Source: a virus (taxonomy: Duplodnaviria > Caudoviricetes). Taken from it: 64,000 nucleotides of DNA. Below, one piece after another: positions 1 through 64,000 of this stretch (position 1 is the stretch's first letter; the number at the start of each line of letters is the position of its first letter). The translations under genes were made by a program, and so were the position numbers. Location of the stretch: positions 160,001 to 224,000 of IMG/VR virus record IMGVR_UViG_3300036987_000310; one strand, 5' to 3'. The notes under the pieces were generated by a model that saw only the letters and a list, made by a program, of their open reading frames with translations, made no database searches and was not told the origin of the DNA.

Positions 1-264
1 GGAGTCACGTCTACTCGGGCTGTTCTTCAGGATTACTACTCCAACTATTCGGTATACCCCGTGTGGGTATATGCCGGTCCACAGGATGCCACATATGATA
101 CCTACTTCGGGAACCAGCTTCTGATGGGGCCGATCCCAGACATGTTCATTGCACAAGATGCTACTCCGAACGGATCCTGTGCTCCTGAAAAGCCCCCCTA
201 CCGCTATGTGTGCGTCGAAGGGATGTTCTGGGTGCCTGGTGACACGGAGCCGGTGTTTGCATGA
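1..264 (+). CDS. 5'-truncated member of the tandem Trp-rich virion protein family
   Basis: Frame open from position 1; C-terminus GPIPDMF...MFWVPGDTEPV matches ends of the following paralogues; TGA overlaps next ATG. Confidence 0.7.
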   Translation, partial: GVTSTRAVLQDYYSNYSVYPVWVYAGPQDATYDTYFGNQLLMGPIPDMFIAQDATPNGSCAPEKPPYRYVCVEGMFWVPGDTEPVFA

Positions 265-1307
265 CAATCCCGATGACAGACTTCGTTGGCTCTCGCGATC
301 CTCTTCGCATGACCTACGAGCAGGGGTGGCGAAAGGTGTGGGAGACCATTGACCCGGGAACGTGGGTGTGTGGCAACTACATCACCAGCGGCAGCGATGT
401 TCCCACCTTGTCGATCCTTTTTCGGATGAAGCAAGGGTTGACAAATTCTTTGATCGGGCGCTGGACGGTGCTGGCGAGTTCAGGAAAAGCAGGCACGGGT
501 TCTCTCGTAGCTTCGGCAGGGGACAACTGGCTTAGTTCCTCAGATCTTGTTAGAGCCGCAAACGGTACCTCTCCCAGGGCGTGGATCCTGCTTAGGAGCC
601 CTGCGACCTACAGAGGGACGTTCTATTTGCTGATGGACTGGTGGGGCTCTCTTCGCCCTCATGTGCAGTTCTACTTCACGAAGTCCTGTCCGGATTACTC
701 GTCCCCTGTGACCGACGCTCGTCCTCCTGCCACTGGGAATGAGTGGACTCATCTGAATAGTCAACTCCTGCCCGACGCTGTTCGGTATGGCGGGATTCGA
801 ACCTACCTCATCAAGGCGCACGACGGTTCATTTGTCTTCGCCTGTGCCCTTGGAGGCACAACAGGAGCTTGGCACAGATTTCAAGCAGGCACCCTGTTCA
901 ACATTCTTCAGGCAGGAAGCTCGCCTTCGTGGGACACCACGCAAGCAGTGTCTACTAGATGGTCTGGAACAATTAGCCAGCAAGATCAGATATCGTTCAA
1001 GACTTTGCACCGTGACGGTTCAGATTGCACATTGGAACAGGTGCAATTCCAGGACTATATAACTATTAGTGAGAACGTGCTGCTGGGTGCCCATACTGAT
1101 GATGTCAGAAGAAACTACATCTGCTATCCGCCACAACTAGTGAGCATAGACTCCGGAAAGAAGTGTTGGAGGGGGATCTTGGAGGACCTGGCTCTGCCTC
1201 CAAATCAAATCGCAGAAGGCGCGCCTTTCTTCCGCAACGGAGCAATGAAAGGTATCAGGATCGGTTCCTGGGTTGTTCCAGTCACTAGAAATCTGGTGTT
1301 GGTGTAG
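261..1307 (+). CDS. Trp-rich virion/tail-associated protein, paralogue 2 (348 aa)
   Basis: RWTVLASS...DNW...AWILLRSP N-terminal motif and GILEDL...WVVP C-terminal motif shared with neighbours. Confidence 0.8.
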   Translation: MTIPMTDFVGSRDPLRMTYEQGWRKVWETIDPGTWVCGNYITSGSDVPTLSILFRMKQGLTNSLIGRWTVLASSGKAGTGSLVASAGDNWLSSSDLVRAANGTSPRAWILLRSPATYRGTFYLLMDWWGSLRPHVQFYFTKSCPDYSSPVTDARPPATGNEWTHLNSQLLPDAVRYGGIRTYLIKAHDGSFVFACALGGTTGAWHRFQAGTLFNILQAGSSPSWDTTQAVSTRWSGTISQQDQISFKTLHRDGSDCTLEQVQFQDYITISENVLLGAHTDDVRRNYICYPPQLVSIDSGKKCWRGILEDLALPPNQIAEGAPFFRNGAMKGIRIGSWVVPVTRNLVLV

Positions 1308-1309
1308 CC

Positions 1310-2440
1310 ATGTACGCATGGGAGAAGAACTGGGTTTGTTTCGCGGACAGTTTCTCCGTTGGGTCCCCTGAAGGAACCCTGACGTCTCGTAAAGCGATAC
1401 TGAACCGGCTCAAGAACTGGATGGTCTCACATGCTGGGTGGACCGTGGTGGCGTCCAAGGGATTCTGGACTGCATCGTATTACTACGAGTATGAAGGGGT
1501 TACGCCTGGGGGTTCGTATGGTGGCGACAGCACTGGCCCATATGATGTGTGGTCTCATTCTGGAGGAGATATAGCAGCTACCAGGGTGCCTTGGATCATG
1601 CTTCGAAGCCCCACAACCTCACTAGGGACGTACTACATCCTGATGGGACATACAAGCTCAAGTACGTCCCTTTCCGGGGACTTCTACTTCGGGGTATCGG
1701 ACCAGATGTTCCAGGAACCTGTGGGTAACGCTCTACCCCTTCCACAGACTGGGGCTCGCATCGCTCAGCGTCCTCGCACGGATGCCTATCATACGGGAGG
1801 AGACAACGCGACCTATTATCTATATTTCTCCGCATGTGCCACCGATGGAAGCTTCTTTCTCACTGTTCGTAGGCACACCCATGTGAACAACTTCAGCGGC
1901 CTGTATATGTTTTCGCTGCTGGATCCAGGCATGATTCCATACGACAACTTCATGCCGATCATTTTTGCTTCGTCTGCCTACAGCACTTGGCGCTTTTCTT
2001 GTGACTTGAGAAGCAATAGCGGATACTATCTTGCCAACTGGATTGACTGGCCCTGGCAAAATCCCAAGGTAGACTACGACTATTTTGGTGTATCAGCTTC
2101 TCCTTGTGTCCGGCGGGTTGGCACGAGCGTAGCGGCCACAGACTTTCCATTCGACATGGATGGCAAGGTATACATGTTTCCGGCGCACATGCATCGGACA
2201 TGCAAGGTAGGTTATGCACAGGGCGGTGTCGGAGGTTATCAATTCGTTCGCCCGACTTACATCGGAAGGGTACCGGACCTGTATGTGGCTCCAGAGTCGG
2301 GAATAATAAAGGGAGACGTGGTCACTGATTCGACCGGGGCTATAAAGTACTATTTTGCCTCATTCAATGTTGACACATACGACACCGTAGCAACCAGTAA
2401 ACTGAAGTTGTGGATTCCTGGAACCGATGTGCCTGCTTGA
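1310..2440 (+). CDS. Trp-rich virion/tail-associated protein, paralogue 3 (376 aa)
   Basis: GWTVVASK...DVW...PWIMLRSP; GRVPDL...LWIPG. Confidence 0.8.
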   Translation: MYAWEKNWVCFADSFSVGSPEGTLTSRKAILNRLKNWMVSHAGWTVVASKGFWTASYYYEYEGVTPGGSYGGDSTGPYDVWSHSGGDIAATRVPWIMLRSPTTSLGTYYILMGHTSSSTSLSGDFYFGVSDQMFQEPVGNALPLPQTGARIAQRPRTDAYHTGGDNATYYLYFSACATDGSFFLTVRRHTHVNNFSGLYMFSLLDPGMIPYDNFMPIIFASSAYSTWRFSCDLRSNSGYYLANWIDWPWQNPKVDYDYFGVSASPCVRRVGTSVAATDFPFDMDGKVYMFPAHMHRTCKVGYAQGGVGGYQFVRPTYIGRVPDLYVAPESGIIKGDVVTDSTGAIKYYFASFNVDTYDTVATSKLKLWIPGTDVPA

Positions 2441-2449
2441 GGACATGTC

Positions 2450-3466
2450 ATGCCGATAACCAAGACCTGGTGTCACTCTGCTCCTTCTTTGCATCGTTCC
2501 CACTCGTGGTACGACGAAGAGTGGCGCACGGCTATGTGGCTTCTAAAAGAAGCCCTAGTGAATGCTACAGTGGGCGCTTGGACGGTGGTGGCAAGTGCGG
2601 ACAGGTCTGTTGCGGGACTGTACGACACCTGGACCTCCTGGGACAAGGTTGACTGGCGCAATTCTCTGGGAGTGAACGCTAACCCTGGGAGTTGGATGCT
2701 TCTCAAGAGTCCGACAGGAGTGCGGGGGCCAGTTTGGTTGTTTTATGAGATCTCTTCCACGTCCGTGGGCGTGGGTACTCACACCCGCTTTTGGATTCTC
2801 ACAAGAGAGCCCGACCTGTCAAACATAGTCGAGTGGAGAATGCCTTCGTTCGCGGGGATCCCTCGTGTTTTTGCTTCATGCACGTTGGCCATTACAGCCT
2901 CAGGCGCCCCCACCTCAGTCATGGACACGCTCGTAGCAGAAGACGGCAGCTTTTGTTTTTTCACCCGAATAAACAATAACCCGAATGGAGGATCAAACTA
3001 CCCTGTTTCTGTTTTGATCTTCAACTTTCTGGACGATGTTATCCCGCAGGATCCCTACGGGTTTGCGCTGTTTGCTAAAAGTAGCCTTGGTTCAACTGAT
3101 GACCAGAATTCCACCGAGTGGTCTGCTGGTGTTGGGCTAGATCCAGACGGGGTGTCCTCTACAAGAGCCATGGTGAGACACGTCGGAATAAACGAATCAG
3201 GAACAGTGAACGCTAACTTTGCCCCTTCCAAGCAAACAGCAGAAGACCCCTCTTGGGGGAAGTACTACTCGGAGAGGATTCCCATTTTTTGTAGTACCGA
3301 AGGTAGGCAGGGTTTTCGGGGAACCATGTCCGACATTTGGTGGTCCCCCTATGTTGGGTCTGCTGCCGTGTTGAACGGCAGCACGGCTTGGTTGGACTCG
3401 TCCACTAAAGTATGCTGCATGCAATGTTTCTGGCTGCCCTGCCCTGGAGACCCTTGGGTACTGTGA
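2450..3466 (+). CDS. Trp-rich virion/tail-associated protein, paralogue 4 (338 aa)
   Basis: AWTVVASA...DTW...SWMLLKSP; GTMSDI...FWLPCPG. Confidence 0.8.
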   Translation: MPITKTWCHSAPSLHRSHSWYDEEWRTAMWLLKEALVNATVGAWTVVASADRSVAGLYDTWTSWDKVDWRNSLGVNANPGSWMLLKSPTGVRGPVWLFYEISSTSVGVGTHTRFWILTREPDLSNIVEWRMPSFAGIPRVFASCTLAITASGAPTSVMDTLVAEDGSFCFFTRINNNPNGGSNYPVSVLIFNFLDDVIPQDPYGFALFAKSSLGSTDDQNSTEWSAGVGLDPDGVSSTRAMVRHVGINESGTVNANFAPSKQTAEDPSWGKYYSERIPIFCSTEGRQGFRGTMSDIWWSPYVGSAAVLNGSTAWLDSSTKVCCMQCFWLPCPGDPWVL

Positions 3467-3475
3467 GGAGACAAA

Positions 3476-4474
3476 ATGGCACCGCCGATTCCTTCAAAGA
3501 CCTGGACCATCGGACATATGGTAATTCCAGCCGATGTGGACTCCACCACCTTGCACAAAAAGGTGATGTGGAATATCAAAGAGCTTTTGATCAGCATGGG
3601 GTTTACCGCTAGCCGGTCAGTGGCGTGGAATCCCACTCTCAACCCTCCTAATGGGGCTTGGGAAGGACCATCATCCGGGGACTTGTGGGTAGCGTGGAAT
3701 TATTTGCGTTACGGTGTTCCATACGCCATGTATGGAACTTCGTGGATAAGGCTCGACCATCCAGTGCAAGGGCAATTGCTTATTGTCACAACAGGATATG
3801 GTGGTCAAGGCACCGATGCAAACTGGAACAGGGCCTGGATACGCTGGTCCCCTAGCGGGTCTTTTACGGCTGGGGTCAGTGAACTTTCGGCCCCTACAGC
3901 TCCAGATGCCGTGACACTTTGCGACAATGCCGACTTTCAAAGCGCCGGACTGACCAACAACCAACGCGTGCTTCATTACATGAAGTCCACAGACGGAAAG
4001 GGCATCCGGCTTTTTCAGATGTACTCCAACACCGTGTGGAGCCCCATGTTCTTCGAGGTGTTGTCCAACCCTCACCCGACTTTTAACGGCAAAGTCTTGG
4101 CTTCTGTTTATCCTGCTGCAAATTCGATGACCTATGGCGTCTACTATGACACTTCCCCACTAGTGGGGCTCAATAGCGTTGGAACCAGGTTCTCGGCATC
4201 TCTTGCTTGTGAGGGGGCCCTTAGCAATGGCATCGGAGAAGTTTGGACTACGCCAGACATGAATGGGACGTTGCCGATAGCTGCAATCGGTGCCGTTGCT
4301 ACTTCGCCAGGACCTCAATATTATCTTGGGGATGTTGCCGATTTGTGGTTTGGATCGGCGGCTGGCGTCAACAGTGGCGACACCTATTCAGATCATTTGG
4401 GTAACCTTCGAAAGTTCGCGCAGTTCAATCACATGATTTTCCCGTGGGACGGAACCATCCCACAGACAGCGTGA
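3476..4474 (+). CDS. Trp-rich virion/tail-associated protein, paralogue 5 (332 aa)
   Basis: GAGGAG RBS; DLW...SWIRL; GDVADL...NHMIFPW. Confidence 0.8.
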   Translation: MAPPIPSKTWTIGHMVIPADVDSTTLHKKVMWNIKELLISMGFTASRSVAWNPTLNPPNGAWEGPSSGDLWVAWNYLRYGVPYAMYGTSWIRLDHPVQGQLLIVTTGYGGQGTDANWNRAWIRWSPSGSFTAGVSELSAPTAPDAVTLCDNADFQSAGLTNNQRVLHYMKSTDGKGIRLFQMYSNTVWSPMFFEVLSNPHPTFNGKVLASVYPAANSMTYGVYYDTSPLVGLNSVGTRFSASLACEGALSNGIGEVWTTPDMNGTLPIAAIGAVATSPGPQYYLGDVADLWFGSAAGVNSGDTYSDHLGNLRKFAQFNHMIFPWDGTIPQTA

Positions 4475-4481
4475 GGACCCT

Positions 4482-5423
4482 ATGTCTGCCCCTTCCCACA
4501 CTCTCACCTGGACAATTCGAGGCGATCTGTACGTTCCCTCTGAAACCAACCCTACGATAGGGAAAAAAGCTTTCTTCAAGATGAAGGACACGCTGGTAAC
4601 AGTCTTCGGATGGACAGTGTTTTCCAGCAGCAACTCTTCTTCTGCAGGAGCTTCAGACCTTTGGTTGTCTTTTTCCAACCTTGTATGGGGCACTGGGGCT
4701 CGTTCTTGGATTGTCTTCAATCGCCCGAATGGAGAACAAGTTTGCTTTGACTTATACGGGTGGAGTGCCGATTATACTTGGATGGGAAGCATGACTGTCA
4801 GCCCTGGAGGACTGTTTACGGGCGGCACAGCGTCGGCTCGTCCTACCGCCACTGACGAGATAATACTTGTAGCCAATGGGGAAAACCTGTTGACTACCGG
4901 AGACGCGGCTCCACGCAATTGGTACATTGCTCAGTCTTCAGACGGCCACAACACAAGAATCGTTCACATGCAGAACAACGGCACCACAACGGCCTTTTTC
5001 TTTGAACGGCTTCAATCTCCGATCTCAACCTTTGTGGACAAGTCTTTGGCAGGCGGTCTTGGAATTGGAAGCGCTCTTACTTATTCCAACTGGGTCCACA
5101 CTGGTCGTTTGAAGGGAAGACTGGTGGGTAGCACAGCAGTGACGGCATCTTTTCTTTGCCCCGGCACGCGATCTGGCGGCTTAGGCGAACATGTGAACGT
5201 GCGCGACTTGGACGGGGAGCTTGTCATGCTCAGAATGAAAGCTTACTCCAACACCTCTGGGTACAAGGGGATTCTAGGCACTGTTCCTGATTTGTACATG
5301 GGGAGCAGTCTGCAGAAGAATGGGGACACTTTTCCTGATGGTTTAGGCAACCCGGGGAAATGGCTTTGTCTGGATCACATGATTTTTCCATGGAACAACA
5401 CGCGCCTTCAGTCGGGAGGGTGA
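4482..5423 (+). CDS. Trp-rich virion/tail-associated protein, paralogue 6 (313 aa)
   Basis: GWTVFSSS...DLW...SWIVF; GTVPDL...DHMIFPW. Confidence 0.8.
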   Translation: MSAPSHTLTWTIRGDLYVPSETNPTIGKKAFFKMKDTLVTVFGWTVFSSSNSSSAGASDLWLSFSNLVWGTGARSWIVFNRPNGEQVCFDLYGWSADYTWMGSMTVSPGGLFTGGTASARPTATDEIILVANGENLLTTGDAAPRNWYIAQSSDGHNTRIVHMQNNGTTTAFFFERLQSPISTFVDKSLAGGLGIGSALTYSNWVHTGRLKGRLVGSTAVTASFLCPGTRSGGLGEHVNVRDLDGELVMLRMKAYSNTSGYKGILGTVPDLYMGSSLQKNGDTFPDGLGNPGKWLCLDHMIFPWNNTRLQSGG

Positions 5424-5424
5424 C

Positions 5425-5754
5425 ATGGCAGACTTGATAGGAGAGTTGGTTGACCTGTCCTTGTACGAGGAAGTTTCCAGCAATCGGGAGATGGACGGGG
5501 ACAGTCTAGAGCTAGTCTTGGTGAAAGACGCCGTGCTGCCTCGCTCGTGGCCGTCAATGCTGACTCCTCCTGCGCCCCCGCTTGCAGGCCTTTACACTAG
5601 CTACTATTTAATGCGCGGGTTTAGACATTTGCACGCTCCAACCCCGGATTTTGAAACTTGGGTTGCAGCAGGCGTCCCGAACGCATTGAACCCGAGTGGA
5701 GAACCAATACAAGACGTTAGCATTCAGCTGGCTTGGTTTGAAGTAAACCTGTGA
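5425..5754 (+). CDS. small virion-module protein, YxxRG...ETW...PSGxPI family
   Basis: Coupled to upstream gene; motif shared with 5761-5997. Confidence 0.65.
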   Translation: MADLIGELVDLSLYEEVSSNREMDGDSLELVLVKDAVLPRSWPSMLTPPAPPLAGLYTSYYLMRGFRHLHAPTPDFETWVAAGVPNALNPSGEPIQDVSIQLAWFEVNL

Positions 5755-5760
5755 GGAAAA

Positions 5761-5997
5761 ATGGCGAGCTACAGCTTTACACGTCCTGCGGTCAATCAGC
5801 CAGTCTTCGAATTCGACAAAATTCCGTATGGAGAGCCCACTCCAACTTTGCGGAAGTTTTATTATTATCGTGCGTGGAACACTATTCTTCTGATGTGGGA
5901 AACCTGGGTGACAGTGGACGTTCCGGACCCGGCTCCGCCAAGCGGGGATCCAATTGTTGGGTTGACACAAGCTCTTTTCTGGAGAAAAGTAGTGTAG
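5761..5997 (+). CDS. small virion-module protein, YxxRA...ETW...PSGxPI family
   Basis: GAGG RBS; motif shared with 5425-5754. Confidence 0.65.
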   Translation: MASYSFTRPAVNQPVFEFDKIPYGEPTPTLRKFYYYRAWNTILLMWETWVTVDVPDPAPPSGDPIVGLTQALFWRKVV

Positions 5998-6000
5998 TTT

Positions 6001-7539
6001 TCACCATGTGAAAACTAATTCAGCCGATTTGCATGTGGCAGCGTTTCCGCCACCTTCAACGCCAATCCAAAGCCTAGCTTCAAACACGCCTGGACCACCT
6101 GCAGACAAATTGGCAAAAGCTGCAGTCACATCGGTTTCATACGTGCTGGGAACAAGCTGATTCGGAGTCGGACCCCCGGGGGGCGGCAGCCCAGTTATAG
6201 TGTCAGTTTGAGAGCCTGACACAACCCCGGGGGTTCCTAAATTCAAAACACCGTTCAAATCGTACAAATCAATGTATGCCTCGTACCCAGCACTTCCGCT
6301 TGTCGACTCCATGACGACACGATATTTTACTGTGTAAGTGCTGTTTGGTATTTCAGAAGCGTCTATATAAGCAGTTCCTATTGATGTTGGAACTGAAACA
6401 GAGGTTGTTCCTATGCCAATGTTTACTGGAACAACCAACCTAGACAAAACAGAAGGCGCGTGGATTGTGAGCGTCCCGGAAACGCCAGGCTGTGTTTCCG
6501 AACAAGTGCACCAATATCCCTCAAGATATACGTCGATGTTTCCAGTTCCAGAAAGCGTTGTGCCTTGAATTTCCGAGTACCCTTCCTCGTAAATCGTGAC
6601 TGACACAGCTCCGTCTGTTGAAAAAACAGTTCCAGACTCCACAAACAAAACCAGGCTTGAACTCTTCAAACTCAAGCGAATAGACCCGCCTACCGTGAAA
6701 AGAGGAGATACTTCGCTGTGGTTTGTGAAGATGCAGTCCACAGCATCTCTTTCTCCCCCATCAGACAGCATGCATGTTCCGGTGGAGCCAGCTTCCATGT
6801 CCATCGTGACATATTCAAACGATCCCGGATTTAAAAGAATAGACCCGGAGTCAAGATATGCTGTGGGACGACTTCCTTCTCTGTTTCCCCATAGTTTTGC
6901 TCTTCCTTCCAGGTCCCAGGTTCCGATTGGTACGATTGCGGCTCCAAGAGAATCGTCTATTTCAACTATGACTGGACCACTTGTGGTTCCAAAGAACGTC
7001 ATCAAGTTTGACCAGTTAGAAAAAATTCTTCCTGCTTCAACCCCTCCCGGCCTATAGATGATGTGCGTTCCTGGGGGTCCTTCAACACCCTGGGGTCCTT
7101 CAACACCCTGCGGACCCTGCGGCCCTTCCACTCCTTGGGGCCCTTCCACTCCTTGGGGCCCTTGCGGGCCCGGGGGCCCGTCCTCTCCTGGAGGGCCCTC
7201 TTCTCCAGTATCCCCTTTTAGGCCTTTAGACCCAGGATTCCCTTGAGGGCCGGGCGGCCCCTGGACCATGTCGAGCTTTGACCCGGGCTTTGCGAATTTT
7301 AAGGCAAATGTGTACTCCCATATGTTGTTGGATGATGTGATTCCAAGCAGAATTATCTGTGTCACCATCCAGCTTTGATCAATGCCGAGCGTTCCGTATA
7401 CTTGATTAAAAACGTTCGGAGTATCAAACTGCAACACTGGATTTTGGAACATTGAATCAGCCGTCAGTATGACGGTTGCTCGCGCTGTTCCTGGCTGGTC
7501 TGAAGCTTGTTTGATTACGCCGATGTTAAACATGTTCAA
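6001..7539 (-). CDS. collagen-like repeat fibre protein (512 aa)
   Basis: N-terminal DQPGT domain shared with 10818-12437, Gly-X-Y run, beta-rich C-terminus. Confidence 0.8.
7075..7265 (-). repeat. collagen Gly-X-Y coding repeats (GPQGVE units)
   Basis: [10 protein letters not shown]...[16 protein letters not shown] in translation. Confidence 0.85.
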
Positions 7540-7588
7540 CCTTAGCCACGATCAGAGGTATGCACCCAATACTTAGGCGTGAGCACGC

Positions 7589-7921
7589 CTAAGTATTAAG
7601 GTCTTCGAGAACGTCTTCTGAGCCCTCGAAGAAAGGATGATTTTTGAGCATTTCATAGATGGCCCCGCGAGGATCGCCTGTGGCTATGGCGTCCACAGCG
7701 GTCTGCCCTTTCAGTTCCGTCGCTGGCACATCCGCTACCGACGCTTCCAGGTTGGGGACGGGTACGGGCAGTTTGCCCGCACGTCGGGCAGCCTCGTTGA
7801 TATACAACATGAAATGGCAAGTGACAGCTTTCATTTGAATGTCATAATGCACAACTGGGGCGAGACGCCAATACTCGGCGGCGCCCCCGTCACGCATCGG
7901 CTTGGAGAGTTTTAGGGCCAC
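7589..7921 (-). CDS. hypothetical protein, possible tail fibre assembly protein
   Basis: 110 aa directly downstream of the S74 tail fibre; function inferred from position only. Confidence 0.6.
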   Translation of the reverse strand: MALKLSKPMRDGGAAEYWRLAPVVHYDIQMKAVTCHFMLYINEAARRAGKLPVPVPNLEASVADVPATELKGQTAVDAIATGDPRGAIYEMLKNHPFFEGSEDVLEDLNT

Positions 7922-10355
7922 AGCTTCCTCCGTTCTTGAGAATCTGAATCCGCGCCTGAAGAGCGACTGCCTCGGCAGCTAACTCCTGTATGGCACGGGT
8001 TAGAGGTGCGATCATTGCTTCGTAGGACACGGCTTGCATGTCGTCTTTCGACACTGGTTTCGACCAGATATTACTTTCCATATCGCCCAAGGACTGTGCA
8101 ACCTCCTGGGCAATGAACCCATGGTGGATGGGGCCTTGCGGGCTGGCCTTCAGGCAGAATCTGCGTGGTCGTAGAGCCCTAATAAAGTCAAGGCCCAGGT
8201 CACAGTCCTCAATGGACGTTTTAAGCCGAATGTCCGAATCCGTGGTGTAGGCACCACCGTGGACTGTGACGGCACCCACGAGCCCAAGACGAACTCCGCT
8301 TGTGGTTGTGGTCGCACCGGATCCAACCAGGGTGGCTTCACTTGGCGGTTCAACTTCATACCAGGTCGGGCTCGACTGGTAGTTCGGTACTGGGGGTTCT
8401 GGGATGTCATAATACCACCATGTACCTTCTTTTTCGATAAAACAGAGATCACCATTATACTCGGACGACCACAGTGTACCCGTATGATCACGGTCATAGA
8501 TCGTTTTATAGGTCCACCTGGTCATACTCAAGAGTGAAAGCGCTGTGCCTGAACCGTACCCGAGACAGGTGTTGTTGTCGCCGTTTTTGTTCACGCCTCC
8601 GGTAGTACCACCCAAGTAGGTGCAGCAGAAGGCGCTTCGGATGTCGGCCCCCGCAAGGTGTCCACATATGACATTGAAGTGATCAATGTTGGGCGTATAA
8701 GTGAAGTCTTGAGAATACTCGAGCGCACGCCGTCCGATGGCGATGTTACTGCTGGAGTAGTCTGAGCCGTAAGGGGTAGACCAAGCCTCTCGCTCTTTGT
8801 CCATCCCCCAACCGACATGATATCCAAAGTAGATGTTGCGGGACGCTTTAACCGACCACTGGGCTGTTTGGCAGCCAAAGAGGATGTTATCCTCTGCTCC
8901 TGTCTCTGCTGGGGGGCGCAGCAAGCCTTTACCTACTTCAAGCCCGAAGCCGATGTTGCAAGGGCCTACACCCTGGTTTGCACCGCCAGAACCACCTTTC
9001 AAAGCCTCGAACCCAAAACCGATATTTCCGGGGAACTTATTGGGGTTGATGCCAGATTGCGAGAGAACTTGATAACCGAAGGAAACAGTGTAATTACCGA
9101 CATCGGCTGAGTTGTAGCCCCCAGCGATCACGCCGGTCAAATTCACGTCTGCATATACCGAGCCTCCCCCAAGATAGGAACGCGGATGGACTATAACGTT
9201 GTCCGACCCGGTCGTCACTTTGGAGTTGGCATATGGTCCGCAGAGGACGTTACGAGATCCGCTGGTGACGACGCTTGCTGCGAGAAGGATATTGCGGGTT
9301 CCCGTGTAAACGTTGAGGGTTGCCCCCGCACCGGCACCCAAGCACAGATTGTCCCCTGGATAAGAACCAGTTTTTGCGGCCTCGTACCCGATGGCGATGG
9401 TTCGAGTAGCGCAGCGGCCCTTACCGGAACCATATCCAGCCAGGATGACGTCCGTGCCAGGCCGTGTGGCGGTGTATATGGTCCCGACCTGGTCTCCGAT
9501 GGCAATCGGGTTCACGGCTCGGGTGTCTGAATAGCTCATCAGATTTCGCCCCACCAGGATGCCCGCAGTGAACTGGCAGGACGTGGCGGGAGACGTGCCC
9601 AGGATGATATTGCTGGAGAAGGTTCCGACGAGGTTACTTCCGGAACCAGCCCCACAGTAGGTGTTCTGAGAGCCCGAGCTTATCCGATTGCCCGAGTTGT
9701 ACCCTAAGGTAACGTTGTGGCTACCCGTCGTGAGCGCACCGTAATACTGACCCAGGCTTTCTTTGCCGAGAAACGTGTTGGTAGAGGACCCGTACGTCGG
9801 GTTGTTCCGGATCGGGAGGACTGAGTTCGCGATGTTGCCGTAGCGACCCGCAACCGCGACCCATCGGGTAGTCCCGCCAGCCCCCGTGTTGAGAATCACC
9901 TTGGCGTCTCGAACAGCGTTCGAAGCGTCTGCGGACAGGTACCGGTAAAAAGTGTCGGTCTCGGCCACGAAGCCGACGGCGTTATTTCCGGGTGCGGCGG
10001 CTTCAGCTGCTGCCACGGTTGCGTACTCGTAGACGCCCCCGCCGGGACCTCCTCCTCCCGCCGGTATCCAAGAAGAAGACCCTGCGTTCCAGGTCAAGAC
10101 CTGTCCGTCCGAAGGGGCTGTGGACGCCACAGTGCGATTTTGGATGCGGATGACGGTCTGGCTCGTCGATGTTCCTGAAAGGTCGCCTCCAGCCGTGAAT
10201 CCCCCTGGTGCCGTGACCCACACAGGCTCTGCACCGTTCCAAGACAACACATACCCTATGCTCGGGGCCGCCTGTGGTAGCCATCGATAGGCTGTGTAGG
10301 TAGGGTCCCAAAATAGGGACTGCCCTGCCGCTCGTCCTCTGCCTACAGTACTCAT
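7890..10355 (-). CDS. tail fibre protein with C-terminal intramolecular chaperone (Peptidase S74-like)
   Basis: SDIRLK...LGLDFIRALRP...HGFIAQEV plus coiled coil; N/G-rich beta-helix-type repeats; GGDLSG...IQNRTV...GQVLTW fibre repeat. Confidence 0.85.
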   Translation of the reverse strand: MSTVGRGRAAGQSLFWDPTYTAYRWLPQAAPSIGYVLSWNGAEPVWVTAPGGFTAGGDLSGTSTSQTVIRIQNRTVASTAPSDGQVLTWNAGSSSWIPAGGGGPGGGVYEYATVAAAEAAAPGNNAVGFVAETDTFYRYLSADASNAVRDAKVILNTGAGGTTRWVAVAGRYGNIANSVLPIRNNPTYGSSTNTFLGKESLGQYYGALTTGSHNVTLGYNSGNRISSGSQNTYCGAGSGSNLVGTFSSNIILGTSPATSCQFTAGILVGRNLMSYSDTRAVNPIAIGDQVGTIYTATRPGTDVILAGYGSGKGRCATRTIAIGYEAAKTGSYPGDNLCLGAGAGATLNVYTGTRNILLAASVVTSGSRNVLCGPYANSKVTTGSDNVIVHPRSYLGGGSVYADVNLTGVIAGGYNSADVGNYTVSFGYQVLSQSGINPNKFPGNIGFGFEALKGGSGGANQGVGPCNIGFGLEVGKGLLRPPAETGAEDNILFGCQTAQWSVKASRNIYFGYHVGWGMDKEREAWSTPYGSDYSSSNIAIGRRALEYSQDFTYTPNIDHFNVICGHLAGADIRSAFCCTYLGGTTGGVNKNGDNNTCLGYGSGTALSLLSMTRWTYKTIYDRDHTGTLWSSEYNGDLCFIEKEGTWWYYDIPEPPVPNYQSSPTWYEVEPPSEATLVGSGATTTTSGVRLGLVGAVTVHGGAYTTDSDIRLKTSIEDCDLGLDFIRALRPRRFCLKASPQGPIHHGFIAQEVAQSLGDMESNIWSKPVSKDDMQAVSYEAMIAPLTRAIQELAAEAVALQARIQILKNGGSCGPKTLQADA

Positions 10356-10825
10356 TCAACCACCCATCGAAAAAAGCTAGACGACCAGACAAGCGTGAGG
10401 CTGCCGTAATCGGTCATGACGGTCTCGATAAGCGAGTAACTGCTGTTGTAAATGCGTATTCGGTAGTTCACACCGAGACCAGCATTGCCTCCCCCATCGG
10501 CTATTGTGATCCGCATGCCCTCGGTTCCCGAGGGCATGTAGGCGTACCGCAAGCCGCCGTACATCATGAGCACGATGCTGGCACCAGCGCTGGGGACGAA
10601 GTAAGACGAGTTGTAGGTGTAGATGACGGGAAAAGCACCCCCTCCTTCCCCTGGTGCCCACTGCCCTCCAGCGTACTTGAGGACTTGTCCGGTCGTGGGC
10701 AAGGTGCTCGCAACAGGAACTCCTTGAATCGAGTCGATGGGGTTGCATTGAAGCGCGGTCGGGCCTGTGATCCCCGTGACTACGCCAGTTTGTGTGATTC
10801 TGAAAATACCGGCCATGTCAATCAA
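10352..10825 (-). CDS. short fibre-associated protein
   Basis: IQGVPVASTLPTTGQVLKY fibre repeat; C-terminal ITIADGGGNA...YGSLTLV beta-sandwich seen in phage fibre tips. Confidence 0.7.
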   Translation of the reverse strand: MIDMAGIFRITQTGVVTGITGPTALQCNPIDSIQGVPVASTLPTTGQVLKYAGGQWAPGEGGGAFPVIYTYNSSYFVPSAGASIVLMMYGGLRYAYMPSGTEGMRITIADGGGNAGLGVNYRIRIYNSSYSLIETVMTDYGSLTLVWSSSFFRWVVE

Positions 10826-12437
10826 CCCCTACCCCTACTGCTTGTCCCCAAGACGCCAAGATGAAATCGCCGTTGTAGGCTGCCACCTCTCCCCATTGAT
10901 CTTCGGGGAGAGCAAACGTGTCCAGCACAGACATGGTAGCAGAATCGATCAACACAGCATTCGTGTCCCACACCCCTGTCACGAGCAAACGCCCCGTTCC
11001 AAGGTCATCGAAGGCGAGGCCATCAGGGTCGCCAACGTCGTCTCCTATGTATATGGAACTCACGAATACGCAGTCCGTGTCGTACTTCCGCACAGTGTTG
11101 TTAGTGATCTCCGTGATATAAATGCTGCTGCCGTAAACAGCCACGTTCATTGCTTCGATCACATCGACAGAAGTCGCGACTTCTGTCAACGAGGTGTCGA
11201 ACTTCCGGAGCGTCGCTGAATAGGACTGCCCCCCGGCAGCCCAGACGTGACCCAACCCAAACCGGATTTTGCGTATGTAGCCGTAGTCACTGTTGTAGAT
11301 CGCGACCGAGGGAGCCACTATCTCAGGCGACGCCCCCAAGCAGGCCGCCGTGGACCACTTGAAAACACCGTAAGTGCGGTTGTTGAGCCCATCCCGACCC
11401 CAACCGATGGCGTAGAAGTTGCCAGCGCCATCGGCGCACACGCTGGTGACTTGACGCCCGGACGTAGAGAAGAGGGGCAAAGACCCCCAACCGACGACAG
11501 TGTTGGTAGCCTTTGCGATGATTGCGACGTGCCCGTTTTTCCACCCCGCACAGTAGACGTAGTCGGCGTCCTGAGCGAGATCTCGGACGCCCTGGTTGAT
11601 GTGTGGTGCCACTGAAACCGAAATACTGCTGGAGTCGATCAGACTGATGCGGAGCACGTCAGGGTAATTGGTATTGGCCTGGTCTTGTTCGGCAACCCAG
11701 ATGTAGTCTCCATCCCGAATGACAGGGCGGGGGGATGTCAAGGCCCACGCAATGCTCACCCTGACGAAGAGCCCTTCCGCTGCGGTGTCCGACAGAGGTG
11801 CCGGGATCGTGTCGATGCCGATAACTCTTTGCTGGGTCGGGCTGGCAGGGTCCCAGTCCGCGAGGTCGCCCCCGAGGGTGATGCTACCACCTCCCCCACC
11901 CGTCCCTGGTTCCCATTGGGCTTCTGCTTCATTCCAAGTTAGCGTGTTGCCATCAGCCGGCGTTGTTGCCGCGACGGCTAGATTTTGAATTTTGACTACT
12001 GTGTTGGATCCAGGGTCGCCTGTCACGTCCCCATCAAGTTCCGCAACTGTTCCTTCCGGGCCCTGTGGGCCCACTGGCCCTGTTGACCCAGGAGATCCAG
12101 GAGATCCAGGAGGCCCTGATGGCCCTGTTGATCCAGGAGGCCCTGGGGGCCCGACGACGTCTCTAAGCTTTGTGGAAGCTTTCCCGAATTTCATCAGGAA
12201 GGTATACCCGTATAAGCCTGCTCCGTCAGCTATTTGGATTAAAAAACATTCAAGTAAATAATAGTCCCTGGTCAAACCAAGAATTTCATAAATTTTGTTT
12301 ATTGATGGGTATGTTGTAACTTCAACGAGCGGGTTTGGAACCACGCCATCAGAGTTAAGCAAGACGGATGCCCTGATCGTTCCCGGCTGATCAGTCAATA
12401 GCTTTGTTGCGCCTATGGTCGTGGTCATGTTATCCAT
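10818..12437 (-). CDS. collagen-repeat fibre protein with probable beta-propeller C-terminus
   Basis: DQPGT N-domain, GPPGPPG repeats, DGDVTG...IQNLAV fibre repeat, YVTN/NHL-like blades; start uncertain (12428-12536). Confidence 0.75.
   Translation of the reverse strand: MDNMTTTIGATKLLTDQPGTIRASVLLNSDGVVPNPLVEVTTYPSINKIYEILGLTRDYYLLECFLIQIADGAGLYGYTFLMKFGKASTKLRDVVGPPGPPGSTGPSGPPGSPGSPGSTGPVGPQGPEGTVAELDGDVTGDPGSNTVVKIQNLAVAATTPADGNTLTWNEAEAQWEPGTGGGGGSITLGGDLADWDPASPTQQRVIGIDTIPAPLSDTAAEGLFVRVSIAWALTSPRPVIRDGDYIWVAEQDQANTNYPDVLRISLIDSSSISVSVAPHINQGVRDLAQDADYVYCAGWKNGHVAIIAKATNTVVGWGSLPLFSTSGRQVTSVCADGAGNFYAIGWGRDGLNNRTYGVFKWSTAACLGASPEIVAPSVAIYNSDYGYIRKIRFGLGHVWAAGGQSYSATLRKFDTSLTEVATSVDVIEAMNVAVYGSSIYITEITNNTVRKYDTDCVFVSSIYIGDDVGDPDGLAFDDLGTGRLLVTGVWDTNAVLIDSATMSVLDTFALPEDQWGEVAAYNGDFILASWGQAVGVGVD
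12057..12150 (-). repeat. collagen Gly-X-Y coding repeats
   Basis: GPPGPPGSTGPSGPPGSPGSPGSTGPVGPQG. Confidence 0.8.
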
Positions 12438-12682
12438 TATATGACGCATGAAAAAGCAAACGCCATGGTTGAACACACGCAAATTCGCAGGCACGCGTTG
12501 AAAAATTTTAACGTAGGAACTGTGTTCAACGTTCAAGGATGGCCGTGGGTCCTGATTTGCTGCGAGCCTGAAAAAGACGGGAACGGGAACAAACTAACCC
12601 TGAAAATGATGACGAATGCTGAAGAAGCTCTGTGGCGAGTTATGATATCGTGACGATGTGCCTTTTATTTGGTGATTTTGGC

Positions 12683-13204
12683 ATGGGAATGAGCCCCGAC
12701 CACGTAGCGAAAGCTCTTCGAAGAATCGCCACGAAAATAGATAGATCCGAGTCCCCGAGCACAAACCTTGTTCAGAAGGATTTGCGGCGCGTGGCTCACA
12801 ACATGCGAACAGCTGCCGATGGCCCTGTGAGCCTCACAGTCGACGGCGAGGTGTCGATTTACGACATCGATGTGAAGTATCAGTTTTTCGCCATGGAGAA
12901 AAAGCCGGACGAGGACTTCGCTCAATTTGGATTGAAGTTTGTTCTTGGCTCCGATTTGGAAGAAAGAACAGCTGTTGGTCGCATGGGGGTGACGCTGACC
13001 AAGCTTGAGCTCAGCAAATACGTGTATCGAAATGCTGATTTGGCGAAAACGGGCCCCCCGGGGAGCGTCAAGGGGGACCCAGAATTGGATCGTTTCGGCC
13101 TGTTGCCGAACATCATTGTCAAATGTTTTAAAGATGCGTTGTCGAAGATGGGGCTGTCGTCCTTGAAAGGAATGACAGTTTCAGACGAGGTTTTTCACCC
13201 CTGA
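12683..13204 (+). CDS. hypothetical protein with LRxIAxxIDxSxxPS domain
   Basis: KALRRIATKIDRSESPSTNLVQKDL; start reassigned to ATG 12683. Confidence 0.7.
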   Translation: MGMSPDHVAKALRRIATKIDRSESPSTNLVQKDLRRVAHNMRTAADGPVSLTVDGEVSIYDIDVKYQFFAMEKKPDEDFAQFGLKFVLGSDLEERTAVGRMGVTLTKLELSKYVYRNADLAKTGPPGSVKGDPELDRFGLLPNIIVKCFKDALSKMGLSSLKGMTVSDEVFHP

Positions 13205-13205
13205 G

Positions 13206-13520
13206 TCATTCGTACTTCACGAACACATCGTCCCCGCTTGACGATGTGACCCGAACTCCGTCGTCCTCAAAATATACCGTTTTCATTTTGTCCGAAACGA
13301 TTCCGTTGGATTTCAAAGCTTCCGACAGATTCATGAGATCTTGAATGCGGCTGCCTCCCCGTTTCATCGTCAGCTGAACTGACGCTCCCATTCTATGCAA
13401 AACAGACTCGAGAGCCTGCGTCACAAGAGCAATGGAGGGTTCTCGCGAACCGTCTATCTTTGCGGCGATGTGTAGAAGTTCGAGAGACAACATTTGTGGG
13501 GTCATGCAAATAACCTCCAC
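13206..13520 (-). CDS. hypothetical protein with LRxIAxxIDxSxxPS domain
   Basis: LELLHIAAKIDGSREPSIALVTQAL. Confidence 0.7.
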   Translation of the reverse strand: MEVICMTPQMLSLELLHIAAKIDGSREPSIALVTQALESVLHRMGASVQLTMKRGGSRIQDLMNLSEALKSNGIVSDKMKTVYFEDDGVRVTSSSGDDVFVKYE

Positions 13521-13530
13521 AAAAGGCGAA

Positions 13531-13836
13531 TCAAGACATTTGTCCGACTCGTAGTCTGCTCGCCACGTCGATCACATAATCCCGAGCCGTAACCCTGACG
13601 CCTAGTTTTCTTCCAACTTCTTCAATTTTTCTCGGCTCCGAAAAGAAAAAGTCTCCAACCATCGATTCATCAGTCACAAACGCTTCTGGGTGCCCGATAG
13701 CTTCCAGAACTTTTTGCACCCACGGGCGCAAGGTTTCTCTGCGCGTACTCCTCGCATACACAACCTTGATCTCCCCACTGTTGATTTTTCTTTGAATGTC
13801 CTTTGCGTTAAGCTTGGACACCACTCTGCTTTGCAT
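13531..13836 (-). CDS. hypothetical protein
   Basis: 101-aa ORF, protein-like composition. Confidence 0.6.
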   Translation of the reverse strand: MQSRVVSKLNAKDIQRKINSGEIKVVYARSTRRETLRPWVQKVLEAIGHPEAFVTDESMVGDFFFSEPRKIEEVGRKLGVRVTARDYVIDVASRLRVGQMS

Positions 13837-14101
13837 CTATAACTCCATAGCAGTTGTTTGCGTAGTCTGCAGACTTCAGAGGAAAGCAGCAGACTACGCG
13901 TTCCATTGGGTGGACACAGTCCACACTCATTTCAATCTCAAACAGGTCAACTGTCTCCTCGTGGACTTCCCGAATCAGCAACTCCTCCGGGCATGGGCAC
14001 GGGTCCAATTTAAAACTGGAAAAACATGGATTACCAACGCTCACCAACGAAGCCACAACAGCTTTAACAGCGTCCGAGGAGTGTGCGCCAGCTCTAGTCA
14101 A
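13808..14101 (-). CDS. hypothetical Cys-rich protein with internal tail motif
   Basis: TTG start; internal PEELLIREVHEE. Confidence 0.4.
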   Translation of the reverse strand: MTRAGAHSSDAVKAVVASLVSVGNPCFSSFKLDPCPCPEELLIREVHEETVDLFEIEMSVDCVHPMERVVCCFPLKSADYANNCYGVIDAKQSGVQA

Positions 14102-14115
14102 GCTGTTTTATCCAT

Positions 14116-14520
14116 TCATTCGTCCATGACGTCATACACCAGAAACGCGTTGACAGCGGTTAAAAGATCCTCAGCTGTCAGTTTGTCAACTGGAGGAAGA
14201 TGTACTTCCAAATTTTTCTCGCGAAACCTTTGAATCACGATTGTGGCCCACCGGTTGTCGTTGAAGTCTTCTGAGTTGGAGAACCTAAGCAAGCATTCGC
14301 TGTGACTAACAACCAAGGCGAACCACGCGCGCCATCCGCGCTCTTCGATTGAAAATTTGAATGTGAATCCAGAAACTTCGTCGTTTTGCTTCAGATGATG
14401 GAACGCGTCGTTCACCATCTGTTTCCGAATTCCGTCGTCCCCAATGTCGTCTACGTCGATGAAGATCGACAGCGCCTTGACAACATCTGGGTGCAGATTC
14501 ATAGCGTGATCTTTACCCAA
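14116..14520 (-). CDS. hypothetical protein, C-terminal tag family
   Basis: Ends ...AFLVYDVMDE*. Confidence 0.7.
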   Translation of the reverse strand: MGKDHAMNLHPDVVKALSIFIDVDDIGDDGIRKQMVNDAFHHLKQNDEVSGFTFKFSIEERGWRAWFALVVSHSECLLRFSNSEDFNDNRWATIVIQRFREKNLEVHLPPVDKLTAEDLLTAVNAFLVYDVMDE

Positions 14521-14693
14521 AATGTCCCACGGTTGTTTTCTTCCATGATAAGGTCCACAGAAACCTCATCTTGTTCCATCATGCAAACCGTCGGACGAAT
14601 GCCAATAGGTAGCATCCCGTTTGCGGAAAGATTCATCAGCGCTTGAAGCACGGCCTGCATGATCAACGCTTTGAATTCTGTTTTGTTCATCAT
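14499..14693 (-). CDS. hypothetical protein
   Basis: ATGA-coupled to upstream gene. Confidence 0.55.
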   Translation of the reverse strand: MMNKTEFKALIMQAVLQALMNLSANGMLPIGIRPTVCMMEQDEVSVDLIMEENNRGTFWVKITL

Positions 14694-14986
14694 CTTCCTG
14701 GCGGCTTCAGCGGGCGCGGCATATCTTCGTACGGAAGCCGAATGGAGCTAACCACCGGAACTTTCCCAGAACTGCACAAATTTTGCGACCCTTCCTCCGC
14801 GTCCATCTCAAGCTTTCCCCATGCTTGTTCCATTTTGTCGCGCTGGCGAGTGGTCAGTTTGTAACCGCTGTTTTTTGAAAGATTCTCTCTCATGCTCTCG
14901 AAAGCTTCTGTTTCCCAATCGTCTAAACCCTCGTTATCGAGCAACGCCTCGAGCTTCTTTAAATCTTCCACCTTGCTCATGTCCAC
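14690..14986 (-). CDS. hypothetical protein, RPLKPPGR family
   Basis: Paralogue of the C-terminal half of 40612-41193. Confidence 0.7.
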   Translation of the reverse strand: MDMSKVEDLKKLEALLDNEGLDDWETEAFESMRENLSKNSGYKLTTRQRDKMEQAWGKLEMDAEEGSQNLCSSGKVPVVSSIRLPYEDMPRPLKPPGR

Positions 14987-15070
14987 TCCCTGCTTCTAGC
15001 TTTCCATAATTTCCAACATTTTTCGGAACTTAAAACAGCCCAACAAAAATCTTGTAGTCAGACGTGGAGG

Positions 15071-15373
15071 CTATGCCTCCATGACCTCCATGACTTCATA
15101 ATTCACTTTGGTGAGGTCGGACACCAACACAGAAAATCTTTGAGACGGAAATTGTAGCAGAGACGACCAATGCACAGTCATAACTCGCGGAGAGTCGGAC
15201 GAGTTTTGCTTGATGTTAACACTGAAAGTTGCCACGACAGAGTTTGACTTTAGCTCTTCCATAACCCCATGAGCCATTGAGAACTGTGAGTCTGGCGGAG
15301 CGTCTCCAACATTCTTCATGGAGAGCGCTTTCACGATCTCCATCGATATGGAATGACTTGGCCCTGTCAACAT
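15071..15373 (-). CDS. hypothetical protein, C-terminal tag family
   Basis: Ends ...NYEVMEVMEA*. Confidence 0.65.
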   Translation of the reverse strand: MLTGPSHSISMEIVKALSMKNVGDAPPDSQFSMAHGVMEELKSNSVVATFSVNIKQNSSDSPRVMTVHWSSLLQFPSQRFSVLVSDLTKVNYEVMEVMEA

Positions 15374-15690
15374 GACGACACTGTCGCAATGTCCTTTATC
15401 GAATCAGCGTTTTCTTTCAGAAGAGAATCGAAATCGAAAGAAATCTCTTGGTTTTCATCCCCAGCCGACACGCCAGACCAAGTAAGCAAAACCTTTCCGT
15501 TTTCGATTTTTGCCGTCCAGTCTCGGCCTATGGCCTTCCTGAGCGCCATGACCTTCATCACCATCTCGACCTTCCCAAGAGCACACTGCATGTCGCGGTG
15601 TCGCCCTATGTCGTGGCGGGACAACTCGTAAAGGATGTGCTCGTACGCAAAGTTCTTGTCAATATCGTGCAAATGAGGCAAACCGGTCAT
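15367..15690 (-). CDS. hypothetical protein
   Basis: 107-aa ORF in operon. Confidence 0.6.
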   Translation of the reverse strand: MTGLPHLHDIDKNFAYEHILYELSRHDIGRHRDMQCALGKVEMVMKVMALRKAIGRDWTAKIENGKVLLTWSGVSAGDENQEISFDFDSLLKENADSIKDIATVSSC

Positions 15691-15740
15691 GTTGTTGAAT
15701 TACAACGTTGCATACTACCGCAACGCATCGATTTTCGAGT

Positions 15741-16019
15741 TCAAGACTCGTGGGTCCCACGCAGAAGAGTGTCAGTGCAAGACTCATATGGGTCGTCGCA
15801 CATGTTCGGGTCTTCAAACGAGGAACACGTGACCTTGAGGCTGCACCGCCTGCACTGATAAGAAGCACCCGCAGGAGCATATCCGAGAAACACCCACTCA
15901 TGTTCTTTAGTCGGAGAGACAGACACCTCTCCCACAGGATCGGGGGCTCTCACTTTCCACAGGTCTTCTGGAAGCGGGCCCGGGTCTTCGCCCGAATCGA
16001 AAAATGGATCGTTTCCCAT
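15741..16019 (-). CDS. HxW-CxxC Zn-finger-like protein, tag family
   Basis: HEW...CRRC...SCTDTLLRGTHES*. Confidence 0.65.
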   Translation of the reverse strand: MGNDPFFDSGEDPGPLPEDLWKVRAPDPVGEVSVSPTKEHEWVFLGYAPAGASYQCRRCSLKVTCSSFEDPNMCDDPYESCTDTLLRGTHES

Positions 16020-16027
16020 GGATAACG

Positions 16028-16360
16028 TTACAACTCTTGGATTTTTTCAACGAGAGTTTCGCCACAGTTTCGAATGGGGCCGACTGCCCACCCGAGGCTA
16101 TGTTCTCCAAAAAATACCTTGAAGAATGCTTGTGCACTTGTGTGCGGCACGCGCCATATCATGACATCGCACACGGAGCATTTCATTGTGTTCATTTCAA
16201 TCAGCTCCCAAGAATGGCTCCCGAAGAATTTTCGCACATGCTTTTCCCAAACTTCCCACGTGGCAACCTTTTGCTTTTTTGGCCAACTCTTCCACACATG
16301 AGAAAAGCCGGTCATACGAGACTTTCTCATTGAGGCCGCCGACTTTTTTGGGAAACTCAT
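16028..16360 (-). CDS. HxW-CxxC Zn-finger-like protein, tag family
   Basis: HSW...CSVC...NCGETLVEKIQEL*. Confidence 0.65.
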   Translation of the reverse strand: MSFPKKSAASMRKSRMTGFSHVWKSWPKKQKVATWEVWEKHVRKFFGSHSWELIEMNTMKCSVCDVMIWRVPHTSAQAFFKVFFGEHSLGWAVGPIRNCGETLVEKIQEL

Positions 16361-16599
16361 TCGTCCATGATCTTTTTCACTGAAATTTCGTCAGCTGCAC
16401 ACCTCAACAAGTCTGCCAAACCCTTGGCTTTCTCGACAGGAAGCGGGATGGAAAAACTTCCTGTGGGGGTGTCGGCAAGCATCACGATCATCACTTTGGA
16501 GTCTCTTTGCACAGACATAGGACGCGATATGTCTAAAGAAGCGTCCATGAGCTCCACCCATACGGTCCTACCTGCGTGCTCGACGATTCTTCGGGCCAT
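16357..16599 (-). CDS. hypothetical protein, tag family
   Basis: Start reassigned to TGATG overlap at 16599; ends ISVKKIMDE*. Confidence 0.65.
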   Translation of the reverse strand: MARRIVEHAGRTVWVELMDASLDISRPMSVQRDSKVMIVMLADTPTGSFSIPLPVEKAKGLADLLRCAADEISVKKIMDE

Positions 16600-17849
16600 C
16601 AGGTTCGGCGCAAGTATGCGACGGCAATGCGGACAGTTTCCTGGAAATTGATGGCGCCGATGGCCATGAGCTTTTCGCACGAAGCGAAAATTTCCTCCAA
16701 GTCTTCCTTCATCTTCCCAGTCCCAGAGTTGTTCAACGCTTGTTCAAGTTCCGACACCCTTTGTTGCCACTTGCGAAGCGCCAGCTTGAGCGTCTCATTT
16801 TCAGCTGCATACATCTTCGCGAGCTCTGCATCGTCAGACGCCTTGGTGGGCGGAGGTTCCGGCAGAGCCTCTTTCTCGGCCACTTCCGACGCAGGAGAGG
16901 CTGGTTTTTCCGCATGAGAGAATGCGGTTTTCCCAGGCCTGGTTCGGGCGCTGTCATACCATGTCTTAAACCATGCCGGGCACCGCGGAGACTTGGACGC
17001 GGAGGACGCGAATTTTATCAGCTGATCCACGCTGTCTGGCCCTTCTCCGCCAGGCCAGATCTTCTTCACAGGCTCCACGATGTCCTTGTACAAGACGTTC
17101 TTGTTTCGACTGTCCATCACGAATTTCAAGATTTTTACAAGCTCTTCATCCGTCATGTGCCGCATCCCGTGGATCGTTTCTCTCTTTTTGCTCACTGCGG
17201 GTCTTCCTTCCTTCGCCCATTTTTTGTAAAAATCCGGGCAGTCTGCGCGACTGAGGATGTTCCCCAAATACGATCGAAGTTGGTTTCCCCCAGTCAATTC
17301 CCCATGAACCCAGTATTGCCGCAACTCCGGAACCATTTGCGGGTATCCAATTCCTTGCCCGTGAAGGCGCATCATGTGTCGAAGCATTGCTTCGATTTGA
17401 TCATTGGGTACAGCTCTCGTAGTGGGATCAGGCATATGGTCTTCTCCAGCGTTGGTCTCCAATGTTTCGTTGAGATTCTCAGGCTCGAACTCAAGCTTTG
17501 CGAGTCTGTCCGGCAGCAGTTTGTCCCACAGCGAAGCCTTCCTGGACAGGCATATCAACGGAACGCCTGACCTGTCCGCCAAGTCCTTAGCGTTTTTTAA
17601 CTCGCCATGACTTGAGATTTCGTGCATGAAAAGGACCGTGTCCCCGTTGACGCTTTCCATTAAAGCAGCGCCTTTCGGGTGCATAATTCTGTCTACTTGA
17701 ATCCCTCTCGCCTCAAGTTTCGGAACTATGGAGTCGTTCAGAAACTTCATGGGGAATTTGCTAATCAGCGTGGCTCGCAAGACCGGTTCTTCTTGGTCTT
17801 CCACGAGGTTTGTCAACAGTCCTGGAGCTGAGAATGGCTTTGATCTCAT
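16599..17849 (-). CDS. hypothetical protein with DUF2325-like N-terminus and internal repeats (416 aa)
   Basis: ISSHGELKNAKDLADRSGVPLICL resembles DUF2325; duplicated CPxxxKxW segments; C-terminal coiled coil. Confidence 0.65.
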   Translation of the reverse strand: MRSKPFSAPGLLTNLVEDQEEPVLRATLISKFPMKFLNDSIVPKLEARGIQVDRIMHPKGAALMESVNGDTVLFMHEISSHGELKNAKDLADRSGVPLICLSRKASLWDKLLPDRLAKLEFEPENLNETLETNAGEDHMPDPTTRAVPNDQIEAMLRHMMRLHGQGIGYPQMVPELRQYWVHGELTGGNQLRSYLGNILSRADCPDFYKKWAKEGRPAVSKKRETIHGMRHMTDEELVKILKFVMDSRNKNVLYKDIVEPVKKIWPGGEGPDSVDQLIKFASSASKSPRCPAWFKTWYDSARTRPGKTAFSHAEKPASPASEVAEKEALPEPPPTKASDDAELAKMYAAENETLKLALRKWQQRVSELEQALNNSGTGKMKEDLEEIFASCEKLMAIGAINFQETVRIAVAYLRRT

Positions 17850-17906
17850 CGCCCCTCCAATAGTTGTACCGAATTACAACATCCGATACTTTATAGCCTT
17901 GCAAAT

Positions 17907-18116
17907 TTACGTTTCCATGATCTCAGCACATATTTCAGCGTGGTATTCCTCGAACTTCTGTTCAAGCTGAGACTTCAAATCAGAAAGTCTGGCATCGCGC
18001 TCTCTACACTCAATGGCCCCCCGGTCAAACATGTGACGGACATCGCATATGTTCAAATAGATGCGATACATTTGTTGCACTAGGTCGGACTGCGCCAAAG
18101 CGTATTTGACCGTCAT
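17907..18116 (-). CDS. hypothetical protein, tag family
   Basis: Ends EICAEIMET*. Confidence 0.6.
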   Translation of the reverse strand: MTVKYALAQSDLVQQMYRIYLNICDVRHMFDRGAIECRERDARLSDLKSQLEQKFEEYHAEICAEIMET

Positions 18117-18121
18117 TGACG

Positions 18122-18400
18122 CTAAGACTCCATGACGTGATTCAAAGCGCTCAAAATCGGACAGTCTTCATGTTTAGAGGGGTCATACCCATGCCAGACC
18201 TTGTTGCACACAGAGCATTTCCACGTTGGAATGTGAACAGCTGTATAAGTCGACAGCGTTTTAAAACCTGGTGTCGAAATATACTGAAGATGCCATTCGT
18301 GGGGAAATTTTGAAAGCATAGGGTATGCTTTCCAATACGCTGGAACTGGAGATAAAGGAGGAGACCATGCCATCGATTCATTATGCGTCGGACTTTCCAT
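18122..18400 (-). CDS. HxW-CxxC Zn-finger-like protein, tag family
   Basis: HEW...CSVC...HEDCPILSALNHVMES*. Confidence 0.7.
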   Translation of the reverse strand: MESPTHNESMAWSPPLSPVPAYWKAYPMLSKFPHEWHLQYISTPGFKTLSTYTAVHIPTWKCSVCNKVWHGYDPSKHEDCPILSALNHVMES

Positions 18401-18872
18401 CCAACAATTCCAACTCCAACTCCACCATTTTGTTTATTCCGTTTGCTTCATGAGGCGGGAGCGCGTCTGCAAGCATGGACGCTCTTGCGAGCACATGTGC
18501 TCTGTCTTGTATTACAGCAGACACGACGTTCACGGCTAAAAAGGACACGAGCTGCTCCAAAACGTCTTCCGGGATGGCAGCCAGAACTGGAAAAGATTCT
18601 GCAATGTTCCTGACGCCTCCCTCCACCAAAGCTTCCGCTAAACTTCGCATTTGCTCAGACGGCCCGATTCTCGACATAAACTCTTCTGCCAAAAGATCGT
18701 ACGGGCTTCCATCGCTGTCCTTGGCGCTGCAAGCGTCCAAGTGAGCAGCGTCCACTTGGGCCAGATGCTCCGGGCACAAGCGGGCTCCGAAAGCTGTTTC
18801 GCTGTCGCACCCGCTAACAGCGCAAGCGCTCACATCGCCTCCAAAACTTTCGATGCTTCTTTCGTTGGCCAT
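18381..18872 (-). CDS. hypothetical protein with N-terminal C4/C3H Zn finger
   Basis: CAVSGC...LCPEH; start reassigned to ATG 18872. Confidence 0.6.
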   Translation of the reverse strand: MANERSIESFGGDVSACAVSGCDSETAFGARLCPEHLAQVDAAHLDACSAKDSDGSPYDLLAEEFMSRIGPSEQMRSLAEALVEGGVRNIAESFPVLAAIPEDVLEQLVSFLAVNVVSAVIQDRAHVLARASMLADALPPHEANGINKMVELELELLDGKSDA

Positions 18873-19204
18873 TTTTCGGCGCCGGGAGGCCGCTGCATCA
18901 AAAAGACCCACCTTCCGTCTCGAAGACCAAGAAGGTGTGCAACTTTGACGATTCCAGCTTTTTCGAGCAACTCCCTGTTCCCAGCCAAGTCCCACTCTTC
19001 AGCGATAGGTCCATCCTTGAACACGCTCATCGGAAGCAGCATGAACAGGCTTTTTGCCATTTCGACTATGTGCACTGGTCGGGGGACGCGCTTTATGGCT
19101 TCACGATAACTGCCATACCTTTCGTATACGGGGGTGTCCATGGACATGAATTCCCTCATGTCCTTGACCCCCTCGACTTCCAAAAAATCCGAGATGTTCA
19201 GCAT
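18830..19204 (-). CDS. hypothetical protein
   Basis: 124-aa ORF in operon. Confidence 0.55.
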   Translation of the reverse strand: MLNISDFLEVEGVKDMREFMSMDTPVYERYGSYREAIKRVPRPVHIVEMAKSLFMLLPMSVFKDGPIAEEWDLAGNRELLEKAGIVKVAHLLGLRDGRWVFLMQRPPGAEKWPTKEASKVLEAM

Positions 19205-19644
19205 TTGACTTTAGACCATATTTCAGGCTCTTGAGGAAGCTCTTGTTCACTGAGCCATTCCCGCGTCGGGGGTTTAAACCCATCGGAAAGAACCTTTTCC
19301 AAAACGTGCTTAGAGAATACGTCTGGGGGGCGGACGCCATGATCTCTCACATAGTGAGAGAAACCTTCGGGCCATACGTACACCCCATCCCCTAAGCATG
19401 CAGACCCGTTTTGCTTTCCGCACATCCTGCATCGAGACCACCCGCGCCATGAGGCTACGATTTTGCCGGAGTCCAAATATCTGGCCACCGCTTCCCGCTC
19501 AATCGAATTCCAGCTCCCGTCAATGTGCTCTTCCGGCTTCGGAAAGGTCGGGTGGTGATCATTGAACCAGTACCCGATGGCTTTCGTGCTCATGTTCGGC
19601 ATGTCGGGATGTCTGTCAAGAATCATGTTTGTGAACTCTCTCAT
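19198..19644 (-). CDS. conserved hypothetical protein (IGYW...SRCRMC...VWPEG..HYV..H)
   Basis: Motif pattern recalled from a bacterial/phage DUF family; not searched. Confidence 0.7.
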   Translation of the reverse strand: MREFTNMILDRHPDMPNMSTKAIGYWFNDHHPTFPKPEEHIDGSWNSIEREAVARYLDSGKIVASWRGWSRCRMCGKQNGSACLGDGVYVWPEGFSHYVRDHGVRPPDVFSKHVLEKVLSDGFKPPTREWLSEQELPQEPEIWSKVKC

Positions 19645-19661
19645 GCTCTTGATTCCTGAAT

Positions 19662-19775
19662 TGGCGCCTCAATTAAGCTAGAAACTGTTTGAGAAACAGC
19701 GGAACCCTAGTGCGTCGTCGTTGAGGCTTCACGTGCGCCATCAGATCCCAATTTTAGGCGGGGCAACCGCCCCTA
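19662..19775. ncRNA. candidate structured intergenic RNA/leader
   Basis: Nested complementary segments TGGCGC/GCGCCA, CTCAA/TTGAG, CTAG/CTAG, CTGTTT/AAACAG, plus GGCGG-GGCAA-CCGCC hairpin. Confidence 0.3.
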
Positions 19776-20126
19776 TGTCAACATTACACGCGACACGCAT
19801 GATTTTTTCAACCCGGTCAAAATGTTTCGGAACCAAGCTTTGATCGACTTTGTGTGGGAAAGATAAAAACGGCGACGAACTCGCTCAGATGCTAGGCCGC
19901 TGTTATCGTACGTTTGGATGAGAACTTCGACTCTCCAGTTCAGTCTACAAAGAGGAACACAGATGCTAGTCCTCACCGTGGCCAGTTTGACTCTTCCCGC
20001 CTGAATTCTGAACACGAAGTAAGACCGTTTAGTGGTTTTGAACCCGGAGTCCCAACTCATTTTCTTCATGGAGCGCGTGAGTTGGGACCTTAGGCGCCTG
20101 AGCTCCTTTATGATGCTGGCGTTCAT
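19773..20126 (-). CDS. hypothetical basic protein, tag family
   Basis: Ends CVSRVMLT*. Confidence 0.6.
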   Translation of the reverse strand: MNASIIKELRRLRSQLTRSMKKMSWDSGFKTTKRSYFVFRIQAGRVKLATVRTSICVPLCRLNWRVEVLIQTYDNSGLASERVRRRFYLSHTKSIKAWFRNILTGLKKSCVSRVMLT

Positions 20127-20188
20127 GTTTCATCGCTCCAATTTCTTCGCAGGAAGAAGCCGTCCAAATCTACCCCAAATGGATCAAG

Positions 20189-20402
20189 CTATCCGTCCAT
20201 CACCTTCTGCACCGTCCACTCGTTTCTTGCAACTTCTCTGCAGTTAACATACTCAGACGGCGGCTTGTCGTACAATTGCAAATCGTCCGTCCAACAAACC
20301 CCTGGCGCTCCATGCACCATGGCGCCGCATTTTTCACAGCATCTTCGAACGGAGCCATACGGTTGATCTCGCTGAGTCACAAGGTGTAAAATTTCGGTCA
20401 TG
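20189..20402 (-). CDS. Cys-rich protein, tag family
   Basis: CEKC...NCREVARNEWTVQKVMDG*. Confidence 0.65.
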
Positions 20403-20456
20403 AGACAGGTCCCTCGCTGGCCGCCAAACGTGTCAAAACTGGTTCGCAAAAACGGA

Positions 20457-20600
20457 ATGCTCTTAGATTCGAAGAGGAGGCATCTGGCTTACTGCCCGAC
20501 ATGCCTCTTAGACATGCACCCATCATATTTCCCAAAACATTCAGAAAGCGAATGCTTGTCTTTTCAGCTTGAAATCGTTGAAGACGTTCAAGACGACTGA
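20457..20600 (+). CDS. 47-aa CxxC protein, tag family
   Basis: MLLDSKRRHLAYCPTC...SECLSFQLEIVEDVQDD*. Confidence 0.55.
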   Translation: MLLDSKRRHLAYCPTCLLDMHPSYFPKHSESECLSFQLEIVEDVQDD

Positions 20601-21101
20601 TCATGACTCTTGAATTTCTTTGCACTGACCTTCTCGAGAACTGTTGACGAATCCGAAGTAAAACTCCCACAGCTCGATCGCATTGGTGCGAAACCAGTTT
20701 TCATTGTCCACTGATTGAATGGACGGTTCAACGACGTACGTCCAAAAAAGCCGGTGGGCTATGTCTTCTGACGTTTTAGGGTCACACGAGTTGGCGGCTT
20801 TGGCAAGCATTAAGTCTTCTCTTTTCCCGGTGACTCTCATAGAATCCAAGATCGTTTTGGTAGTTATGGGCCCGCTACATTTGACGACCAGACCATGTTT
20901 TGTTTCCACAGGAACTTGTGGATCCGCCCACACTCCGGGCAGGGAGACCAGACCGTATTCTGTTTTTTGAAAAATCATGTCCATGCATATCGCCCAGTAT
21001 TCGCCGACAGTTTCAATCCAAAATTCCAGCACTTTTTTCTCCTCGGACCACTCGACGTCTAGCGGAGAGACTCGCATGGAGAAGATTACTTTTCTGTCCA
21101 T
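20601..21101 (-). CDS. hypothetical protein, tag family
   Basis: Ends QCKEIQES*. Confidence 0.6.
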   Translation of the reverse strand: MDRKVIFSMRVSPLDVEWSEEKKVLEFWIETVGEYWAICMDMIFQKTEYGLVSLPGVWADPQVPVETKHGLVVKCSGPITTKTILDSMRVTGKREDLMLAKAANSCDPKTSEDIAHRLFWTYVVEPSIQSVDNENWFRTNAIELWEFYFGFVNSSREGQCKEIQES

Positions 21102-21118
21102 GAAACAAGTTACATGTA

Positions 21119-21559
21119 TTGTCCAAAATGGTTGCAAGAATACCAATAAAGAACGAGAATGGCATGTTTGCCGTCATTGACGACGACATGGAGAAGGGGG
21201 CATTGTGTTTCAAATGGACTTTAAACAAAAATGGGGAGCCCAGAGCTCAGTACCCACGTCCTGACCACCCGAAGCTTTACACTAGCATCACTTTGAAATC
21301 ATATGTCATGATGCAGCGCGTCATATCCCCGTTTGTGATCAAAAATTTGAACGGGGACTTGTTAGACTGTCGCAGGGAAAATTTGGCAAAAATGACGCTA
21401 AAAGAAGCCAGAGCTCTGGATAGAAAAAACCTAGGGCCGGCGTCGCCAAAGAAAAAAATTCAGCGCAAATGGGCAAGAAAGCTTGTGAAAATGCCAAAGC
21501 CGAAGAAAAAAGTGTTTGAACTTTTTCCGGAGTCTTCCAGCTCCAATGGCGACAAGTAG
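21119..21559 (+). CDS. degenerate HNH_3-like endonuclease domain protein
   Basis: AVIDDD...KW...IKNLNGDLLDCRRENL; catalytic His apparently lost. Confidence 0.55.
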   Translation: MSKMVARIPIKNENGMFAVIDDDMEKGALCFKWTLNKNGEPRAQYPRPDHPKLYTSITLKSYVMMQRVISPFVIKNLNGDLLDCRRENLAKMTLKEARALDRKNLGPASPKKKIQRKWARKLVKMPKPKKKVFELFPESSSSNGDK

Positions 21560-21755
21560 TCACTCGTTCATCACAGCTTGCACAAATCTGCCGTCGCACG
21601 TGGCGGGAATCCCTTGATTCTCAAGATCCAAGATTGCGTCGCGGATTGTCGAGTTCGGGTTGTTTGTGGCCGTTATTTTCAGGCCGCATCGTTTGCAAAC
21701 GAAAAAAGTTTCTGAAGCGCCTGAATTCTTTCACTACTCCCCATGAGTGGTTCAT
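21560..21755 (-). pseudogene. frameshifted HxW-CxxC tag-family gene
   Basis: MNHSWGVVKE continues in +1 frame as SGASETFFVCKRC...TCDGRFVQAVMNE*; span is 196 nt (3n+1). Confidence 0.6.
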
Positions 21756-21976
21756 GATTTCATGACTTCCATTAGATGAATAGTTTCTTCAGGAACTTCT
21801 TCCCAGTCAAAAGTTCTTTCCCTTTGGGACACCGGGTCAATCCAGCATCCGCTCCATACGTTGATCATGTCCATCGCGCAATCATCGCAATATTGAATAA
21901 GCCTTCCGTTCAACATGAACACTCTAGTGGCTTGATTTCCACAACAAGCGCTAAGACTGTGACGAAAACAGTTCAT
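21752..21976 (-). CDS. treble-clef-like Zn-finger protein, tag family
   Basis: CCGNQA...YCDDC...EVPEETIHLMEVMKS*. Confidence 0.7.
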   Translation of the reverse strand: MNCFRHSLSACCGNQATRVFMLNGRLIQYCDDCAMDMINVWSGCWIDPVSQRERTFDWEEVPEETIHLMEVMKS

Positions 21977-22689
21977 GCACTAACAATTTTTTCGAAGTTA
22001 AAGTCCCCGTTTTCCCCTGGGTATCCGTGGGGATTGCACACAATGCGCGTTCTTCCTACGCGGTAATCGAAGGAGGTGTGCGTATGTCCATGGATCGCCA
22101 AGAATGGTTCTTTTTCTTTCACTATGGCTTCGGCTTGTTTGCCAGCGTGAAAGAAACAGTTCAGGGGGCTCCCCGAAAACTTTGGAGACACGGATTCCGA
22201 GAAAGGAAACTGGTGCGTCACAAGAATGTCAGAAGCTGTTAGCTCCGTGTCCAAAAACCGCAAAGACGCTTCGTGCCTGTCGTACACCCAGGGCTCAAAG
22301 TCGGATATGTGACGAAAATCGTTAAGAAACATTTTCATAGCAGAATTCGTCGGGGCCGGGAACCATAAAGTGGACCCAACAAATCTTGTGCCGCCGATTT
22401 CAGCCACCTCGTTATCGATCCAGTGCAGGTTTGAGACCTGTCGAAGCCCGTCTTTCATTAGCCCTAAATCTGCGGGGGACCCTCCGTACAGGTCATGATT
22501 TCCATGAACAAACACGACCTGTTTGAATTTTGAACACACAAGGTGCAAGGCTCGTTGCAGAGTGTGTGCGTTCGCCAAGTCCCCGGCGATGACAGCGACA
22601 TCCACATCTTCTTCCAGAGAAGACACCAGAGATGTCCCAGAGTCCATATGAAACTCCGTGTGCAAATCGCTGGTAATCAGGATTCTCAT
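21973..22689 (-). CDS. calcineurin-like metallophosphoesterase
   Basis: SDLH, AGD, GNHD, HGHTH motifs. Confidence 0.9.
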   Translation of the reverse strand: MRILITSDLHTEFHMDSGTSLVSSLEEDVDVAVIAGDLANAHTLQRALHLVCSKFKQVVFVHGNHDLYGGSPADLGLMKDGLRQVSNLHWIDNEVAEIGGTRFVGSTLWFPAPTNSAMKMFLNDFRHISDFEPWVYDRHEASLRFLDTELTASDILVTHQFPFSESVSPKFSGSPLNCFFHAGKQAEAIVKEKEPFLAIHGHTHTSFDYRVGRTRIVCNPHGYPGENGDFNFEKIVSA

Positions 22690-22745
22690 TTCAAACAGTA
22701 CAAGGCATCAAAATTTACATAACCTCTTGATGACGCACAAACAGC

Positions 22746-23864
22746 ATGAGCTCAATCGCTGAACGCGTCGCCGCCATGTATTGGGACCCAACGAACGAAA
22801 CGTCTCCTGAAATTGGTCCCGAAAACGAATTTGTGGTGGGACAAGGATGGCCGGAAACGGACGACCCGGAAGAGAGAAAAAAACAAATTGAGTATGACGA
22901 AAGAACGCTTCGCGGGCTCAAGATGGTAGACGACGAAATGGCTGAGTGGGGGCTCCCGCCGGACAAGCTTGCAACGGAGCTCCGCACGATCGCCGACGCC
23001 ATAGATAGATCTGAGCAGCCGAGCTTGTCTCTCGTGGCCAGCGACATTTCCGAGCTTGTTGGTTTCTTGCGAACTTCTGGCGCCAAATCGATGGCCAGAA
23101 ACATTCGAAACGAAGTGTGGTCGCAAATTTTAGCGCTTTTTCCGAGCGGAACCTTCGACCTTTCCGTTGGCCAAGGGTCTGGCCTCTACGACACCAACGA
23201 AGAGGGAAAGGGGTGGTCGGACGGGTTTGTGTCGTTCGCAGCCAAGCCAACAATCTGGTCCACCAACAACATCATAGGCGGCATCCTGTTTCGATTTCGG
23301 TACTCTCCAGAGAGCATAATTCCAAAACCGGGGACCCCTGAGCACGAAAAATGGGAGAAAGAGAACGTTCTTGGCATCAACCAAAACGTTGTTGAAGTTG
23401 GTGAGCTGTCTGGAGGCTATTACAACAAGAGATCGGGAGGGTCTGTCGACGCGTTTGTCGGAAAGATTGACTCAGAAACTGAGGCTCCCGCCGAGGTCGC
23501 GGCAACTCCAAAGGAAATCTTCTTTGGCGAGGCGATCTTTGAGATCGTCCAAAACGAGACCATTGTTGACTGGGACTGGAGCGACCCTGCAACAACAAGA
23601 TCCAGGATACAAAACGTCATTGACGACATCATGAGAAGCCCTCCCATCGGAGGAACCGGAAAGCCTTCTGGCAAGAAGAACCCGTATGAAAGCATAATGA
23701 AGTTCATGAACCATTTGAGAAGGCAAAGACGGAATGTGTTCTATAAAGACGAAGCCAGCCTTATTGCACAGTCCATTGGGTCAGTTCTGAACACAGTGGT
23801 TCAAACACTGACCAACAACAACTTCCAGTACGACCCGAAGAACGCGCCGTTCCCTGTTCCCTGA
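22746..23864 (+). CDS. hypothetical protein with LRxIAxxIDxSxxPS domain (372 aa)
   Basis: ELRTIADAIDRSEQPSLSLVASDI. Confidence 0.75.
   Translation: MSSIAERVAAMYWDPTNETSPEIGPENEFVVGQGWPETDDPEERKKQIEYDERTLRGLKMVDDEMAEWGLPPDKLATELRTIADAIDRSEQPSLSLVASDISELVGFLRTSGAKSMARNIRNEVWSQILALFPSGTFDLSVGQGSGLYDTNEEGKGWSDGFVSFAAKPTIWSTNNIIGGILFRFRYSPESIIPKPGTPEHEKWEKENVLGINQNVVEVGELSGGYYNKRSGGSVDAFVGKIDSETEAPAEVAATPKEIFFGEAIFEIVQNETIVDWDWSDPATTRSRIQNVIDDIMRSPPIGGTGKPSGKKNPYESIMKFMNHLRRQRRNVFYKDEASLIAQSIGSVLNTVVQTLTNNNFQYDPKNAPFPVP
22948..23002 (+). repeat. 55-bp exact repeat, copy 1 (inverted copy at 35552-35606)
   Basis: GGGGGCTCCCGCCGGACAAGCTTGCAACGGAGCTCCGCACGATCGCCGACGCCAT. Confidence 0.9.
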
Positions 23865-24191
23865 TCAACTGTTCATCACAGTTCTGGCGCAAACCCAAAG
23901 ACGGAGTTCCACCAAAGCGTCTTCAATCTCAGGACTGGTTGGCGCGTTTCCACCAATCTTGAGAAGCTCCCCGGATTCCAGCATTTTTCCATATTTGTGC
24001 TTGGTTCCGTCGGAGTCCATCGTTGCCAACATAAAGATTCTGTGCGGCCTGCAAAAACTTTGAACAGGCTCATGTGGCTCGAGAACGGCCATGACCAAAA
24101 GAACAACCCCGTCTCCTATGGGACGGGCCCATTCATACTCTTTTTGACGAGACTGCATTGACAACATACTCTGGAACGGTTCCCCGTTCAT
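23865..24191 (-). CDS. hypothetical protein, tag family
   Basis: Ends EDALVELRLWVCARTVMNS*. Confidence 0.65.
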   Translation of the reverse strand: MNGEPFQSMLSMQSRQKEYEWARPIGDGVVLLVMAVLEPHEPVQSFCRPHRIFMLATMDSDGTKHKYGKMLESGELLKIGGNAPTSPEIEDALVELRLWVCARTVMNS

Positions 24192-24436
24192 TTGGTAGGG
24201 ATGCGCGCGATCACCCCACGACCGTCCACTGTGTGGTGCTTGAAGTCTCGCTGGTTAGTGGTGCCACAGCGCTCGCACTCGTAGTGCCCATGCTTACAGC
24301 AAGTGGTCGGCTCGATGACTTCGAAGTGCCAATTGTCCAACACTGGACCGGCAAGCTCCTCAAGAGTGGTGACGGGTGGTGGGCGCAGCCACGGATGCTT
24401 GTTCATTATATATGTGTACGCCTCTCGCTTCCACAT
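24188..24436 (-). CDS. Cys/His-rich hypothetical protein (MNKHPW family)
   Basis: CKHGHYECERC; N-terminus duplicated at 24624-24776. Confidence 0.6.
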   Translation of the reverse strand: MWKREAYTYIMNKHPWLRPPPVTTLEELAGPVLDNWHFEVIEPTTCCKHGHYECERCGTTNQRDFKHHTVDGRGVIARIPTK

Positions 24437-24456
24437 TTACGTGTTCCGATTGAGTG

Positions 24457-24627
24457 TTAGTCCTCCCTCCAATCCTCCTCCAGACTAGCCGACTTCACGT
24501 CTACGGGGCCGCCGTGGGTCAGTATCTTGGCAACCCTGTCGACTATTAGATCGGCTTCATATTCGGTAACGCCCATCTCATCCAGATCTGCCGTCAACCG
24601 AATTGTCAAAGCATAGGTCTTCTTCAT
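24457..24627 (-). CDS. hypothetical protein
   Basis: GAGGAG RBS, ATGA coupling. Confidence 0.55.
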   Translation of the reverse strand: MKKTYALTIRLTADLDEMGVTEYEADLIVDRVAKILTHGGPVDVKSASLEEDWRED

Positions 24628-24776
24628 GTCTCCTCGCTCGTGCACGGTAGCTCTTCTAAGCTTTGATTCCACAGCCTCACCACAGAGTCATCGGCATGGT
24701 TGAACGGAGGATTGACGCGATCGGCAAATTCCTCAGGAGTGATGGGTGGTGAGCACAGCCACGGGTGTTTGTTCAT
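24624..24776 (-). CDS. 50-aa hypothetical protein (MNKHPW family)
   Basis: ATGA-coupled at both ends; MNKHPWLCSPPITPEE. Confidence 0.55.
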   Translation of the reverse strand: MNKHPWLCSPPITPEEFADRVNPPFNHADDSVVRLWNQSLEELPCTSEET

Positions 24777-25390
24777 TTTATTGCGAGAACTCTTAACGAT
24801 TTGCCGCTATCGCTGATGTCGCATGAGGCAAAGCCCGTCAAAGCTTTTCGAATTTCGTCTTTGCTGTGGTATCTAAACACGGACACATCCATCCCAATGG
24901 ACGGGGAAGCCTGAACATGAAAAACTTTTTTGCCAAAAAATGCCGAGATTTCAAAATGCCTTCGGTCCTCATGCCTGTAAGTGGAAACCTTCCATCTTGG
25001 CTTTGAGAACGCATTGAATGCCAGTCTGCCACCAGGTCTCAAAGCCTTTCTCACCAATTCAAACACTTTGTCCAGGTCCAGATATCCGATGGACTGTCGT
25101 ATGACGCAAACGTCTACTTTTTTCAGGCACACATAAGCTTCGACGTTCTGAACATCCCCCGACACTTGTTTTACTCTTGTGTCTTTACAGCGAGGGTTTA
25201 GATCTATGAGAGTCGGAGCGTAAACAGCGCCGCGGCGAACAGCTTCCAAAGACACCGCTCCAGTTCCTCCGCACAGGTCCATGAGCCTGTCCTTCTTTGG
25301 ATCATAAGACGCCAGGTCCAAAAGGCTTCCTGGGTTTTCAAGCCACCTGGAGTACAACTTCTCATAGGAGCTTGTCGTGCACTTGAACAT
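24773..25390 (-). CDS. class I SAM-dependent methyltransferase
   Basis: LMDLCGGTG motif I, ALRPGGRLAF motif. Confidence 0.85.
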   Translation of the reverse strand: MFKCTTSSYEKLYSRWLENPGSLLDLASYDPKKDRLMDLCGGTGAVSLEAVRRGAVYAPTLIDLNPRCKDTRVKQVSGDVQNVEAYVCLKKVDVCVIRQSIGYLDLDKVFELVRKALRPGGRLAFNAFSKPRWKVSTYRHEDRRHFEISAFFGKKVFHVQASPSIGMDVSVFRYHSKDEIRKALTGFASCDISDSGKSLRVLAIK

Positions 25391-25391
25391 G

Positions 25392-25547
25392 TTACTCTCG
25401 CTTCAATTTTTTGATCTTTCGCCGCAGTTTTTTGATCTTTCGCCGCAGTTTTTTGATCTTTCTCGAATTGTCCGAAGCAGGGTAGTACCTCAAATCCGGG
25501 CCATAGCTTCTCTCATTCGTGGCATAGCAAAAACTGTCAATCGGCAT
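25392..25547 (-). CDS. small basic protein with KIKKLRR repeats
   Basis: 51 aa; about 2.7 copies of a 21-bp unit. Confidence 0.45.
   Translation of the reverse strand: MPIDSFCYATNERSYGPDLRYYPASDNSRKIKKLRRKIKKLRRKIKKLKRE
25407..25462. repeat. 21-bp tandem repeat (TTTTTTGATCTTTCGCCGCAG, about 2.7 copies)
   Basis: Read directly. Confidence 0.9.
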
Positions 25548-25548
25548 G

Positions 25549-25752
25549 TCACCACTCAATTTCCACGCCGTGCTTCTCGGCTTCTCGGCGAATGTGTTCT
25601 TCCAAAGCTTGCGCCGCAGACACATACTCGTCGTAAGCTTTGCGAAACTCAAGGTCGGAGATCTCCTCGAAAGAGGAATACTGCCTAAAGCAATAATCAA
25701 ACCCATCGTTGTCGATTTTGAACAGCACATTTTCGACTTGATCTTTTGTCAT
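25549..25752 (-). CDS. hypothetical acidic protein
   Basis: MTKDQVENVLFKI..., ATGA overlap with upstream stop. Confidence 0.65.
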   Translation of the reverse strand: MTKDQVENVLFKIDNDGFDYCFRQYSSFEEISDLEFRKAYDEYVSAAQALEEHIRREAEKHGVEIEW

Positions 25753-26795
25753 ATCAAATTCCCATCCTTGTCTATGCAGGCCACGAATCCGTGCCCCTCG
25801 ATGTTGAACCTTGTCGGATAAGTTTTGCGGAAAGAGTCTCGAAAAGTTCCGGCCGGAGCATATGGAAACGATTCGACTCCCCCCAAAAACTCGTGCATGT
25901 GAACGACGCCTGCCGCTTCCGGGTGATTTTCGAGCACATACCACAGCAGTGGAGCATTCATTGTGGCTTTGTCCCCGTACGTCACGACAAAGTCGTCCAC
26001 AACACGGACGACCGGGCATACATTCGACAAAAGTCTCGGGCCCTTGATTCTTGGAGTAGTCAGCATAAGACCATTCTTGCACCTCACCGCAAGAGACCCA
26101 AAATGCTTGCTTCCCGCGGCCCACCGCCGTTCAAACATCCAAGCATACCTGGCCAGGAGTTTGCTCATGAAGTCGTGCGCATTTTGATCCTGTTCAACAA
26201 GGCCCTCCTTAACCGTGTGGAAATGAACGTCTTCCACCATAGCCCGAAGCTCAGCGTACAACCTGTCAAACTGGTCTTCAAACCGAAGCACAGCGCCGTC
26301 AGGGAAGCACAACATCTTTAGACGAAGATTGCTTTTGTCGTTAGCTATGACTGCATGGGCCCTAGACCTGTCTATCAGTTCCTGAGCCTTGACTATTGTT
26401 GAAGCCTCTTCTTCTCTCGAAGTGAGCTTGCATCCGATGAGCTTGCATTTCGGGTTGGCTTTCCGAATCTCGTCTATGATGTATGGGGTTCGAACAAGCT
26501 TCACGGACACTTCGTCCATGCATGTTGGCATTTTTCCTTCGAACGGCTTTTCCGGAACGTAGTTTGTGACTGCTGCAGCCATCACAGCAGCGTCCGAAAT
26601 TTTTGCCAAATTTATGCACGATTCTAGGTATGCCCGCCATTCCATGTTGTGAATGGACGTCACCTCATGTCCGTGACTGCGCAAGTAGTCTACAAATTGG
26701 AGAGCCCATTTTCCGCGCGCCAAATTGGAAAAAATTTTGTTGTCGTCAAGTTTTCCAAAAACGGGACCGGACGTCACTAGCACTTTTTTCGACAT
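25749..26795 (-). CDS. CoaB/DFP-like domain fused to class II aldolase/adducin-like domain
   Basis: VLVTSGP...SNLARG...AAAVTNY...GCKL...VIAND (CoaB-like); FGSLAVR...VVHMH (class II aldolase HxH). Confidence 0.7.
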   Translation of the reverse strand: MSKKVLVTSGPVFGKLDDNKIFSNLARGKWALQFVDYLRSHGHEVTSIHNMEWRAYLESCINLAKISDAAVMAAAVTNYVPEKPFEGKMPTCMDEVSVKLVRTPYIIDEIRKANPKCKLIGCKLTSREEEASTIVKAQELIDRSRAHAVIANDKSNLRLKMLCFPDGAVLRFEDQFDRLYAELRAMVEDVHFHTVKEGLVEQDQNAHDFMSKLLARYAWMFERRWAAGSKHFGSLAVRCKNGLMLTTPRIKGPRLLSNVCPVVRVVDDFVVTYGDKATMNAPLLWYVLENHPEAAGVVHMHEFLGGVESFPYAPAGTFRDSFRKTYPTRFNIEGHGFVACIDKDGNLI

Positions 26796-26838
26796 TTTAC
26801 GACTCTTGAATTAACAGCACTATGTGTCAAACCACACT

Positions 26839-27054
26839 TCATGCGTCATGAATTTCCATGATCAAAAGTTCGTCTCTTGTTTTTTCAACAAATTTCTTTG
26901 ACCAGCGTCCCTCCATCCCAGTCAATAGAAGAAACGTGCGCGCATGCTGGCCGCACCTTGCGTGCAGAACTTCCTGCCTAGGCTCTGACTCCAAGAACCA
27001 TCTGACCGCGACTTTCGAACACTCCGGTATTCCGCATTTTTGCGGAATTTTCAT
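26839..27054 (-). CDS. treble-clef-like Zn-finger protein, tag family
   Basis: CGIPEC..VAVRW...RCGQH...EKTRDELLIMEIHDA*. Confidence 0.7.
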   Translation of the reverse strand: MKIPQKCGIPECSKVAVRWFLESEPRQEVLHARCGQHARTFLLLTGMEGRWSKKFVEKTRDELLIMEIHDA

Positions 27055-27114
27055 CCGAACAGGTCCTTCCAGACCCCGTAAAGAATGAACAAAATCCGCT
27101 GGTATGCTGGTATT

Positions 27115-27606
27115 TTACTCATTGTGTATCTCGAATAACGCCACCTCGTCCTTGTCGAGCGTCATAGCTATGTCAAACCGATTTATTGTTTCGTGTTTCG
27201 CACATCTCGGGTAAACCCTGTCAAATTTTGACACATGCCAAACAACGGCATCGCGTTCACATGTCAAACTATGAGTCGGATTTTCTGCCATGAAATGTCC
27301 ACAACGCTTTTCAAAAACTCTGAAATTGTTCTTTATGGCGTTTGGGGAGCTTCCGTACATCAGCCCAAAGTTCAAATGTTTTTCACTCGACATGACGGAG
27401 TCTATTGTGAAAAATGCTTCGTTAACAGTTTCTGCCATCTTTTCAAAAACAAGTGTGAAAGCCGATGGAGCGCAAAATTTCATTCCAACGTTTTTAACAC
27501 CCGGCATCGGGTTGCAAACGTGCAGTTCCGATTTGCAAGACTCTGCCAAAAGACTCATGAGTCGAATTTCCATTTGAGAATAATTGGAATTTCGCATGTT
27601 CATCAT
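27115..27606 (-). CDS. hypothetical protein with C-terminal Zn finger, tag family
   Basis: CERDAVVW...RCAKH...LDKDEVALFEIHNE*. Confidence 0.65.
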   Translation of the reverse strand: MMNMRNSNYSQMEIRLMSLLAESCKSELHVCNPMPGVKNVGMKFCAPSAFTLVFEKMAETVNEAFFTIDSVMSSEKHLNFGLMYGSSPNAIKNNFRVFEKRCGHFMAENPTHSLTCERDAVVWHVSKFDRVYPRCAKHETINRFDIAMTLDKDEVALFEIHNE

Positions 27607-28784
27607 TGTCGTTCATCGCTCAAAATCTCGACCCCATGAGCCAGGCCAACTTTTAGCTTCGCTTTCCGCCCGACCCGAAAAGTTTTAAACTCTTGAAAGC
27701 TTTTCGGGTCGTACACGTGCTTCTCGTTGTTCAGGTCTGAAAACACAACCTGGTAAACCTCCTCTCGTCTTTGACGTTCTTTCTCACCCTGCCCCAGCAT
27801 GACAACAAGTTCTTGTGATTCAGGCCAGGTTGGACTTGTGTCGCGGCCGGAGTGTTTCACAGTTCTGTTGAATTCCCAGTCCCAAACTTTCCATGAATAC
27901 CAGTCTCGGTATCTAGGCTCATACCGATAGTCAGTAACAGTTTTGTATGCAGTTCTAGTGCAAGTTTTCGGAGTGCAACTTTGCCCGCCTCCAGTGCAGG
28001 TTGCCGTGCCGTTGCCATTCGAAGTGCAAGACAGTGGAATGCTGACGCATGTTTGTCCACATGGATAACTTTCCACATAGGGTTCTTGATGACTGCCGGA
28101 GACAACCTTGTCGTGGTGGTGTAGGCGCGAACCTTCATTTTTGACGTCGAATGCATTGTTGTCCGGGTTCCACCCATCTCGGCCCAAAACTTGATACCGA
28201 TCAATGTGAACCCTATACTCCCAGGATGTGTCTGTAACAGAAGCCTCCACAATTTTTGTGCGAAACACAAGCCAAACGACGATTCCAACTAGCACAAGCA
28301 CAGTTGTCGTCAACGCCACCCGTTTCCACGCGGCAGTATTTCGACGAAATGGGTTCCCAACTTCTTTCCATCGGCCGACGGGAGGTTCGCGGGTGGAAGC
28401 GGGAACTTCGTAGCTTTCTGTTGAAACGCTAGGTTCGTCAATCTGTTTAGTTTTTGAAACAGTTTCAGACCCCTCAACGATCGTGGAAATTTTTGCAGTC
28501 CATTGCCTTCGGCCAGAAACTTTGTCGCATCCGCATTCTGAACAGCATTTGTTCAAGCTAGACTGAAGCGACTGACAGTACATGCACTGCCAGTCAGGGC
28601 CTGCTTCGGCTTTTCTCTTTGCCTCGCCACGAAGAGCGTTTGTTTCGCTTATGTCTGACGGAAAATAATCTTCGCAGCCCGGATCCTTTGGGCGCCCACA
28701 GTTCACACAATGCTTTAATAGGCCACCGTTTCCCTTGTGGCCGCAAGTGCAGTCCCACAGCATCTCGATGACATACTTTTGCAT
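27603..28784 (-). CDS. RanBP2-type zinc-ribbon single-pass membrane protein
   Basis: WDCxC...CVNCG, WQCMYC...CSECG, one TM helix, Cys-rich extracytoplasmic loop. Confidence 0.75.
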   Translation of the reverse strand: MQKYVIEMLWDCTCGHKGNGGLLKHCVNCGRPKDPGCEDYFPSDISETNALRGEAKRKAEAGPDWQCMYCQSLQSSLNKCCSECGCDKVSGRRQWTAKISTIVEGSETVSKTKQIDEPSVSTESYEVPASTREPPVGRWKEVGNPFRRNTAAWKRVALTTTVLVLVGIVVWLVFRTKIVEASVTDTSWEYRVHIDRYQVLGRDGWNPDNNAFDVKNEGSRLHHHDKVVSGSHQEPYVESYPCGQTCVSIPLSCTSNGNGTATCTGGGQSCTPKTCTRTAYKTVTDYRYEPRYRDWYSWKVWDWEFNRTVKHSGRDTSPTWPESQELVVMLGQGEKERQRREEVYQVVFSDLNNEKHVYDPKSFQEFKTFRVGRKAKLKVGLAHGVEILSDERQ

Positions 28785-28841
28785 GTATCCCCTTACGCAA
28801 CGCCTTTCAACATTTACGCAAGAATACACTCGTGATTTGAA

Positions 28842-29066
28842 TCAGGACATTTTTATCAAGCTGAGCTTGGCGGCTCTTTTCACAGCCTCAATCAAATCAA
28901 GGTCGTCTGATTCTGACAAAAGCCCGGCTTTCACGTCTCTGTCATCATGATCAAATCTGGCCAAAACCATTGGAACTTCCTTTAGACACACATATAGGTC
29001 GAACAGACCGCGCTGGCCAAGGTATACGCAGTGTGTGCACGAATTCATGTATCGAGGTCTTCCCAC
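28842..29066 (-). CDS. hypothetical protein
   Basis: CTHCVYLG...DLYVC pattern. Confidence 0.55.
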   Translation of the reverse strand: MGRPRYMNSCTHCVYLGQRGLFDLYVCLKEVPMVLARFDHDDRDVKAGLLSESDDLDLIEAVKRAAKLSLIKMS

Positions 29067-29084
29067 GATATTTCAGGCCAATCA

Positions 29085-30170
29085 ATGGCTCATCGTGTAC
29101 AGTTTGTGATGGCAAAACCAGGTCTTTCAGAGCATTTGTCCTTTGACGACGTTCTCCTGACTCCTCAATATAGCGAAGTGGTCCCGGCAGACGTGGACGT
29201 CAGCACTTCGTTAGCCGGAATAAAGTTAAAAATTCCGATTTTGAGCGCCGCCATGGACACGGTGACTGAAAGCGCCATGATGACGGCCATGGCTGCAGCC
29301 GGCGGCATTGGGGTTTTGCACAAAAATTTGTCCCCGTCCCAACAAATGTTGGAAATCGAAAAAGTCAAAGAATCATGGGGTCACGTTCCGGTTTCTGACA
29401 GGTCTACGGCAATCGCCGTTGGCGTGAACGACTGGCGTGAACGGCTTCTGGCGTGCCGTGGACTCGTGGACCTTGTGGTGATCGATTCGGCACACGGCCA
29501 CTCGAAAAATGTGATGCGGGCTGTTTCAGACATAAGAGCTGAGTTTAAATATGTGAAAATTATGGCAGGAAATGTTGTTACCCCAGAAGCAGTAAGAGAC
29601 CTAGCAACTGCTGGTGCTGATATAATTAAATGTGGGATAGGACCGGGGAGTATTTGCACAACGCGCCTTGTGTCGGGATGCGGAATGCCCCAGTTTAGCG
29701 CGATCATGAGTTGCGCTGAAGAGGCTGACAAACTCTCGGTGTTTCTGGTGGCTGATGGCGGAATCCGATGCTCCGGGGACATAGTGAAAGCGCTAGCTGC
29801 CGGGGCAGATGCCGTCATGATTGGTTCGATGTTGGCTGGAACAACTGAGTCCCCGGGAGAAGTTGTTGACGGACAATGGAAAAATTATAGGGGCATGGGG
29901 TCTGTCGCCGCCATGGAACGCGGTTCAAAAGACAGGTATGGGCAATCCGGCGTCTCTAAGGACAAACTTGTTCCTGAAGGCGTGGAAGCGATGGTTCCAT
30001 ACAAAGGATCCATTGAAGGCATCCTGCACCAGCTAGTTGGCGGTTTAAAGTCAGGGATGGGGTATGTCGGAGCAGCCGATCTGTCTCAACTTCGGTCTCG
30101 TGCAAAATTTGTTCGAGTCACCACGTCAGGGATTCGAGAGAATGGCGTACACGACGTAAAAGTTGGGTGA
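29085..30170 (+). CDS. guaB: IMP dehydrogenase lacking the CBS subdomain
   Basis: FDDVLL, SAAMDTVTE, IDSAHGHS, catalytic GIGPGSICTTR, ADGGI, YRGMGS, PEGVE. Confidence 0.92.
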   Translation: MAHRVQFVMAKPGLSEHLSFDDVLLTPQYSEVVPADVDVSTSLAGIKLKIPILSAAMDTVTESAMMTAMAAAGGIGVLHKNLSPSQQMLEIEKVKESWGHVPVSDRSTAIAVGVNDWRERLLACRGLVDLVVIDSAHGHSKNVMRAVSDIRAEFKYVKIMAGNVVTPEAVRDLATAGADIIKCGIGPGSICTTRLVSGCGMPQFSAIMSCAEEADKLSVFLVADGGIRCSGDIVKALAAGADAVMIGSMLAGTTESPGEVVDGQWKNYRGMGSVAAMERGSKDRYGQSGVSKDKLVPEGVEAMVPYKGSIEGILHQLVGGLKSGMGYVGAADLSQLRSRAKFVRVTTSGIRENGVHDVKVG

Positions 30171-30181
30171 CTCTAAGTCAA

Positions 30182-30367
30182 TCATCGTCCGACAGGCGGA
30201 CGGAAATCTTTCTCTGTTTTTGGCAGAGGCGACTGTTTGCACTCTATGCAGCGCGCTTCTTCCGCTGTCAATGAAGGAGTTGTCTTAGGGGGCTCTCCAT
30301 CGTCCCTCCATCTGGGCGTCCACTTTCCACACAGCGTGCAATAAAACCCCAGCTCGTAAACCATCAC
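30182..30367 (-). CDS. CxxC zinc-ribbon protein
   Basis: CTLC...CIEC. Confidence 0.55.
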   Translation of the reverse strand: MMVYELGFYCTLCGKWTPRWRDDGEPPKTTPSLTAEEARCIECKQSPLPKTEKDFRPPVGR

Positions 30368-30543
30368 GTCTTTTTGAACGTGTCCAGCATTTTTTCACCA
30401 CTCGCGCATTTCAAGATTATGGGAAGATTTCTAGACAGCCACTTGGCGTCGGAAGCTGAAAACTCTATGGATTTTCCTTCCAAAGAGATTTTCACGCCGG
30501 TTTTGGTTCGCTCGAGCTCAATCCCGGACCCATGAGTTTTCAT
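30364..30543 (-). CDS. hypothetical protein (59 aa)
   Basis: MKTHGSGIELERTK..., TGATG-coupled. Confidence 0.45.
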   Translation of the reverse strand: MKTHGSGIELERTKTGVKISLEGKSIEFSASDAKWLSRNLPIILKCASGEKMLDTFKKT

Positions 30544-30724
30544 CGTCCACCACCTTATTCACATGATCATAGAAGCTTGGACCCCCGCGACGCGGCTTTC
30601 GCCCCTGTCGACCAAGCACCCATCCCCAAAGCTCCATTACGCACTCGCGACACGCGACGGACTTTGACGTATACTGGGCTCCAGTGCTTGCATGGGCGGG
30701 GCCTCTGCATACGCAGCATTTCAT
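30518..30724 (-). CDS. CxxC zinc-finger protein
   Basis: CCVC...CREC. Confidence 0.55.
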   Translation of the reverse strand: MKCCVCRGPAHASTGAQYTSKSVACRECVMELWGWVLGRQGRKPRRGGPSFYDHVNKVVDDENSWVRD

Positions 30725-30783
30725 TCTTCTTGAATTTCTAGGACAAGCATTTCTTCAGAAACAGACACGCTTCCCGCAGAGCT

Positions 30784-31401
30784 TTAGCATAACCGCACGA
30801 GCCTTTCCGGCTCCGGCACCCAGTCGGGAGCAAGGTCATGGTCATCTTCGTCCTCACCCACAGGCAAGGCAAAACCTACCGGAATGGCTCGCTTCAGACG
30901 GATCTCGGTATTCCAGATCCGCCCCTGGATGCCTTGCCGAAGCATCACTTCCCGCGTCTCCATGTCGATGAGGTTGCTGCCATATATGCACACGTCGGCC
31001 CAATCCGTGGCATTAAGCCATACCCGTTTGACGATGGTGTCCCAGTCCTCGACCACGGTACCGAACGCCTTGGTGAGCACGTCCGGCGTCACAATGGAAC
31101 GAGGTTCCTTGGCTGCGGCTTGTGCTCGCCGATAGGCGTCTTCCAGGGCCTCAATGACTGTGTCCCGCAGCGGCGTGCTTGGGGCGTTCTGCTCGATGAG
31201 CCTCGCCAAGGCGAGGAAGCCCTCCTGCAAAGCCTGAAGCGCCGTAACCTGGCGGTCCTCAAGGGGCCTCGGCGGCCCGAACACATGGTCAATCCTGCTC
31301 ATGGTTCTTTCCTCGTGCCATTGGCTTAGTCGGATTTGATTTGCTTCAAGATACGCTCGACGGTGGGGCGCGTTGACTGTTTCTATATCGAGAACGGTCA
31401 C
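30784..31401 (-). CDS. probable fusion: Acb2/Tad1-like helical hairpin + major-capsid-protein-like fragment
   Basis: F.P.P...Q...L...F..LA.LI....P....R...I..LE.A then VKRVWLNATDWAD...G..ID.E.....L..G.QG.IW...I...R.IPVG; both recognised from memory; alternative ATG at 31302. Confidence 0.55.
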   Translation of the reverse strand: MTVLDIETVNAPHRRAYLEANQIRLSQWHEERTMSRIDHVFGPPRPLEDRQVTALQALQEGFLALARLIEQNAPSTPLRDTVIEALEDAYRRAQAAAKEPRSIVTPDVLTKAFGTVVEDWDTIVKRVWLNATDWADVCIYGSNLIDMETREVMLRQGIQGRIWNTEIRLKRAIPVGFALPVGEDEDDHDLAPDWVPEPERLVRLC

Positions 31402-31862
31402 GCTGAGGCGGTCAGGTCCGCGTTTTTCCTAGCTCTCGCCACAAGCTTTCCAGCGCAAGCCGTGGCAGCAGCATGAATCCTTGGCGGCGGCAAAGACTTA
31501 TCGCCGCGCTTCGTTTCGATGATATGGTAAACGATCGTTCCTTCGATCCCAAGAGCGTGACGAAGTTCGACAATTGAAGAAAGACATGGATTCTTTGAGT
31601 TCAGACGACCGCATGCTTTGTTGTGGGCATGCACCCGATCAAACTCGTCAGGAGGATTGTGTGTGGCTGTCGAATACCTGACATACTTGCCTTCCAGACG
31701 CCAAGCGATCAGCGTGACCGGATGGTTGTCCGAGTTTCTCAGCCAAAATCTTCCAGAGGTTTCCGAGTTGTTCATTGTTGGGTTCTCCATTGTTTCAAAA
31801 ATAGATTTTACACACGAACCCCCGAGATTTCCGGAGACGATTTTTAACAACATGATTGGCAT
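31398..31862 (-). CDS. hypothetical phage protein
   Basis: HNPPDEFDR...KACGRL; start uncertain. Confidence 0.6.
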   Translation of the reverse strand: MPIMLLKIVSGNLGGSCVKSIFETMENPTMNNSETSGRFWLRNSDNHPVTLIAWRLEGKYVRYSTATHNPPDEFDRVHAHNKACGRLNSKNPCLSSIVELRHALGIEGTIVYHIIETKRGDKSLPPPRIHAAATACAGKLVARARKNADLTASA

Positions 31863-32022
31863 AAATTGTGCAGGAAGCTTCAGAAAGTTTTAGAAAAGCT
31901 TCAGTACAGCTTTTCTTACAGTTCGATTGAAATTTTGAAAAAGCTTTAACACATAGCGCACAGCGCCATGCAACAATTTCCTCCCGGAAAGCATAATAAT
32001 TGATTCAAGCGTAATGTGCTAA

Positions 32023-32670
32023 ATGGAGCAAGACCCGAAATTGTGGAAGATTCCAGCAAAAAGCAAAATCACCGTCTTGTCTGCTGATGACGGTTCTGAG
32101 GATGAATATAGCGTGTTCACCCCAGTCAAGTCTGACATAGCGTCAGGAATCAGATTCTCCGTGACAGAAAAAATCGGGATGGCGGTGATAAACCCTAGTG
32201 TCGCCAAAATGATGCAGCGCGAGTCGATGAATGTTTGTGCAACGCTCGGCAAATCGGGATGGAGTCTAAAAGCCAACATCCACGAAACCGGGCGTTCTCC
32301 AGCCTACGCATCCATATCTCTTGAAACGGGCGACTTCAGCACTCACGTCATGAATGTTACGTCAAGCCTGAACTTGCCGATTCTGAATTCACTGCCGATT
32401 CTAAATTTGCCAATTCTTGAAAAGCGCGTTGACTCTGAGACAAGCGGCATGTTTCAACTCGTGGAAGCCAGCAACGTCGACAGTGTTAAGGTTTTTGCTC
32501 TGCTCGTGATGGAAAAAGCTGAAAACGCCTGCAGCCCCGCTTGTGGAAACATGCTTCCGTCGCAAAGATCAAAAATTAAACATCTTCCCCCTCTGGAGTG
32601 GGAAGGATGGTCTTTATTCTTGAACGATGTGTCAAGAGCGATCGAGGTGTTTGACGTGATGATTCGGTAA
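32023..32670 (+). CDS. hypothetical protein, tag family
   Basis: Ends RAIEVFDVMIR*. Confidence 0.65.
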   Translation: MEQDPKLWKIPAKSKITVLSADDGSEDEYSVFTPVKSDIASGIRFSVTEKIGMAVINPSVAKMMQRESMNVCATLGKSGWSLKANIHETGRSPAYASISLETGDFSTHVMNVTSSLNLPILNSLPILNLPILEKRVDSETSGMFQLVEASNVDSVKVFALLVMEKAENACSPACGNMLPSQRSKIKHLPPLEWEGWSLFLNDVSRAIEVFDVMIR

Positions 32671-32678
32671 GCGTCGGC

Positions 32679-33179
32679 TTAACTGAGCTGGACAGCCTTG
32701 ACTTTGTTCAGCCTATCTCGGTTTTTCTGAATGGTCTTTGACACTTCGTCGCCGTTTTTTCTCCACCACTCCGACGATTTCAGCTTCTGGCTGAGAGTCC
32801 TTACCATGAGCGGCCGGAAGTCTTCCAATCTGAATATGTTCTCCATCACTTTGGAGAAGTGGTTTGAAAAGTGTTCCATGGCTTTTCCGGAAAGATTTTC
32901 GTCTTTTCCCCCGAAAAGCTCTTCAAATTTTCCAGATCCGGCAAAATCCTTGAACTTTTCCATCAAGTCCGTTTGTTTAAGAATCTCGTCGCCCAACTGG
33001 TGGTCATGAAGAGTTGTGTAGCTGTCGGCAAAGTTCATCTCTTGGGCGTATTCGTCCATGTCGACGAGATGCATAAACTCCTCCAGCATTTTTCTGGCGA
33101 TGTCTGTTGCCATGCTGATTGCGTCCAATCGCGTCTGAATTTGAGAAACGAGCATGCTACGGTATTTCTCACGTCTCAT
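32679..33179 (-). CDS. hypothetical helical protein, tag family
   Basis: Ends LNKVKAVQLS*; GTGCATAAT just upstream. Confidence 0.7.
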   Translation of the reverse strand: MRREKYRSMLVSQIQTRLDAISMATDIARKMLEEFMHLVDMDEYAQEMNFADSYTTLHDHQLGDEILKQTDLMEKFKDFAGSGKFEELFGGKDENLSGKAMEHFSNHFSKVMENIFRLEDFRPLMVRTLSQKLKSSEWWRKNGDEVSKTIQKNRDRLNKVKAVQLS

Positions 33180-33284
33180 TGAGCCTCAATTATGCACACG
33201 CAAGCTTGATCCACCACAAAAGGGATGGTTCCCTCGGGGCATGGTTTACCCCCGCACATTGAGTGCTGTCGACACCCGGAGAAA

Positions 33285-33749
33285 CTAAGAACAAGAACGA
33301 TTGCCCCCAGAGTCATTGCCTTCATGCTCTATTGTTACAACGAACTCGCGCGATCCGCCAGGAAGACGCTTGTCGTGAAATTCGATCCTCCCGTTGTCGA
33401 TGGAAATGTTGTCGTTTTGCAATGAAGCGTCAATGCCCAAGAGTTCCAAACACCGAATCAATGCATGGTCCGGATGGACTCCAGAGCGGTGGCCGTCTGT
33501 GCACCACATGAACTGTTGCGTCTCTGGGTAGACGTCCAAAAATTGAAGAAGCGAATCGTTCACCTTCAGGCAGACGCCGACACCCACGCGAGGAAAACCA
33601 ACTTTCCATGTCAAGCCGTACGGAATCAACATGAACTGGACGCAGGTTTTAGTCCAGTCGTCGAGCGACTCTAGCGGAGCCTCTTCAAAACGAATTTGAC
33701 CAAGCTGGACCAAGCGCTCAAACTCTTCGGAAATTTCAAGAATGTTCAT
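33285..33749 (-). CDS. hypothetical protein
   Basis: 154-aa ORF. Confidence 0.6.
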   Translation of the reverse strand: MNILEISEEFERLVQLGQIRFEEAPLESLDDWTKTCVQFMLIPYGLTWKVGFPRVGVGVCLKVNDSLLQFLDVYPETQQFMWCTDGHRSGVHPDHALIRCLELLGIDASLQNDNISIDNGRIEFHDKRLPGGSREFVVTIEHEGNDSGGNRSCS

Positions 33750-33750
33750 G

Positions 33751-34122
33751 TTAGCTCTCCATCACGTTTCGAATGTCTCTGGCGTTGATTTCAAAAGCGC
33801 CTTGGTGCGCCGTAGATTTCACGTATTTGAAGCGTGAAACAAGTGAGCCAGATTCAAACGGGTCTTCGCTCTCTTCTAGCTTCCCCATCCTTTGGCACGC
33901 CCACACCAAAGAAGCAAGGAAGCATCCAACAACGCAAACTGTCGTCGCTTCAGACGGCAGCATGGACGGCAAGTCATCACTGGAAAAGAACGTGCTGTCT
34001 CTGTCAGCGACAATGATCGCCAACCTTATGTAAGGAACATTCATCAAGAGTTTTTTGGCATTGACCATTTTTCCGTCCGTGATCTCATTAGTTGGAATAT
34101 TCAAAAACTTTTGCATGGTCAT
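33751..34122 (-). CDS. hypothetical protein, tag family
   Basis: Ends INARDIRNVMES*. Confidence 0.65.
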   Translation of the reverse strand: MTMQKFLNIPTNEITDGKMVNAKKLLMNVPYIRLAIIVADRDSTFFSSDDLPSMLPSEATTVCVVGCFLASLVWACQRMGKLEESEDPFESGSLVSRFKYVKSTAHQGAFEINARDIRNVMES

Positions 34123-34343
34123 TTGCGGCCTTTCTTCGGGGTCGGAACGTAAAGCCAGTGCAATGGGCCGGAGATTCGAAGCCACATGCCTTTGAGGTTT
34201 CCGTAGACGTCCGACCCGCCCCGACGCATCCACCCGAAACGCCACACAGATTTCATGTCGTCTTTTTTGTCCATCATGACACGCTACGCCAACAACCGGA
34301 AAATTTCCGCGGAAGTTTGAAAAACCACAAAGTAACGTGCGCC

Positions 34344-34547
34344 ATGACCGACCACAAATGGGTCAGAGCCCAGGACAAATGGGCCGCCGAGGACCGAGTG
34401 GAGCTCTGGTGGATTTGCAAAAATTGCAAAGCAAAGGTTTTCGCCAGTTGGAAACCAGATCGAAGATTTCTGAAAACCCGTGGCGGTTTTGCCAAAGTTG
34501 GTAGAAACTGTGAAGAAGAACTAGCGCGAAGAGTTATGGACAGCTAA
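34344..34547 (+). CDS. HxW-CxxC Zn-finger-like protein, tag family
   Basis: MTDHKW...CKNC...NCEEELARRVMDS*. Confidence 0.7.
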   Translation: MTDHKWVRAQDKWAAEDRVELWWICKNCKAKVFASWKPDRRFLKTRGGFAKVGRNCEEELARRVMDS

Positions 34548-34771
34548 GACTCGTGAACCAGAAACAACATCGCTTCCTCTTCAGATATTTCTTTGGAAAA
34601 TAAGAACCCAATTTCTTCCAACCCGTCATGACACAGCTTACAATAGCATATTACATCATGCGATAGATGATAGCCAGCATCGTTTTCCGATATCGTTTGA
34701 ACAAGCCTAAACCGGGAGGCTTTCAGGCCGCAGCCGCGACTGTGGCAAACGACTTCTTCGCGATCGTTCAA
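34544..34771 (-). CDS. treble-clef-like Zn-finger protein, tag family
   Basis: CHSRGC..KASRF...YCKLC...EISEEEAMLFLVHES*. Confidence 0.7.
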   Translation of the reverse strand: MNDREEVVCHSRGCGLKASRFRLVQTISENDAGYHLSHDVICYCKLCHDGLEEIGFLFSKEISEEEAMLFLVHES

Positions 34772-34782
34772 AGCAAGGTGAC

Positions 34783-35526
34783 CTAAGTACGAGTCTTGCT
34801 GCGGGTTTTCATCGTTTCGCGAAGCCTGCTTATGGCTTGGAACTCCACTTGACGAATGCGCTCTCGAGACAGTCCAAACTCTTTCCCAATTTCGTCAAGC
34901 GTGTCTTCATCCCAGAATCTCAGCTTCAAAACTATCTGATCAAAATCAGGAAGCTCAAAAAAAGCTTTTTCCAGCTCTTCCACCTCCAACCCGAGAAGCG
35001 GGTCCTCCGGATTCGGGTCTTCCAGCACCTGAACGAAATCTTCAGAATCTGGGTCATGGTTTTTCTTGACCGGAGAGTCCAGGCTTTTCACGCAGAAAGC
35101 GCACTCTCGCAAATGGACGTCAAGCCGATCCATCCCCAGCTTTTCAGCAATGTTGGCTTGTGTCCATCCTTTATCACGAAGTCTCAAAACCTTTTGAAAC
35201 CTGTGGCTGGTTCTTCCGACTCCGCCGAAAGCTCTTTGCCAAACGCCTTCCCTGATGGAATTTCCCCACATGTGTCTCCAAACATGCCCAGAAAACGATC
35301 CCTTCTCCGGGTCCCAACTTCGAACTGCCGACATAACAGATATCATCGACACTTGTTCAATATCTTCTGGGGCGGCAACCTTGTGCCACTTGCGGGCAAA
35401 CATTCTAGCCATCGGGCGGAACTTTTCTACACATTTTTCCATGGCGTCGCGATCGCCGTTTTTGGCACGCAGAGCCATGTCTAAAACAGCTTCCGAATCT
35501 GACTGGTTATGAGTCAAGTTTGCCAA
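34783..35526 (-). CDS. sigma-70-family RNA polymerase sigma factor (group 3-like)
   Basis: Region 2 (EDIEQVSMISV...WDPEKGSFS..VW) and region 4 HTH (TLDEIGKEFGLSRERIRQVE). Confidence 0.9.
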   Translation of the reverse strand: MANLTHNQSDSEAVLDMALRAKNGDRDAMEKCVEKFRPMARMFARKWHKVAAPEDIEQVSMISVMSAVRSWDPEKGSFSGHVWRHMWGNSIREGVWQRAFGGVGRTSHRFQKVLRLRDKGWTQANIAEKLGMDRLDVHLRECAFCVKSLDSPVKKNHDPDSEDFVQVLEDPNPEDPLLGLEVEELEKAFFELPDFDQIVLKLRFWDEDTLDEIGKEFGLSRERIRQVEFQAISRLRETMKTRSKTRT

Positions 35527-35538
35527 GGATGAAGACTT

Positions 35539-36060
35539 TCAGTGATGTTCGATGGCGTCGGCGATCGTGCGGAGCTCCGTTGCAAGCTTGTCCGGCGGGA
35601 GCCCCCGCCCGGTCATGGCAGCACCGCGTCGGTTCAGCATGTAGGCATTCTCTCGATGAAGCCGAGCCGTCTGCGTCGTGTGTGCAAGCACCATCGATAA
35701 CGTGTCGGCACACACGACGCATTTGTCAGAAAAATGCCAATGTGGCCGGCATTCTCCGCAGTACAAACAATGGCGCATGTTTTCAGTCCGAATCCAAACA
35801 GCAATGTCTGACATTCTCCATCCCGAGCGCTTGCAAACTCTGCACCTAACCTTGACGCCATTTCCTTCCCATTTGCACGGACCAAGTCCGAACAACTTGT
35901 GCAACAAGCGCTTAAAAAGCGACGGCTGCAAAGGTGAAAGAACGGCTCCTCGCGGATCATCCCTATATCCGTCGCCACAAATCTTCCTGACGGGCGAATC
36001 CAAGACGACAAACGACTTTAGATCAACATCTGGGTCTACAGCATAATCAGTCCAGTCCAT
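35539..36060 (-). CDS. Cys-rich hypothetical protein whose last 20 codons are copied from 22746-23864
   Basis: CRVC, CLYC, CVVC; ends GLPPDKLATELRTIADAIEHH. Confidence 0.6.
   Translation of the reverse strand: MDWTDYAVDPDVDLKSFVVLDSPVRKICGDGYRDDPRGAVLSPLQPSLFKRLLHKLFGLGPCKWEGNGVKVRCRVCKRSGWRMSDIAVWIRTENMRHCLYCGECRPHWHFSDKCVVCADTLSMVLAHTTQTARLHRENAYMLNRRGAAMTGRGLPPDKLATELRTIADAIEHH
35552..35606 (-). repeat. 55-bp exact repeat, copy 2
   Basis: Reverse complement identical to 22948-23002. Confidence 0.9.
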
Positions 36061-36107
36061 ACTCTTAACCTACGTTCGCGGAAGCACACTCGTCCTGTGC
36101 AACACAG

Positions 36108-36569
36108 TCACCCACGGCTTTTCTTCAGCTCTTCTCTAACAGCTTTTTCAACAAAAGCGCGCCGCGTGACTCCGAGCTTTAAAGACATGGCTTCCACTAA
36201 GTTGAATAGTTTTTCATCTATGCTAACATTCAAATCCACCAAGGATGGTTTAACAGTTTCAGGAAATTTGGGCGACATTATCATTTCTCGTTTTTCGGCC
36301 TCGTCTGATATGACTTTTGCCTTATCTACCAATCGGAGAAGCTCTTTCCAGTTAGAACTAGCACCCCTGTCGTAGTTGAACATGACGCTGTCAGCCCAAG
36401 ACCTCAAACTATGGTTGAACGCATCTTCGAGCCGCTGCATCGCACGCCTGTGGCGCGCCGCTTTGCAAAAATCGCAAACTACCGAAACGGCTTGTTCAGC
36501 AACTTCCTTTCGAACTCTAACGTTCATGCTTGGGTCTAATTCTCTCACATACGACATATAAACTCCCAA
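36108..36569 (-). CDS. protein with C-terminal ribbon-helix-helix (CopG-like) domain
   Basis: LNVSIDEKLFNLVEAMSLKLGVTRRAFVEKAVREEL. Confidence 0.65.
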   Translation of the reverse strand: MGVYMSYVRELDPSMNVRVRKEVAEQAVSVVCDFCKAARHRRAMQRLEDAFNHSLRSWADSVMFNYDRGASSNWKELLRLVDKAKVISDEAEKREMIMSPKFPETVKPSLVDLNVSIDEKLFNLVEAMSLKLGVTRRAFVEKAVREELKKSRG

Positions 36570-36578
36570 AGCACTCAG

Positions 36579-36815
36579 TTATGGCAACTGAACCAACATG
36601 ACAATGAACAAAGCTTTGGCTTCTTCAGTTTCGATTTCCCGAAGCGGCTTTCTACAGTTTAGGCGAAACAACCGATCGCACTGAGAACAAGATCCTATGA
36701 GCTTCTTCCCATAAACTACGTCGTCAGCGTTCTCCGGAAGATACCAATGCGCAATTCTTATTTCACATCCTTCTCCTCCCCACACACATTCAAAATCAGG
36801 CTTTTCCATTGTCAA
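36579..36815 (-). CDS. treble-clef-like Zn-finger protein, tag family
   Basis: CVWGGEGC..RIAHW...SCSQC...EIETEEAKALFIVMLVQLP*. Confidence 0.65.
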   Translation of the reverse strand: MTMEKPDFECVWGGEGCEIRIAHWYLPENADDVVYGKKLIGSCSQCDRLFRLNCRKPLREIETEEAKALFIVMLVQLP

Positions 36816-37057
36816 GGACGTATCCTTTCTGGCCCCTGGTAGCCGCCGGGGTAGGGCGACCAGTATTGGATACGTTTGACTGAAAACCCGAGCTGTCGTA
36901 GCCCCAAGACGCCTTCGTTCGCGATGACCCCCACAAGGTTAATCTCCAAGCCCGCGTCGTCGGACACGTCGAACATCTCCAGGGCCTTCTCTCGATCTAG
37001 CGTGACTTCGAAGACCTGTCTGACGTGCTTGCAACTGAAGTCTACCTGTAGTTTCAC
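36812..37057 (-). CDS. hypothetical protein
   Basis: Coupled ORF. Confidence 0.55.
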   Translation of the reverse strand: MKLQVDFSCKHVRQVFEVTLDREKALEMFDVSDDAGLEINLVGVIANEGVLGLRQLGFSVKRIQYWSPYPGGYQGPERIRP

Positions 37058-37143
37058 CTGGCCTCTTGCAGCAGATTGCTGGTGCTGAATGTCATATAGA
37101 ATCCTTCTTCGTGTTCATACCTGTCCAAATTGCAAACTTTCGC

Positions 37144-37371
37144 TCAACTAGTCATTACCTCGAACACAGTGACCTCTGGGTCGTTGAAGCTTCTGCTACA
37201 GTTTTTGCAGACGCAAAACGGCCGGCCTTTTGGGAAAACTAACCGATGTGAGGCGTTTGTGCCGCAATAAGGACATTCGACGTCACGGCTGGACTCTTGG
37301 CGTCCACCCCCTGGTGAATACCTCGCGAGTGGCGACAAAGACTGAGAGTTGTGGAGACGGGGCGAATTCAT
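37144..37371 (-). CDS. zinc-ribbon protein, tag family
   Basis: CPYC...CKNC...DPEVTVFEVMTS*. Confidence 0.65.
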   Translation of the reverse strand: MNSPRLHNSQSLSPLARYSPGGGRQESSRDVECPYCGTNASHRLVFPKGRPFCVCKNCSRSFNDPEVTVFEVMTS

Positions 37372-37766
37372 TTCAACGCTTTTCTTGCTGGCGTTGGCCT
37401 ACCGACCTCCACCATCTGGAATCGAACGACCTCCCAATCGTCCGACACTCTCGTTGCAGGGTGGTACCTGTCCCCACGCCCAATCATTTGAAAATGAGAG
37501 CGCACATCGGACAAGGAAAACCAAACTTTCCCCACAGGCAGCATGCGGAGGTCCCATCCGCCCGTGGAGAACAGACCGGTTTTCTTGTCTCTAACCATGA
37601 AGAGCGACAAACCTTCAGGCTCCATGGCCTGTTCGCACAGGTTGAGAATGTCGTCTTCCGATATGCCCTTGGACTCGAGCAGACGTGACAAAACCCGGTT
37701 GAGAGTCAGAACTTGAGAAATCGACATGATCTTCTCGTCCGACATGCGTCTCTTCTTTTTCGTCAT
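37368..37766 (-). CDS. hypothetical protein
   Basis: ATGA-coupled. Confidence 0.6.
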   Translation of the reverse strand: MTKKKRRMSDEKIMSISQVLTLNRVLSRLLESKGISEDDILNLCEQAMEPEGLSLFMVRDKKTGLFSTGGWDLRMLPVGKVWFSLSDVRSHFQMIGRGDRYHPATRVSDDWEVVRFQMVEVGRPTPARKALK

Positions 37767-38212
37767 AAGACGGTGTCTTTCTTTGCAGCTTCCATGAAGT
37801 CGAAGTCGTAAATGTTTCCACAGAGCGAGGTGGAAGAAGGCGAAACATTGCTCAAATGGTCGAGCGTCTCTTTGTCGTCGTAAGAAAACCCGAGTTCCCT
37901 GAGCAACAAGACGCAGTGCGCGGCAGCAAGCATGTGGTGTTCGTCAGGGTCTCCGCGAGGGCCGCCAAGCAATCCGACCACCATCGACTCAATCCGTTTG
38001 CGCACGGACAAAGGCGCTGGCGCTTCGCAAGTGGCAACAAGCCTGGCAACAAGTTCAACCATCAGCTTGTCTTGATCGCGCGCTTCCCAATCTTCGTCAA
38101 GCCATTTGTGCACAAGCTTGATTTGCTTGCGCGAAAGCAGACCCTTTCTTTTCACAAAGTCTTTTAGCGCCATCAAAATCTCCTTCAGCTTCGGCCGAAG
38201 GTTACATTGCAT
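37763..38212 (-). CDS. hypothetical protein
   Basis: 149-aa ORF. Confidence 0.6.
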   Translation of the reverse strand: MQCNLRPKLKEILMALKDFVKRKGLLSRKQIKLVHKWLDEDWEARDQDKLMVELVARLVATCEAPAPLSVRKRIESMVVGLLGGPRGDPDEHHMLAAAHCVLLLRELGFSYDDKETLDHLSNVSPSSTSLCGNIYDFDFMEAAKKDTVL

Positions 38213-38218
38213 AGTTGG

Positions 38219-38419
38219 TCAGTCCTCCATGACGGACCTGACGCAGCACAGACTGCAATCTTGAAACACGCTTGAATCTGTAAACGCGGACACCATCCGT
38301 CCACACTCCGGACATGGGTTTCCAACCATGTCTGCATAGTCCCTCTCGTTCATGAAATATTTCGAACGTTTCAACGGGACTTTGTCAATCAACGCGAAAA
38401 TTTCCGCCAATGTTTTCAT
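38219..38419 (-). CDS. zinc-ribbon protein, tag family
   Basis: CPEC...CSLC-CVRSVMED*. Confidence 0.65.
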   Translation of the reverse strand: MKTLAEIFALIDKVPLKRSKYFMNERDYADMVGNPCPECGRMVSAFTDSSVFQDCSLCCVRSVMED

Positions 38420-38715
38420 GATCGCATGACTTCTTCGACGCAGGAGCATCGTTCAGGAAATTGATTGTCGCAGACGATACAAAAAAACCGAGATTCAAAT
38501 CGGGACTTGTGATCGTAGGCGCGAATCTCGACGACGCCGCCACGCTTGACCGCAGAGACCATGCGAACGGCTTTTCCATGCTTTTCAATTTCTGCCATGA
38601 CGTCGCAAACGTTGGCGGAAAAGTGTTTGCCAGCTTCACGCGGAGCGTGAAAATTGCTGTATAAGGTGCATCCGAGAAAGGCGAAAAACATGCCGAGGGG
38701 AAGACTTTCGGTCAC
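38416..38715 (-). CDS. zinc-ribbon protein, tag family
   Basis: CIVC...CSCVEEVMRS*. Confidence 0.6.
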   Translation of the reverse strand: MTESLPLGMFFAFLGCTLYSNFHAPREAGKHFSANVCDVMAEIEKHGKAVRMVSAVKRGGVVEIRAYDHKSRFESRFFCIVCDNQFPERCSCVEEVMRS

Positions 38716-39020
38716 AAGCTTAGAACCCCTGTCGAATAGGCGCGCAAAAACGCCAACTCCTGACCATCGTCAATGCGCACGATTGCGGCACCAGACGTTA
38801 AGCTGGACGAGTCTAGCGCACGCTTGGCCCCGTTTGGCCCTGAAAAATCAGCAAAGCACTCGACGACGACGCCGTTGGCATCAGACATGAAGTATCGGGC
38901 GCTTTCGAACGGAAGGTTAGCACGAACTCTTTTGGCTAAAGCTTTCAGCGCCAAGCGCCGCTTCTTTAAAGCAGTCGACTCTCGGGGAGGATCGAAAACT
39001 TGTCCTGGCATGTGAACCAT
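38712..39020 (-). CDS. hypothetical protein
   Basis: Coupled ORF. Confidence 0.5.
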   Translation of the reverse strand: MVHMPGQVFDPPRESTALKKRRLALKALAKRVRANLPFESARYFMSDANGVVVECFADFSGPNGAKRALDSSSLTSGAAIVRIDDGQELAFLRAYSTGVLSL

Positions 39021-39064
39021 GCAGAAAAGTTACAACGCGCCAAACTCCGCACAAAGCAAAGATT

Positions 39065-39505
39065 TCATTCTCGCATGATCTTGCTGACGAAGTAGAAGCG
39101 TTGTTCTTCAAACATTCGCTTTCGCATGCTGTTCTTTGAACCAGTGCTAACAATTTCCCAACATGACGATGGACCCTGCCACTTGAATGGAACGACGATC
39201 CACTCGGGGGCCCATGCGACGTCGCGATTCAAAAGAACTTCGCGCTTCAAAAGAACGTGCTTCACTTCAGGCGAACCTTTTCTGAAAATCTCGAAGGTTC
39301 GGGCCCCGTCACGAGACACGAGAAGCTCGCCAGGCTCGCCAGGCTCCAATTGAATTGTGCCGTCGCAAATCTTGAGCCAGCAAAAAGGGCAACAGGCCAG
39401 GATTGAGCCTTCAGCAAAGAGCCAGCGAGTTGGCGGCGGACAGGAAACCTCCCCGGACGGATTCCACTCGCAAACGTCCAGGCCCGGCCGCACTTTTTTC
39501 CTCAT
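39065..39505 (-). CDS. hypothetical protein, tag family
   Basis: Ends RFYFVSKIMRE*. Confidence 0.65.
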   Translation of the reverse strand: MRKKVRPGLDVCEWNPSGEVSCPPPTRWLFAEGSILACCPFCWLKICDGTIQLEPGEPGELLVSRDGARTFEIFRKGSPEVKHVLLKREVLLNRDVAWAPEWIVVPFKWQGPSSCWEIVSTGSKNSMRKRMFEEQRFYFVSKIMRE

Positions 39506-39513
39506 AACCCCTC

Positions 39514-39753
39514 CTAGGCTCGGGCCCGAGGGACCTTCACCGCGCCACGCTCTATGAGGTATCCCTTGATTCGGTCGATGTCCAGTCGCGTCTTGAACAG
39601 GGCCAGGTACTCTCCCCTGGCCTCCAAGTAGGACTCCCCGGCCTCGGCATTCTCTAAGAGCCGCTTCAAACCCGCGGTGTCAACAAAATCCCCGCGGTCG
39701 AATAGCTTCCACAGTTCACGAAGGGTCATGCCCACTCCCCCATTCCTTTGCAT
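39514..39753 (-). CDS. hypothetical protein
   Basis: 79-aa ORF; GGAGTG RBS before ATG at about 39729. Confidence 0.55.
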   Translation of the reverse strand: MQRNGGVGMTLRELWKLFDRGDFVDTAGLKRLLENAEAGESYLEARGEYLALFKTRLDIDRIKGYLIERGAVKVPRARA

Positions 39754-40193
39754 TCAAAGAGCCTCGAACCACAGAGGAGTTTTTTGTCCTCAGGATCCCC
39801 GTTGTAGTTGACGAAGATCTCTCGGCCTCTAGGAATGTCTACAAGGGCAGTGAACATGATCGCCATGTCTTTCTTGGAGGCGTCGTACCTGGCGTTGGGC
39901 TTCTGGCTGTGGTTGTATAGAGAGCCAAACCCGAGAGCCATTGCACCCCGGCCGCGCGCCCACTCGAACGTGAGCTCCTGAATGGAAGGCATGGAGTCCA
40001 AAAAGGCGATCGGGACAAGAACGACCGGGCAAATCTCGATGCACTCGCCTGCTCGAAAGCGCCTGGCGGCAAAAACGCCCCGGCCGCGCCCCCTGGACTG
40101 CCTGATTGTCAAATTGCTCGTGGAAAAATTCACTGGACAAAACTCCATTTTATGGTGAGCGGTCCTTCGCATGTTTTCCCCTGCTGGTCGCAT
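39726..40193 (-). CDS. SET-domain protein-lysine methyltransferase
   Basis: GRGVFA...GECIE, YNHS..PNA, IPRGREIFVNY. Confidence 0.88.
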   Translation of the reverse strand: MRPAGENMRRTAHHKMEFCPVNFSTSNLTIRQSRGRGRGVFAARRFRAGECIEICPVVLVPIAFLDSMPSIQELTFEWARGRGAMALGFGSLYNHSQKPNARYDASKKDMAIMFTALVDIPRGREIFVNYNGDPEDKKLLCGSRLFECKGMGEWA

Positions 40194-40368
40194 AGGAAAG
40201 GGCCGGCGTAAACTGGGCGCTTGAGGAAGGGCGACAACAGATGCTGCTCATGCAGCATAAGCGGATGTTTAAACAAACATCCGTCCAAACATGCGGCCAG
40301 GATGGGCGAAGTTGGCAGCGATGGCAAACAACAGCATGTTTGGACCATGCAACATTCCCTAGACAAAG

Positions 40369-40602
40369 TCACATGTCCTCCCAATGCGTTCCAGGAGGGC
40401 CTACAGGGGCACGCTTCCACTGGTGGGTCAACGTGTCTTGCGTGCGGAGCCAATACCAGCCTTCTGGCGTCTTTGCCCACCAGTCAAGGTTTCCCATGAC
40501 AAAGCGCAGCCGCAAAATGGGAAGATAAGGAGGTAGTGGCAACCCTCTGTCTTGAAGAATTTTCACATTGTTTTCGCATTCGAACGAACTTGTTGGGGAC
40601 AT
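40369..40602 (-). CDS. Trp-rich hypothetical protein
   Basis: 77-aa ORF. Confidence 0.45.
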   Translation of the reverse strand: MSPTSSFECENNVKILQDRGLPLPPYLPILRLRFVMGNLDWWAKTPEGWYWLRTQDTLTHQWKRAPVGPPGTHWEDM

Positions 40603-40611
40603 GTCGAAAAA

Positions 40612-41193
40612 TCACCTCCCAGGCGGCTTTAGCGGCCGATTCTTCTCCCAATCGAACACTGGCGCGCTCTTTGGAGCGGAAACCTTGCCGCTCTTGACAC
40701 GTTTCGCTTGCTGCAGGTCAGGGCGCAATTGCTCGTACGTGGTGTTCAACCAGCCTCGCTGCCGATAGCTGAGCGTGCAGTACTTCTGCAAGAGAAGCTG
40801 CTGCTGCATGTCTTCGAACGCCTTCCTATCGCTGTCCGCAAGATCTTCGCATTCCAAGAGAGCCTCGAGAATCTCGCCGTCCCTCAACTTTGCCCAAGCT
40901 GCAGTTGTTTCCATGCGCGCTCCTTGCTTATTTGTGTCCATGCACAGCCGGGTCACCTGCAAAGGCACGTATGGGGCAATGATCGCATCGTTTTTGTGCT
41001 GCTCCCACCACGTTTCCCAGCATTCGTCGGAACAGTACCCGGAGCGCACCCCGTCGCGCTGCTCCTTAGTCTCCTTGCCACACATGCAGCACAACGCAGC
41101 CATCCCAAACATCGCTTTTTCCTTTTGAACGGTTACAGCAAAAGCGCCAAGATTTCCGCCTGTCAGAGGGTGTGATCGAAGCTGATGGCTCAA
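40612..41193 (-). CDS. Zn finger + RPLKPPGR-family protein
   Basis: CCMC...YCSDEC; C-terminal half paralogous to 14690-14986. Confidence 0.65.
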   Translation of the reverse strand: MSHQLRSHPLTGGNLGAFAVTVQKEKAMFGMAALCCMCGKETKEQRDGVRSGYCSDECWETWWEQHKNDAIIAPYVPLQVTRLCMDTNKQGARMETTAAWAKLRDGEILEALLECEDLADSDRKAFEDMQQQLLLQKYCTLSYRQRGWLNTTYEQLRPDLQQAKRVKSGKVSAPKSAPVFDWEKNRPLKPPGR

Positions 41194-41268
41194 ATGTAGT
41201 TTTAAGGTAGTTCGCAGCTAGTTGAAAGCTAGCCGGTGAACAGGTCAACCATCTGAAAGGAAGAAACA

Positions 41269-41691
41269 ATGCCTATTCAACAACATGAACCTCTTGAGTC
41301 TGGGCCTGGTCTGATGTCAGAAGCTAAGCGCCAATGGTGGGCCGCCCCGCGATCTGGAGGACCCTTCAAGCAGCCGCGCTTGGCAGTGTTTCAGCACGCC
41401 ATGAACACGACCCCGAGGCCGACTGCGCCGAACGAGTCGATCGCCCACGGATATGTCAACAACAACAAGTTTCACGACAGGGAGCCCGGCCTAGTTCGAG
41501 AAGCAATGGAAGCAATTGAACCAAGCTTTTTCAACACGTTCCCGCGAAAAGATTTGAAAGAGCCGATGGCCAACCAGTCGAAAGACGCAGCAGTTGGAGA
41601 AGCCGCTCGAGCATTCTACCGCCATGGGTTGGCAGCGTATGGAAAGCCCGGCCTGCGCGGATCGGCCGACCAGCCCCTGACCGCCCTGTAG
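41269..41691 (+). CDS. hypothetical protein
   Basis: GAAGGAAG RBS; 140 aa. Confidence 0.55.
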   Translation: MPIQQHEPLESGPGLMSEAKRQWWAAPRSGGPFKQPRLAVFQHAMNTTPRPTAPNESIAHGYVNNNKFHDREPGLVREAMEAIEPSFFNTFPRKDLKEPMANQSKDAAVGEAARAFYRHGLAAYGKPGLRGSADQPLTAL

Positions 41692-41727
41692 CCGCACAAC
41701 TGCGCCAACCGCATTTCTGGATTCTTG

Positions 41728-41949
41728 TCACCACCCCCTAATTGGCGTCTCCTCAACGCGCAGGATGTCCTCGGAGGGGAAGCTTGTTCGCTTGCCCCAT
41801 TCGTCCTCGACAACGACGAACGCTCCCTTATAGGTCAGCGACTTGGTGTAGCTCCCGCCCGACCGCCCCTTGTGGGGAAAGTCGTGCACGGTTCCGTCCT
41901 TCATGAACACTTTGATGTTCGCCATGTCAGGGCTTCTCCTCGTCCACAA
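41728..41949 (-). CDS. hypothetical protein
   Basis: IKVFMKDGTVHDF...VVVEDEWG beta-rich fold. Confidence 0.6.
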   Translation of the reverse strand: MWTRRSPDMANIKVFMKDGTVHDFPHKGRSGGSYTKSLTYKGAFVVVEDEWGKRTSFPSEDILRVEETPIRGW

Positions 41950-42133
41950 CCAGGAAGCGAGGGCCGGTGGCTACGTAGTCGCGCGTCATCCTCAGCGGCG
42001 GAGCCTTCTCCAAGCCAGCCTCCCACAGCTCGTGATGATGCTCACACAGAACCGATCCCTCTTTGCGAGGCTGCGCGCAATTCCCGGCCGATTCGGCGCA
42101 GGCTCCATGCAGACATTTGCCGTCATACTTCAT
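41927..42133 (-). CDS. Cys/His-rich hypothetical protein
   Basis: CLHGAC...C...LCEHH. Confidence 0.55.
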   Translation of the reverse strand: MKYDGKCLHGACAESAGNCAQPRKEGSVLCEHHHELWEAGLEKAPPLRMTRDYVATGPRFLVVDEEKP

Positions 42134-42135
42134 GC

Positions 42136-42486
42136 TCAACCTCCAACTAGAAGAGCACCCCCGCAAGGAACAACATGGTTTGAACGTCCGGCGGGCCATG
42201 TTATCCCACGCCACGCATGCCCTGAGCACCCGGTCATGGCAGCGCAGGGAATGGTGTCCATCTGAAGCAAAATGTCGACGTGCTCGATGTGGGGCGCGTT
42301 GTGGAGGAACGGCCTTCCCCTGCATGCGCGCTCTTCCAGCTCGGGCGGATCCGGCTGTAGCCGCCCAGAGCGCCACTCCTGAAGCTCTAGCTCTGCGGCA
42401 TGCGCCCGTTGCTCCCACTCTCCAGCAATTCGCTCCCACTCTCCAGCAATTCGCTCCCACGCTTTCTTTTTCATCGCCAACTCCAT
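42136..42486 (-). CDS. hypothetical protein with WERIAGE repeats
   Basis: 21-bp tandem repeat encodes AWERIAGEWERIAGEWE. Confidence 0.55.
   Translation of the reverse strand: MELAMKKKAWERIAGEWERIAGEWEQRAHAAELELQEWRSGRLQPDPPELEERACRGRPFLHNAPHIEHVDILLQMDTIPCAAMTGCSGHAWRGITWPAGRSNHVVPCGGALLVGG
42411..42460. repeat. 21-bp tandem repeat (GCTCCCACTCTCCAGCAATTC, about 2.4 copies)
   Basis: Read directly. Confidence 0.9.
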
Positions 42487-42656
42487 CCGGGAGGGTGCTT
42501 GCACCATTGAGCAATTTCGTGAGGGGTGAACAGCACATCGGGCCGGGGAACGCATTGGCACCACCCGTCCACGATTCGTTGCTTGGGGTGGGGGCACTGC
42601 ACGCCGCGCTCGATCTGCTTGCCGGTCAAGCCAACCCCCGGGTAGCAAAGGTTCAC
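42471..42656 (-). CDS. hypothetical protein
   Basis: 61 aa, Cys-containing. Confidence 0.45.
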   Translation of the reverse strand: MNLCYPGVGLTGKQIERGVQCPHPKQRIVDGWCQCVPRPDVLFTPHEIAQWCKHPPGWSWR

Positions 42657-42829
42657 TCCGTTGATCTCGTCGGGTTTGTCGGCGTAAGACTACATCAGGC
42701 TCTTGTCCGTCCAGACCAAGCTATTCGAGTCCTGCCAGCAGTCTTGGGCCGACTGTTGACACCCAAGAGCGAGGAAAGTTAAAAAGTGCAGAGCTAGCTT
42801 CATGCATTGACTCCTTTCGCCCGGCAGCG

Positions 42830-43396
42830 CTAAGGGACTAGAGCGTTGCCGCGGGCCGAGGCCATTTCCTTAGCCTGTGTTGCTTCTTTCCTGGCTTTGG
42901 CAAGCTCGCGCTCCAACTGCCTCACCCTGGAGCGTTGAAACCTTTTGGAAGCCTCGGCTTCAGCGTCCTGGCGCGAGCGCTCGCGGCTTTGGTCAGCCTG
43001 CAACCGCTGCATTTTCAAAGCCTTGGCCGCAACGCGGCCGTCCCACAGCCAAAGGCCCCACAGCGTTGCAAGCCCTAGCGCAGTGCCGATCGCCACCCCT
43101 GCTTGCTCCGCCGGGCTTGACGCTTCGGCAATTTGCGCAACGAAGTTTATGAGGTACATGGCCGTAAGCCCAAGAGGGCCGACGATGAAGCGCAGGTAGA
43201 CCATGAGGCAAAGGGCGGACGCGACCATGGAGGCAAGAACCAGGTGCGCTTGCCCTTGCAGCAGAAACGCGATGGGAGCAAGGGCGTTCAGAACGGCTCC
43301 TGCGATTGCGACGAAGGAAAGCAGGCGGCTTCGCTGTCTCATTGGAAGCGTTACGGCTGAAAATGCTGAACTTTCGGCAGCCGTTGCGTCTTTCAT
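42830..43396 (-). CDS. multi-pass membrane protein with C-terminal coiled coil
   Basis: About four hydrophobic segments then QRLQADQ...QLERELAKARKE. Confidence 0.7.
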   Translation of the reverse strand: MKDATAAESSAFSAVTLPMRQRSRLLSFVAIAGAVLNALAPIAFLLQGQAHLVLASMVASALCLMVYLRFIVGPLGLTAMYLINFVAQIAEASSPAEQAGVAIGTALGLATLWGLWLWDGRVAAKALKMQRLQADQSRERSRQDAEAEASKRFQRSRVRQLERELAKARKEATQAKEMASARGNALVP

Positions 43397-43424
43397 TTGA
43401 GCCTCGCTTTCGCGGTCGTGCAAA

Positions 43425-43649
43425 TCATTCGAACATTGTCTTTCGAATTTGAGACAGGAGGACGAGGCTGCAGTCCGAGAGCACCGGAGCCCTCTTCCAT
43501 TTGCCGCGCCGATCGCAAAACTGCATCTCCGACCCCCCAGGCTTCGGAACAGCCCACGACATGATCCTGGAGCGGCAAGCCAAGCATTCCCACCCGTGGC
43601 CCAAAACGTCCGAAAACAGCTCCATTTTTTCCCAATCGTGCTGTTGCAT
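43425..43649 (-). CDS. HxW-CxxC Zn-finger-like protein (tag degenerate)
   Basis: HDW...WECLAC...DCSLVLLSQIRKTMFE*. Confidence 0.6.
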   Translation of the reverse strand: MQQHDWEKMELFSDVLGHGWECLACRSRIMSWAVPKPGGSEMQFCDRRGKWKRAPVLSDCSLVLLSQIRKTMFE

Positions 43650-43666
43650 CGCGAGCCTCAGATTGG

Positions 43667-43873
43667 TCAGCTTTCGTGCACGGACTGCAAAAGCTCTTTT
43701 TCAAGAAACTTGAGGCCAGCTTCGAAAGAAATTTTTTCGCCCTTCCACCCTGAAGAGCACTCGGCGCACCTGGGCTCGAAGAAGCCTGAGCGGCGCTTGA
43801 CAAAGCAAACAGCCGAAACCTGCCTCGAGCGCGTCCTCAAGCACCAGTCGCACAGGACGCGCTTTTCAAACAT
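43667..43873 (-). CDS. treble-clef-like Zn-finger protein, tag family
   Basis: CDWC...RCAEC...EKELLQSVHES*. Confidence 0.65.
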   Translation of the reverse strand: MFEKRVLCDWCLRTRSRQVSAVCFVKRRSGFFEPRCAECSSGWKGEKISFEAGLKFLEKELLQSVHES

Positions 43874-44075
43874 GGTCCTCATACTTGGGCAAGACAACTC
43901 TGCCAACCAGCTTGCAACTGTTGTCAAGCCTAGGCTCGACCAAGCCTTCAGAAAGGCGCAAGCTTTTGTTCCCGACATAGGCTTGACGAAGATCGGGAAG
44001 CACCAAATACCTGTTTCCATTGGACACTTCGATCACGTCTCCTGGCACAGCTTCTTTTTCAACCATTGCAGCCTC
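43866..44075 (-). CDS. hypothetical protein
   Basis: GAGGAGG RBS; MVEKEAVPGDVIEV. Confidence 0.55.
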   Translation of the reverse strand, partial: EAAMVEKEAVPGDVIEVSNGNRYLVLPDLRQAYVGNKSLRLSEGLVEPRLDNSCKLVGRVVLPKYEDHV

Positions 44076-44076
44076 C

Positions 44077-44316
44077 TCACGCAGTCCCTTTGAACCGAAT
44101 TGGGCGAGGGCCCGTTTGCTCCTCGACGACGAGCACAAGCGGCTCGGAGCAGCAGAGCCTAGCCGCCAGCTGCCTTTCAGCTTCCTTCAAACGCTCAGGG
44201 GGCCCTTCAAACGCGCATTTGGCACACACGTCCGACCCGTTCGGCCCATACGGGCGCAGCTCGCGAGGCCCGACGCCCCCAGACAGTCCGCAATGGATGC
44301 AAGCTCGCTCAGCCAT
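44077..44316 (-). CDS. CxxC zinc-finger protein
   Basis: CIHC...ELRPYGPNGS.VCAKC. Confidence 0.65.
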   Translation of the reverse strand: MAERACIHCGLSGGVGPRELRPYGPNGSDVCAKCAFEGPPERLKEAERQLAARLCCSEPLVLVVEEQTGPRPIRFKGTA

Positions 44317-44317
44317 T

Positions 44318-44806
44318 TTAACCCCTTTGCCCCGGCCAACTGCGCGAATGGGCGTTGAAAAACTCGGAAGACTTGACGCTTTTAACAGCAGCTTCCCTGG
44401 AAACAATGTCCAGGAGAAACTCGGAAGACTTGTGCACATATTTAACCACCCAAAAGGGCTCGCCCGTCGAATCGTTTTTCCAGACAAAGTTCAAGAAACC
44501 TGACGTGTCAAATGAAGGCGGCTCATTGGGCTTCGCAATTGAAGACCCTGGAAACACTTCCACGTAAGTCCACCCGGATTCTGTCGCCCCCACTCCGTAT
44601 CTTTCATACGTGTCCGGCCGGAGCTGGCTGACATACTCGACCATGCCGTCGAGCACCACGGAGCCATGGCGCATCGTCTCTGGAACGAGATGTTTGGTGG
44701 CGAACACGATTTTGTTGCCACGATCGAGGAAAATCGCATGCCCATTCAGCTGCCTGGAAAAGCAAACTTTTCGCGAAAAGGCTTCCCTATGGCTCACATT
44801 GTCCAT
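44318..44806 (-). CDS. hypothetical protein
   Basis: GGAG RBS; 162 aa. Confidence 0.55.
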   Translation of the reverse strand: MDNVSHREAFSRKVCFSRQLNGHAIFLDRGNKIVFATKHLVPETMRHGSVVLDGMVEYVSQLRPDTYERYGVGATESGWTYVEVFPGSSIAKPNEPPSFDTSGFLNFVWKNDSTGEPFWVVKYVHKSSEFLLDIVSREAAVKSVKSSEFFNAHSRSWPGQRG

Positions 44807-44823
44807 TGGCGCCGCTCCTGTTC

Positions 44824-45444
44824 TCAAACATCTGGCGCCTGGCAATTGGCGCGGACAGCTTCTGCGCAGTCGCCTGACGCTTCCCCGAGGCTGCACCCCC
44901 AAAGCTTGGCGAGGTTGTTCAAAACTGCCCCGCACTGTTTCTTGACGTCAGCCTCGCTTTTTTCCTTCAGAACCTCAACCGTTTTCACGCCCTTGATTTG
45001 CATGATCGCGCCAACAGTGGCGGAGACGTCTGCCGCGTTGTCTTTGTCGATTGTGACCAGATACTGCGCCCGCCCGTTCGCGCTGTCAGTTTCAGCTTCA
45101 AATGGCGGAGTTTGCTGGGGAGGCGGGCTTTGAACGGCTCTGCGCCTCACATATGGCCTAATGGGCGCAGGCGCATGTTCAGAATGATTTTTGCAGAACT
45201 CGACGTAGTCCCTTGCCATCAAAGGGTACGGGAACTCCTTCGAGAATTTGACCGTGACGATTCCGTTCCTGTGACGAATTACCTTGACATGCTCAGCAAA
45301 CTCGTGACATTTCCCATCTTTGTACATCTTGCCAGCCAGCAAATTTTCGACAAATCCTTGCCCCTTTTTCTTGTCCCTTCGAAAGAGATGTTCGCCACGA
45401 AGCTTTTGCTCTTCATTCATGGTCACAACCCATTGCCATCTCAT
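44824..45444 (-). CDS. hypothetical protein
   Basis: AAGGAGGAG RBS; 206 aa. Confidence 0.6.
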   Translation of the reverse strand: MRWQWVVTMNEEQKLRGEHLFRRDKKKGQGFVENLLAGKMYKDGKCHEFAEHVKVIRHRNGIVTVKFSKEFPYPLMARDYVEFCKNHSEHAPAPIRPYVRRRAVQSPPPQQTPPFEAETDSANGRAQYLVTIDKDNAADVSATVGAIMQIKGVKTVEVLKEKSEADVKKQCGAVLNNLAKLWGCSLGEASGDCAEAVRANCQAPDV

Positions 45445-45487
45445 GAAATCTCCTCCTTGACCGGGAACAGCAAGGCTCCCATGCCGT

Positions 45488-45632
45488 CCCAGTTGGGACC
45501 GTGCCAACTGGGAAAACCGTGAAAAATTGTGCCGACTAGACAAATTAGGAAAACCGTGAAAATTGTGCCAATTAGGAAAAACCGCGAAAGATCTATGCCA
45601 ATTAGGAAAGACTCGTGCCAATTAGGAAAAAA
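45488..45632. repeat. iteron-like imperfect direct repeats (TGCCAATTAGGAAA / GGAAAACCGTGAAAA)
   Basis: AATTAGGAAA at 45543, 45570, 45600, 45620; GGAAAACCGTGAAAA at 45511, 45548; CCCAGTTGG/CCAACTGGG inverted pair. Confidence 0.75.
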
Positions 45633-45870
45633 CCAAGTTTTTACACAGCGGGTCCTTTTTTTAAAGAAAGACCCATATTGCTTTATTCTTGCCGCTCGAC
45701 GTCCAGTTGAGCCCTGGCCTGTTGACGGGCCCGCTTTCTGGACCTGCGAAGGAAGGCAACATGAACCTTGCGGCCTCCGATTCGCAAGGTGCCGCGAGAA
45801 CAGCACCCGTACTTGCAGGAGATGTTCTCGGTTCTTTTGTTGCCATACGGTTTCATTGGAGTCCCCTGTT

Positions 45871-45993
45871 CTATTTGGAGACAGCAACGAGACAGGTGCC
45901 GAGGAAGAATATGACAGTGAGCAAGCCGATGATGGATAGGCAGCCCATGCTGCTGTTGGAGTCCACTTCTTCAACGATGAACTTTTTGCCCAT
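45871..45993 (-). CDS. 40-aa single-TM membrane peptide
   Basis: AGGAGG RBS; MGKKFIVEEVDSNSSMGCLSIIGLLTVIFFLGTCLVAVSK. Confidence 0.55.
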   Translation of the reverse strand: MGKKFIVEEVDSNSSMGCLSIIGLLTVIFFLGTCLVAVSK

Positions 45994-46120
45994 GAGACCT
46001 CCTGAAGAATTGTACACTGTGCCAAGATCGGCTCAAATATGTGCCAAGACCTGCTCAAATATATGCCATATATTTGAGCCGATCCCCTGCCATATACTCG
46101 GACGCGCACGAAATTTTCGG

Positions 46121-46399
46121 TCAGGACTCGTGCACGTCCCACAAGCTCAGCTGGTTTTCAATTGCCCGGATGGCTTTGTTTAATCGAACGAGTTCTAGCC
46201 GGGTTTTTTCTTGACTGTTTTTTTGCCAAGAGCCGATTTGCAAGCAAAGGGAAAGTTCTAGACGCTTGCTGTTTTGCCGAAGTCTTGGGAGAAAGCGTCG
46301 CCGCTCTGCAGCGTCCATCCGGTCTTGGACTGGGGTGCCAACAACCTTTTTCCAGTTGTTGGTAAGCCATTGTAAGGCGGCGACATCCATTCCCGGCAT
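46121..46399 (-). CDS. hypothetical protein, tag family
   Basis: Ends ENQLSLWDVHES*. Confidence 0.65.
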   Translation of the reverse strand: MPGMDVAALQWLTNNWKKVVGTPVQDRMDAAERRRFLPRLRQNSKRLELSLCLQIGSWQKNSQEKTRLELVRLNKAIRAIENQLSLWDVHES

Positions 46400-46402
46400 T
46401 GC

Positions 46403-46666
46403 TCAGCGACGGGTTTTCTTTGCCGGAGCGCGCTTGGCCTTCTTTGCCGGAGCCTTCTTGGGCGGGCGTAAGTTCACGGTTCGGGCGGCTTTCGGCCCAA
46501 CTTCGATGCGCAGCGCGGTTTCCAGCTGTTCCAGCATCTTGCGAGCCGCGGTCTTTTGCCGGCTCCACTCTTCGGGGGTTCGGCGGGACAGGACGAAGGC
46601 GAGAAAGTCCCTGGCCTTCGCGGCTTGAGTGGCGTCCATTTGAAACGTAACTTTTTTCGAAGCCAT
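46403..46666 (-). CDS. basic hypothetical protein with Lys/Ala-rich tail
   Basis: PPKKAPAKKAKRAPAKKTRR. Confidence 0.65.
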   Translation of the reverse strand: MASKKVTFQMDATQAAKARDFLAFVLSRRTPEEWSRQKTAARKMLEQLETALRIEVGPKAARTVNLRPPKKAPAKKAKRAPAKKTRR

Positions 46667-46757
46667 GATCGCTCTCCGTTTGCGTTTGGCGCTTTGGCGC
46701 CGGATGGTGCTGGGACGTGGCGAGCCGCAGACGGCCTCCGCCCCAGTCGGTTATAGA

Positions 46758-46940
46758 CTACGTTACCAGTCCGGACAGCAAATTGCCTGTTCCCAAACGA
46801 CGCCCATGAGCGTCAAGGGTTGTGTTCGTCTTGGAGTCATATGTTCCCAAGAGCCTTCCCTGGGCGTCGTATGCCTTTTGACGAGACCCTTGGTCTTTGA
46901 TTTCCCCAATTCTTTTGCCCGATGAGTCTTTGAGGACCAT
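46758..46940 (-). CDS. hypothetical beta-hairpin repeat protein
   Basis: LKDSSGKRIG / YDAQGRLLG / LDAHGRRLG. Confidence 0.65.
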   Translation of the reverse strand: MVLKDSSGKRIGEIKDQGSRQKAYDAQGRLLGTYDSKTNTTLDAHGRRLGTGNLLSGLVT

Positions 46941-46949
46941 TTTTGCGAG

Positions 46950-47165
46950 CTCCTTTAAACCGGGATACTCGCTTTTGGCAAAAATTTTCGTAGGGGATTT
47001 TCGCGGGGAACGATGGCCTTTGAAGTTTGTTCAAAGGCAAGGCGGCTTTTGAAGGCTCGTTTAAACGGGGAGGGAGGTTACCCCCTTTGAATGGCAACGC
47101 AAAGTCGTCGGGGGGGGGGCGGATCTGACTCTGCGTTGCCCTTCAAAGGGGGCGTTTAAACCGGT
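46950..47165. other. hairpin-rich non-coding element with G10 loop and TTTAAAC repeats
   Basis: GCCTTTGAA/TTCAAAGGC (47016-47038); interrupted stem 47081-47152 around G10; TTTAAAC at 46954, 47060, 47155. Confidence 0.65.
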
Positions 47166-47616
47166 GCAATTAAAGCCTAATAACTTTGAAATTTGCTTTC
47201 AATAGTGATTTTTGACACGAGTCTACCCGGCGATTTTCTCCAAACCTCATTTTCTTGAAATTCTCTCTGTTGGAACGGTCGGACGTTTTTCACTGCTCGC
47301 TCGTATCTCTGGGCTTCTCGCTTGAGATAGCCACCCTTGCGGGCTTCGTGACAGCAGTGCGAGATTGTGGCAAAAATTGCCTCAGTGTGCTGGACCTGGA
47401 CCGGTTGGAGAATTTCAAGGAGCAAAGGCCTGGAGGCCGGGTCTTATTCAAACATTTGACTGTTCGAACTCGGGTGCGATCGCACCAACTCAGGTCGCTT
47501 CAGCTCGGCTATTCCGACTTATCCTAGGCAATCGGTACGGCTCCGCTTCCACGACATTAAATGTCGGCCATAAAAAGTTTGTTGTGGGGTGGGGTTTCTG
47601 GTGGGGGGAGATTTCG

Positions 47617-48345
47617 CTAGAACTTGAGAGCGGGTTCGACGCGCTTGACGCATTGCGCAAGAAGAGCGCGGGTTGCGTCATCCACTTCGCGAATGGCCTT
47701 CTCGTAGGTCTTGGTTGCCGACACCTTCACATCGGTGTCGAACAGCGTGAGCATTGCGTTTTCGAGGTCGTCGCCCTGCATTCCGAGCTCGCCCAGCAGG
47801 CCTCGAACCAGCTCTTCGGCGTTCGCCTTGAGTCGCTTGGACTCCTCGACCACGAACAGCTTCGCGAAATCCGTGGTGGCCACTGCTCCCGAGTCCCTGA
47901 GCGACAGCACCGTGTCCTTTTGGCACGTGTAGCGGTTGGTGCACACCACCGAAACGTACTTGGTTTCGCGTCCAGGGGTGTCGGAGTCTTCGCAGGCAGG
48001 CACTTCGACCGAGTAGGGCACGCTCATGGTGGTCACGTCGGCCTTGAAGGTGTCGTTGTACAGGTCCCTCTTTTCGACTCCATACTGGCGCATGTCGGTT
48101 TGCACCATGGCGAACCGGGCCTCCGCCTCTTCGAGCGCAGCCTTCAGCTCGGCGACTTCCTGAGCCTTGTCGGACATTGCCGGATCGAACCCGAGGCGCA
48201 CCACGTTCTTGTCGCGGCGGGCCCCTGCGAGGGCTGGGTCCTGAAGCTGGGTGGTCAGCGCGCTCGCGGGACCTCCCTCAGCGTTCTTCTTGCTGGCGAG
48301 CTTCTTGAGGGTGTCCAAGGCGCTGATTTTCGGGGGATTTGCCAT
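47617..48345 (-). CDS. hypothetical protein (242 aa)
   Basis: AGGAG RBS; start MANPPKIS; coiled-coil segment. Confidence 0.75.
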   Translation of the reverse strand: MANPPKISALDTLKKLASKKNAEGGPASALTTQLQDPALAGARRDKNVVRLGFDPAMSDKAQEVAELKAALEEAEARFAMVQTDMRQYGVEKRDLYNDTFKADVTTMSVPYSVEVPACEDSDTPGRETKYVSVVCTNRYTCQKDTVLSLRDSGAVATTDFAKLFVVEESKRLKANAEELVRGLLGELGMQGDDLENAMLTLFDTDVKVSATKTYEKAIREVDDATRALLAQCVKRVEPALKF

Positions 48346-48374
48346 CTCGTCATCTCCTGGGTTGTGGTGGCCGT

Positions 48375-48394
48375 CTCGCGATCCGGTACTCGCG
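48375..48394 (-). promoter_or_regulatory. GTA-core upstream motif copy
   Basis: CGCGAGTACCGGATCGCGAG. Confidence 0.5.
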
Positions 48395-48419
48395 ACCCTG
48401 CGCGATCTGCGTTCTCCTT

Positions 48420-48881
48420 TCACGCCGACATGACTTTTTGAACTAAGAGATTTTCCTTCGCTTGCTCAGTTTGCTCCTTTGTTGCAAACTTATGGACAAT
48501 TTTCTTTAAATTGAACTTTTTCGTTCTGAGAACCGTCAGATCTGCTCCGTGTTCTAGGAGCAGTTTGCACACTTCAAAGTGCCCTGCTCGTGCAACACAC
48601 CGGAGCGCCCAATCATCATCTGCATGAACGTTCGCTCCGTGTTCTAGAAGCAGTTTGCACACTTCCAAGTGCTTACCCTTTGCAGCATATTGAAGTGCCC
48701 AGTCATCATTTGCATGAACGTTCGCCCCGTTTTCTAGAAACAATCTGCACACTTCTAAGTGCCCCCATGCTGCAGCATACTGGAGCGCCAAATCGTTTTT
48801 CGCGTGAACATCTGCTCCGTGTTCCAAGAGCAGTTTGCACGTCTCTAGATACCCAAGTTTTGCAGCTTTGGTCAGATCCAT
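48420..48881 (-). CDS. ankyrin-repeat protein (30-aa repeats, about 4) with constant tag-bearing tail
   Basis: GADVHAxxDxAL..AA..GHLEVCKLLLE; ends EQAKENLLVQKVMSA*. Confidence 0.9.
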   Translation of the reverse strand: MDLTKAAKLGYLETCKLLLEHGADVHAKNDLALQYAAAWGHLEVCRLFLENGANVHANDDWALQYAAKGKHLEVCKLLLEHGANVHADDDWALRCVARAGHFEVCKLLLEHGADLTVLRTKKFNLKKIVHKFATKEQTEQAKENLLVQKVMSA

Positions 48882-48890
48882 CCAGTCACC

Positions 48891-49262
48891 TCATGCGCTC
48901 ATGACTTTTTGAATGGAAAGAGTTTTTCTTGCTTGCTCAATTTGTTCTTTCGTTGCAAATTCTTTGACAGTTTTCATTAAATTGAACTTTTTCGTTCTGA
49001 AAACTGTCAAATCTGCTCCGTATTCTAGGAGCAGTTTGCACACTTCCGTGTGTCTTTCTGACGTAGCACACCGGAGCGCATAATTGTTGTCTGCATGAAC
49101 GTTCGCTCCATTTTCCAAGAGCAATTTGCACACTTCCAAGTGCCCATTCCGTGCAGCATGCTGAAGCGCCCAGTCTTTATTTGCGTGAACGTTTGCCCCG
49201 TTTTCTAGGAGCAATTTGCACACTTCCAAGTGCCTATGTGCTGCAGCTTTGATCAGATCCAT
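48891..49262 (-). CDS. ankyrin-repeat protein (about 3 repeats) with constant tail
   Basis: Same repeat; ends IQKVMSA*. Confidence 0.9.
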   Translation of the reverse strand: MDLIKAAAHRHLEVCKLLLENGANVHANKDWALQHAARNGHLEVCKLLLENGANVHADNNYALRCATSERHTEVCKLLLEYGADLTVFRTKKFNLMKTVKEFATKEQIEQARKTLSIQKVMSA

Positions 49263-49271
49263 CCAGTCACC

Positions 49272-49913
49272 TCAAGTGTTCATGACTTTTTGAACGGAAA
49301 GTTCACTTTTTGCTTGCTCAGTTTGCTCTTTCGTTGCAAATTTATTAACGACCTTTTTCAAATTGAACTTTTTCGTTCTGAAAATTGTCAGATTTGCTCC
49401 GTTTTCCAAAAGCAGTTTGCACACTTCAAAGTGTCCGTTTGACGCAGCGTATCGGAGCACATAATCGTTATCTACATGAATGTCTGCTCCGTTTTCCAGA
49501 AGCAGTTTGCACACTTCCAGATGCCCATTCCGTGCAGCATACTGGAGTGCATAATTGTTATCTACATGAATGTCTGCTCCATGTTCTAGGAGCAATTTGC
49601 ACACTTCTGGGTGCCCGTTTGACGCAGCGCGTCGGAGCGACCAGTCATTACCTACATGAACGTTCGCCCCATGTTCTAGGAACAATTTGCACACTTCCAA
49701 GTGCCCATTTAACGCAGCAATTTGAAGCGCCCAGTCATCATCTGCATGAATGTCTGCTCCGTGTTCCAAGAGCAATTTGCACACTTCCAGATGCCCATTC
49801 CGTGCAGCTTGTTGGAGCGCCCAGTCACTGTGTGCGTGAATGTCTGCTCCGTTCTCTAGGAACAGTTTGCACACTTCCAAGTGCCCATTCTGTGCGGCTT
49901 CGATCAGACCCAT
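49272..49913 (-). CDS. ankyrin-repeat protein (about 6 repeats) with constant tail
   Basis: Same repeat; ends VQKVMNT*. Confidence 0.9.
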   Translation of the reverse strand: MGLIEAAQNGHLEVCKLFLENGADIHAHSDWALQQAARNGHLEVCKLLLEHGADIHADDDWALQIAALNGHLEVCKLFLEHGANVHVGNDWSLRRAASNGHPEVCKLLLEHGADIHVDNNYALQYAARNGHLEVCKLLLENGADIHVDNDYVLRYAASNGHFEVCKLLLENGANLTIFRTKKFNLKKVVNKFATKEQTEQAKSELSVQKVMNT

Positions 49914-49915
49914 CC

Positions 49916-49947
49916 AGTCACCTCCGCGATCGAATACTCGCGATCGG
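49916..49947 (-). promoter_or_regulatory. GTA-core promoter-like motif + GGAGGTGAC RBS
   Basis: CGATCGCGAGTATTCGATCGCGGAGGTGAC. Confidence 0.65.
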
Positions 49948-49983
49948 CGCTGGCTTGCGTTTTATTGTGAACGGAATGATGAA

Positions 49984-50346
49984 CTACGCGCGGTTGCCGA
50001 AGTTCTCGCGCGCGTCGTCGACGTGGTCGTCGTTGGTGTTGGCGCCGTTGGTGTTGGCGCCATAGTCTCGCGTCCCCGCTCCGGGCCGTTGGCGCCGTTG
50101 CCTCATGTTGTCCGCGGGCCTTGGGGCGCCTACTGACCTGGCCGGTCGCATGTGCACGTACACGGGCGAGCCTTCTGTGTCCTCGTCCGGAATCGGACAA
50201 GAGCAATGCAGTTCCATCATTCCGAGCGGGATGGTGAAGTCAAGCATTTCGACGCCGCTTTGAGCGACTCTCAGCTTTGCTTGAAGCACCACTTGATTGA
50301 CGTTGGCGTACTTGTTTGGCGGGCCGCTTTTCTCAAAATTGTTCAT
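49984..50346 (-). CDS. hypothetical protein
   Basis: GAGG RBS; disordered C-terminus with GANTN x2. Confidence 0.6.
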   Translation of the reverse strand: MNNFEKSGPPNKYANVNQVVLQAKLRVAQSGVEMLDFTIPLGMMELHCSCPIPDEDTEGSPVYVHMRPARSVGAPRPADNMRQRRQRPGAGTRDYGANTNGANTNDDHVDDARENFGNRA

Positions 50347-50370
50347 TGAATCCTCTAACGAATTGTTGCT

Positions 50371-50754
50371 TTATTCCAACTGAATTTTTCCGACGTATCC
50401 TTCTTTATCGAGAGCCTCCGGAGTTGGTCGGCCGAGTTGTAGGCCGATGATTTCTGTCAGCACCATCGCATCATCGTCGCTTGTCAGGCGCAATTTTTCT
50501 CTGACGTATGAAGGGCTCAGAAATCCGTTTTTCGCGGTGAAAATTGCCGAGCCGCTGAGGACCCCATCGCCCAACAGAGACACCACCCATGAATTTTCTT
50601 GGCACCCAAGAAGTTTGCAAGCGGAGGCGGGGACCCTGGCGAATGACATGACGTACCTCGTTCCATTCCCTGGCTGGTACTCCATTATTTTACAATACGG
50701 AGCCGGATCGTCGACAATCCATTTTATGGCTTCTTGTATTTCTTTGGTTCTCAT
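50371..50754 (-). CDS. hypothetical protein
   Basis: GAGGTGAC RBS; YQPGNGTRY motif. Confidence 0.7.
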   Translation of the reverse strand: MRTKEIQEAIKWIVDDPAPYCKIMEYQPGNGTRYVMSFARVPASACKLLGCQENSWVVSLLGDGVLSGSAIFTAKNGFLSPSYVREKLRLTSDDDAMVLTEIIGLQLGRPTPEALDKEGYVGKIQLE

Positions 50755-50766
50755 TTCGTCACCTCT

Positions 50767-50997
50767 TTAAAAGTCGTGAATTTCCAAAGCCATCGACTGA
50801 AACGTCAGCCAGGCGTCGCGGTCCACCTCGTGCGGGTGCGGCGCGTTCCAACATTTGTCGCACCACGTCAGCAAGTACAGGGCGCCGGGCTCGATTTCCG
50901 CCGTCCAGTGCGTCGCTTTCCCACGGCAGGTGTCGCACTCGTCCGACCTGATTGCAATCATCGCCTTGACCTCGCCATTGTCAGTTCTGACAATCAT
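50767..50997 (-). CDS. treble-clef-like Zn-finger protein, tag family
   Basis: CDTC..KATHW...WCDKC...EVDRDAWLTFQSMALEIHDF*. Confidence 0.7.
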   Translation of the reverse strand: MIVRTDNGEVKAMIAIRSDECDTCRGKATHWTAEIEPGALYLLTWCDKCWNAPHPHEVDRDAWLTFQSMALEIHDF

Positions 50998-51284
50998 GTT
51001 TCGTGCACTTCTTTGAGCAAGACGTCTGGATGCGCAACTTCAGCCCAATACAATTTCGTGAGCTCGTCGAGATCCTTCCGACACTTGAACTCGCTGCTGT
51101 GAATCAATGAAATTAGCGTCACAATTCCGCCGCGAGTCTGCCCGGCAATTTTGACACAAGCCTCCCTGGTGTGCCAGTATTGATCCCAGCTATGTTTGAC
51201 TAGCCCGGCTTTCAAAATGCAAGCGGCCAGAGCGGGCAAGTTTCTCCGTGCTTCTTCAATCAGGGCATCATCGGCGTCGTTCAT
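50994..51284 (-). CDS. hypothetical protein, tag family
   Basis: Ends HPDVLLKEVHET*. Confidence 0.7.
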   Translation of the reverse strand: MNDADDALIEEARRNLPALAACILKAGLVKHSWDQYWHTREACVKIAGQTRGGIVTLISLIHSSEFKCRKDLDELTKLYWAEVAHPDVLLKEVHET

Positions 51285-51613
51285 TTCTTTCCCTTCTTGG
51301 CCAGTTCTCTCATGTGGGCTCGTGCTGCCTTGACGCAGGCTCCCCACACCTTCAGAGCGTCGTCCTCGTTGTCGGCGTACACGTAGTGTCGGAATTCTTC
51401 CGTGTCCCCGTATCCCGAAAACACTGACTTGTCAGACGGGCAACGCATCGCCATGCCAAACCCGAATTCGACGGCGGAATTCGTATCGTTATCGCCGAAA
51501 GTCGTCATTCCGGCATATCCCGGATGTTGGTCGAGGTATTCCCACTCGTTGCTTCCTAGTTTCTCAACGGCCGCGTCAAGCTTTTTCGAATAGTTGATTT
51601 CGCCCCGTTTCAT
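51281..51613 (-). CDS. hypothetical protein
   Basis: ATGA-coupled at both ends. Confidence 0.65.
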   Translation of the reverse strand: MKRGEINYSKKLDAAVEKLGSNEWEYLDQHPGYAGMTTFGDNDTNSAVEFGFGMAMRCPSDKSVFSGYGDTEEFRHYVYADNEDDALKVWGACVKAARAHMRELAKKGKK

Positions 51614-52038
51614 TTCTCGTGAACTCCTTCCACGATCGACTCGCGGATTAGCTGGAATAGCTGGTTTTTCGTAAGTCCTCTGTCCATTAGGTCCGCGGCA
51701 GCCTTCTTGAAAGCTTCTTCCTTCTTTGTGCGCACTCGGCGCAGCAGCGCGCTCCGGCTTTTCTCGGCGCCGCTTTGAATCCTTTTGACAGCTGCTTCGA
51801 GCTCGCGAAGCTGTTGCGGGTCCTGCCGGGCTTTCTCCGCTGTCGAGAGAATCGTGAGAACGAGCTTATTGCTGTCAACGTGACTGGGCGCTGCGTGCTG
51901 CAGCTTGCCCAAAACATCTTCAGCTTTGTCCTCTGGGTAGAGCAGGAGCTTCACTGTGCATTCAGGTTCCAAAACAATTGTCACGCTCACCCTGCTCGAT
52001 CCATCCAGCCAAAGCTTTCCGCTAATCTTGTGCGACAT
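51610..52038 (-). CDS. hypothetical protein, tag family
   Basis: Ends LIRESIVEGVHEK*. Confidence 0.7.
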   Translation of the reverse strand: MSHKISGKLWLDGSSRVSVTIVLEPECTVKLLLYPEDKAEDVLGKLQHAAPSHVDSNKLVLTILSTAEKARQDPQQLRELEAAVKRIQSGAEKSRSALLRRVRTKKEEAFKKAAADLMDRGLTKNQLFQLIRESIVEGVHEK

Positions 52039-52603
52039 TGCCGGGACTCCTTCTTCCCCTGTCCGATACGCGCACAATCGGCCGAGCTGCGCCGTGATTC
52101 AGGAGTGGCCACCCGCCTTCGAGGTCGTCAATCAGGGATCCGGCTGCCTGCCTGTCGATCATTCTGCTCAGCACGTAGTTTCGATTAAATGGAACGCCAA
52201 AGTACTCGCGCTCGTCCAACCACGTTCCAATTACGCGATCTGGCAGTTGGCGGCGCCGGGCGCAGACCTTTGAGCGCATCGTGACGTCCACCACTTTTCC
52301 ACCGATCTCCAGCCATCCGTGCAGCACCGGCAGCACTGCGTGCACGCAGTATCCCTCCACGTATGTGAATCGAGACTCTGGGTCCATTGTTGCCAAAATT
52401 ATTTGGCTGTTGTAGTAGCATTGCTTGATCGGAAATCTGCCGCGACGCAAAACCCGCATGACATAAGCCGTCTCGTTCTTCGTCAATTCTTGCGACAAAG
52501 TTGGGCGGCCCTCGCGAAGCACGTACCCCTCAAAGGAATCCGGGCGTCCCATCTGGTCGGCCATCCATTTCATTTGCTCGAGATATTGACGCAGCTCATT
52601 CAT
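52022..52603 (-). CDS. conserved hypothetical phage protein
   Basis: KQCYYNS...YVEGY...PVLHGW; start MNELRQY, ATGA-coupled. Confidence 0.7.
   Translation of the reverse strand: MNELRQYLEQMKWMADQMGRPDSFEGYVLREGRPTLSQELTKNETAYVMRVLRRGRFPIKQCYYNSQIILATMDPESRFTYVEGYCVHAVLPVLHGWLEIGGKVVDVTMRSKVCARRRQLPDRVIGTWLDEREYFGVPFNRNYVLSRMIDRQAAGSLIDDLEGGWPLLNHGAARPIVRVSDRGRRSPGNVAQD
52061..52072 (-). promoter_or_regulatory. GTA-core motif copy
   Basis: CGCGTATCGGAC upstream of 51610-52038. Confidence 0.5.
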
Positions 52604-52917
52604 GGCCGAAACCACAGTGACGCGACACCCAAATTTTGGGCATTTTCTGACACGAGCAGCGCGTTTCCGAAAGCCACCATGTGCAGCGAGCACTGGGAAC
52701 ATGTGACACGCTTTCCATGGTCCAGCTTCTCGACATTGGCGTTGCACCGGGGACACCGTGCGCCAACTTCTTCCTTGACGATGCAAGACGGGTCGATTCG
52801 GCTTCGAAGCGTGGCGAGCACAACGTATCGATTGCGCGGAAGCCGTTCGACGCAGGAATCGCTGGTCGCAACAAATTTCCCCGGCATGAACGCTGGGGCA
52901 ATTCTGTAATCGTTCAT
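52600..52917 (-). CDS. zinc-ribbon protein
   Basis: CPRC...CSQC. Confidence 0.65.
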   Translation of the reverse strand: MNDYRIAPAFMPGKFVATSDSCVERLPRNRYVVLATLRSRIDPSCIVKEEVGARCPRCNANVEKLDHGKRVTCSQCSLHMVAFGNALLVSENAQNLGVASLWFRP

Positions 52918-53477
52918 GATAGCGTGACCTCCGCGACCTGAATCAGGTCCTCTAGCTCTTGCTCAGTTTCGGGAACTGTTTTGTGAGTCAGGAGTTGGCA
53001 CACGAGGCCGAACTTGGACGTTTTCGGCAGCTTGTTGACCAGTTCTTGCACGGACATCGTGCGAGTTGTTCTCAAGTCTTCTATATAGAAGCCTGCAGCT
53101 TGCACCAGCTCTCTGATGGACAACCGTTTTTCGTTGTCCAAAATCAAGTCCCTTGACCTAGACCGGCAAATGAACTCGTTAACCAGCTCTTTCGGGATCG
53201 GGCGCGTTTTAGCACATTTGCGCTCGTACGACATTGCCAGTTTGGCAAGGCTCTCAGTAACGCGACCTCCAAACTTCGGATTCATGCGCCTTTCAAGATA
53301 GCGGCGCACAGCTTCGGTCGGATCGCATTGGGGGCAGTTTGCGACGTGATTTTTGACAATTGGATACAGAATGATGTTGTCCACCATGAACTGACTTACC
53401 GGGCCAGTCTTGTCTGTTTTGAAGTGTCCGTTCTTGCCATGCCCGTCGCCTTTGACTGTGATGACGCAGTCGAACAT
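52914..53477 (-). CDS. hypothetical protein (variant tail VAEVTLS)
   Basis: GGAGGTGAC RBS; H..NCPQC; ends TEQELEDLIQVAEVTLS*. Confidence 0.75.
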   Translation of the reverse strand: MFDCVITVKGDGHGKNGHFKTDKTGPVSQFMVDNIILYPIVKNHVANCPQCDPTEAVRRYLERRMNPKFGGRVTESLAKLAMSYERKCAKTRPIPKELVNEFICRSRSRDLILDNEKRLSIRELVQAAGFYIEDLRTTRTMSVQELVNKLPKTSKFGLVCQLLTHKTVPETEQELEDLIQVAEVTLS

Positions 53478-53480
53478 TCA

Positions 53481-53510
53481 GTCACCTCCGCCGCCCGATA
53501 CTCGCGATCG
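53481..53510 (-). promoter_or_regulatory. GTA-core promoter-like motif + RBS
   Basis: CGATCGCGAGTATCGGGCGGCGGAGGTGAC. Confidence 0.65.
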
Positions 53511-53581
53511 CTGCGAGTTTGCAACTTCATTCAGTCGTCATGGACTTGTGCTTGCACGGCGGCAAGACTCGCTTGAAACCT

Positions 53582-54109
53582 TCAAGCCTCCTGCACCGAT
53601 TTGATGAGCTTGACCCGGTCACGATATAGCGAATCGTGTTGCAGTTCGTACCGGATGTCGAGGCACTGGGATAGCTTCGCCCAGAATCGAAGCTTCTGCG
53701 CAGTCTTCCCATTCTTGACCACTTTCCATGTGATGGAATCGTAGTCTTTGTCGTCCTTGAGCGCCGATTTGCTGAAAGCCCTGATGTAGACCCGGTCGCA
53801 TTCGAGCACCAGGCCGGCCGGCAGCGAAACTTGAGCTCGTTTGAGGGATCCGCCATAGCGCTGGCCGGGAGGCGGATCCTCGTACACGCTCCACTGCCTC
53901 GACTCCGGGTCGATCAGTCCGAGAGCCTTAGCAAAGTTGAGGTTTCGCCTCTCGAAATAGAGCGTGAATTCCCAAGGCGCGGCAAGCACGAGCCTGTCGC
54001 CACATGCGGGGATGAACAGCCGCTGCTTGTCAGTCAAGTTGTCGAAGGCCACTGTCAACTTGCTCAGATCAACTGTTGCGGACTTTGCTTCCTTCTTTGC
54101 TTTTGCCAT
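53582..54109 (-). CDS. hypothetical phage protein, tag family
   Basis: Ends RVKLIKSVQEA*. Confidence 0.75.
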   Translation of the reverse strand: MAKAKKEAKSATVDLSKLTVAFDNLTDKQRLFIPACGDRLVLAAPWEFTLYFERRNLNFAKALGLIDPESRQWSVYEDPPPGQRYGGSLKRAQVSLPAGLVLECDRVYIRAFSKSALKDDKDYDSITWKVVKNGKTAQKLRFWAKLSQCLDIRYELQHDSLYRDRVKLIKSVQEA

Positions 54110-54490
54110 TCATGCCTCCATCACGTTTTCCATGATCAATTCGTCCAAGGCTGATTGCAAATCGTCCAAATGCGCGTATGGCTTGCCTTCTCCGAAGGCA
54201 CATGACCCGTCCACGACTCGAAGGTTCTGCCCGAGCTCCAACACCCATACGCGCATTCGGGTCCCCACGTCGTCGTCAATATACTGGGCGCTATCCACCC
54301 ATCTGATGGAAAACTGGTTCTCGCCAACGCGCAGCGGGGTGCCGCTTTTGAACTCGAGGGACCTATCTTGGCGCGACCATCGCCTCAACCGGTTCCAAAG
54401 CCGATTCCACCCTTCCACCACTTCAGGACGGACGCACTCTGGAATCGTGGAAGGCGTGTGATACGGCCGGACGCCAGATCTTTTCCTCAT
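54110..54490 (-). CDS. hypothetical protein, tag family
   Basis: Ends LDELIMENVMEA*. Confidence 0.7.
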   Translation of the reverse strand: MRKRSGVRPYHTPSTIPECVRPEVVEGWNRLWNRLRRWSRQDRSLEFKSGTPLRVGENQFSIRWVDSAQYIDDDVGTRMRVWVLELGQNLRVVDGSCAFGEGKPYAHLDDLQSALDELIMENVMEA

Positions 54491-54861
54491 GTTTCATGAA
54501 CCTCTCTCACCGAGTTCAGCTCGTCTGCAATCTTGCAAGCTTCAGAATAGCTGTCGGCCTCGTTGACGACAGCGTCGTCGCATTTGACTGTTGTGGACAG
54601 GGCTCGGTACCAACCCGAGGCGTCTTGCAACACAAGCCAGGGCTTGGACGCACGGCGCGGATCCTCGTGTTTGCCATACTGCTTTTTGGTGATGATCAAG
54701 AGTTTTGCCGACCTCACGATTGCCGTCGGCCCAAAACCGTCAAATTTGACGCGACAAATTAAGGATGTCGTGCCTGTGGTTTTGCCCCATCTGTCTTTTG
54801 AGCAAGTGACTGATGCAGACGGGTCTTCTTTCACCAAAAAGACGTATCTCACTCGCATCAC
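54487..54861 (-). CDS. hypothetical protein, tag family
   Basis: Ends IADELNSVREVHET*; C-terminal half resembles 60593-60775. Confidence 0.7.
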   Translation of the reverse strand: MMRVRYVFLVKEDPSASVTCSKDRWGKTTGTTSLICRVKFDGFGPTAIVRSAKLLIITKKQYGKHEDPRRASKPWLVLQDASGWYRALSTTVKCDDAVVNEADSYSEACKIADELNSVREVHET

Positions 54862-54930
54862 CTCCTCAGTCCAGATGCATGCTCCTATCAGTTGCCCGTT
54901 CGAGTGTCACTTTCACGATTCGAATGATCA

Positions 54931-55227
54931 TCATGCTCCTCGGTTCACTGGCTTCGGCCCAAGCATTGGGCACTCGCCCGGAACATCTTCAGGAATTGGG
55001 GGCGCACGCTGGACGTTGACATGCAGTTCTACCCCATCGCCTTCGTCTTCCATCGTCGTCATGATGCCGTACGTGGAAACCACGTACTCGTTTCCGTTGG
55101 AAAGCATGGTGACTACAATCGAAGCGGAGTGACTGACGCCTTCGGCTTCCTGCTTGTCCATGAATTCCTGAAACCTTCGCGCGAACTTCCACGCTGTGGC
55201 ATCGGCATCGGATCGTGTTTTCCTCAT
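54931..55227 (-). CDS. hypothetical protein
   Basis: GGGAG RBS; start MRKTRSDA. Confidence 0.6.
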   Translation of the reverse strand: MRKTRSDADATAWKFARRFQEFMDKQEAEGVSHSASIVVTMLSNGNEYVVSTYGIMTTMEDEGDGVELHVNVQRAPPIPEDVPGECPMLGPKPVNRGA

Positions 55228-55261
55228 TCGTAGCTCCCTTCGCACGCGTGTTGGGTCCAGA

Positions 55262-55278
55262 CCGCGATCGGATACCCA
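55262..55278 (-). promoter_or_regulatory. GTA-core motif copy
   Basis: GGGTATCCGATCGCGG. Confidence 0.45.
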
Positions 55279-55304
55279 CGCGAGTCGCGCAATTCCGCCG
55301 GCCT

Positions 55305-56090
55305 TCAGACCACGTGCTTCCACTTTTGACCACTTCGTATACCGCGAACCAAAGCGTTGCTTACGCCGAAAAGCTCGGCAATTTTTCGTGTTCCGAGACC
55401 AGTCATGCTCCGTATTTGACGAATGTCTTCATCATGAAGTTTTGAACCCCGTCTGTCTGACCCGATGGCATTTTCTAAATATGGAGGTCTGACCCCACGA
55501 GCTTTCGAATTTCTGCTTAGCAGCTCGGCCACACATTCATCGCTGCATACTTTCGTTGGTCTGTTTGAAAACTTAGCAAACTGGGACCCGCACACAACAC
55601 ATGTAGCTGGCTTGGCGGGTATGTACTCGTGCTCTATTCCAGCTTTTACTGCCAAGCCGTGCATGAACTGAGAAGGGACATTCGAGTACAGACCATCGGT
55701 CAGTTTGGACTGAATAAAATAAACGTCATTGTTCTTCGGCGAAACATGAAGAACGAGCACGGGCATTTTCATGGCTTCGACGAACCACATCTTCGTCGCC
55801 ATCTTTTTGGCAACAGCAGAGGTTATCTCAATGAGGAAGCGTTGCCCGTCTCGGCTAGCCACTGCGTCTATCGGGAAACTATGAGAATTTTCTGATAACC
55901 AGAATATGTCGCTGAACCCTTCTTTCGGAAGGATTGTGTGGACAGCACGCTGCTCGACAGTGCGTCCGGCGTTTGTTTTATCGGACGGCGATGCACCAGA
56001 CTGGACAGCATAGCCCCACACTTCTCCGTGCAGCCACCGTTCGAACTTACACCATTTTTTGATTTTGTCGAGTGATTCCGGAGTGCTCAT
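55305..56090 (-). CDS. putative homing endonuclease: PD-(D/E)xK-like domain + Zn finger + C-terminal HTH
   Basis: FPIDAVA...FLIEIT; CVVC...VCSDEC; SKL...IRQIR...IAELFGVS...IRSGQKWKHV (C-terminal HTH typical of phage HEGs). Confidence 0.65.
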   Translation of the reverse strand: MSTPESLDKIKKWCKFERWLHGEVWGYAVQSGASPSDKTNAGRTVEQRAVHTILPKEGFSDIFWLSENSHSFPIDAVASRDGQRFLIEITSAVAKKMATKMWFVEAMKMPVLVLHVSPKNNDVYFIQSKLTDGLYSNVPSQFMHGLAVKAGIEHEYIPAKPATCVVCGSQFAKFSNRPTKVCSDECVAELLSRNSKARGVRPPYLENAIGSDRRGSKLHDEDIRQIRSMTGLGTRKIAELFGVSNALVRGIRSGQKWKHVV

Positions 56091-56103
56091 ATGAGCACTC
56101 CGG
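56078..56103. promoter_or_regulatory. 26-bp perfect palindrome covering RBS and start codon of the endonuclease
   Basis: CCGGAGTGCTCATATGAGCACTCCGG. Confidence 0.8.
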
Positions 56104-56113
56104 TATTAAAGAC

Positions 56114-57328
56114 TCATTCATGATCGCGTGTCGCCACATAGCTCGCACATTTGGGGAGGCCATCGTCCGTCATGTCTGCAAAGCGGTACGTGATGGTCGA
56201 GCCGATCGCCGGAGGGTTCTCCCGATCCTTGGCAGTCAGTCCGGTGCCGACGTTGAAGGTCTTGCCGTTCGGCATCCGAACAATCAGGCCGCCGGTCTTG
56301 CCCTTGTTCGCCTTCTTGCCAGCCTCATGCCCGATGACAACGGCCTCGGCATCCTGAAACGGCTTGAACTTCAACAGAGTGCTGGACCTTCGCGGCTCGT
56401 AGCGGCTTCCCGGCTTGCGAAACATGAGCCCCTCGGCTCCTGCGGCTGCCGCAGCCTTCAAACTGGCCTCTGCCTCTTGGCGGCTCTTGCACTCCGTGTG
56501 CGAATGAGCGTAGGCGTACTTCATGCTGGACATTCCGCAAAGGTGTGTCAGACGCTGCTCGAATCCCCCGGGGAAATTCGGGGCGTCGAACATGACGAAT
56601 CGGACCTGCTCCCAGGCACGGCCGGAACCGGCGCTCTTAACAACCGAGATGGTCTTCTGGAACATCTTGCGGCCCATCCACAACTCCCCGTCGAGAGGCT
56701 CCTGCGGCAGCCCGGCGGTGAAGAATCCGGGCGCGGCGTAGACGTTGCCTTGTCTTGAGATGAACACCTCGCCGTTCCAATAGGCCCGCACGCCGTCGAG
56801 CTTTTCAGACTCCAGCCACCCGGTCGGGTCGAAATCGTCCTCGACCGTGTTCGCCAGAAGTACAGGCGGTCCGAACAAATCGGTCTTTTCGTCCTGGCGG
56901 AGCTTTCGTCCCTTGCGGGCCTCTTCTTCGGCCACGATGGCGGCTTTCTCCTCCTCGGAAAAGGGGATGAACCCGCCAAATTTGTTGACCCGCCGCGCCT
57001 TGTCGCGCGCCGCTGCCCCGCTCTGGCCCGTCGCGGGGTTGCCGCGCGCCTCGCCGGACCGGGCAGCTACCTCGGCCACTGCCGGAGCGGCGAGCACGTC
57101 CGTGCCACCTCCGGACGCCGCAGCTGGCTTGCCTCCAGTGCGGGCATCTTCAACCGCTTGGCCTCGCTGTGCAATGATATGTTTGCACGTGCGAAGATCG
57201 ATTGGTTTGCTCTGTCGGGTCCAGGCCGGGCACGAGCAGCTATATACCTCTCCGCGCCGGAGCAGCTTGTAGGGCTTGGCCCCGGAACCTTGAACATATC
57301 GGATTTCGCCGTCTTGCCAGTCAGACAT
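56114..57328 (-). CDS. ATP-dependent DNA ligase with N-terminal SWIM zinc finger
   Basis: CSCPAW...CKH (SWIM); SEKLDGVRA motif I; LDGELW; EGLMFR; LLKFKP; OB domain. Confidence 0.92.
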   Translation of the reverse strand: MSDWQDGEIRYVQGSGAKPYKLLRRGEVYSCSCPAWTRQSKPIDLRTCKHIIAQRGQAVEDARTGGKPAAASGGGTDVLAAPAVAEVAARSGEARGNPATGQSGAAARDKARRVNKFGGFIPFSEEEKAAIVAEEEARKGRKLRQDEKTDLFGPPVLLANTVEDDFDPTGWLESEKLDGVRAYWNGEVFISRQGNVYAAPGFFTAGLPQEPLDGELWMGRKMFQKTISVVKSAGSGRAWEQVRFVMFDAPNFPGGFEQRLTHLCGMSSMKYAYAHSHTECKSRQEAEASLKAAAAAGAEGLMFRKPGSRYEPRRSSTLLKFKPFQDAEAVVIGHEAGKKANKGKTGGLIVRMPNGKTFNVGTGLTAKDRENPPAIGSTITYRFADMTDDGLPKCASYVATRDHE

Positions 57329-57476
57329 TTGTCACCTCATTCGAGTCGTCTTTCGCCTTATTGACGGCGAAAGACGCTGCTTCAAGTTCCTGAGTCAACC
57401 GTTCCTGCCAAGTCTTGCGCAACTCTTTAGACTCTAGGCGTTCATCGGTCAATTCCACGATAGTGCAAGTCTTCAT
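57321..57476 (-). CDS. hypothetical protein (51 aa)
   Basis: GAGGTGAC RBS. Confidence 0.55.
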   Translation of the reverse strand: MKTCTIVELTDERLESKELRKTWQERLTQELEAASFAVNKAKDDSNEVTNV

Positions 57477-57480
57477 ATTT

Positions 57481-57520
57481 GTCACCTCTCGCGTCCGATA
57501 CGCGGCGCGCGGCCCGATCG
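57481..57520 (-). promoter_or_regulatory. GTA-core promoter-like motif + RBS
   Basis: CGCGTATCGGACGCGAGAGGTGAC; 21 bp identical to copy at 62970. Confidence 0.65.
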
Positions 57521-57600
57521 TCGCTCGGCCTCAGGTTGCATGCTCTGTTTGGCAGGATTTCAGGCGTTTGGCGACATCAGACTCGGTACCGAAGAACATC

Positions 57601-57656
57601 AGCGTCATGACCGTCCAGTTCGACACAGAAGCATTGAACTGGACGGTCATGACGCT
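57601..57656. repeat. perfect 21-bp inverted repeat with 14-nt spacer
   Basis: AGCGTCATGACCGTCCAGTTC-N14-GAACTGGACGGTCATGACGCT. Confidence 0.9.
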
Positions 57657-58081
57657 TGCACCTCCTCCACTAACTCTTCCAACACCGCCGTGACGGCCAG
57701 CCCCCTGATTTTGGCCACCACATGCGGCGGAAACAGCTCGACATCCCCGATCCACTCCCACAAAACCCTGTGTTGCATCGCGCCCATCAACGCTCCCTGC
57801 GGGTCGCAGAGGAACGTGGGAACATGGACGTCCAGCCCGGCATCATGCAAGAATGGCTCGAGTTTCATGGTGATGTTGATGAATGTTGAGCTGACTGTCG
57901 GGACGCGGTGTGGGGCGAAGAGTAAATGGTTGTCTGTTTCTTTGACTCGCGAAATTTTGAATTTGGCCCGGCTCCAAGCCGAAGCCAAATGTTGGCTCAA
58001 ATAATCTTTTTGAGCTTGATATAAACTGAGCCGGGCGTTGTCGAATTGGTCCTGGATGACCTGGTATTCACGCTTGGTCAT
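57647..58081 (-). CDS. hypothetical protein, tag family
   Basis: Ends LEELVEEVQAS*. Confidence 0.7.
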   Translation of the reverse strand: MTKREYQVIQDQFDNARLSLYQAQKDYLSQHLASAWSRAKFKISRVKETDNHLLFAPHRVPTVSSTFINITMKLEPFLHDAGLDVHVPTFLCDPQGALMGAMQHRVLWEWIGDVELFPPHVVAKIRGLAVTAVLEELVEEVQAS

Positions 58082-58443
58082 GACGCTTGCACCCCCATCA
58101 CGAGCAAGTCTGGGCGATGCTCTTGGAGCAGCTTCTCAAGAAGCTCTGCTGGGTCTTCGCGCCAGAACGTCAGGTTCAGATACCCTCCGTTGCCTTTGTG
58201 CCAGGTCACCCAGACGTCCCCGCCTCCGGCAGCTTCCCACCCTTGCAGAAAACATCGGTTTGGGTAGCTCATTTCCCAGTTTTCTGTCTTCTTGGACCAG
58301 GAGTTGTTCTGGTTTGCTCCATCAGAAAACAGTGCCGCCTCGCCCACGATGGAGCGAAACTCGCCGATCTTCTTGAGCCCAGTCGTGCAGAAAATTAGCC
58401 AGACGAGGTCCTGCGCCTTCTTGGAAGCATCGTTCACTTTCAT
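58078..58443 (-). CDS. hypothetical protein, tag family
   Basis: Ends PDLLVMGVQAS*. Confidence 0.7.
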   Translation of the reverse strand: MKVNDASKKAQDLVWLIFCTTGLKKIGEFRSIVGEAALFSDGANQNNSWSKKTENWEMSYPNRCFLQGWEAAGGGDVWVTWHKGNGGYLNLTFWREDPAELLEKLLQEHRPDLLVMGVQAS

Positions 58444-58447
58444 GTCA

Positions 58448-58678
58448 TTAGTCCTCCAGCTCGGGGTGGTCTTGCAGAAAGAGAGCACCATCGGCGCCAT
58501 ATCCCTCAGCGGAGGCGACTTCAGCGAGATTTCCCGGGAACCCACCTGGGTCGTTCATGAGGTCAGACGCCGAGTATTTTGTGCCGTTGATTACCCACCC
58601 GTAATCGTCCGGGTCTCCGCCGTTTGACCAGCCCACGACACTCGAAAATTCCAATTGTTCCTTCGTGATCTTCGGCAT
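58448..58678 (-). CDS. hypothetical acidic protein
   Basis: GAGGTGAC RBS. Confidence 0.65.
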   Translation of the reverse strand: MPKITKEQLEFSSVVGWSNGGDPDDYGWVINGTKYSASDLMNDPGGFPGNLAEVASAEGYGADGALFLQDHPELED

Positions 58679-58680
58679 TT

Positions 58681-58705
58681 GTCACCTCTTGGTCGGTACG
58701 CGCCG
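58681..58705 (-). promoter_or_regulatory. GTA-core promoter-like motif + RBS
   Basis: GCGCGTACCGACCAAGAGGTGAC. Confidence 0.55.
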
Positions 58706-58775
58706 AGCGCGCGGATCTGCGCAGCGCTTCAAAAGGTCTTAAGCTATGCGATACGGGCACATACGTCTTGAAGGA

Positions 58776-59018
58776 TCACTTGGTTTTTTGTTCTAGGTTT
58801 TTTGCTGCTTTAATGCAAGCGGCTGCAATGCGTCGCAATTGTTTGGCACTGAAATACCCGGTGGCGTCGACAGTCATGAACTTGTCGTTGGAGGTTATTG
58901 ATATCGCCACTGTGTCCACAACATCGCTTGAAACTTCATGGCTTGCTTGTTGAAGCGGTTCTCCAATTTCAAAGTTGGCGTGATCGTATGGGTCGCCAGC
59001 CACAGCACGAATTATCAT
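58776..59018 (-). CDS. hypothetical protein
   Basis: GGAAGGA RBS. Confidence 0.6.
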   Translation of the reverse strand: MIIRAVAGDPYDHANFEIGEPLQQASHEVSSDVVDTVAISITSNDKFMTVDATGYFSAKQLRRIAAACIKAAKNLEQKTK

Positions 59019-59108
59019 TTTAACATCCTTCCTTGCACGGAAAATCGATCGCTCGGCTCATTTTGTCACTTTGATCATGACGGAACTCGTGGTGGTATTC
59101 ACGCTTGG

Positions 59109-59411
59109 TTATCTGGTATTTGCGGGCCTTGCGCGATCCCAAACCTGCTGCGTGAGCTTCCTGACTTTGGAGACGGAAGCCTCTTCGAACGATGGAAGCC
59201 AGCTTCCCTCCATCTCGACCGGCTCTGTCGTGTTCACAAACGCGTATGCGTTTCGAACCTCGGCAACGCTTTCTCGGTCGAACTGGACTTCGATCGAAAT
59301 TGGCGTCCTTTTCTTGCCTTCCACCGCTTCGGCTGCCACTTCGTAGCTGGCTACGAAGTGGGCTGATTCTGCTCGAAGCACAATCTTTTTCACCCGAATT
59401 GTTGCCGACAT
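59109..59411 (-). CDS. hypothetical protein
   Basis: GGAGGTGAC RBS. Confidence 0.7.
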   Translation of the reverse strand: MSATIRVKKIVLRAESAHFVASYEVAAEAVEGKKRTPISIEVQFDRESVAEVRNAYAFVNTTEPVEMEGSWLPSFEEASVSKVRKLTQQVWDRARPANTR

Positions 59412-59414
59412 TCC

Positions 59415-59454
59415 GTCACCTCCATGACCGAATATGCGAGATCACGCCCGATCG
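59415..59454 (-). promoter_or_regulatory. GTA-core promoter-like motif + RBS
   Basis: CGCATATTCGGTCATGGAGGTGAC. Confidence 0.6.
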
Positions 59455-59539
59455 CCGCTTTACCCTCCCACCCGGTATGTGCGCGATCGGTCGACTGCCA
59501 ACGCGCTCCAGGAGTTATGCACTTTTTAGGCTAAATACC

Positions 59540-60088
59540 TCATGTGCCCATGACTTTTTGAACGGAAAGAATTTTCTTCGCTTGCTCAATCTGCTCTTTC
59601 GTTGCAAATTCCCGAGCTAACCTTTTCAAATTGAAGTTTTCCGTTCTGAGAACCGTTAGGTCTGCCCCGTGTTCTAGGAGCAATTTGCACACTTCAAAAT
59701 TCTCATATTGTGCGGCCCACCGGAGTGAACGATCATTGTGTGCGTGAACGTCTGCCCCATGTTCTAGGAGCAGTTTGCACACTTCCAGGTGCCCATTGTG
59801 CGCAGCACACTCTAACGCATAATCGTCCGCACGAATACCTGCTCCATGTTCTAGGAACAGCTTACATACTTCAAAATGCCCGTTTGATGCAGCAAACTGG
59901 AGCGCCTGATCACCGTCTGCATGAACGTTCGCCCCGTTTTCTAGAAGCAGTTTGCACACTTTAGGGTGTCCGTTTGACGCAGCCCACTGGAGCGCCAAGT
60001 CGTTCTTTGCATGGACGTCCTCCCCGTTCTCTAGAAACAGTTTGCACGCCTCAAAGTCACCAAGTTTTGCGGCTTCGATCAGACCCAT
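59540..60088 (-). CDS. ankyrin-repeat protein (about 5 repeats) with constant tail
   Basis: Start MGLIEAA; ends EQAKKILSVQKVMGT*. Confidence 0.9.
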   Translation of the reverse strand: MGLIEAAKLGDFEACKLFLENGEDVHAKNDLALQWAASNGHPKVCKLLLENGANVHADGDQALQFAASNGHFEVCKLFLEHGAGIRADDYALECAAHNGHLEVCKLLLEHGADVHAHNDRSLRWAAQYENFEVCKLLLEHGADLTVLRTENFNLKRLAREFATKEQIEQAKKILSVQKVMGT

Positions 60089-60098
60089 GGTTTGGCTT

Positions 60099-60539
60099 TC
60101 ACGCTTCTTCCCGAACAGTTTGCACGAGCTCGGAAAGCTTGTTCGCCAGGTCTCTGAGCTCTCCTTCAGGCAATTCCTGCGCAGCCTCGAACAGAGTTTG
60201 CACTCGATCCTTCGGGCGTCGCTCAATTACCTCGAGCGACAACAGCTCCCCGACTTCCGGGTTGAAGGTCCTATACCCGCCTTCGTGGAGCTTCTCCCCC
60301 GTCAGCTTGTCCCGGTTGTAAGCCATGATCGTGAGCACCTTCTGGCCTCGGCGCGTGGTCCACAGGGCTTCCAAGGTCCCCACGTAGTGGCGCCTGTTGC
60401 AGCCTTCCTCGTGAACGGCGCGCTCCGATTCGAGCATTTGCCTGTCTGTTGGCGGCTCCCCGGCCTTGTAAGACACAAAGAGCAAGGAGCCTCGGCCGCA
60501 GTCCCTGAGCTTGTTCACCATCTGGCTCGTTGTCAACAT
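60099..60539 (-). CDS. hypothetical protein
   Basis: GGAGGTGAC RBS; 146 aa. Confidence 0.7.
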   Translation of the reverse strand: MLTTSQMVNKLRDCGRGSLLFVSYKAGEPPTDRQMLESERAVHEEGCNRRHYVGTLEALWTTRRGQKVLTIMAYNRDKLTGEKLHEGGYRTFNPEVGELLSLEVIERRPKDRVQTLFEAAQELPEGELRDLANKLSELVQTVREEA

Positions 60540-60542
60540 TTC

Positions 60543-60568
60543 GTCACCTCCGCAATCGGATACGCGCG
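60543..60568 (-). promoter_or_regulatory. GTA-core promoter-like motif + RBS
   Basis: CGCGCGTATCCGATTGCGGAGGTGAC. Confidence 0.65.
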
Positions 60569-60592
60569 GCAGAGTGCAGGCTTCGCCATCCT

Positions 60593-60775
60593 TCAGTCCA
60601 GATTTACGTCTCTTACCAGGTTTAGATCGTCTGCCAATCGGTAAGCTTCGTTTCTCCGCATGTTCTCGTCAACCAGTTGTTCGTAGCTTCTCAAGCTGTG
60701 TCCGAACCCAAAAACGAGGTATGCCTTCACTCGCGAATCATACACGACCGACCATGCTCCTTGAGTTTCTTTCAT
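60593..60775 (-). CDS. hypothetical protein (variant tail VRDVNLD)
   Basis: Paralogue of C-terminal half of 54487-54861. Confidence 0.6.
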   Translation of the reverse strand: MKETQGAWSVVYDSRVKAYLVFGFGHSLRSYEQLVDENMRRNEAYRLADDLNLVRDVNLD

Positions 60776-61119
60776 TCTTGCATGAGGTTTCTGGCTTCGC
60801 CCAAGTTGTGCCACTCTCGAATCTGATATGCCAAGTCTTCTGCTGACAGCTCCTTGCCCAAGAAGACTTGTTGCTCGCAATGGGAAAAGACCGATTCCAG
60901 TCCGCGCGGGTCGATGTTGCTGTCGTCGTTGCAAACTAGAACAGTGTATTCGTCGGTCAGTCCCGGATCCGGCTCATACTCGATGCATTGGGTGACATAC
61001 CACCATTTCCCCCAGAACCATCCAATGAACGCCATGGAGTTGATGCCGGCGTCGTCGCAATCGGTTTCTTCCATGGAGCCCATGGCTCTTTCGCAAGCAT
61101 CGAGAACAACGTCTTTCAT
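60772..61119 (-). CDS. hypothetical acidic protein (tail LMQE)
   Basis: GGAGGTGAC RBS. Confidence 0.65.
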   Translation of the reverse strand: MKDVVLDACERAMGSMEETDCDDAGINSMAFIGWFWGKWWYVTQCIEYEPDPGLTDEYTVLVCNDDSNIDPRGLESVFSHCEQQVFLGKELSAEDLAYQIREWHNLGEARNLMQE

Positions 61120-61145
61120 CCTGGTCACCTCCGATCCCACGCACA

Positions 61146-61619
61146 TTATGCGCTCATGACTTTTTGAACGGCAAGTTCACTTTTCGCTTGCTCAATTTGT
61201 TCTTCTGTCGCAAACTCTTTAACGACCTTTTTCAAATTGAACTTTTTTGTTCTCAGAACTGTTAGGTCTGCCCCGTGTTTTAGGAGCAGTTTGCACACTT
61301 CAAAGTGCCCATGTGTTGCAGCATATTGGAGCGTCCAATCGTCTTCTGCATGAACGTTTGCTCCATGTTCCAGGAGCAGTTTGCACACTTCCAGATGCCC
61401 ATAGCATGCAGCCCGCTGGAGCGCCCAGTCGTTTTCTGCATAGACGTTTGCTCCGTGTTCCAAGAGCAGTTTGCAAATTTCCAAGTGCCCACTGTATGCA
61501 GCATTTTGGAGCGCACGATCGTTCTTTGCATGGACATCCGCCCCGTTTTCCAGGAGCAGTTTGCACACTTCCAGGTGCCCATTCTGTGCGGCTTCGATCA
61601 GGTCATTGTCGTTTCCCAT
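61146..61619 (-). CDS. ankyrin-repeat protein (about 4 repeats) with constant tail
   Basis: Ends EQAKSELAVQKVMSA*. Confidence 0.9.
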   Translation of the reverse strand: MGNDNDLIEAAQNGHLEVCKLLLENGADVHAKNDRALQNAAYSGHLEICKLLLEHGANVYAENDWALQRAACYGHLEVCKLLLEHGANVHAEDDWTLQYAATHGHFEVCKLLLKHGADLTVLRTKKFNLKKVVKEFATEEQIEQAKSELAVQKVMSA

Positions 61620-61629
61620 TTTTGGTCGC

Positions 61630-62193
61630 CTAAATTTCCTGAACGTGCGCCACGGCTTCTTCAGCCATGACTGTTCGCGCCAATTTGTTCAGCTGTCGGG
61701 GAGTTGCTCCAGAGCGGCGCGCAGACCGCATGGCAGCTAAAGCTCGATTCAAGTCCCCCTGAATTTTTCGAGCTTCGCGCTTTTTCTCGGGCTCTCTGCT
61801 AACTCGCAAAGTCCTGAGCTGGGCGGCCAACTTGTTGAAGCCGCCTCCTCCGCCACGCCTCGTGAGCTCTTCCTTCATCTCTCTTTGTATGTAGTGGCGC
61901 GTGATTGAACGACTGCGCGAGAGCGACCAGTCGCGCCATTCGGGGCGCAGGCCGAACTTCTTGAAGAGGGACCAGATCAGTTGCGAGTCTGCGTCAAACT
62001 GGTCCAAATCTGGGATTCGCGCGGCAACTTTCACGGTCTTCTTGTCAAATCGCAAGCCGACGTGCACGATCGTGAAAGACTTGTTGTAGGACGGCTTGAT
62101 CAGCTTGGCGTTGGCGAGGAATGCCACGATGAGAGACGCCTTGGCGTCGTTCTCGTCGCAGAATTCTTTCGTCGTTTTCCCGAATTCGTCCAT
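61630..62193 (-). CDS. hypothetical protein, tag family
   Basis: Ends MAEEAVAHVQEI*. Confidence 0.75.
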   Translation of the reverse strand: MDEFGKTTKEFCDENDAKASLIVAFLANAKLIKPSYNKSFTIVHVGLRFDKKTVKVAARIPDLDQFDADSQLIWSLFKKFGLRPEWRDWSLSRSRSITRHYIQREMKEELTRRGGGGGFNKLAAQLRTLRVSREPEKKREARKIQGDLNRALAAMRSARRSGATPRQLNKLARTVMAEEAVAHVQEI

Positions 62194-62196
62194 TCG

Positions 62197-62222
62197 GCCA
62201 CCTCCGAGATCGAATACGCGGC
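62197..62222 (-). promoter_or_regulatory. GTA-core promoter-like motif + RBS
   Basis: CGCGTATTCGATCTCGGAGGTGGC. Confidence 0.65.
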
Positions 62223-62241
62223 GAGCTCGCGCAGCTCCGAC

Positions 62242-62514
62242 TTACCCTGACTGGACTTTTTTCACTCGGCGAAGATTGATCGCGTCTTGGGCTTCTTGAA
62301 CAGTCATTTTGTGTACAGCTGTTTTGTAGCGACGCACGAACTTCAGCATCATGTCGTACGACACAGGGTTGTGCAAAATGTCTTTCATCAAGGCGAGCAA
62401 GACTTCTGGGTTTTTGTCCAAAATCTCCCCATAGTCGCAAAAACCAGTGTCCGCGAACCAGTCAGCGAGCACCGCCGAAAACTCTTCTTTCACGCCTTGT
62501 TTGGAAACTTTCAT
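62242..62514 (-). CDS. hypothetical protein, tag family
   Basis: Ends TVQEAQDAINLRRVKKVQSG*. Confidence 0.7.
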   Translation of the reverse strand: MKVSKQGVKEEFSAVLADWFADTGFCDYGEILDKNPEVLLALMKDILHNPVSYDMMLKFVRRYKTAVHKMTVQEAQDAINLRRVKKVQSG

Positions 62515-62540
62515 GACTCACGACTCCCGAGTTTCTGGCT

Positions 62541-62966
62541 TCATTTGCTCATCACCGACATCAGGCGAAACTCGTCCCATGCCATTTTGAAGACTTCGGG
62601 CCAGTGGTCTGCCAAAGCGGCATTTTTCTGAGTGCACATGACTCGCAAGAAATTTCTCTTGGCATCGTTCATGTGCAGCTGCAGTTTTTCGTCTTCCACG
62701 CTAGACCCGTTGTCGGGCTCCACGCTGGAGACGTCTCCCCTGCGGCGAAGCACGAGCTTTCCGCCCCACCGGGTGCCGTCGTACCCGTACCCGCTTGGAG
62801 TGTGCTTGTCTCGAGCACACTCCTCGCAAAACCCCATCACGTCTTCGTACACTCCGTTGTCGCGCCACAAGTGGGAGTACTTCACCCGGAAAAAGATCTT
62901 GGCTTGACGCCCACAGTTCTTGGTTCTGTCCTTGTTGGGAATTTTTTTCATGCCGTTGCATCGCAT
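62541..62966 (-). CDS. hypothetical protein, tag family
   Basis: GAGGTGAC RBS; ends DEFRLMSVMSK*. Confidence 0.7.
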   Translation of the reverse strand: MRCNGMKKIPNKDRTKNCGRQAKIFFRVKYSHLWRDNGVYEDVMGFCEECARDKHTPSGYGYDGTRWGGKLVLRRRGDVSSVEPDNGSSVEDEKLQLHMNDAKRNFLRVMCTQKNAALADHWPEVFKMAWDEFRLMSVMSK

Positions 62967-62969
62967 TGC

Positions 62970-62996
62970 GTCACCTCTCGCGTCCGATACCGCGCT
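62970..62996 (-). promoter_or_regulatory. GTA-core promoter-like motif + RBS
   Basis: CGCGGTATCGGACGCGAGAGGTGAC. Confidence 0.65.
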
Positions 62997-63068
62997 GCGA
63001 GTCGCGGCTCCGCCATTTTTTAGAAGTTTGTGCCTAAACAACTGAGGGGGTGGAGGTCGCGATCCGAT

Positions 63069-63092
63069 CAGCGTACCGGACAGCGGAGGTGT
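63069..63092 (+). promoter_or_regulatory. GTA-core promoter-like motif + RBS (plus strand, divergent)
   Basis: CAGCGTACCGGACAGCGGAGGTGT. Confidence 0.65.
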
Positions 63093-63095
63093 CGC

Positions 63096-63413
63096 ATGGC
63101 GCGAAAGAACGACAAGACAGACGTTTTGGACATGATCGAAGTGATGGAAGTGGAGGGTAGGCCCCTGGCCCACATGCGCATTTGCATCACTGGCCACCTG
63201 GCCAAATCTCGGGACGAAATTGTGAAGCTCATCAAGCAAGGCGGAGGAGAGTTTCACTCCTCGATGAAGTACCACACGACCCATCTGCTCACCAACGCGG
63301 ACTGGACAAAGAACTCTGTCGACGGAACGTCTTCCAAGTTCAAGAAGGCAAAGGAATATGGGGTCAAGGTCATCAACGAAGAGCAGTTTCTGGCCCTGCT
63401 GACCGGTCCATGA
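63096..63413 (+). CDS. stand-alone BRCT-domain protein (NAD-ligase/RFC-type BRCT)
   Basis: ICITGHL...RDEIVKLIKQGGG...TTHLL...SSKFKKAKEYGVKVINEEQF. Confidence 0.88.
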   Translation: MARKNDKTDVLDMIEVMEVEGRPLAHMRICITGHLAKSRDEIVKLIKQGGGEFHSSMKYHTTHLLTNADWTKNSVDGTSSKFKKAKEYGVKVINEEQFLALLTGP

Positions 63414-63598
63414 AGTGCGAAAGCTTCGATTGCGTCGGCTCTTTTGACGAGCACGAATGCGAAGAAGAAGCTGTCTACTTTTTCGCATGGGGTGATGACG
63501 CGATCGCCGTTTGCGATCGCCATTCCCACATTTATCTCGGAGACAGCACCGAGATGTCTGAAACAGAATTCCTGATCGCCAGAATCCATCAACAGTGA
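63410..63598 (+). CDS. treble-clef-like Zn-finger protein, tag family
   Basis: CESFDC...ECEEEAVYF...VCDRH...EMSETEFLIARIHQQ*. Confidence 0.7.
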   Translation: MKCESFDCVGSFDEHECEEEAVYFFAWGDDAIAVCDRHSHIYLGDSTEMSETEFLIARIHQQ

Positions 63599-63607
63599 GG
63601 TGGCTGA

Positions 63608-64000
63608 ATGAAGCGCTTTTGCATTGACAACAAATCGGATCCAGACTTGGTAAGACAAGCTGTTGTCGATCTCAAAAGAACAGTTCGGCTTGGAAAAAGG
63701 GCTGAAAAAGTTTTGCAGGCTCTGAAGCAAGACGGACACTTTGACGGGGATGTCCCGATTGTCGCCAAAAACGGATACCTCGGATACGTCGCTTCTGTCC
63801 ACAAGTTTCCCGCGTACCAGCCGATTTCCCGCGACGACATCCCGGGGTGGAGCGAGATTTCCGTCGAATGCGACGAGAGGCGCACTGGCGAGCATGGTGG
63901 TTCGAAGTTTTACACCATGCCCGTCTTCTTGAGAGGTCAAGCTCTGTACGCTCAGCTCGACGATGACAACATGCTCACCGGAAAAATTGCGCAAAAGCTC
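63608..64000 (+). CDS. hypothetical protein, 3'-truncated by window
   Basis: GAGGTGG RBS; frame open to end of window. Confidence 0.6.
   Translation, partial: MKRFCIDNKSDPDLVRQAVVDLKRTVRLGKRAEKVLQALKQDGHFDGDVPIVAKNGYLGYVASVHKFPAYQPISRDDIPGWSEISVECDERRTGEHGGSKFYTMPVFLRGQALYAQLDDDNMLTGKIAQKL

What the first reader, a model, noticed from the sequence alone, without database searches (positions are those of the whole stretch)
14116..63598. About 45 unrelated accessory proteins share one C-terminal tag: acidic helix + [VI]-[MHQ]-x-x-COOH
Seen: C-termini include VMDE (14116), VMEA (15071), THES, IQEL, IMDE, IMET, VMES (18122), VMLT, VMDG, VQDD (+20457), IQES, VMKS, VMNS, IHDA, IHNE, VMIR (+32023), VQLS, VMES, VMDS (+34344), VHES (34544, 43667, 46121), VQLP, VMTS, VMED, VMRS, IMRE, VMSA x3, VMNT, VMGT, IHDF, VHET x2, VHEK, VQEA, VMEA, VQAS x2, VQEI, VQSG, VMSK, LMQE and IHQQ (+63410). 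The motif is usually preceded by E/D-E/D-x-hydrophobic helix residues (e.g. EISEEEAMLFLVHES, TRDELLIMEIHDA, EQAKSELAVQKVMSA). Register to the stop is fixed, it occurs on both strands, and codons vary synonymously (GTT/GTG/GTC/ATA/ATT; CAC/CAT/CAA/CAG/ATG), so selection acts on the peptide. It is absent from all 13 virion-module ORFs and every recognisable enzyme (IMPDH, ligase, sigma, SET, MTase, CoaB-like, phosphoesterase, BRCT). Rough inference: [VI] at -4 (about 12%) x [MHQ] at -3 (about 9%) predicts about 1 hit in about 115 ORFs. Inference on function: diverse N-terminal binding domains (ankyrin, Zn fingers, ORFans) carry one docking peptide read by a carboxylate-binding receptor. This could be an F-box/PRANC-like adaptor library feeding a protease or hub protein, or a sorting signal for capsid loading, ejection or a phage compartment. 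I know of no described phage system like this.
Basis: partly seen in the sequence, partly recalled or inferred. Interest (0 to 1): 0.95.

Follow-up and report, generated by a model that had tools for sequence, protein, structure and literature searches.

The report
Shared C-terminal tag on phage proteins
One gene in five of this uncultured 377-kb jumbo phage, and of its relatives, ends in the same roughly 12-residue helical peptide (...V-x-x-[V/I]-[M/H/Q]-x-x-end); it behaves like a portable address tag on fast-evolving proteins of unknown function, its reader is not known, and I found no description of it in the papers I searched.

Summary
With my own gene calls, 41 of 115 genes in the stated interval and 114 of 570 in the complete 376,674-bp genome end in [VI][MHQ]-x-x-stop, against about 5 expected. 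The motif is locked to that offset. It is carried by codon positions 1 and 2 only, and nothing is conserved after the stop. It extends to a ~12-residue amphipathic helix.

The carriers are ORFans: 105 sequence clusters among 114 proteins. They turn over rapidly between related genomes.

Six relatives carry the tag, each in its own "dialect". A very distant AT-rich phage has a version one residue shorter. Two outgroup jumbo phages have none. Such concerted shifts point to a single co-evolving reader.

The best candidate reader is a phage MoxR AAA+ ATPase plus an HExxH-zincin/VWA-MIDAS protein (N4 gp24/gp25 type). The pair sits inside the tagged arrays. Among genes shared with the distant tagged phage, only these two are present in every complete tagged genome and absent from both untagged outgroups. 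This link is inferred, not shown: the one complex prediction gave no answer, and phage N4 has the pair without a tag.

Other first-stage readers noted the same tag in other windows of this genome. Earlier scan reports describe analogous tags in other large phages.

The parts
14116..14520 (-). tagged gene, 134 aa, ends VMDE
   Evidence: PSSM 15.6 bits
15071..15343 (-). tagged gene, 90 aa, ends VMEA
   Evidence: PSSM 14.8
15741..16019 (-). possible variant, ends THES
   Evidence: PSSM 4.0, below my cut-off; the other ten positions score 7.4
16028..16315 (-). tagged gene, 95 aa, ends IQEL, Cys at -12
   Evidence: PSSM 15.4
16357..16599 (-). tagged gene, 80 aa, ends IMDE
   Evidence: PSSM 15.9
17907..18116 (-). 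tagged gene, 69 aa, ends IMET
   Evidence: PSSM 14.5
18122..18400 (-). tagged gene, 92 aa, ends VMES
   Evidence: PSSM 10.4
19773..20126 (-). tagged gene, 117 aa, ends VMLT
   Evidence: PSSM 9.3
20189..20401 (-). tagged gene, 70 aa, ends VMDG
   Evidence: PSSM 18.6
20400..20600 (+). tagged gene, 66 aa, ends VQDD
   Evidence: PSSM 12.8
20601..21101 (-). tagged gene, 166 aa, ends IQES
   Evidence: PSSM 14.9
21752..21922 (-). tagged gene, 56 aa, ends VMKS
   Evidence: PSSM 13.3
23865..24158 (-). tagged gene, 97 aa, ends VMNS
   Evidence: PSSM 11.0
26839..27054 (-). tagged gene, 71 aa, ends IHDA
   Evidence: PSSM 17.6
27115..27606 (-). tagged gene, 163 aa, ends IHNE
   Evidence: PSSM 11.7
32023..32670 (+). 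tagged gene, 215 aa, ends VMIR (weak)
   Evidence: PSSM 6.5; no Pfam or PHROG match
32679..33179 (-). tagged gene, 166 aa, ends VQLS
   Evidence: PSSM 12.0
33751..34122 (-). tagged gene, 123 aa, ends VMES
   Evidence: PSSM 15.1
34317..34547 (+). tagged gene, 76 aa, ends VMDS, Cys at -12
   Evidence: PSSM 21.5
36579..36809 (-). tagged gene, 76 aa, ends VQLP
   Evidence: PSSM 8.5
38219..38419 (-). tagged gene, 66 aa, ends VMED, Cys-rich
   Evidence: PSSM 20.4
39065..39505 (-). tagged gene, 146 aa, ends IMRE
   Evidence: PSSM 9.2
43667..43882 (-). tagged gene, 71 aa, ends VHES
   Evidence: PSSM 13.6
46121..46390 (-). tagged gene, 89 aa, ends VHES
   Evidence: PSSM 15.0
48420..48881 (-). tagged ankyrin-repeat paralogue, ends VMSA
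   Evidence: PSSM 14.5; aligned with its paralogues in A3
48891..49262 (-). tagged ankyrin-repeat paralogue, ends VMSA
   Evidence: PSSM 11.8; alignment A3
49272..49913 (-). tagged ankyrin-repeat protein, 213 aa, ends VMNT
   Evidence: Pfam Ank 8e-41. In the AF2 model (pLDDT 84) the tag lies in the terminal helix 195-212, after the repeats
50371..50754 (-). strict motif only, ends IQLE
   Evidence: meets [VI][MHQ], but PSSM is below 6 (not listed)
50767..50997 (-). strict motif only, ends IHDF
   Evidence: meets [VI][MHQ], but PSSM is below 6
50994..51284 (-). tagged gene, 96 aa, ends VHET
   Evidence: PSSM 10.5
51610..52038 (-). tagged gene, 142 aa, ends VHEK
   Evidence: PSSM 15.1
52914..53477 (-). 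variant tag VTLS, 187 aa
   Evidence: PSSM 9.4; its orthologues end VMDC, VQLC and VQIS
53582..54109 (-). tagged gene, 175 aa, ends VQEA; kept in three relatives
   Evidence: PSSM 11.7; hits of 50-61% identity in G001-G003
54110..54490 (-). tagged gene, 126 aa, ends VMEA
   Evidence: PSSM 17.0
54487..54858 (-). tagged gene, 123 aa, ends VHET
   Evidence: PSSM 18.1
57647..58081 (-). tagged gene, 144 aa, ends VQAS
   Evidence: PSSM 14.0
58078..58491 (-). tagged gene, 137 aa, ends VQAS
   Evidence: PSSM 10.9
59540..60088 (-). tagged ankyrin-repeat paralogue, ends VMGT
   Evidence: PSSM 10.8; alignment A3
61146..61619 (-). tagged ankyrin-repeat paralogue, ends VMSA
   Evidence: PSSM 14.6; alignment A3
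61630..62193 (-). tagged gene, 187 aa, ends VQEI
   Evidence: PSSM 12.0
62242..62514 (-). tagged gene, 90 aa, ends VQSG
   Evidence: PSSM 9.7
62541..63041 (-). tagged gene, 166 aa, ends VMSK
   Evidence: PSSM 11.8
63410..63598 (+). tagged gene, 62 aa, ends IHQQ
   Evidence: PSSM 10.5
63608..64000 (+). tagged gene that runs past the window end (to 64351), 247 aa, ends VMGV
   Evidence: PSSM 6.6

Best explanation
The last ~12 residues form an amphipathic helix, consensus [DE]-E-x-x-[VIL]-x-[EK]-[VI]-[MHQ]-[EDN]-[SAE]-COOH. I read it as a portable docking tag that the phage places on its fast-evolving accessory proteins so that one co-evolving reader can handle them as a class.

The most likely reader is the phage's own two-gene machine. 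It lies just beyond the window: a MoxR-type AAA+ ATPase (G000 234511-235617) and an HExxH-zincin/Zn-ribbon/VWA-MIDAS protein (G000 229187-230722). This is the N4 gp24/gp25 type of module.

Proposed steps:
1. The helix docks by its hydrophobic stripe (-3, -4, -7, -8) at a fixed distance from the chain end.
2. An acidic residue or the terminal carboxylate completes the MIDAS metal site, or the chain end docks on the AAA+ ring.
3. The ATPase remodels the client, and the zincin domain trims or destroys it. This would give timed removal or activation of host-takeover proteins.

What is shown: the tag exists, acts at peptide level, is portable and evolves in concert. The pair is conserved, has intact catalytic and MIDAS motifs, sits inside the tagged arrays, and matches the phyletic pattern.

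What is inferred: that the pair binds the tag, and what happens to the client afterwards.

For: Tag reality and peptide-level selection.

Carriers are unrelated. They fall into 105 clusters by BLAST and by two-step profile search with tails removed. Pfam matches 0 of 37 and PHROGs 1 of 37.

Portability. Among 1854 orthologue pairs, 17 have a clear tag on one side only. Examples: G001_345 ends DTVKEVMES while its orthologues in four genomes lack the tag, and a DHH phosphoesterase is tagged only in G005.

Turnover. Only 6, 7 and 28 of 114 tagged genes have a reciprocal best hit in G001, G002 and G003, against 166-226 of 456 untagged genes.

Clade-wide presence with genome-specific dialects:
- G001: 145 of 666 genes; M 88% at -3, S 81% at -1.
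- G004: H 60% at -3.
- G005: V-D-x-V-H-D-L.
- L184 and L186: T-x-x-V-[VIL]-[ED]-S.
- G012 (GC 28%, portal only 26-28% identical): 50 of 227 genes end ...C-D-E-W-I-I-x-x-I-I-[END], the same helix one residue shorter.

Outgroups are negative: Tunturi_5 3 of 380 and LR745208 1 of 699, with PSSM 0 in both.

The candidate reader:
- Pfam gives DUF2201_N metallopeptidase plus DUF2201 VWA, and AAA_5. PHROGs give 1314 and 1297.
- HExxH-x4-H and the MIDAS D-x-S-x-S...T...D residues are invariant in 8 sequences down to 33% identity.
- The AF2 model matches VWA/MIDAS structures, including Rea1/Mdn1 MIDAS.
- The two genes lie 1.7-4.6 kb apart in every genome, with variable tagged genes between and around them; seven in G000.
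- Of the 16 G000 proteins with a hit in G012, only these two are present in all complete tag-positive genomes and have no hit in either outgroup. A six-frame profile search confirms their absence from the outgroups.
- Both genes carry the promoter-like motif that also precedes tagged operons.
- The phage encodes no ClpP, ClpS, S41 or PDZ.

Precedent in print. VWA MIDAS sites bind peptides through an acidic ligand. CbbQ-CbbO needs both the MIDAS site and the Rubisco large-subunit C-terminal motif (PMC5437159). The last two residues of NorD dock on the NorQ ring (PMC13036017). Small variable FxSxx-COOH proteins with a zincin accompany vWA-MoxR systems (PMC7159879).
Against: There is no direct evidence of binding. 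The single complex prediction (VWA-zincin + MoxR monomer + 30-residue tail) scored 0.00, and the tool says it counts neither for nor against.

Phage N4 carries the homologous gp24/gp25 pair but shows no shared C-terminal tail, so the pair does not imply a tag.

Two large tag-positive fragments, G005 (64% complete) and G006 (56%), do not contain the pair. They are tag-poor, so the tag-rich region may be the missing part, but this is not shown.

Seventy-nine G000 genes share the crude pattern 'present in G001-G003, absent from the outgroups'. Only 31% of G012 is available.

Iyer et al. (PMC7824862) proposed a virion-assembly role for such pairs in jumbo phages.

At -3, V/I/L replaces M/H/Q in some genomes, which argues against metal ligation by that side chain.
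Confidence: 0.4

Rival explanations
1. The tag is read by a host protein, for example an AAA+ protease or adaptor, a chaperone or another hub. It would act as a degron or recruitment motif, and the dialects would track different hosts.
For: The phage encodes no ClpP, ClpS, S41 or PDZ. The relatives span 28-66% GC and so probably infect different hosts, and their dialects differ. C-terminal degrons are the classical case of a signal anchored to the chain end.
Against: The endings are polar or acidic (E/D-S), unlike the non-polar endings of ssrA, Tsp or LpxC type. The same basic helix is kept across phages of very different GC content, which would need a conserved host pocket, yet the dialects change between close relatives. 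The outgroup phages Tunturi_5 and LR745208 show nothing comparable. The hosts are unknown, so nothing could be tested.
Confidence: 0.2
2. The tag is read by a different phage protein, for instance as a loading signal. Accessory proteins would be brought into the capsid for co-injection, a C-terminal counterpart of the T4 capsid-targeting sequence, or into another phage-built structure.
For: T4 internal proteins are hypervariable and share only a short terminal targeting peptide (my own knowledge; T4 head reviews PMC9026906, PMC7697877). A further 77 clade-specific genes fit the crude phyletic pattern. Conserved unknown genes lie inside the arrays, for example window 47617-48423, which has no Pfam, PHROG or Atlas lead. 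MoxR-VWA pairs have been proposed to work in virion assembly (PMC7824862), so this rival and the best explanation could merge.
Against: Tagged genes lie in long arrays of small genes, apart from the structural blocks at 0-80 kb and 306-357 kb, which hold almost no tags. More than 100 different cargo proteins would be unprecedented. The putative prohead-protease motif [RK][VTIL]A[ASG] is rarer in tagged proteins (0.42 per 1000 aa) than in the structural blocks (1.08).
Confidence: 0.2
3. There is no portable tag. The carriers would be one ancient, hyper-diverged paralogous family in which only the C-terminal helix is still recognisable, kept for an internal structural or self-association role.
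For: In G012 the 50 tagged genes fall into a few tandem paralogue families, with clusters of 22, 9 and 4. G000 carriers are small (median 112 aa), Cys-rich (3.3% against 2.1%) and often have Cys at -12. Arrays clearly grow by duplication, as with the ankyrin set.
Against: Tags sit on ankyrin-repeat proteins, on a DHH phosphoesterase and on a conserved core protein in only one genome. Carriers range from 32 to 308 aa. Profile searches link almost none of them. An internal structural role would not make all carriers of one genome change the same positions together.
Confidence: 0.1
4. The pattern is a DNA-level or annotation artefact: a downstream ribosome-binding site or promoter overlapping gene ends, or miscalled ORFs.
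For: Genes are tightly packed, with a median gap of 11 bp upstream of tagged genes.
Against: Wobble positions are nearly uninformative and M is interchangeable with H and Q (ATG against CAN). There is no conservation after the stop. Uncalled ORFs show the background rate. The same caller finds no tag in two outgroup genomes.
Confidence: 0.01

Closest known systems
Capsid-targeting sequence (CTS) of phage T4 internal proteins
   Same: A short terminal peptide is the only element shared by hypervariable, otherwise unrelated phage accessory proteins, and it marks them for one common handling step.
   Different: The CTS is N-terminal, sits on a handful of proteins, is cleaved by the prohead protease, and loads the capsid. 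Here the tag is C-terminal with a fixed register, sits on about 100 proteins per genome, lies away from the head genes, and has no known fate.
MoxR AAA+/VWA client recognition: CbbQ-CbbO with Rubisco; NorQ-NorD
   Same: The candidate reader is a MoxR ATPase plus a VWA-MIDAS partner. CbbQO needs the client's C-terminal motif and an acidic MIDAS ligand (PMC5437159). The last two residues of NorD dock on the NorQ ring (PMC13036017).
   Different: Those machines serve one client and their VWA partner has no peptidase. Here the VWA protein carries an intact HExxH zincin, and the putative clients are more than 100 unrelated proteins. Binding is not shown.
N4 gp24/gp25 module (PHROG 1297 + 1314); the MoxR / metallopeptidase-vWA pair of jumbo phages noted by Iyer et al. 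2021 (PMC7824862)
   Same: Same two families and the same gene order.
   Different: No function is known for the module and no client tag has been described. N4 itself shows no shared tail. The published proposal is virion assembly.
FxSxx-COOH and related small variable proteins with a zincin peptidase next to vWA-MoxR conflict systems (Kaur et al. 2020, PMC7159879)
   Same: Rapidly diverging small proteins keep only a C-terminal motif in a fixed register with two free last residues. They are associated with a zincin and with vWA-MoxR genes.
   Different: The motif differs. Those systems are bacterial, have one or a few precursors per locus, and often include a radical-SAM partner. No cleavage is shown here.
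C-terminal translocation signals of Legionella Dot/Icm effectors (E-block); C-terminal degrons (ssrA, MuA)
   Same: Hundreds of unrelated proteins, or in the case of degrons many substrates, share a short, loosely conserved C-terminal signal with acidic residues and a hydrophobic position near -3/-4. (From my own knowledge.)
   Different: Those signals belong to a bacterial secretion system or to host proteases, and no such machinery was found in the phage. The tag here is far more sharply defined and is helical.
PRANC / F-box at the C-terminus of poxvirus ankyrin proteins
   Same: Viral ankyrin-repeat proteins end in a common C-terminal module that docks them on a hub.
   Different: PRANC is a folded domain of about 40-60 residues and was not detected here. 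The tag is 12 residues long and sits mostly on non-ankyrin ORFans.

Membership tests
MoxR AAA+ / VWA two-component machines (candidate reader) | MoxR-clade AAA+ ATPase | tested here: met
   Pfam AAA_5 at 23.0 bits (cut-off 22); PHROG 1297 at 3e-48
MoxR AAA+ / VWA two-component machines (candidate reader) | Partner protein with a VWA fold and a complete MIDAS (DxSxS...T...D) | tested here: met
   DUF2201 VWA at 2.6e-10. D383, S385, S387, T443 and D468 are invariant in 8 sequences. Foldseek matches VWA/MIDAS structures.
MoxR AAA+ / VWA two-component machines (candidate reader) | The two genes are linked and co-oriented | tested here: met
   1.7-4.6 kb apart and on the same strand in G000-G004; adjacent in G012
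MoxR AAA+ / VWA two-component machines (candidate reader) | The client is bound through the MIDAS site or the ring (here: the tag) | tested here: inconclusive
   Complex prediction returned no answer, score 0.00. A binding assay is needed.
T4-type capsid-targeting sequence | N-terminal peptide removed by the prohead protease | tested here: not met
   The tag is at the C-terminus. The putative protease motif is not enriched in carriers.
T4-type capsid-targeting sequence | Carriers are found inside the virion | not testable with these tools
   The phage is uncultured and there is no proteome.
C-terminal degrons read by Clp or Tsp proteases | Non-polar extreme C-terminus (LAA type) | tested here: not met
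   The last two residues are mainly E/D/N then S/A/E
C-terminal degrons read by Clp or Tsp proteases | A cognate protease or adaptor is available in the phage | tested here: not met
   No ClpP, ClpS or S41 in the complete genome. Host proteases could not be tested.
PDZ-binding C-terminal motifs | Hydrophobic last residue and a PDZ reader | tested here: not met
   The last residue is S/E/A/T. No PDZ domain in the genome.
PRANC / F-box C-terminal domain of viral ankyrin proteins | A folded PRANC or F-box domain after the repeats | tested here: not met
   Only ankyrin families are significant on the 213-aa protein. After the repeats the model shows three helices, the last of which is the tag.
FxSxx-COOH-type peptide precursors | Conserved C-terminal peptide released by a neighbouring zincin | not testable with these tools
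   An intact HExxH zincin lies within the arrays. Cleavage is unknown and the motif differs.

The most novel reading that the evidence does not exclude
The tag is the client code of the phage MoxR / zincin-VWA machine (N4 gp24/gp25 type). One ATP-driven machine would recognise a 12-residue C-terminal helix on more than 100 fast-evolving effector proteins per genome and process, activate or destroy them on schedule, with reader and tag co-evolving into genome-specific dialects. That would give a function and a recognition rule to a gene pair that is widespread in phages and still uncharacterised. It would also mark out, by sequence alone, a phage's whole arsenal of host-takeover proteins.
Probability: 0.3. 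Interest if true: 0.9.

Novelty: new variant of a known kind. Interest (0 to 1): 0.8.

Why it matters
Twenty per cent of the genes of a whole clade of uncultured jumbo phages are ORFans that cannot be annotated by homology. The tag sorts them into one functional class and implies a shared handling step: a hub, a protease, or a loading or remodelling machine.

The system is unusually open to test. The motif is sharp, natural negative controls exist, and the genome-specific dialects offer built-in specificity swaps.

Earlier reports of this scan describe differently worded C-terminal tags in other large phages. If those hold, terminal address tags on accessory proteins may be a general and overlooked feature of large-phage biology.

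Tried and rejected
- Complex prediction with VWA-zincin + MoxR monomer + the last 30 residues of a tagged protein: score 0.00, 'no answer', neither for nor against.
- DNA-level cause (RBS, promoter or recombination site at gene ends): rejected by the codon-position logo and the lack of conservation after the stop.
- Gene-caller artefact: rejected. Uncalled ORFs are at background rate and two outgroup genomes are negative.
- Hidden paralogy: BLAST and a two-step profile search with tails removed both leave 105 clusters for 114 proteins.
- Phage-encoded classical C-terminus readers (S41, ClpP, ClpS, PDZ): none found.
- Ubl/E1/JAB genes near 116-122 kb as reader: not conserved in all tagged genomes, and not pursued further.
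- The -3 side chain (M/H/Q) as a metal ligand: weakened by the V/I/L dialects.
- 'Pair implies tag' as a general rule: N4 has the pair and no tag.
- Megablast and tblastn of window genes against cultured phages found no close relative. A 772-aa protein that I first took for the capsid protein is a VWA-like protein shared with Ackermannviridae.
- Two scans of viral contigs for distant homologues of the VWA-zincin returned only clade members plus G012.
- A loose ECF-like promoter pattern was no commoner than in shuffled sequence.
- Atlas search of the conserved unknown gene at 47617-48423 gave no lead.

Full report
**Context.** The window is bases 160001-224000 of a complete 376,674-bp virus record with direct terminal repeats and 51% GC. 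No cultured phage is close to it. By portal protein the nearest records are uncultured phage LR745208 (46% identity), Tunturiibacter phage Tunturi_5 (36%) and Bacillus phage G (28.5%). IMG/VR holds a clade of relatives with portals 67-84% identical, including complete genomes of 362-436 kb.

**Check of the observation.** No gene caller was installed, so I wrote one: a hexamer log-odds model trained on long ORFs, iterated, with non-overlap selection. The C-terminus of an ORF does not depend on the choice of start codon.

- *Counts.* The caller gives 570 genes covering 93% of the genome. Of these, 114 have [VI] at -4 and [MHQ] at -3. The internal frequency of that dipeptide is 0.97%, so 5.5 are expected (binomial P 1e-109).
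- *Register.* The signal is locked to one offset: 114 at offset 4 against 1-7 at other offsets. The exception is 24 at offset 7, which reflects the V/I at -7.
- *Controls.* ORFs left uncalled carry the motif at background rate, 35 of 2950.
- *Extent.* Positions not used for selection are informative too: -7 V/I/L (1.6 bits), -10 E, -11 D/E, -5 E/K, -2 E/D/N, -1 S/A/E, with Cys enriched at -12. Information vanishes beyond about -13. The hydrophobic positions -3, -4, -7 and -8 have helical spacing.
- *PSSM.* A 12-column matrix scores 115 G000 C-termini above 6 bits, against 0.065% of internal windows.
- *Structure.* In an AF2 model of the tagged ankyrin protein (pLDDT 84) the tag lies in a terminal helix, residues 195-212. 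It follows the repeats and has lower confidence than they do.

**Selection acts on the peptide, not the DNA.** In the logo around the stop codon, information sits at codon positions 1 and 2. Wobble positions carry 0.1-0.5 bits and the 30 bases after the stop carry none. Met (ATG) alternates with His and Gln (CAN).

**The carriers are unrelated by sequence.**
- With the last 14 residues removed, all-against-all BLAST puts the 114 proteins in 105 clusters, 98 of them singletons.
- A phmmer, hmmbuild, hmmsearch round over six genomes gives the same 105.
- The largest family is five ankyrin-repeat paralogues.
- Of 37 other carriers in the window, none has a significant Pfam match and one has a PHROG match.
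- The ten largest carriers genome-wide are likewise unassigned, apart from the ankyrin protein.
- Carriers range from 32 to 308 aa (median 112) and are somewhat Cys-rich. They lie in long co-directional arrays of small genes at 100-280 kb and 360-376 kb. They make up a third to a half of the genes there and are almost absent from the structural and replication blocks.

**Relatives and natural controls.** I fetched whole records and ran the same pipeline.

| Genome | Genes ending [VI][MHQ]-x-x | Note |
|---|---|---|
| G001 | 145 of 666 | complete |
| G002 | 101 of 569 | complete |
| G003 | 84 of 494 | complete |
| G004 | 42 of 403 | 72% complete |
| G005 | 21 of 354 | 64% complete |
| Tunturi_5 | 3 of 380 | outgroup; PSSM 0 |
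| LR745208 | 1 of 699 | outgroup; PSSM 0 |

In each tag-positive genome the signal is again locked to offset 4.

**The tagged genes are the fastest-turning part of the genome.**
- Only 6, 7 and 28 of the 114 have a reciprocal best hit in G001, G002 and G003, against 166-226 of 456 untagged genes.
- In 71 tag/tag orthologue pairs, identity is 72% at -4 and 65% at -3 against 32% in the body. These two figures are inflated because both members of each pair were required to carry the motif.
- Seventeen of 1854 orthologue pairs have a clear tag on one side only. In one case a conserved core protein ends DTVKEVMES in G001 alone. In another, a DHH phosphoesterase is tagged only in G005.
- So the tag is gained and lost as a module.

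**Dialects.** The wording differs by genome and changes in all carriers together.

| Genome | Dialect |
|---|---|
| G001 | V-x-E-V-M-E-S; M 88% at -3, S 81% at -1 |
| G000, G003 | mixed M/H/Q at -3 |
| G004 | H 60% at -3 |
| G005 | V-D-x-V-H-D-L; H 90% at -3, L 57% at -1 |
| L184, L186 contigs | T-x-x-V-[VIL]-[ED]-S |

A 131-kb fragment, G012 (GC 28%), has a portal only 26-28% identical, which is more distant than either tag-free outgroup. In it, 50 of 227 genes end ...T-C-D-E-W-I-I-x-x-I-I-[E/N/D], where 0.06 are expected. This is the same helix, including the C-D-E lead-in, but one residue shorter. Here the carriers fall mostly into a few tandem paralogue families. Concerted change of many unrelated carriers is the signature of a single co-evolving reader.

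- The genome has no S41 tail-specific protease, ClpP, ClpS or PDZ domain.
- Phyletic profiling gave 79 G000 genes present in G001-G003 and without a hit in either outgroup.
- Inside the accessory arrays the best-conserved of these are a 368-aa AAA_5/MoxR ATPase (58-82% identity) and a 511-aa protein with a DUF2201_N metallopeptidase domain, a Cys-rich linker and a DUF2201 VWA domain. They belong to PHROG 1297 and PHROG 1314, the families that tblastn of the 511-aa protein links to N4-like phages (N4 gp24/gp25).
- HExxH-x4-H and the MIDAS residues are invariant across eight sequences, down to 33% identity.
- The AF2 model (pLDDT 69) matches VWA/MIDAS structures, including Rea1/Mdn1 MIDAS.
- In every genome the two genes are co-oriented and 1.7-4.6 kb apart, with variable tagged genes between and around them; seven in G000.
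- G012 has the pair too, adjacent to each other and next to a tagged gene. Of the 16 G000 proteins with a hit in G012, only these two are present in all complete tagged genomes and absent from both outgroups.
- A six-frame profile search confirms their absence from the outgroups.
- Both genes carry a copy of a promoter-like motif, (T/G)CGGAAG, about 13 bases, GCG(C/A)GTATC, which also precedes operons containing tagged genes.

**Plausibility from the literature.**
- MIDAS sites bind peptides through an acidic ligand (PMC7159879, PMC13036017).
- CbbQ-CbbO needs both its MIDAS site and the C-terminal motif of the Rubisco large subunit (PMC5437159).
- Deleting the last two residues of NorD abolishes its docking on NorQ (PMC13036017).
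- Small variable proteins that keep only an FxSxx-COOH tail accompany zincins in vWA-MoxR systems (PMC7159879).
- Iyer et al. noted the MoxR / metallopeptidase-vWA pair in jumbo phages and proposed virion assembly. They did not mention a tag (PMC7824862).
- A 2026 review of jumbo phages contains none of the terms I searched for: C-terminal, targeting signal, import signal, MoxR, degron, sorting.

**Limits.**
- Binding is not shown. The one complex prediction gave no answer.
- N4 has the pair and no shared tail.
- The tag-positive fragments G005 and G006 lack the pair within the sequence available. They are also tag-poor, which fits the tag-rich region being the missing part, but does not prove it.
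- The fate of a captured client is pure inference. It could be trimming, destruction, activation, loading or folding.
- A host reader, another phage reader (including capsid loading) and deep common descent remain open. Their odds are given with the rival explanations.

**Verdict.** I found no description of it in the papers I could search. It is best read as a portable C-terminal docking tag (about 0.85). The MoxR / zincin-VWA pair is the leading but unproven reader (about 0.4).

Other first-stage readers reported the same tag in neighbouring windows of this genome, and two of them also pointed to the MoxR/VWA pair. Earlier scan reports describe analogous tags in other large phages. I treated these notes as leads only.

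Noticed in passing
window 52065, 57497 and 60559 (minus strand); also G000 231562, 235658 and 244545-254309: A promoter-like motif, (T/G)CGGAAG, about 13 bases, GCGCGTATCGG, lies 20-60 bases upstream of start codons. There are 13 intergenic copies between 212 and 254 kb. They include the MoxR gene and a variant before the VWA-zincin gene. It may be the regulon of the phage's own sigma factor.
   Followed up: partly
L009:5187-6722 (-) and L009:10511-11617 (-), i.e. G000 229187-230722 and 234511-235617: A MoxR AAA+ ATPase and an HExxH-zincin/Zn-ribbon/VWA-MIDAS protein (PHROG 1297 and 1314, the N4 gp24/gp25 type). In G000 they are separated by nine small genes, seven of them tagged. In public records this family is often labelled 'HNH endonuclease'.
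   Followed up: yes
window 47617-48423 (-): A 268-aa gene with very high coding score, conserved in G001-G004 (40-74% identity), sits directly next to the tagged ankyrin array. It has no Pfam, PHROG or Atlas lead and no tag.
   Followed up: partly
window 6001-12536 (-): Tail-fibre-like genes with collagen triple-helix repeats (512 and 572 aa) and an 821-aa protein with a C-terminal S74 intramolecular chaperone domain.
   Followed up: no
L014:7379-9697 (+), G000 331379-333697: A 772-aa protein (PHROG 2426, E 3e-183), about 36% identical to a VWFA-annotated protein of Ackermannviridae (Serratia, Klebsiella and Salmonella phages). It is absent from G002, and a tagged gene follows it directly.
   Followed up: partly
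L013:10081-13404 (+): The large terminase is 1107 aa, and its PHROG matches are split into separate N- and C-terminal stretches, which suggests an insert such as an intein. In relative G014 the portal match is likewise split into three pieces inside one 1507-aa open frame.
   Followed up: no
G012 (L176-L182), e.g. 17111-21951 and 113006-114574: Tandem arrays of 15-20 small paralogous genes (about 70-110 aa) that all end ...TCDEWIIKNIIE or ...DEEWIIFQIIN. This may be what a young tagged array looks like.
   Followed up: partly
G000 267441-268685 (L011): A 414-aa protein ends EVRDGKWG. Another first-stage reader reported three neighbouring genes that share an [EQ]-V-R-[DG]-G-[KR]-W tail, which could be a second, smaller tag set in the same genome.
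   Followed up: no
all clade genomes (G000-G005, G012): Clade members range from 28% to 66% GC while keeping 67-84% identical portals (26-28% for G012). This suggests a wide range of hosts for one phage lineage.
   Followed up: no

Follow-up and report, generated by a model that had tools for sequence, protein, structure and literature searches.

A jumbo phage gene that joins a distant Acb2/Tad1-type hairpin to a capsid A-domain

Introduction

In HK97-fold capsid proteins the A-domain forms the centre of the capsomer, while the N-arm, E-loop, spine helix and P-domain are needed to link the subunits into a shell. Several bacterial immune systems are triggered by capsid proteins, which are hard to mutate. 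In the case of Avs7, Avs8 and Avs10 the site bound is the A-domain interface through which capsomers form, and monomers appear to be the target (PMC13581612); CapRel SJ46 and the staphylococcal Thoeris proteins ThsB1/B2 also bind capsid protein, and Dsr1 is a further capsid-sensing defence that binds the HK97-fold capsid protein. Two other groups of proteins are relevant here. Phage Acb2 binds cyclic dinucleotides through Tyr11 and Lys26 (PMC10312549), and Acb2 homolog 43 is a 3'cADPR sponge without Tyr11 for which the lysine is still required (10.1101/2025.08.24.671296). A-domains that stand alone have taken on unrelated functions in the Family 4 'A-domain encapsulins' and DUF1884 (PMC8346489).

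Here we describe a jumbo phage gene in which a hairpin related to the second group is joined to a capsid A-domain. Capsid protein is about 90% conserved in the clade to which this phage belongs, and the fusion bears on how a phage can avoid detection when its trigger is so fixed. In the literature that we searched, neither the fusion nor any capsid-fragment decoy is described, and no phage-encoded capsid-fragment inhibitor of Avs7/Avs8/Avs10, Dsr1, Thoeris ThsB1/B2 or CapRel SJ46 was found; within that scope the hairpin–A-domain architecture appears to be undescribed.

Results

The window, by which we mean the whole stretch of 64,000 nucleotides analysed (positions 160,001 to 224,000 of IMG/VR record IMGVR_UViG_3300036987_000310), lies inside a complete jumbo phage genome of 376,674 bases with terminal repeats. 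The stretch matches contigs of two runs, one from a groundwater and one from a coal metagenome, with no differences, and one or both of these may be the source of this DNA. The initial annotation proposed that positions 30784-31401 encode an Acb2/Tad1-like hairpin fused to a major capsid protein fragment. The reading frame is present on the minus strand and contains both of the segments quoted in support, but its start codon is likely to be ATG 31302 and not GTG 31401, since a Shine-Dalgarno-like GAGGA (31310..31314, minus strand) lies 7 nt before this ATG, an identical protein is stored in the protein collection at 172 aa, and the homologues, most of them 168–181 aa long, have their first residue aligned with it. 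We therefore describe a 172-aa fusion gene at 30784..31302 (minus strand), for which the structural model and the dN/dS values reported below are further evidence. The 33 in-frame codons that run from the GTG to the ATG (31303..31401, minus strand) are not conserved in the homologue alignment and are probably untranslated, although a 205-aa form is possible because GTG 31401 overlaps the stop codon of the upstream gene (GTGA).

Codon use in the fusion gene resembles that of the capsid gene, with a GC3 of 0.73 against a median of 0.54 and an adaptation index at the 88th percentile; a promoter scan gave hits at chance level only. Elsewhere in the window there are genes for an IMP dehydrogenase (25749-26795, minus strand; Pfam E 6e-131) and, identified by eye, a CoaB-like/aldolase fusion (29031-30170, plus strand) and a sigma-70-type factor (34783-35526, minus strand). 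Host inference based on the IMP dehydrogenase yielded no consistent host. Ankyrin-like motifs are visible by eye in a cluster of paralogous repeat proteins (48420-50065 and 59540-61740).

The assignment of the C-terminal half is clear. Residues 68-149 (30856..31101, minus strand) form the core of an HK97-fold A-domain and are a paralogue of the corresponding part (residues ~164-243) of the capsid protein that this phage encodes. When the 3402 ORFs of the genome were searched, fusion residues 71-146 aligned with residues 166-240 of a 295-aa ORF (E 1.3e-10). This ORF encodes the major capsid protein, as seen from its match to phrog_2522 (E 8e-45) and its 37% identity to phage G gp27, and its residues 166-237 are 33% identical to the fusion A-domain. 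A profile of 30 family members matches the phage G capsid (6WKK) at E 1e-26, and profile-profile alignment with hhalign covers capsid residues 164-246 at a probability of 99.8. The AlphaFold2 model of the 172-aa protein (pLDDT 95, pTM 0.82) has HK97-fold capsids and encapsulins as its best structural matches (top Z 8.7, rmsd 3.6, 91 aligned, then 8.2), in alignments that span fusion residue 68-70 to 172 and finish at the capsid C-termini. The capsid origin that had been recognized by eye in this half is therefore borne out strongly by both profile and structure searches, and by comparison with the phage's true capsid protein. PDB 2PK8 (PF08967) was also recovered as a weak Foldseek match (E 0.4), and PF08967 itself matched none of 30 fusion family members.

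Residues 150-172 (30787..30855, minus strand) comprise, by structural alignment, an acidic linker with a W-x-P motif followed by a last strand, ERLVRL, the equivalent of the capsid C-terminal strand RGLVRL. The linker stands where the capsid protein has its P-domain hairpin, and because the strand that closes the A-domain sheet is kept behind it, the A-domain of the fusion is a self-contained, foldable unit. Outside capsid residues 164-246 and the last strand there is no match; the fusion contains no P-domain, spine helix, E-loop or N-arm, and we infer that it would be unable to build an HK97 shell.

The N-terminal half is more divergent. Residues 1-67 (31102..31302, minus strand) are modelled as a short helix followed by antiparallel helices at residues 16-39 and 44-64 (pLDDT 95 for both in AlphaFold2), and the profile and structure searches identify them as a distant Acb2/Tad1-type hairpin by signals that are individually weak and all convergent. 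Residues 4-66 match phrog_1454 at E 2e-5 (among 38,880 profiles), as do 11 of 30 family members. The fusion does not reach the gathering cut-off of PF24729, and Pfam is empty for the single protein, with PF24729 matched by 4 of the 30 members (best E 0.009). A Microbacterium phage protein scores above this cut-off and also matches phrog_1454 (E 1e-17), and hhalign aligns its PF24729-positive subfamily with the fusion hairpins (probability 91, E 1e-6). In a viral structure search, named Acb2/Tad1 hairpins make up 15 of the top 18 matches, with TM values of 0.76-0.80 to Acb2/Tad1 models, although the antiparallel hairpin is a common fold and this similarity is not decisive alone. Among solved structures Acb2 homolog 43 ranks first (9PTQ; Z 7.3, rmsd 2.5, 60 aligned), level with unrelated hairpins, and the nearest ESM Atlas clusters are those of PF24729 (feature score 0.82), which we treat as a lead only. 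Profiles of the PaMx33/JBD67/T4-type Acb2 proteins gave no significant match to the fusion hairpin (probability 1.5-5), and from that comparison only the helix register was used; a hairpin-only profile found nothing meaningful among PDB sequences or short proteins. The relationship to Acb2/Tad1 suggested by the initial annotation is thus upheld by the phrog_1454, hhalign and structure matches together. We also considered that the second helix might be the spine helix of the capsid protein and rejected this, as the hhalign alignments to capsids begin at residue 69 and the similarity to Acb2 extends over the hairpin as a whole. A stand-alone Acb2 was found neither in this genome nor in 23 relatives, which is a weak negative since the PHROG search matched nothing in the relatives.

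Homologue alignments agree with the earlier observation that the YH and MW residues usual in these sponges are absent. The fusion has Pro11 and Gln26 where PaMx33 Acb2 has Tyr11 and Lys26. Canonical Acb2 sequences retain Tyr11 in 57 of 60 cases and Lys26 in 59 of 60, whereas 27 fusion hairpins never have Tyr at position 11 or Lys at position 26, the latter column being varied (Q12, R6, L4, H3). Arg67 and Thr74 of the cyclic-trinucleotide pocket, which are variable even in Acb2, correspond to Pro44 and Glu51, or to Arg46 if a two-residue gap is allowed, the register here being ambiguous by two residues. F8, P11, Q18 and R46 are conserved across the fusion family, the median net charge of its hairpins is -1, and Gln at the Lys26 position also occurs in one stand-alone PF24729 subfamily. 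Judged from these alignments the canonical cyclic-dinucleotide pocket is lost in the fusion hairpin, which would thus be an instance of the Acb2 hairpin being reused without its known pocket.

The fusion is one member of a family. Searching 1.8 billion cluster representatives yielded 75 matches, and the hairpin and the A-domain occur together in 34 divergent sequences of nearly constant length that share ~30-45% identity overall; pattern scans for further loci added a single one, from metagenomes, and nothing from viral contigs. Relative to a homologue that is 76% identical, dN/dS is 0.19 for the hairpin, 0.15 for the A-domain and 0.03 for the tail, and the fusion is under purifying selection. 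Across the 34 members polar and charged residues of the capsid protein are kept, namely E179 (91%), D182 (79%), N191 (85%), D197 (74%), R199 (82%) and K200 (76%). The family motif D-x-R-K is D-V-C-I here (residues 103-106; 30985..30996, minus strand), so that the arginine and lysine are lost in this allele only; the 76%-identical homologue keeps both, and the letters encoding C-I are identical in the contigs of both runs. The substitution could reflect either decay or a changed specificity.

A tree of A-domains (82 columns) is mostly unresolved, with 30 of the 34 fusion domains falling in one group of 52 rows (support 83/86) that mixes them with domains of other architectures. The module of A-domain plus tail is also joined to other, varied N-termini in this clade. 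Two relatives, P0031 and P0051, have two A-domain copies per chain, and in others the A-domain stands behind N-termini that open with a common short 'M-T-x-x-R-K' leader.

The capsid gene lies ~137 kb from the fusion gene. At the homologue loci the gene is found among small unannotated ORFs, with no common neighbours and no head genes nearby. Four complete relatives, whose capsid protein is ~90% identical, lack the fusion, and three of them have another match to a capsid-like fragment; across 80 related loci the capsid protein is 76-99% identical. The gene occupies an apparent swappable slot (30765..31394), in that near-identical relatives share the flanks and diverge at 30764 and 31395. The evidence is one contig per side (2184 and 227 bases), with alignment lost within 20 bases of the ORF ends, and it suggests that two close relatives carry other DNA at the slot; in one of them a different reading frame starts at the slot edge. 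On a phage-like contig of a metagenome-assembled genome (L117) there are tandem copies of the fusion, at 10001-10528 and 10841-11368 (plus strand). Because the gene is absent from four relatives, apparently swapped at its slot and under purifying selection, we infer that it is optional and exchangeable yet maintained, as is typical of host-conflict genes. In Pseudomonas phage JBD67 (L131, 22985-23311) acb2 is the second gene after the one for the major head protein. Such adjacency could provide one route to a hairpin–capsid fusion, and it is not seen in this clade.

At least four further ORFs in the genome encode capsid fragments, corresponding to the A-domain, the N-arm, the spine helix and the first half of the A-domain. 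They lie at 125965-126375 (minus strand), 133270-133512 (minus strand) and 313692-313937 (plus strand) of the complete genome (G000:C1) and at 38219-38449 (minus strand) of the window. Each combines its fragment with a Cys-rich knuckle and a shared C-terminal peptide, [VI][MH][EDN][SAVET], which ends ~47 ORFs where ~1 is expected, mostly within G000:C1 106000-261000; the hairpin–A-domain fusion does not have this peptide. The genome also contains an EF-Tu-like gene of 388 aa (G000:C1 141418-142584, minus strand), recognized by an N-terminal motif only. EF-Tu is the target of the capsid-triggered Lit protease, and it is also a component of the capsid-sensing Avs7 complex.

Discussion

What might such a protein do? 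The explanation that we rank first, tentatively and at clearly less than even odds, is that it mimics the capsid as an accessory protein outside the virion and so draws off defences that sense capsids. The hairpin would oligomerise as Acb2 does, and the oligomer would display several A-domains. These would occupy the receptors that recognize the capsomer-forming face of unassembled capsid protein, such as Avs7/8/10-type STAND proteins, ThsB-type TIR proteins or CapRel-type toxins, and if receptor activation were not completed the real capsid protein could escape detection. A decoy of this kind is plausible because Avs7, Avs8 and Avs10 bind the A-domain (PMC13581612), and a titrating decoy would be expected to take the form of a folded A-domain carried by an oligomerising hairpin. 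Consistent with it, a whole foldable A-domain has been copied, with the last strand kept behind a new linker, the capsid polar and charged residues are kept across 34 divergent members, and the gene behaves as conflict genes do, being accessory, absent from four relatives, apparently swapped in close relatives, duplicated in tandem in one contig and under purifying selection; the tested members of the hairpin superfamily are, moreover, anti-defence proteins. Several points count against it. Isolated core fragments activated other Avs sensors (PMC13581612), and a free A-domain could likewise set off defence instead of blocking it. Conservation of the polar residues may have a structural cause or reflect contacts between capsid proteins, and this allele lacks the conserved RK pair. 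Other small genes of the clade copy further parts of the capsid protein, among them the N-arm and the spine helix, and as the A-domain–tail module occurs with other N-termini too, there may be nothing special in its being joined to the hairpin.

In two alternatives the fusion would likewise bind a protein. Both domains could be repurposed scaffolds that bind some other host or phage protein and have nothing to do with capsid sensing, assembly or nucleotide signals, a possible though doubtful account for which the Family 4 'A-domain encapsulins' and DUF1884 offer a precedent (PMC8346489). The attachment of the A-domain to many different N-termini in the clade fits it, as does the defined packing of the two domains in the model (pTM 0.82), but the capsid-specific polar residues are retained at 70-90% in a family with only ~30-45% identity overall, which suggests that a capsid-like surface still matters. 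Slightly more doubtful is a modulator of capsid assembly, in which the A-domain would bind the real capsid through its capsomer-forming interface and act as a chaperone, a monomer cap or an assembly poison for co-infecting relatives; as a monomer cap it would hide monomers from sensors too. The domain retained and the residues conserved are those of the capsomer centre, and codon use is capsid-like, although the high GC3 may equally be explained by import from a higher-GC relative. The gene is nevertheless dispensable, given the four complete relatives without it, and is never found in the head module, and a poison would hit the phage's own heads because the capsid protein is ~90% identical across the clade.

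The remaining accounts turn on the hairpin or dispense with function altogether. It is unlikely that the fusion is a sponge of changed specificity, that is, a nucleotide-binding hexamer for a non-canonical signal that its A-domain directs to capsid-activated cyclases or assembly sites. Homolog 43, the closest solved hairpin (Z 7.3, tied with unrelated hairpins), manages without Tyr11, a stand-alone PF24729 subfamily has Gln at the Lys26 position, and the conservation of F8, P11, Q18 and R46 together with the hairpin dN/dS of 0.19 would fit a retained function, but Tyr11 and Lys26 are near-invariant in canonical Acb2 and absent from every one of the 27 fusion hairpins, several different residues stand at the Lys26 position where even homolog 43 needs a lysine, and the median charge of the hairpin is negative. 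A combined 'bait-and-sponge' seems to us improbable; here the capsid A-domain, as a multivalent copy of the phage's own immune trigger, would trap sensors or cyclases that capsids activate, and an Acb2-type oligomer would soak up the signal on site. Least credible by far is the account in which gene shuffling produced the fusion neutrally, as a chimera without a selected function. The other capsid-fragment ORFs in the genome and the loss of conserved residues in this allele would suit it, and this allele could be decaying, but for the family it is largely refuted by 34 divergent members of the same architecture and near-constant length, by the low dN/dS of all three parts and by an intact frame with a ribosome-binding site.

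The capsid-mimic explanation lends itself to experiment: the fusion is a small, probably well-folded and selected protein with the A-domain as its only capsid part and a partner from an anti-defence family, and the decoy idea is testable with cloned Avs7/8/10, Thoeris and CapRel systems. If it proves to be an assembly modulator instead, it would provide a natural tool for studies of jumbo-phage head assembly.

Compared with known systems, the fusion is neither a canonical Acb2 sponge nor a capsid protein, and is built from two known parts. With the Acb2 family (PaMx33, 8H2J; T4 Vs.4, 7UQ2; homolog 43, 9PTQ; PF24729; phrog_1454) it shares a short N-terminal arm, two long antiparallel helices with the same register of hydrophobic positions, and its status as a phage accessory gene, but it falls below the Pfam cut-off, has Tyr11 and Lys26 replaced, and carries a 105-residue capsid domain. 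It resembles capsid proteins of the phage G gp27 type (6WKK; phrog_2522) in the sequence and fold of the A-domain and in the C-terminal strand, and differs from them in that its gene lies outside the head module and is diverging far faster than the capsid protein. The Family 4 'A-domain encapsulins' and DUF1884 (PF08967; Pyrococcus PF0899, 2PK8) likewise present an isolated HK97 A-domain as a protein of its own; the Family 4 proteins, however, are cellular, share a two-gene operon with an enzyme and lack a hairpin, whereas the A-domain of the fusion derives from the capsid lineage of the phage itself and is found in a phage accessory context.

Follow-up and report, generated by a model that had tools for sequence, protein, structure and literature searches.

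Five small ankyrin proteins of an uncultivated phage: variation in repeat number and in the predicted binding surface, and a C-terminal tag shared with other phage proteins

A 377-kb uncultivated phage has five ankyrin genes, and the question is what their proteins bind with and what their common ending is for. An earlier note on this DNA had read them as substrate receptors, in which a variable number of ankyrin repeats is joined to a docking tail of about 40 amino acids resembling the PRANC/F-box of poxvirus ankyrins. A search of the literature on ankyrins in jumbo and huge phages and in anti-defence gave nothing specific and, to our knowledge, phage ankyrins are widely annotated and almost unstudied outside symbiont phages. 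The explanation that we propose with moderate confidence is that the five are DARPin-like binders with an ordinary C-terminal cap and a phage-wide tag of about 10 residues, and that their surface and repeat number are diversifying.

Genes and genomic context

The window, that is the whole stretch of 64,000 nucleotides analysed here, contains the five paralogues that the earlier note had listed, with lengths of 123, 153, 157, 182 and 213 amino acids. All are on the minus strand, and the phage genome (376,674 bp) has no further ankyrin genes.

49272..49913, minus strand: 213-aa ankyrin paralogue, 6 repeats; first in a tandem triplet, with the motif TATTCGATCGCGGAGGTGAC upstream
48891..49262, minus strand: 123-aa ankyrin paralogue, 3 repeats; its junction, TGAGGTGACTGGATG, is the same as the next one
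48420..48881, minus strand: 153-aa ankyrin paralogue, 4 repeats; modelled with AlphaFold2 (pLDDT 95.2)
59540..60088, minus strand: 182-aa ankyrin paralogue, 5 repeats including one of 29 aa; second gene in its unit
61146..61619, minus strand: 157-aa ankyrin paralogue, 4 repeats; second gene in its unit

The motif found before the 213-aa gene also heads the units containing the 182-aa gene (at 60574) and the 157-aa gene (at 62228). The start of the 182-aa gene is the ATG at 60088, the longest open reading frame beginning with a TTG at 60226. Ribosome binding sites are of the bacterial type, as had been claimed, with GAGGTG 5 nt upstream of the ATG in the three tandem genes and weak sites in the 182-aa and 157-aa genes. 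All five are located in an accessory region of the phage made up of small genes. The public runs in which this DNA occurs are metagenomes of groundwater, coal and soil, and no RNA run was found among them.

Repeat structure and variable positions

All five proteins exceed the curated cut-offs of the Pfam families Ank, Ank_2, Ank_3 and Ank_4 (E 1e-14 to 8e-41), and a full-length Pfam search with an E limit of 1 gave only chance-level matches beyond the ankyrin families. They contain 22 repeats, three to six per protein, with a strict period of 30 amino acids (90 bp in TRF) and a single exception of 29. The protein lengths follow 30n+33, with four residues more in the 157-aa copy and one less in the 182-aa copy. 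The TPLH motif is absent, and in phmmer alignments each repeat shows a gap of three residues in the turn against the 33-aa repeats of DARPins. The paralogues thus differ by whole 30-residue repeats without TPLH, in agreement with the earlier reading. The first repeat of each protein begins at residue 1 to 5, with M-D-L-I-K-A-A or a similar start.

When the repeat positions are considered site by site, entropy is high at positions 1, 4, 5, 8, 9, 28 and 29 (numbered from W-A-L-Q), and pN is 0.41 at these positions versus 0.087 in the framework. The seven map to helix 1, where variable residues had been said to concentrate, and to the adjoining loop.

In the mechanism that we propose, the products of the five genes would be small DARPin-like binders in the cytoplasm, each laid out as a first repeat, two to five more 30-aa repeats and, as a divergent last repeat, a C-terminal cap. 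Diversification would proceed in two ways: entire repeats would be gained or lost, and about seven exposed positions per repeat, in helix 1 and the shortened turn, would turn over. As both the surface and the number of repeats diversify, each copy is likely to have its own target protein in the infected bacterium.

Repeat number in relatives

One relative (P0006) has a tail identical to that of the 153-aa copy at 42 of 42 residues, yet three repeats instead of four; when the two are aligned, the first repeats agree at only 17/28 residues and the last ones at 14/21. In a contig that is 99.3% identical to the phage (L009), the 213-aa gene is shorter by exactly 270 bp and encodes 123 aa, a deletion that may be a short-read assembly error because repeats 2 and 5 of the 213-aa gene are, by inspection, identical over a word of about 33 nt. 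Four runs were searched for the 270-bp joint at this locus; the contigs are broken there and no joint was seen. A contig from soil, about 95% identical, extends across the six-repeat form.

The predicted capping repeat

A common tail of 42 amino acids ends all five proteins and consists of two parts.

48453..48548, minus strand: capping-repeat part of the tail in the 153-aa gene, about 32 codons, GADLTV to EQAK
96 nt immediately upstream of the last 10 codons, minus strand: capping part in the other four genes
48420..48452, minus strand: C-terminal tag of the 153-aa gene, last 10 codons and stop
48891-48923, 49272-49304, 59540-59572 and 61146-61178, minus strand: the same tag in the other genes

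AlphaFold models of the 153-aa copy (pLDDT 95.2) and of a distant family member of 145 residues (pLDDT 94.8) are stacked helix-turn-helix solenoids that match DARPins and natural ankyrins with Z 15-20. In the PDB the 153-aa model matches DARPins, with a Z of about 20 and an rmsd of 1.5-2.6. This model over residues 1 to 134-137, and the distant member over residues 1 to 126-135 of its 145, superpose on five-repeat DARPins through the C-cap (in 2xee_A, for instance, as far as residue 169), and the last 10-15 residues past it form a helical overhang in both. The first 31 or so residues of the tail thus look in these models like a C-terminal capping ankyrin repeat that completes and seals the stack, and one long helix would join this cap to the overhang of roughly 10 residues that bears the tag. 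The cap assignment rests on AlphaFold models, which are biased toward extending a solenoid, because the tail is unrecognisable as an ankyrin repeat by sequence: the hhalign alignment of the tail profile to the 30-aa repeat profile never went beyond one column, phmmer matches end at residue 116-120, and a Pfam search of ten tails at E up to 10 gave nothing except two weak matches at chance level.

Conservation of the tail is no better than that of the repeat framework. In an alignment of the five copies 22 of 44 columns are invariant, pairwise identities are 67-81% for protein and 73-83% for DNA, and dN/dS is 0.14 both for tail codons 1-32 and for the framework positions, so that the two are under equal purifying selection. 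The tail of about 40 amino acids described as invariant is consequently shared by all five proteins without being invariant. Its carriers were three cluster representatives among 1.84 billion, all ankyrin proteins, and eight among 5.8 billion proteins, again ankyrin proteins without exception; a scan of IMG/VR with the tail profile found no relatives. As the tail was on no non-ankyrin protein in the searched sets, it is not a portable module. A PDB sequence search with the tail profile had a single match, an ATKEDIE repeat protein with E 0.04, which was attributed to chance.

The superposition on the DARPin C-cap, the scaffold-like selection and the restriction to ankyrins together speak against the proposal that the 40-aa tail is a docking domain; a tail that acts as a cap is the outcome that the earlier note itself had set against its reading. 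Nor did the suggested likeness to PRANC/F-box hold: as the tails are without a Pfam match, they contain no PRANC or F-box, and no match to PRANC (PF09372), Skp1 or cullin was found in the phage genome. The polar residues T, K and Q of A-T-K-x-Q in the cap helix are conserved at 90% or more among members that are 25-55% identical in the tail, and these residues could form an interaction surface beyond capping. Another phage contig, more distant, has at least four such paralogues with a G-x-P turn in the cap versus F-N-L in the copies of the window.

The C-terminal tag

The last residues of the tail follow a pattern that is widespread in the phage. The sequence [VI][MHQ]xx ends 78 of 518 crude gene calls in the genome (about 15%), and when the pattern is moved by 1 to 7 residues it is found in 1-18 genes versus 78, an enrichment of 4- to 78-fold. 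The consensus of the 78 tagged genes has E at -10, V or I at both -7 and -4, and M, H or Q at -3, giving E-x-x-[VI]-x-x-[VI]-[MHQ]-x-x-COOH, with E-x-x-V-x-x-V-M-x-x-COOH as the ankyrin version. All five ankyrins end in V-M-x-x and have V or I at -7, and two have E at -10. The carriers are mostly small proteins, and the 27 non-ankyrin carriers in the window have no Pfam family, the ankyrins being the only tagged proteins there with a recognisable fold. Distant ankyrin members in other phages retain the tag, and the genes adjoining them are also tagged.

The possibility that the tag is the in-frame footprint of a ribosome binding site was considered and rejected. Of the tagged genes, 19% have a Shine-Dalgarno-like word within their final 18 nt and 44% an overlapping start, versus 12% and 39%, respectively, of the untagged genes. 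Position -4 uses seven different codons, and the real GAGGTG of the ankyrin genes sits downstream of the stop codon.

A tag common to many unrelated proteins of the same phage makes a common fate or partner plausible, one that the ankyrins would share with about 15% of the phage proteins. Their location in the accessory region and the shared upstream motif suggest that they are probably co-expressed with other tagged genes. If the models are right, about three quarters of what was taken for a docking tail is ordinary capping structure, and the candidate signal is narrowed to about 10 residues. The ankyrins may also serve as a handle on the tag, as the tagged proteins of the window with a nameable fold and a likely activity, predicted to be protein binding.

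Alternative explanations

The reading as substrate receptors, in which the repeats catch different targets and the tail docks onto one shared machine as in the poxvirus ANK/F-box and parapoxvirus ANK/BC-box proteins, is only partly supported, and we consider it unlikely. The paralogue family, the hypervariable binding surface fused to a constant end and the shared tag stand; the docking domain does not. It is in favour of this reading that the only tagged proteins of the window with a nameable fold have a protein-binding one, that the tag is at the exact C-terminus of 78 genes and that the cap helix has conserved polar residues. The shared machine would be phage-encoded, and 5-11 kb outside the window the phage does have genes for an AAA+ protein of the MoxR type and for a VWA protein bearing the motifs HExxH and DxSxS. 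However, neither the tails nor the genome show the poxvirus-type components, the cap explains about 31 of the 42 tail residues, and a tag on about 15% of the proteome, mostly on small proteins, fits a cargo label no less well than it fits several dozen adaptors. A complex prediction for the 153-aa ankyrin and the HExxH-VWA protein scored 0.00 without controls, which is neither for nor against binding, and TPR proteins, possible carboxylate-clamp readers, had no match in the genome with the TPR_16 and TPR_8 models. That the ankyrins are interchangeable target catchers whose tag delivers bound host proteins to a phage reader such as the MoxR/HExxH-VWA pair is doubtful still; if it were true, the poxvirus ANK/F-box families would have a counterpart in a bacterial virus, and the ankyrins would belong to a library of tagged adaptors numbering several dozen.

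The opposite view, mentioned in the earlier note as a simple capping repeat, is that the entire tail is a cap with a long last helix and that V-M-x-x is ancestral and partnerless. Selection on the tail like that on the scaffold and the superposition on the DARPin C-cap agree with this view, and the shared ending counts as one evolutionary event because the five copies are paralogues. It accounts for the 31 or so residues that occupy the place of the C-cap in the two models and leaves the last 10, which carry the tag: the ending matches position by position a C-terminal motif enriched 4- to 78-fold in unrelated genes, it persists in distant members of other phages with tagged neighbour genes, and the overhang extends past the end of the DARPin cap helix. 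A cap without further role is therefore rather improbable. Far less probable again are exported effectors directed at eukaryotes, like ANKp of sponge phages or the ankyrins of Wolbachia phage WO. Phage ankyrins acting on eukaryotic cells are documented (bioRxiv 10.1101/608950), and among deposited phage genomes the closest matches are WO ankyrins, with 35-42% identity over the repeats. This similarity is, however, generic repeat similarity that ends before the tail, the proteins by inspection open directly in the first ankyrin helix with no space for a signal peptide, and the DNA was found in groundwater, coal and soil metagenomes.

Comparison with known systems

The tag recalls the small proteins of vWA-MoxR systems that end in FxSxx-COOH, in that many small proteins bear a short motif at a constant spacing from the C-terminal end and MoxR-like and VWA genes lie near the tagged phage genes. 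The phage motif is different, its carriers include folded ankyrin domains, and the link between tag and reader is putative.

Ankyphage ANKp and the ankyrins of Wolbachia phage WO are likewise ankyrin-repeat proteins of tailed phages, and the Atlas clusters nearest by sequence features are small ankyrins from Uroviricota. Two of three Ankyphage ankyrins have N-terminal signal peptides, and their habitats are host-associated (bioRxiv 10.1101/608950). In contrast, the ankyrins of the window constitute a tagged family of five copies, have by inspection no signal peptide and were recovered from samples of groundwater, coal and soil.

The poxvirus ANK/PRANC (F-box-like) and parapoxvirus ANK/BC-box adaptors (see PMC4353913, PMC9414399 and PMC6232478) are also viral multigene families with N-terminal ankyrin repeats variable in number and a constant C-terminal element, which in the BC-box class is likewise a short motif. 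The phage proteins are far smaller (3-6 repeats) and have no PRANC/F-box signature, in a genome without a Skp1 or cullin match. Their constant end is mostly a structural cap according to the models, and the tag is also found on dozens of non-ankyrin proteins.

In fold and size the phage proteins are like DARPins, built of an N-cap, internal repeats and a C-cap (for the concept of cap and paratope see PMC8683736), and like natural short ankyrin binders, with which they share a capped stack and a conserved framework. The randomised DARPin positions 13, 14 and 33 align with some of the variable positions of the phage family. The phage repeats differ in having 30 amino acids, a turn shorter by three residues, no TPLH and additional variable positions in helix 1, and the helix of the C-cap continues for about 10 residues that bear the tag. 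The five genes might thus represent a natural DARPin-like library in a bacterial virus, with a minimal 30-aa repeat, changes in repeat number and turnover of the binding surface.

Ankyrin genes and their repeats

The five small ankyrin proteins are tagged, DARPin-like binders, that is, they resemble designed ankyrin repeat proteins with an N-cap, internal repeats and a C-cap. Their tail, the shared C-terminal 42 residues, consists of a modelled cap followed by a 10-residue tag that is found throughout the phage. The five paralogues proposed in an earlier note, based on sequence alone, are borne out: all pass the Pfam ankyrin cut-offs, and the whole phage genome contains no other ankyrin gene.

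Ankyrin genes in the window
48420-48881, minus strand, protein of 153 aa
48891-49262, minus strand, protein of 123 aa
49272-49913, minus strand, protein of 213 aa
59540-60088, minus strand, protein of 182 aa
61146-61619, minus strand, protein of 157 aa

Anchored on the C-K-L-L-L motif, the proteins contain 22 repeats with a strict period of 30 residues and one exception of 29; the protein lengths fit 30n+33 and TRF detects a 90-bp period in the genes. When aligned with phmmer to the 33-aa DARPin repeat, each repeat has a 3-residue gap located in the turn, and x-A-L-Q/R stands where the DARPin repeat has T-P-L-H. The junctions between the three tandem genes are identical (TGAGGTGACTGGATG), thus the tandem unit was a gene and a 9-nt spacer. 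A paralogue dS of about 0.7-1.0 and a DNA identity of 70-84% among repeats show that the copies are old. The first repeats of the proteins cluster together, as do the last ones, and the internal repeats are intermingled, as expected if internal units were gained and lost.

Across the 22 repeats, Shannon entropy is highest at positions 1, 4, 5, 8, 9, 28 and 29 (1.7-3.2 bits, compared with 0-1.5 bits at the remaining positions), which confirms the variable residues on helix 1 that had been noticed earlier. Positions 8, 9 and 28 correspond in the phmmer alignment to DARPin positions 13, 14 and 33, which are among those randomised in DARPin libraries; positions 1, 4, 5 and 29 fall within helix 1 and the shortened turn. 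The variable positions have a non-synonymous divergence of 0.41 and the framework positions one of 0.087. Synonymous sites in the variable-position codons are saturated, so the claim is limited to relaxed or diversifying evolution and does not extend to positive selection.

The C-terminal tail

The tail extends from G-A-D-L-T-V to the end of the protein. It was described as invariant, which is too strong because 22 of 44 columns are invariant and identity between paralogues is 67-81%. Nor is it conserved above the scaffold, with a dN/dS of 0.14 in the first 32 codons, the same as in the repeat framework. Searches with the tail gave no Pfam family at E up to 10 save two weak matches at chance level, and nothing among PDB sequences but one chance match (E 0.04); hhalign found no relation between the tail and the 30-aa unit.

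Caps and paratope are understood here as for DARPins (PMC8683736). Structures were predicted for the 153-aa protein (pLDDT 95.2) and for P0008, a distant member of the family (pLDDT 94.8). The tail of each model runs through a short turn helix and a small bridge into a helix of 5-6 residues and then one of 18 residues. VIA-align superposes residues 1 to 134-137 of the 153-aa model, and 1 to 126-135 of the 145 residues of P0008, on five-repeat DARPins with the C-terminal capping repeat included (for example 2xee_A up to residue 169; rmsd 2.2-3.0). Coverage is limited to residues 1-112 to 118 for four-repeat DARPins. Since five-repeat DARPins match through the C-cap and four-repeat DARPins fall short, the first ~31 tail residues occupy, in the models, the place of a fifth, capping repeat. 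The last 10-15 residues carry the helix on past the end point of the DARPin cap. Distant members have K-K-G-Y-P or K-D-G-D-P in place of the K-K-F-N-L of the window copies, which in sequence resembles the G-x-T-P turn of an ordinary repeat.

Synonymous divergence falls from 0.56 over the first 32 tail codons to 0.27 over the last ten. All five ankyrin genes have the same DNA word at the corresponding place, TTCAAAAAGTCATG (codons x-Q-K-V-M; window 48429-48442 in the 153-aa gene). These observations hint at constraint at the nucleotide level, or may be due to chance.

Relatives and turnover

A profile of the tail retrieved 3 of 1.84 billion cluster representatives and 8 of 5.8 billion proteins, all of them small ankyrin proteins, thus the tail is no portable module on other domains. 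A 4.2-kb contig from another phage (L007) has at least four tailed ankyrin paralogues amid other tagged small genes; a neighbouring gene (L007:3096-3686, minus strand) has a weak match to Peptidase_M10, an HExxH metalloprotease family. Among deposited phage genomes, the ankyrins of Wolbachia phage WO and an Acinetobacter jumbo-phage record gave the only matches; these are generic repeat matches that do not reach past query residue 140 and end at the latest early in the tail. As leads only, the ESM Atlas neighbours are small ankyrin clusters of tailed phages by sequence features and giant-virus ankyrins by structure.

The tail of P0006, a protein from another metagenome, is identical to that of the 153-aa copy (42/42), but the protein has three repeats, not four. 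In the alignment its first repeat matches that copy at only 17/28 residues and its last at only 14/21, no closer than to the other paralogues. In L009, a contig with 99.3% identity, the 213-aa gene is exactly three repeats shorter and the two adjoining genes are 100% identical in DNA. By inspection, repeats 2 and 5 are fused at a common word of ~33 nt. The shortening is a real deletion or, because the joint falls at this shared word, possibly an assembly error. A soil relative (~95% identity) lacks 18 nt at 49872, in the first repeat of the 213-aa gene, and 15 nt at 50031, both in frame. A perfect 15-nt tandem repeat is found at 50031-50061 within the small gene 49984-50346.

Genome setting and upstream word

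The source is a huge tailed phage infecting a bacterium: the record is 376,674 bp with direct terminal repeats and is rated complete in IMG/VR, the window covers its bases 160001-224000, and the window genes are tightly packed with ribosome-binding sites of the GGAGGTG type. The stretch occurs in public metagenome runs from groundwater, coal and soil. Three large genes at 6001-12536 (minus strand) are tail-fibre-like, two with collagen triple-helix repeats and one with an endosialidase-chaperone (Peptidase_S74) C-terminal domain. An ATP-dependent DNA ligase (56114-57328, minus strand) has adenylation and OB domains; at its N-terminus a C-x-C...C-x-H pattern resembling a SWIM-type zinc finger precedes a low-complexity linker. 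The genome also encodes an HExxH-VWA protein.

A conserved word lies at the head of the ankyrin triplet and of the two-gene units to which the remaining two ankyrin genes belong; it ends 3-5 nt ahead of the start codon.

Copies of (C)GCG-x-GTATTCGATCGCGGAGGTGAC
49923-49948, minus strand, window
59421-59446, minus strand, window
60549-60574, minus strand, window
62203-62228, minus strand, window
237473, plus strand, genome position of a further copy

The strict pattern has 5 copies in the genome, and shuffled genomes have 0-1. The word may serve as a promoter or leader element attached to the ribosome-binding site.

The phage-wide tag

Of 518 crudely called, non-overlapping ORFs of the phage genome, 78 end in [VI]-[MHQ]-x-x, compared with 1-18 when the pattern is shifted 1-7 residues and 3% of shadow ORFs. 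The consensus is E at -10, V/I/L at -7, V/I at -4, M/H/Q at -3, E/D/N/S at -2 and S/A/E at -1, and the ankyrin endings (e.g. E-L-A-V-Q-K-V-M-S-A) match it residue by residue. Tagged genes are small (median ~127 aa) and clustered at 120-260 kb of the genome. In the window only the ankyrins among the tagged proteins have a nameable fold; none of the other 27 has a Pfam domain. An unrelated 86-aa tagged protein (20189-20449, minus strand) ends in V-Q-K-V-M-D-G and shares the pentapeptide V-Q-K-V-M with the ankyrin tails. Counts in tagged and untagged genes reject the idea that the tag merely reflects the ribosome-binding site of the following gene.

Comparison with poxvirus adaptors

The family was previously read as substrate receptors with a docking tail, likened to poxvirus ANK/PRANC adaptors, a reading that is partly supported. 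The binder scaffold and the constant end label stand, but the tail is mostly cap and the proteins do not belong to that class: their tails lack a PRANC or F-box signature, and no match to Skp1 or cullin was found in the phage genome. The tag can be read as a cargo label no less well than as an adaptor label, because the tail is mostly structural and the label is common to dozens of proteins matching no known family. The ankyrin family is of value mainly because it offers an experimental handle on the tag. These proteins may work like the poxvirus adaptors, as the analogy suggests. Like the poxvirus proteins they join a binding scaffold to a label that stays constant at the end, a build that would suit an adaptor; one difference is that the phage ankyrin tail is mostly structural.
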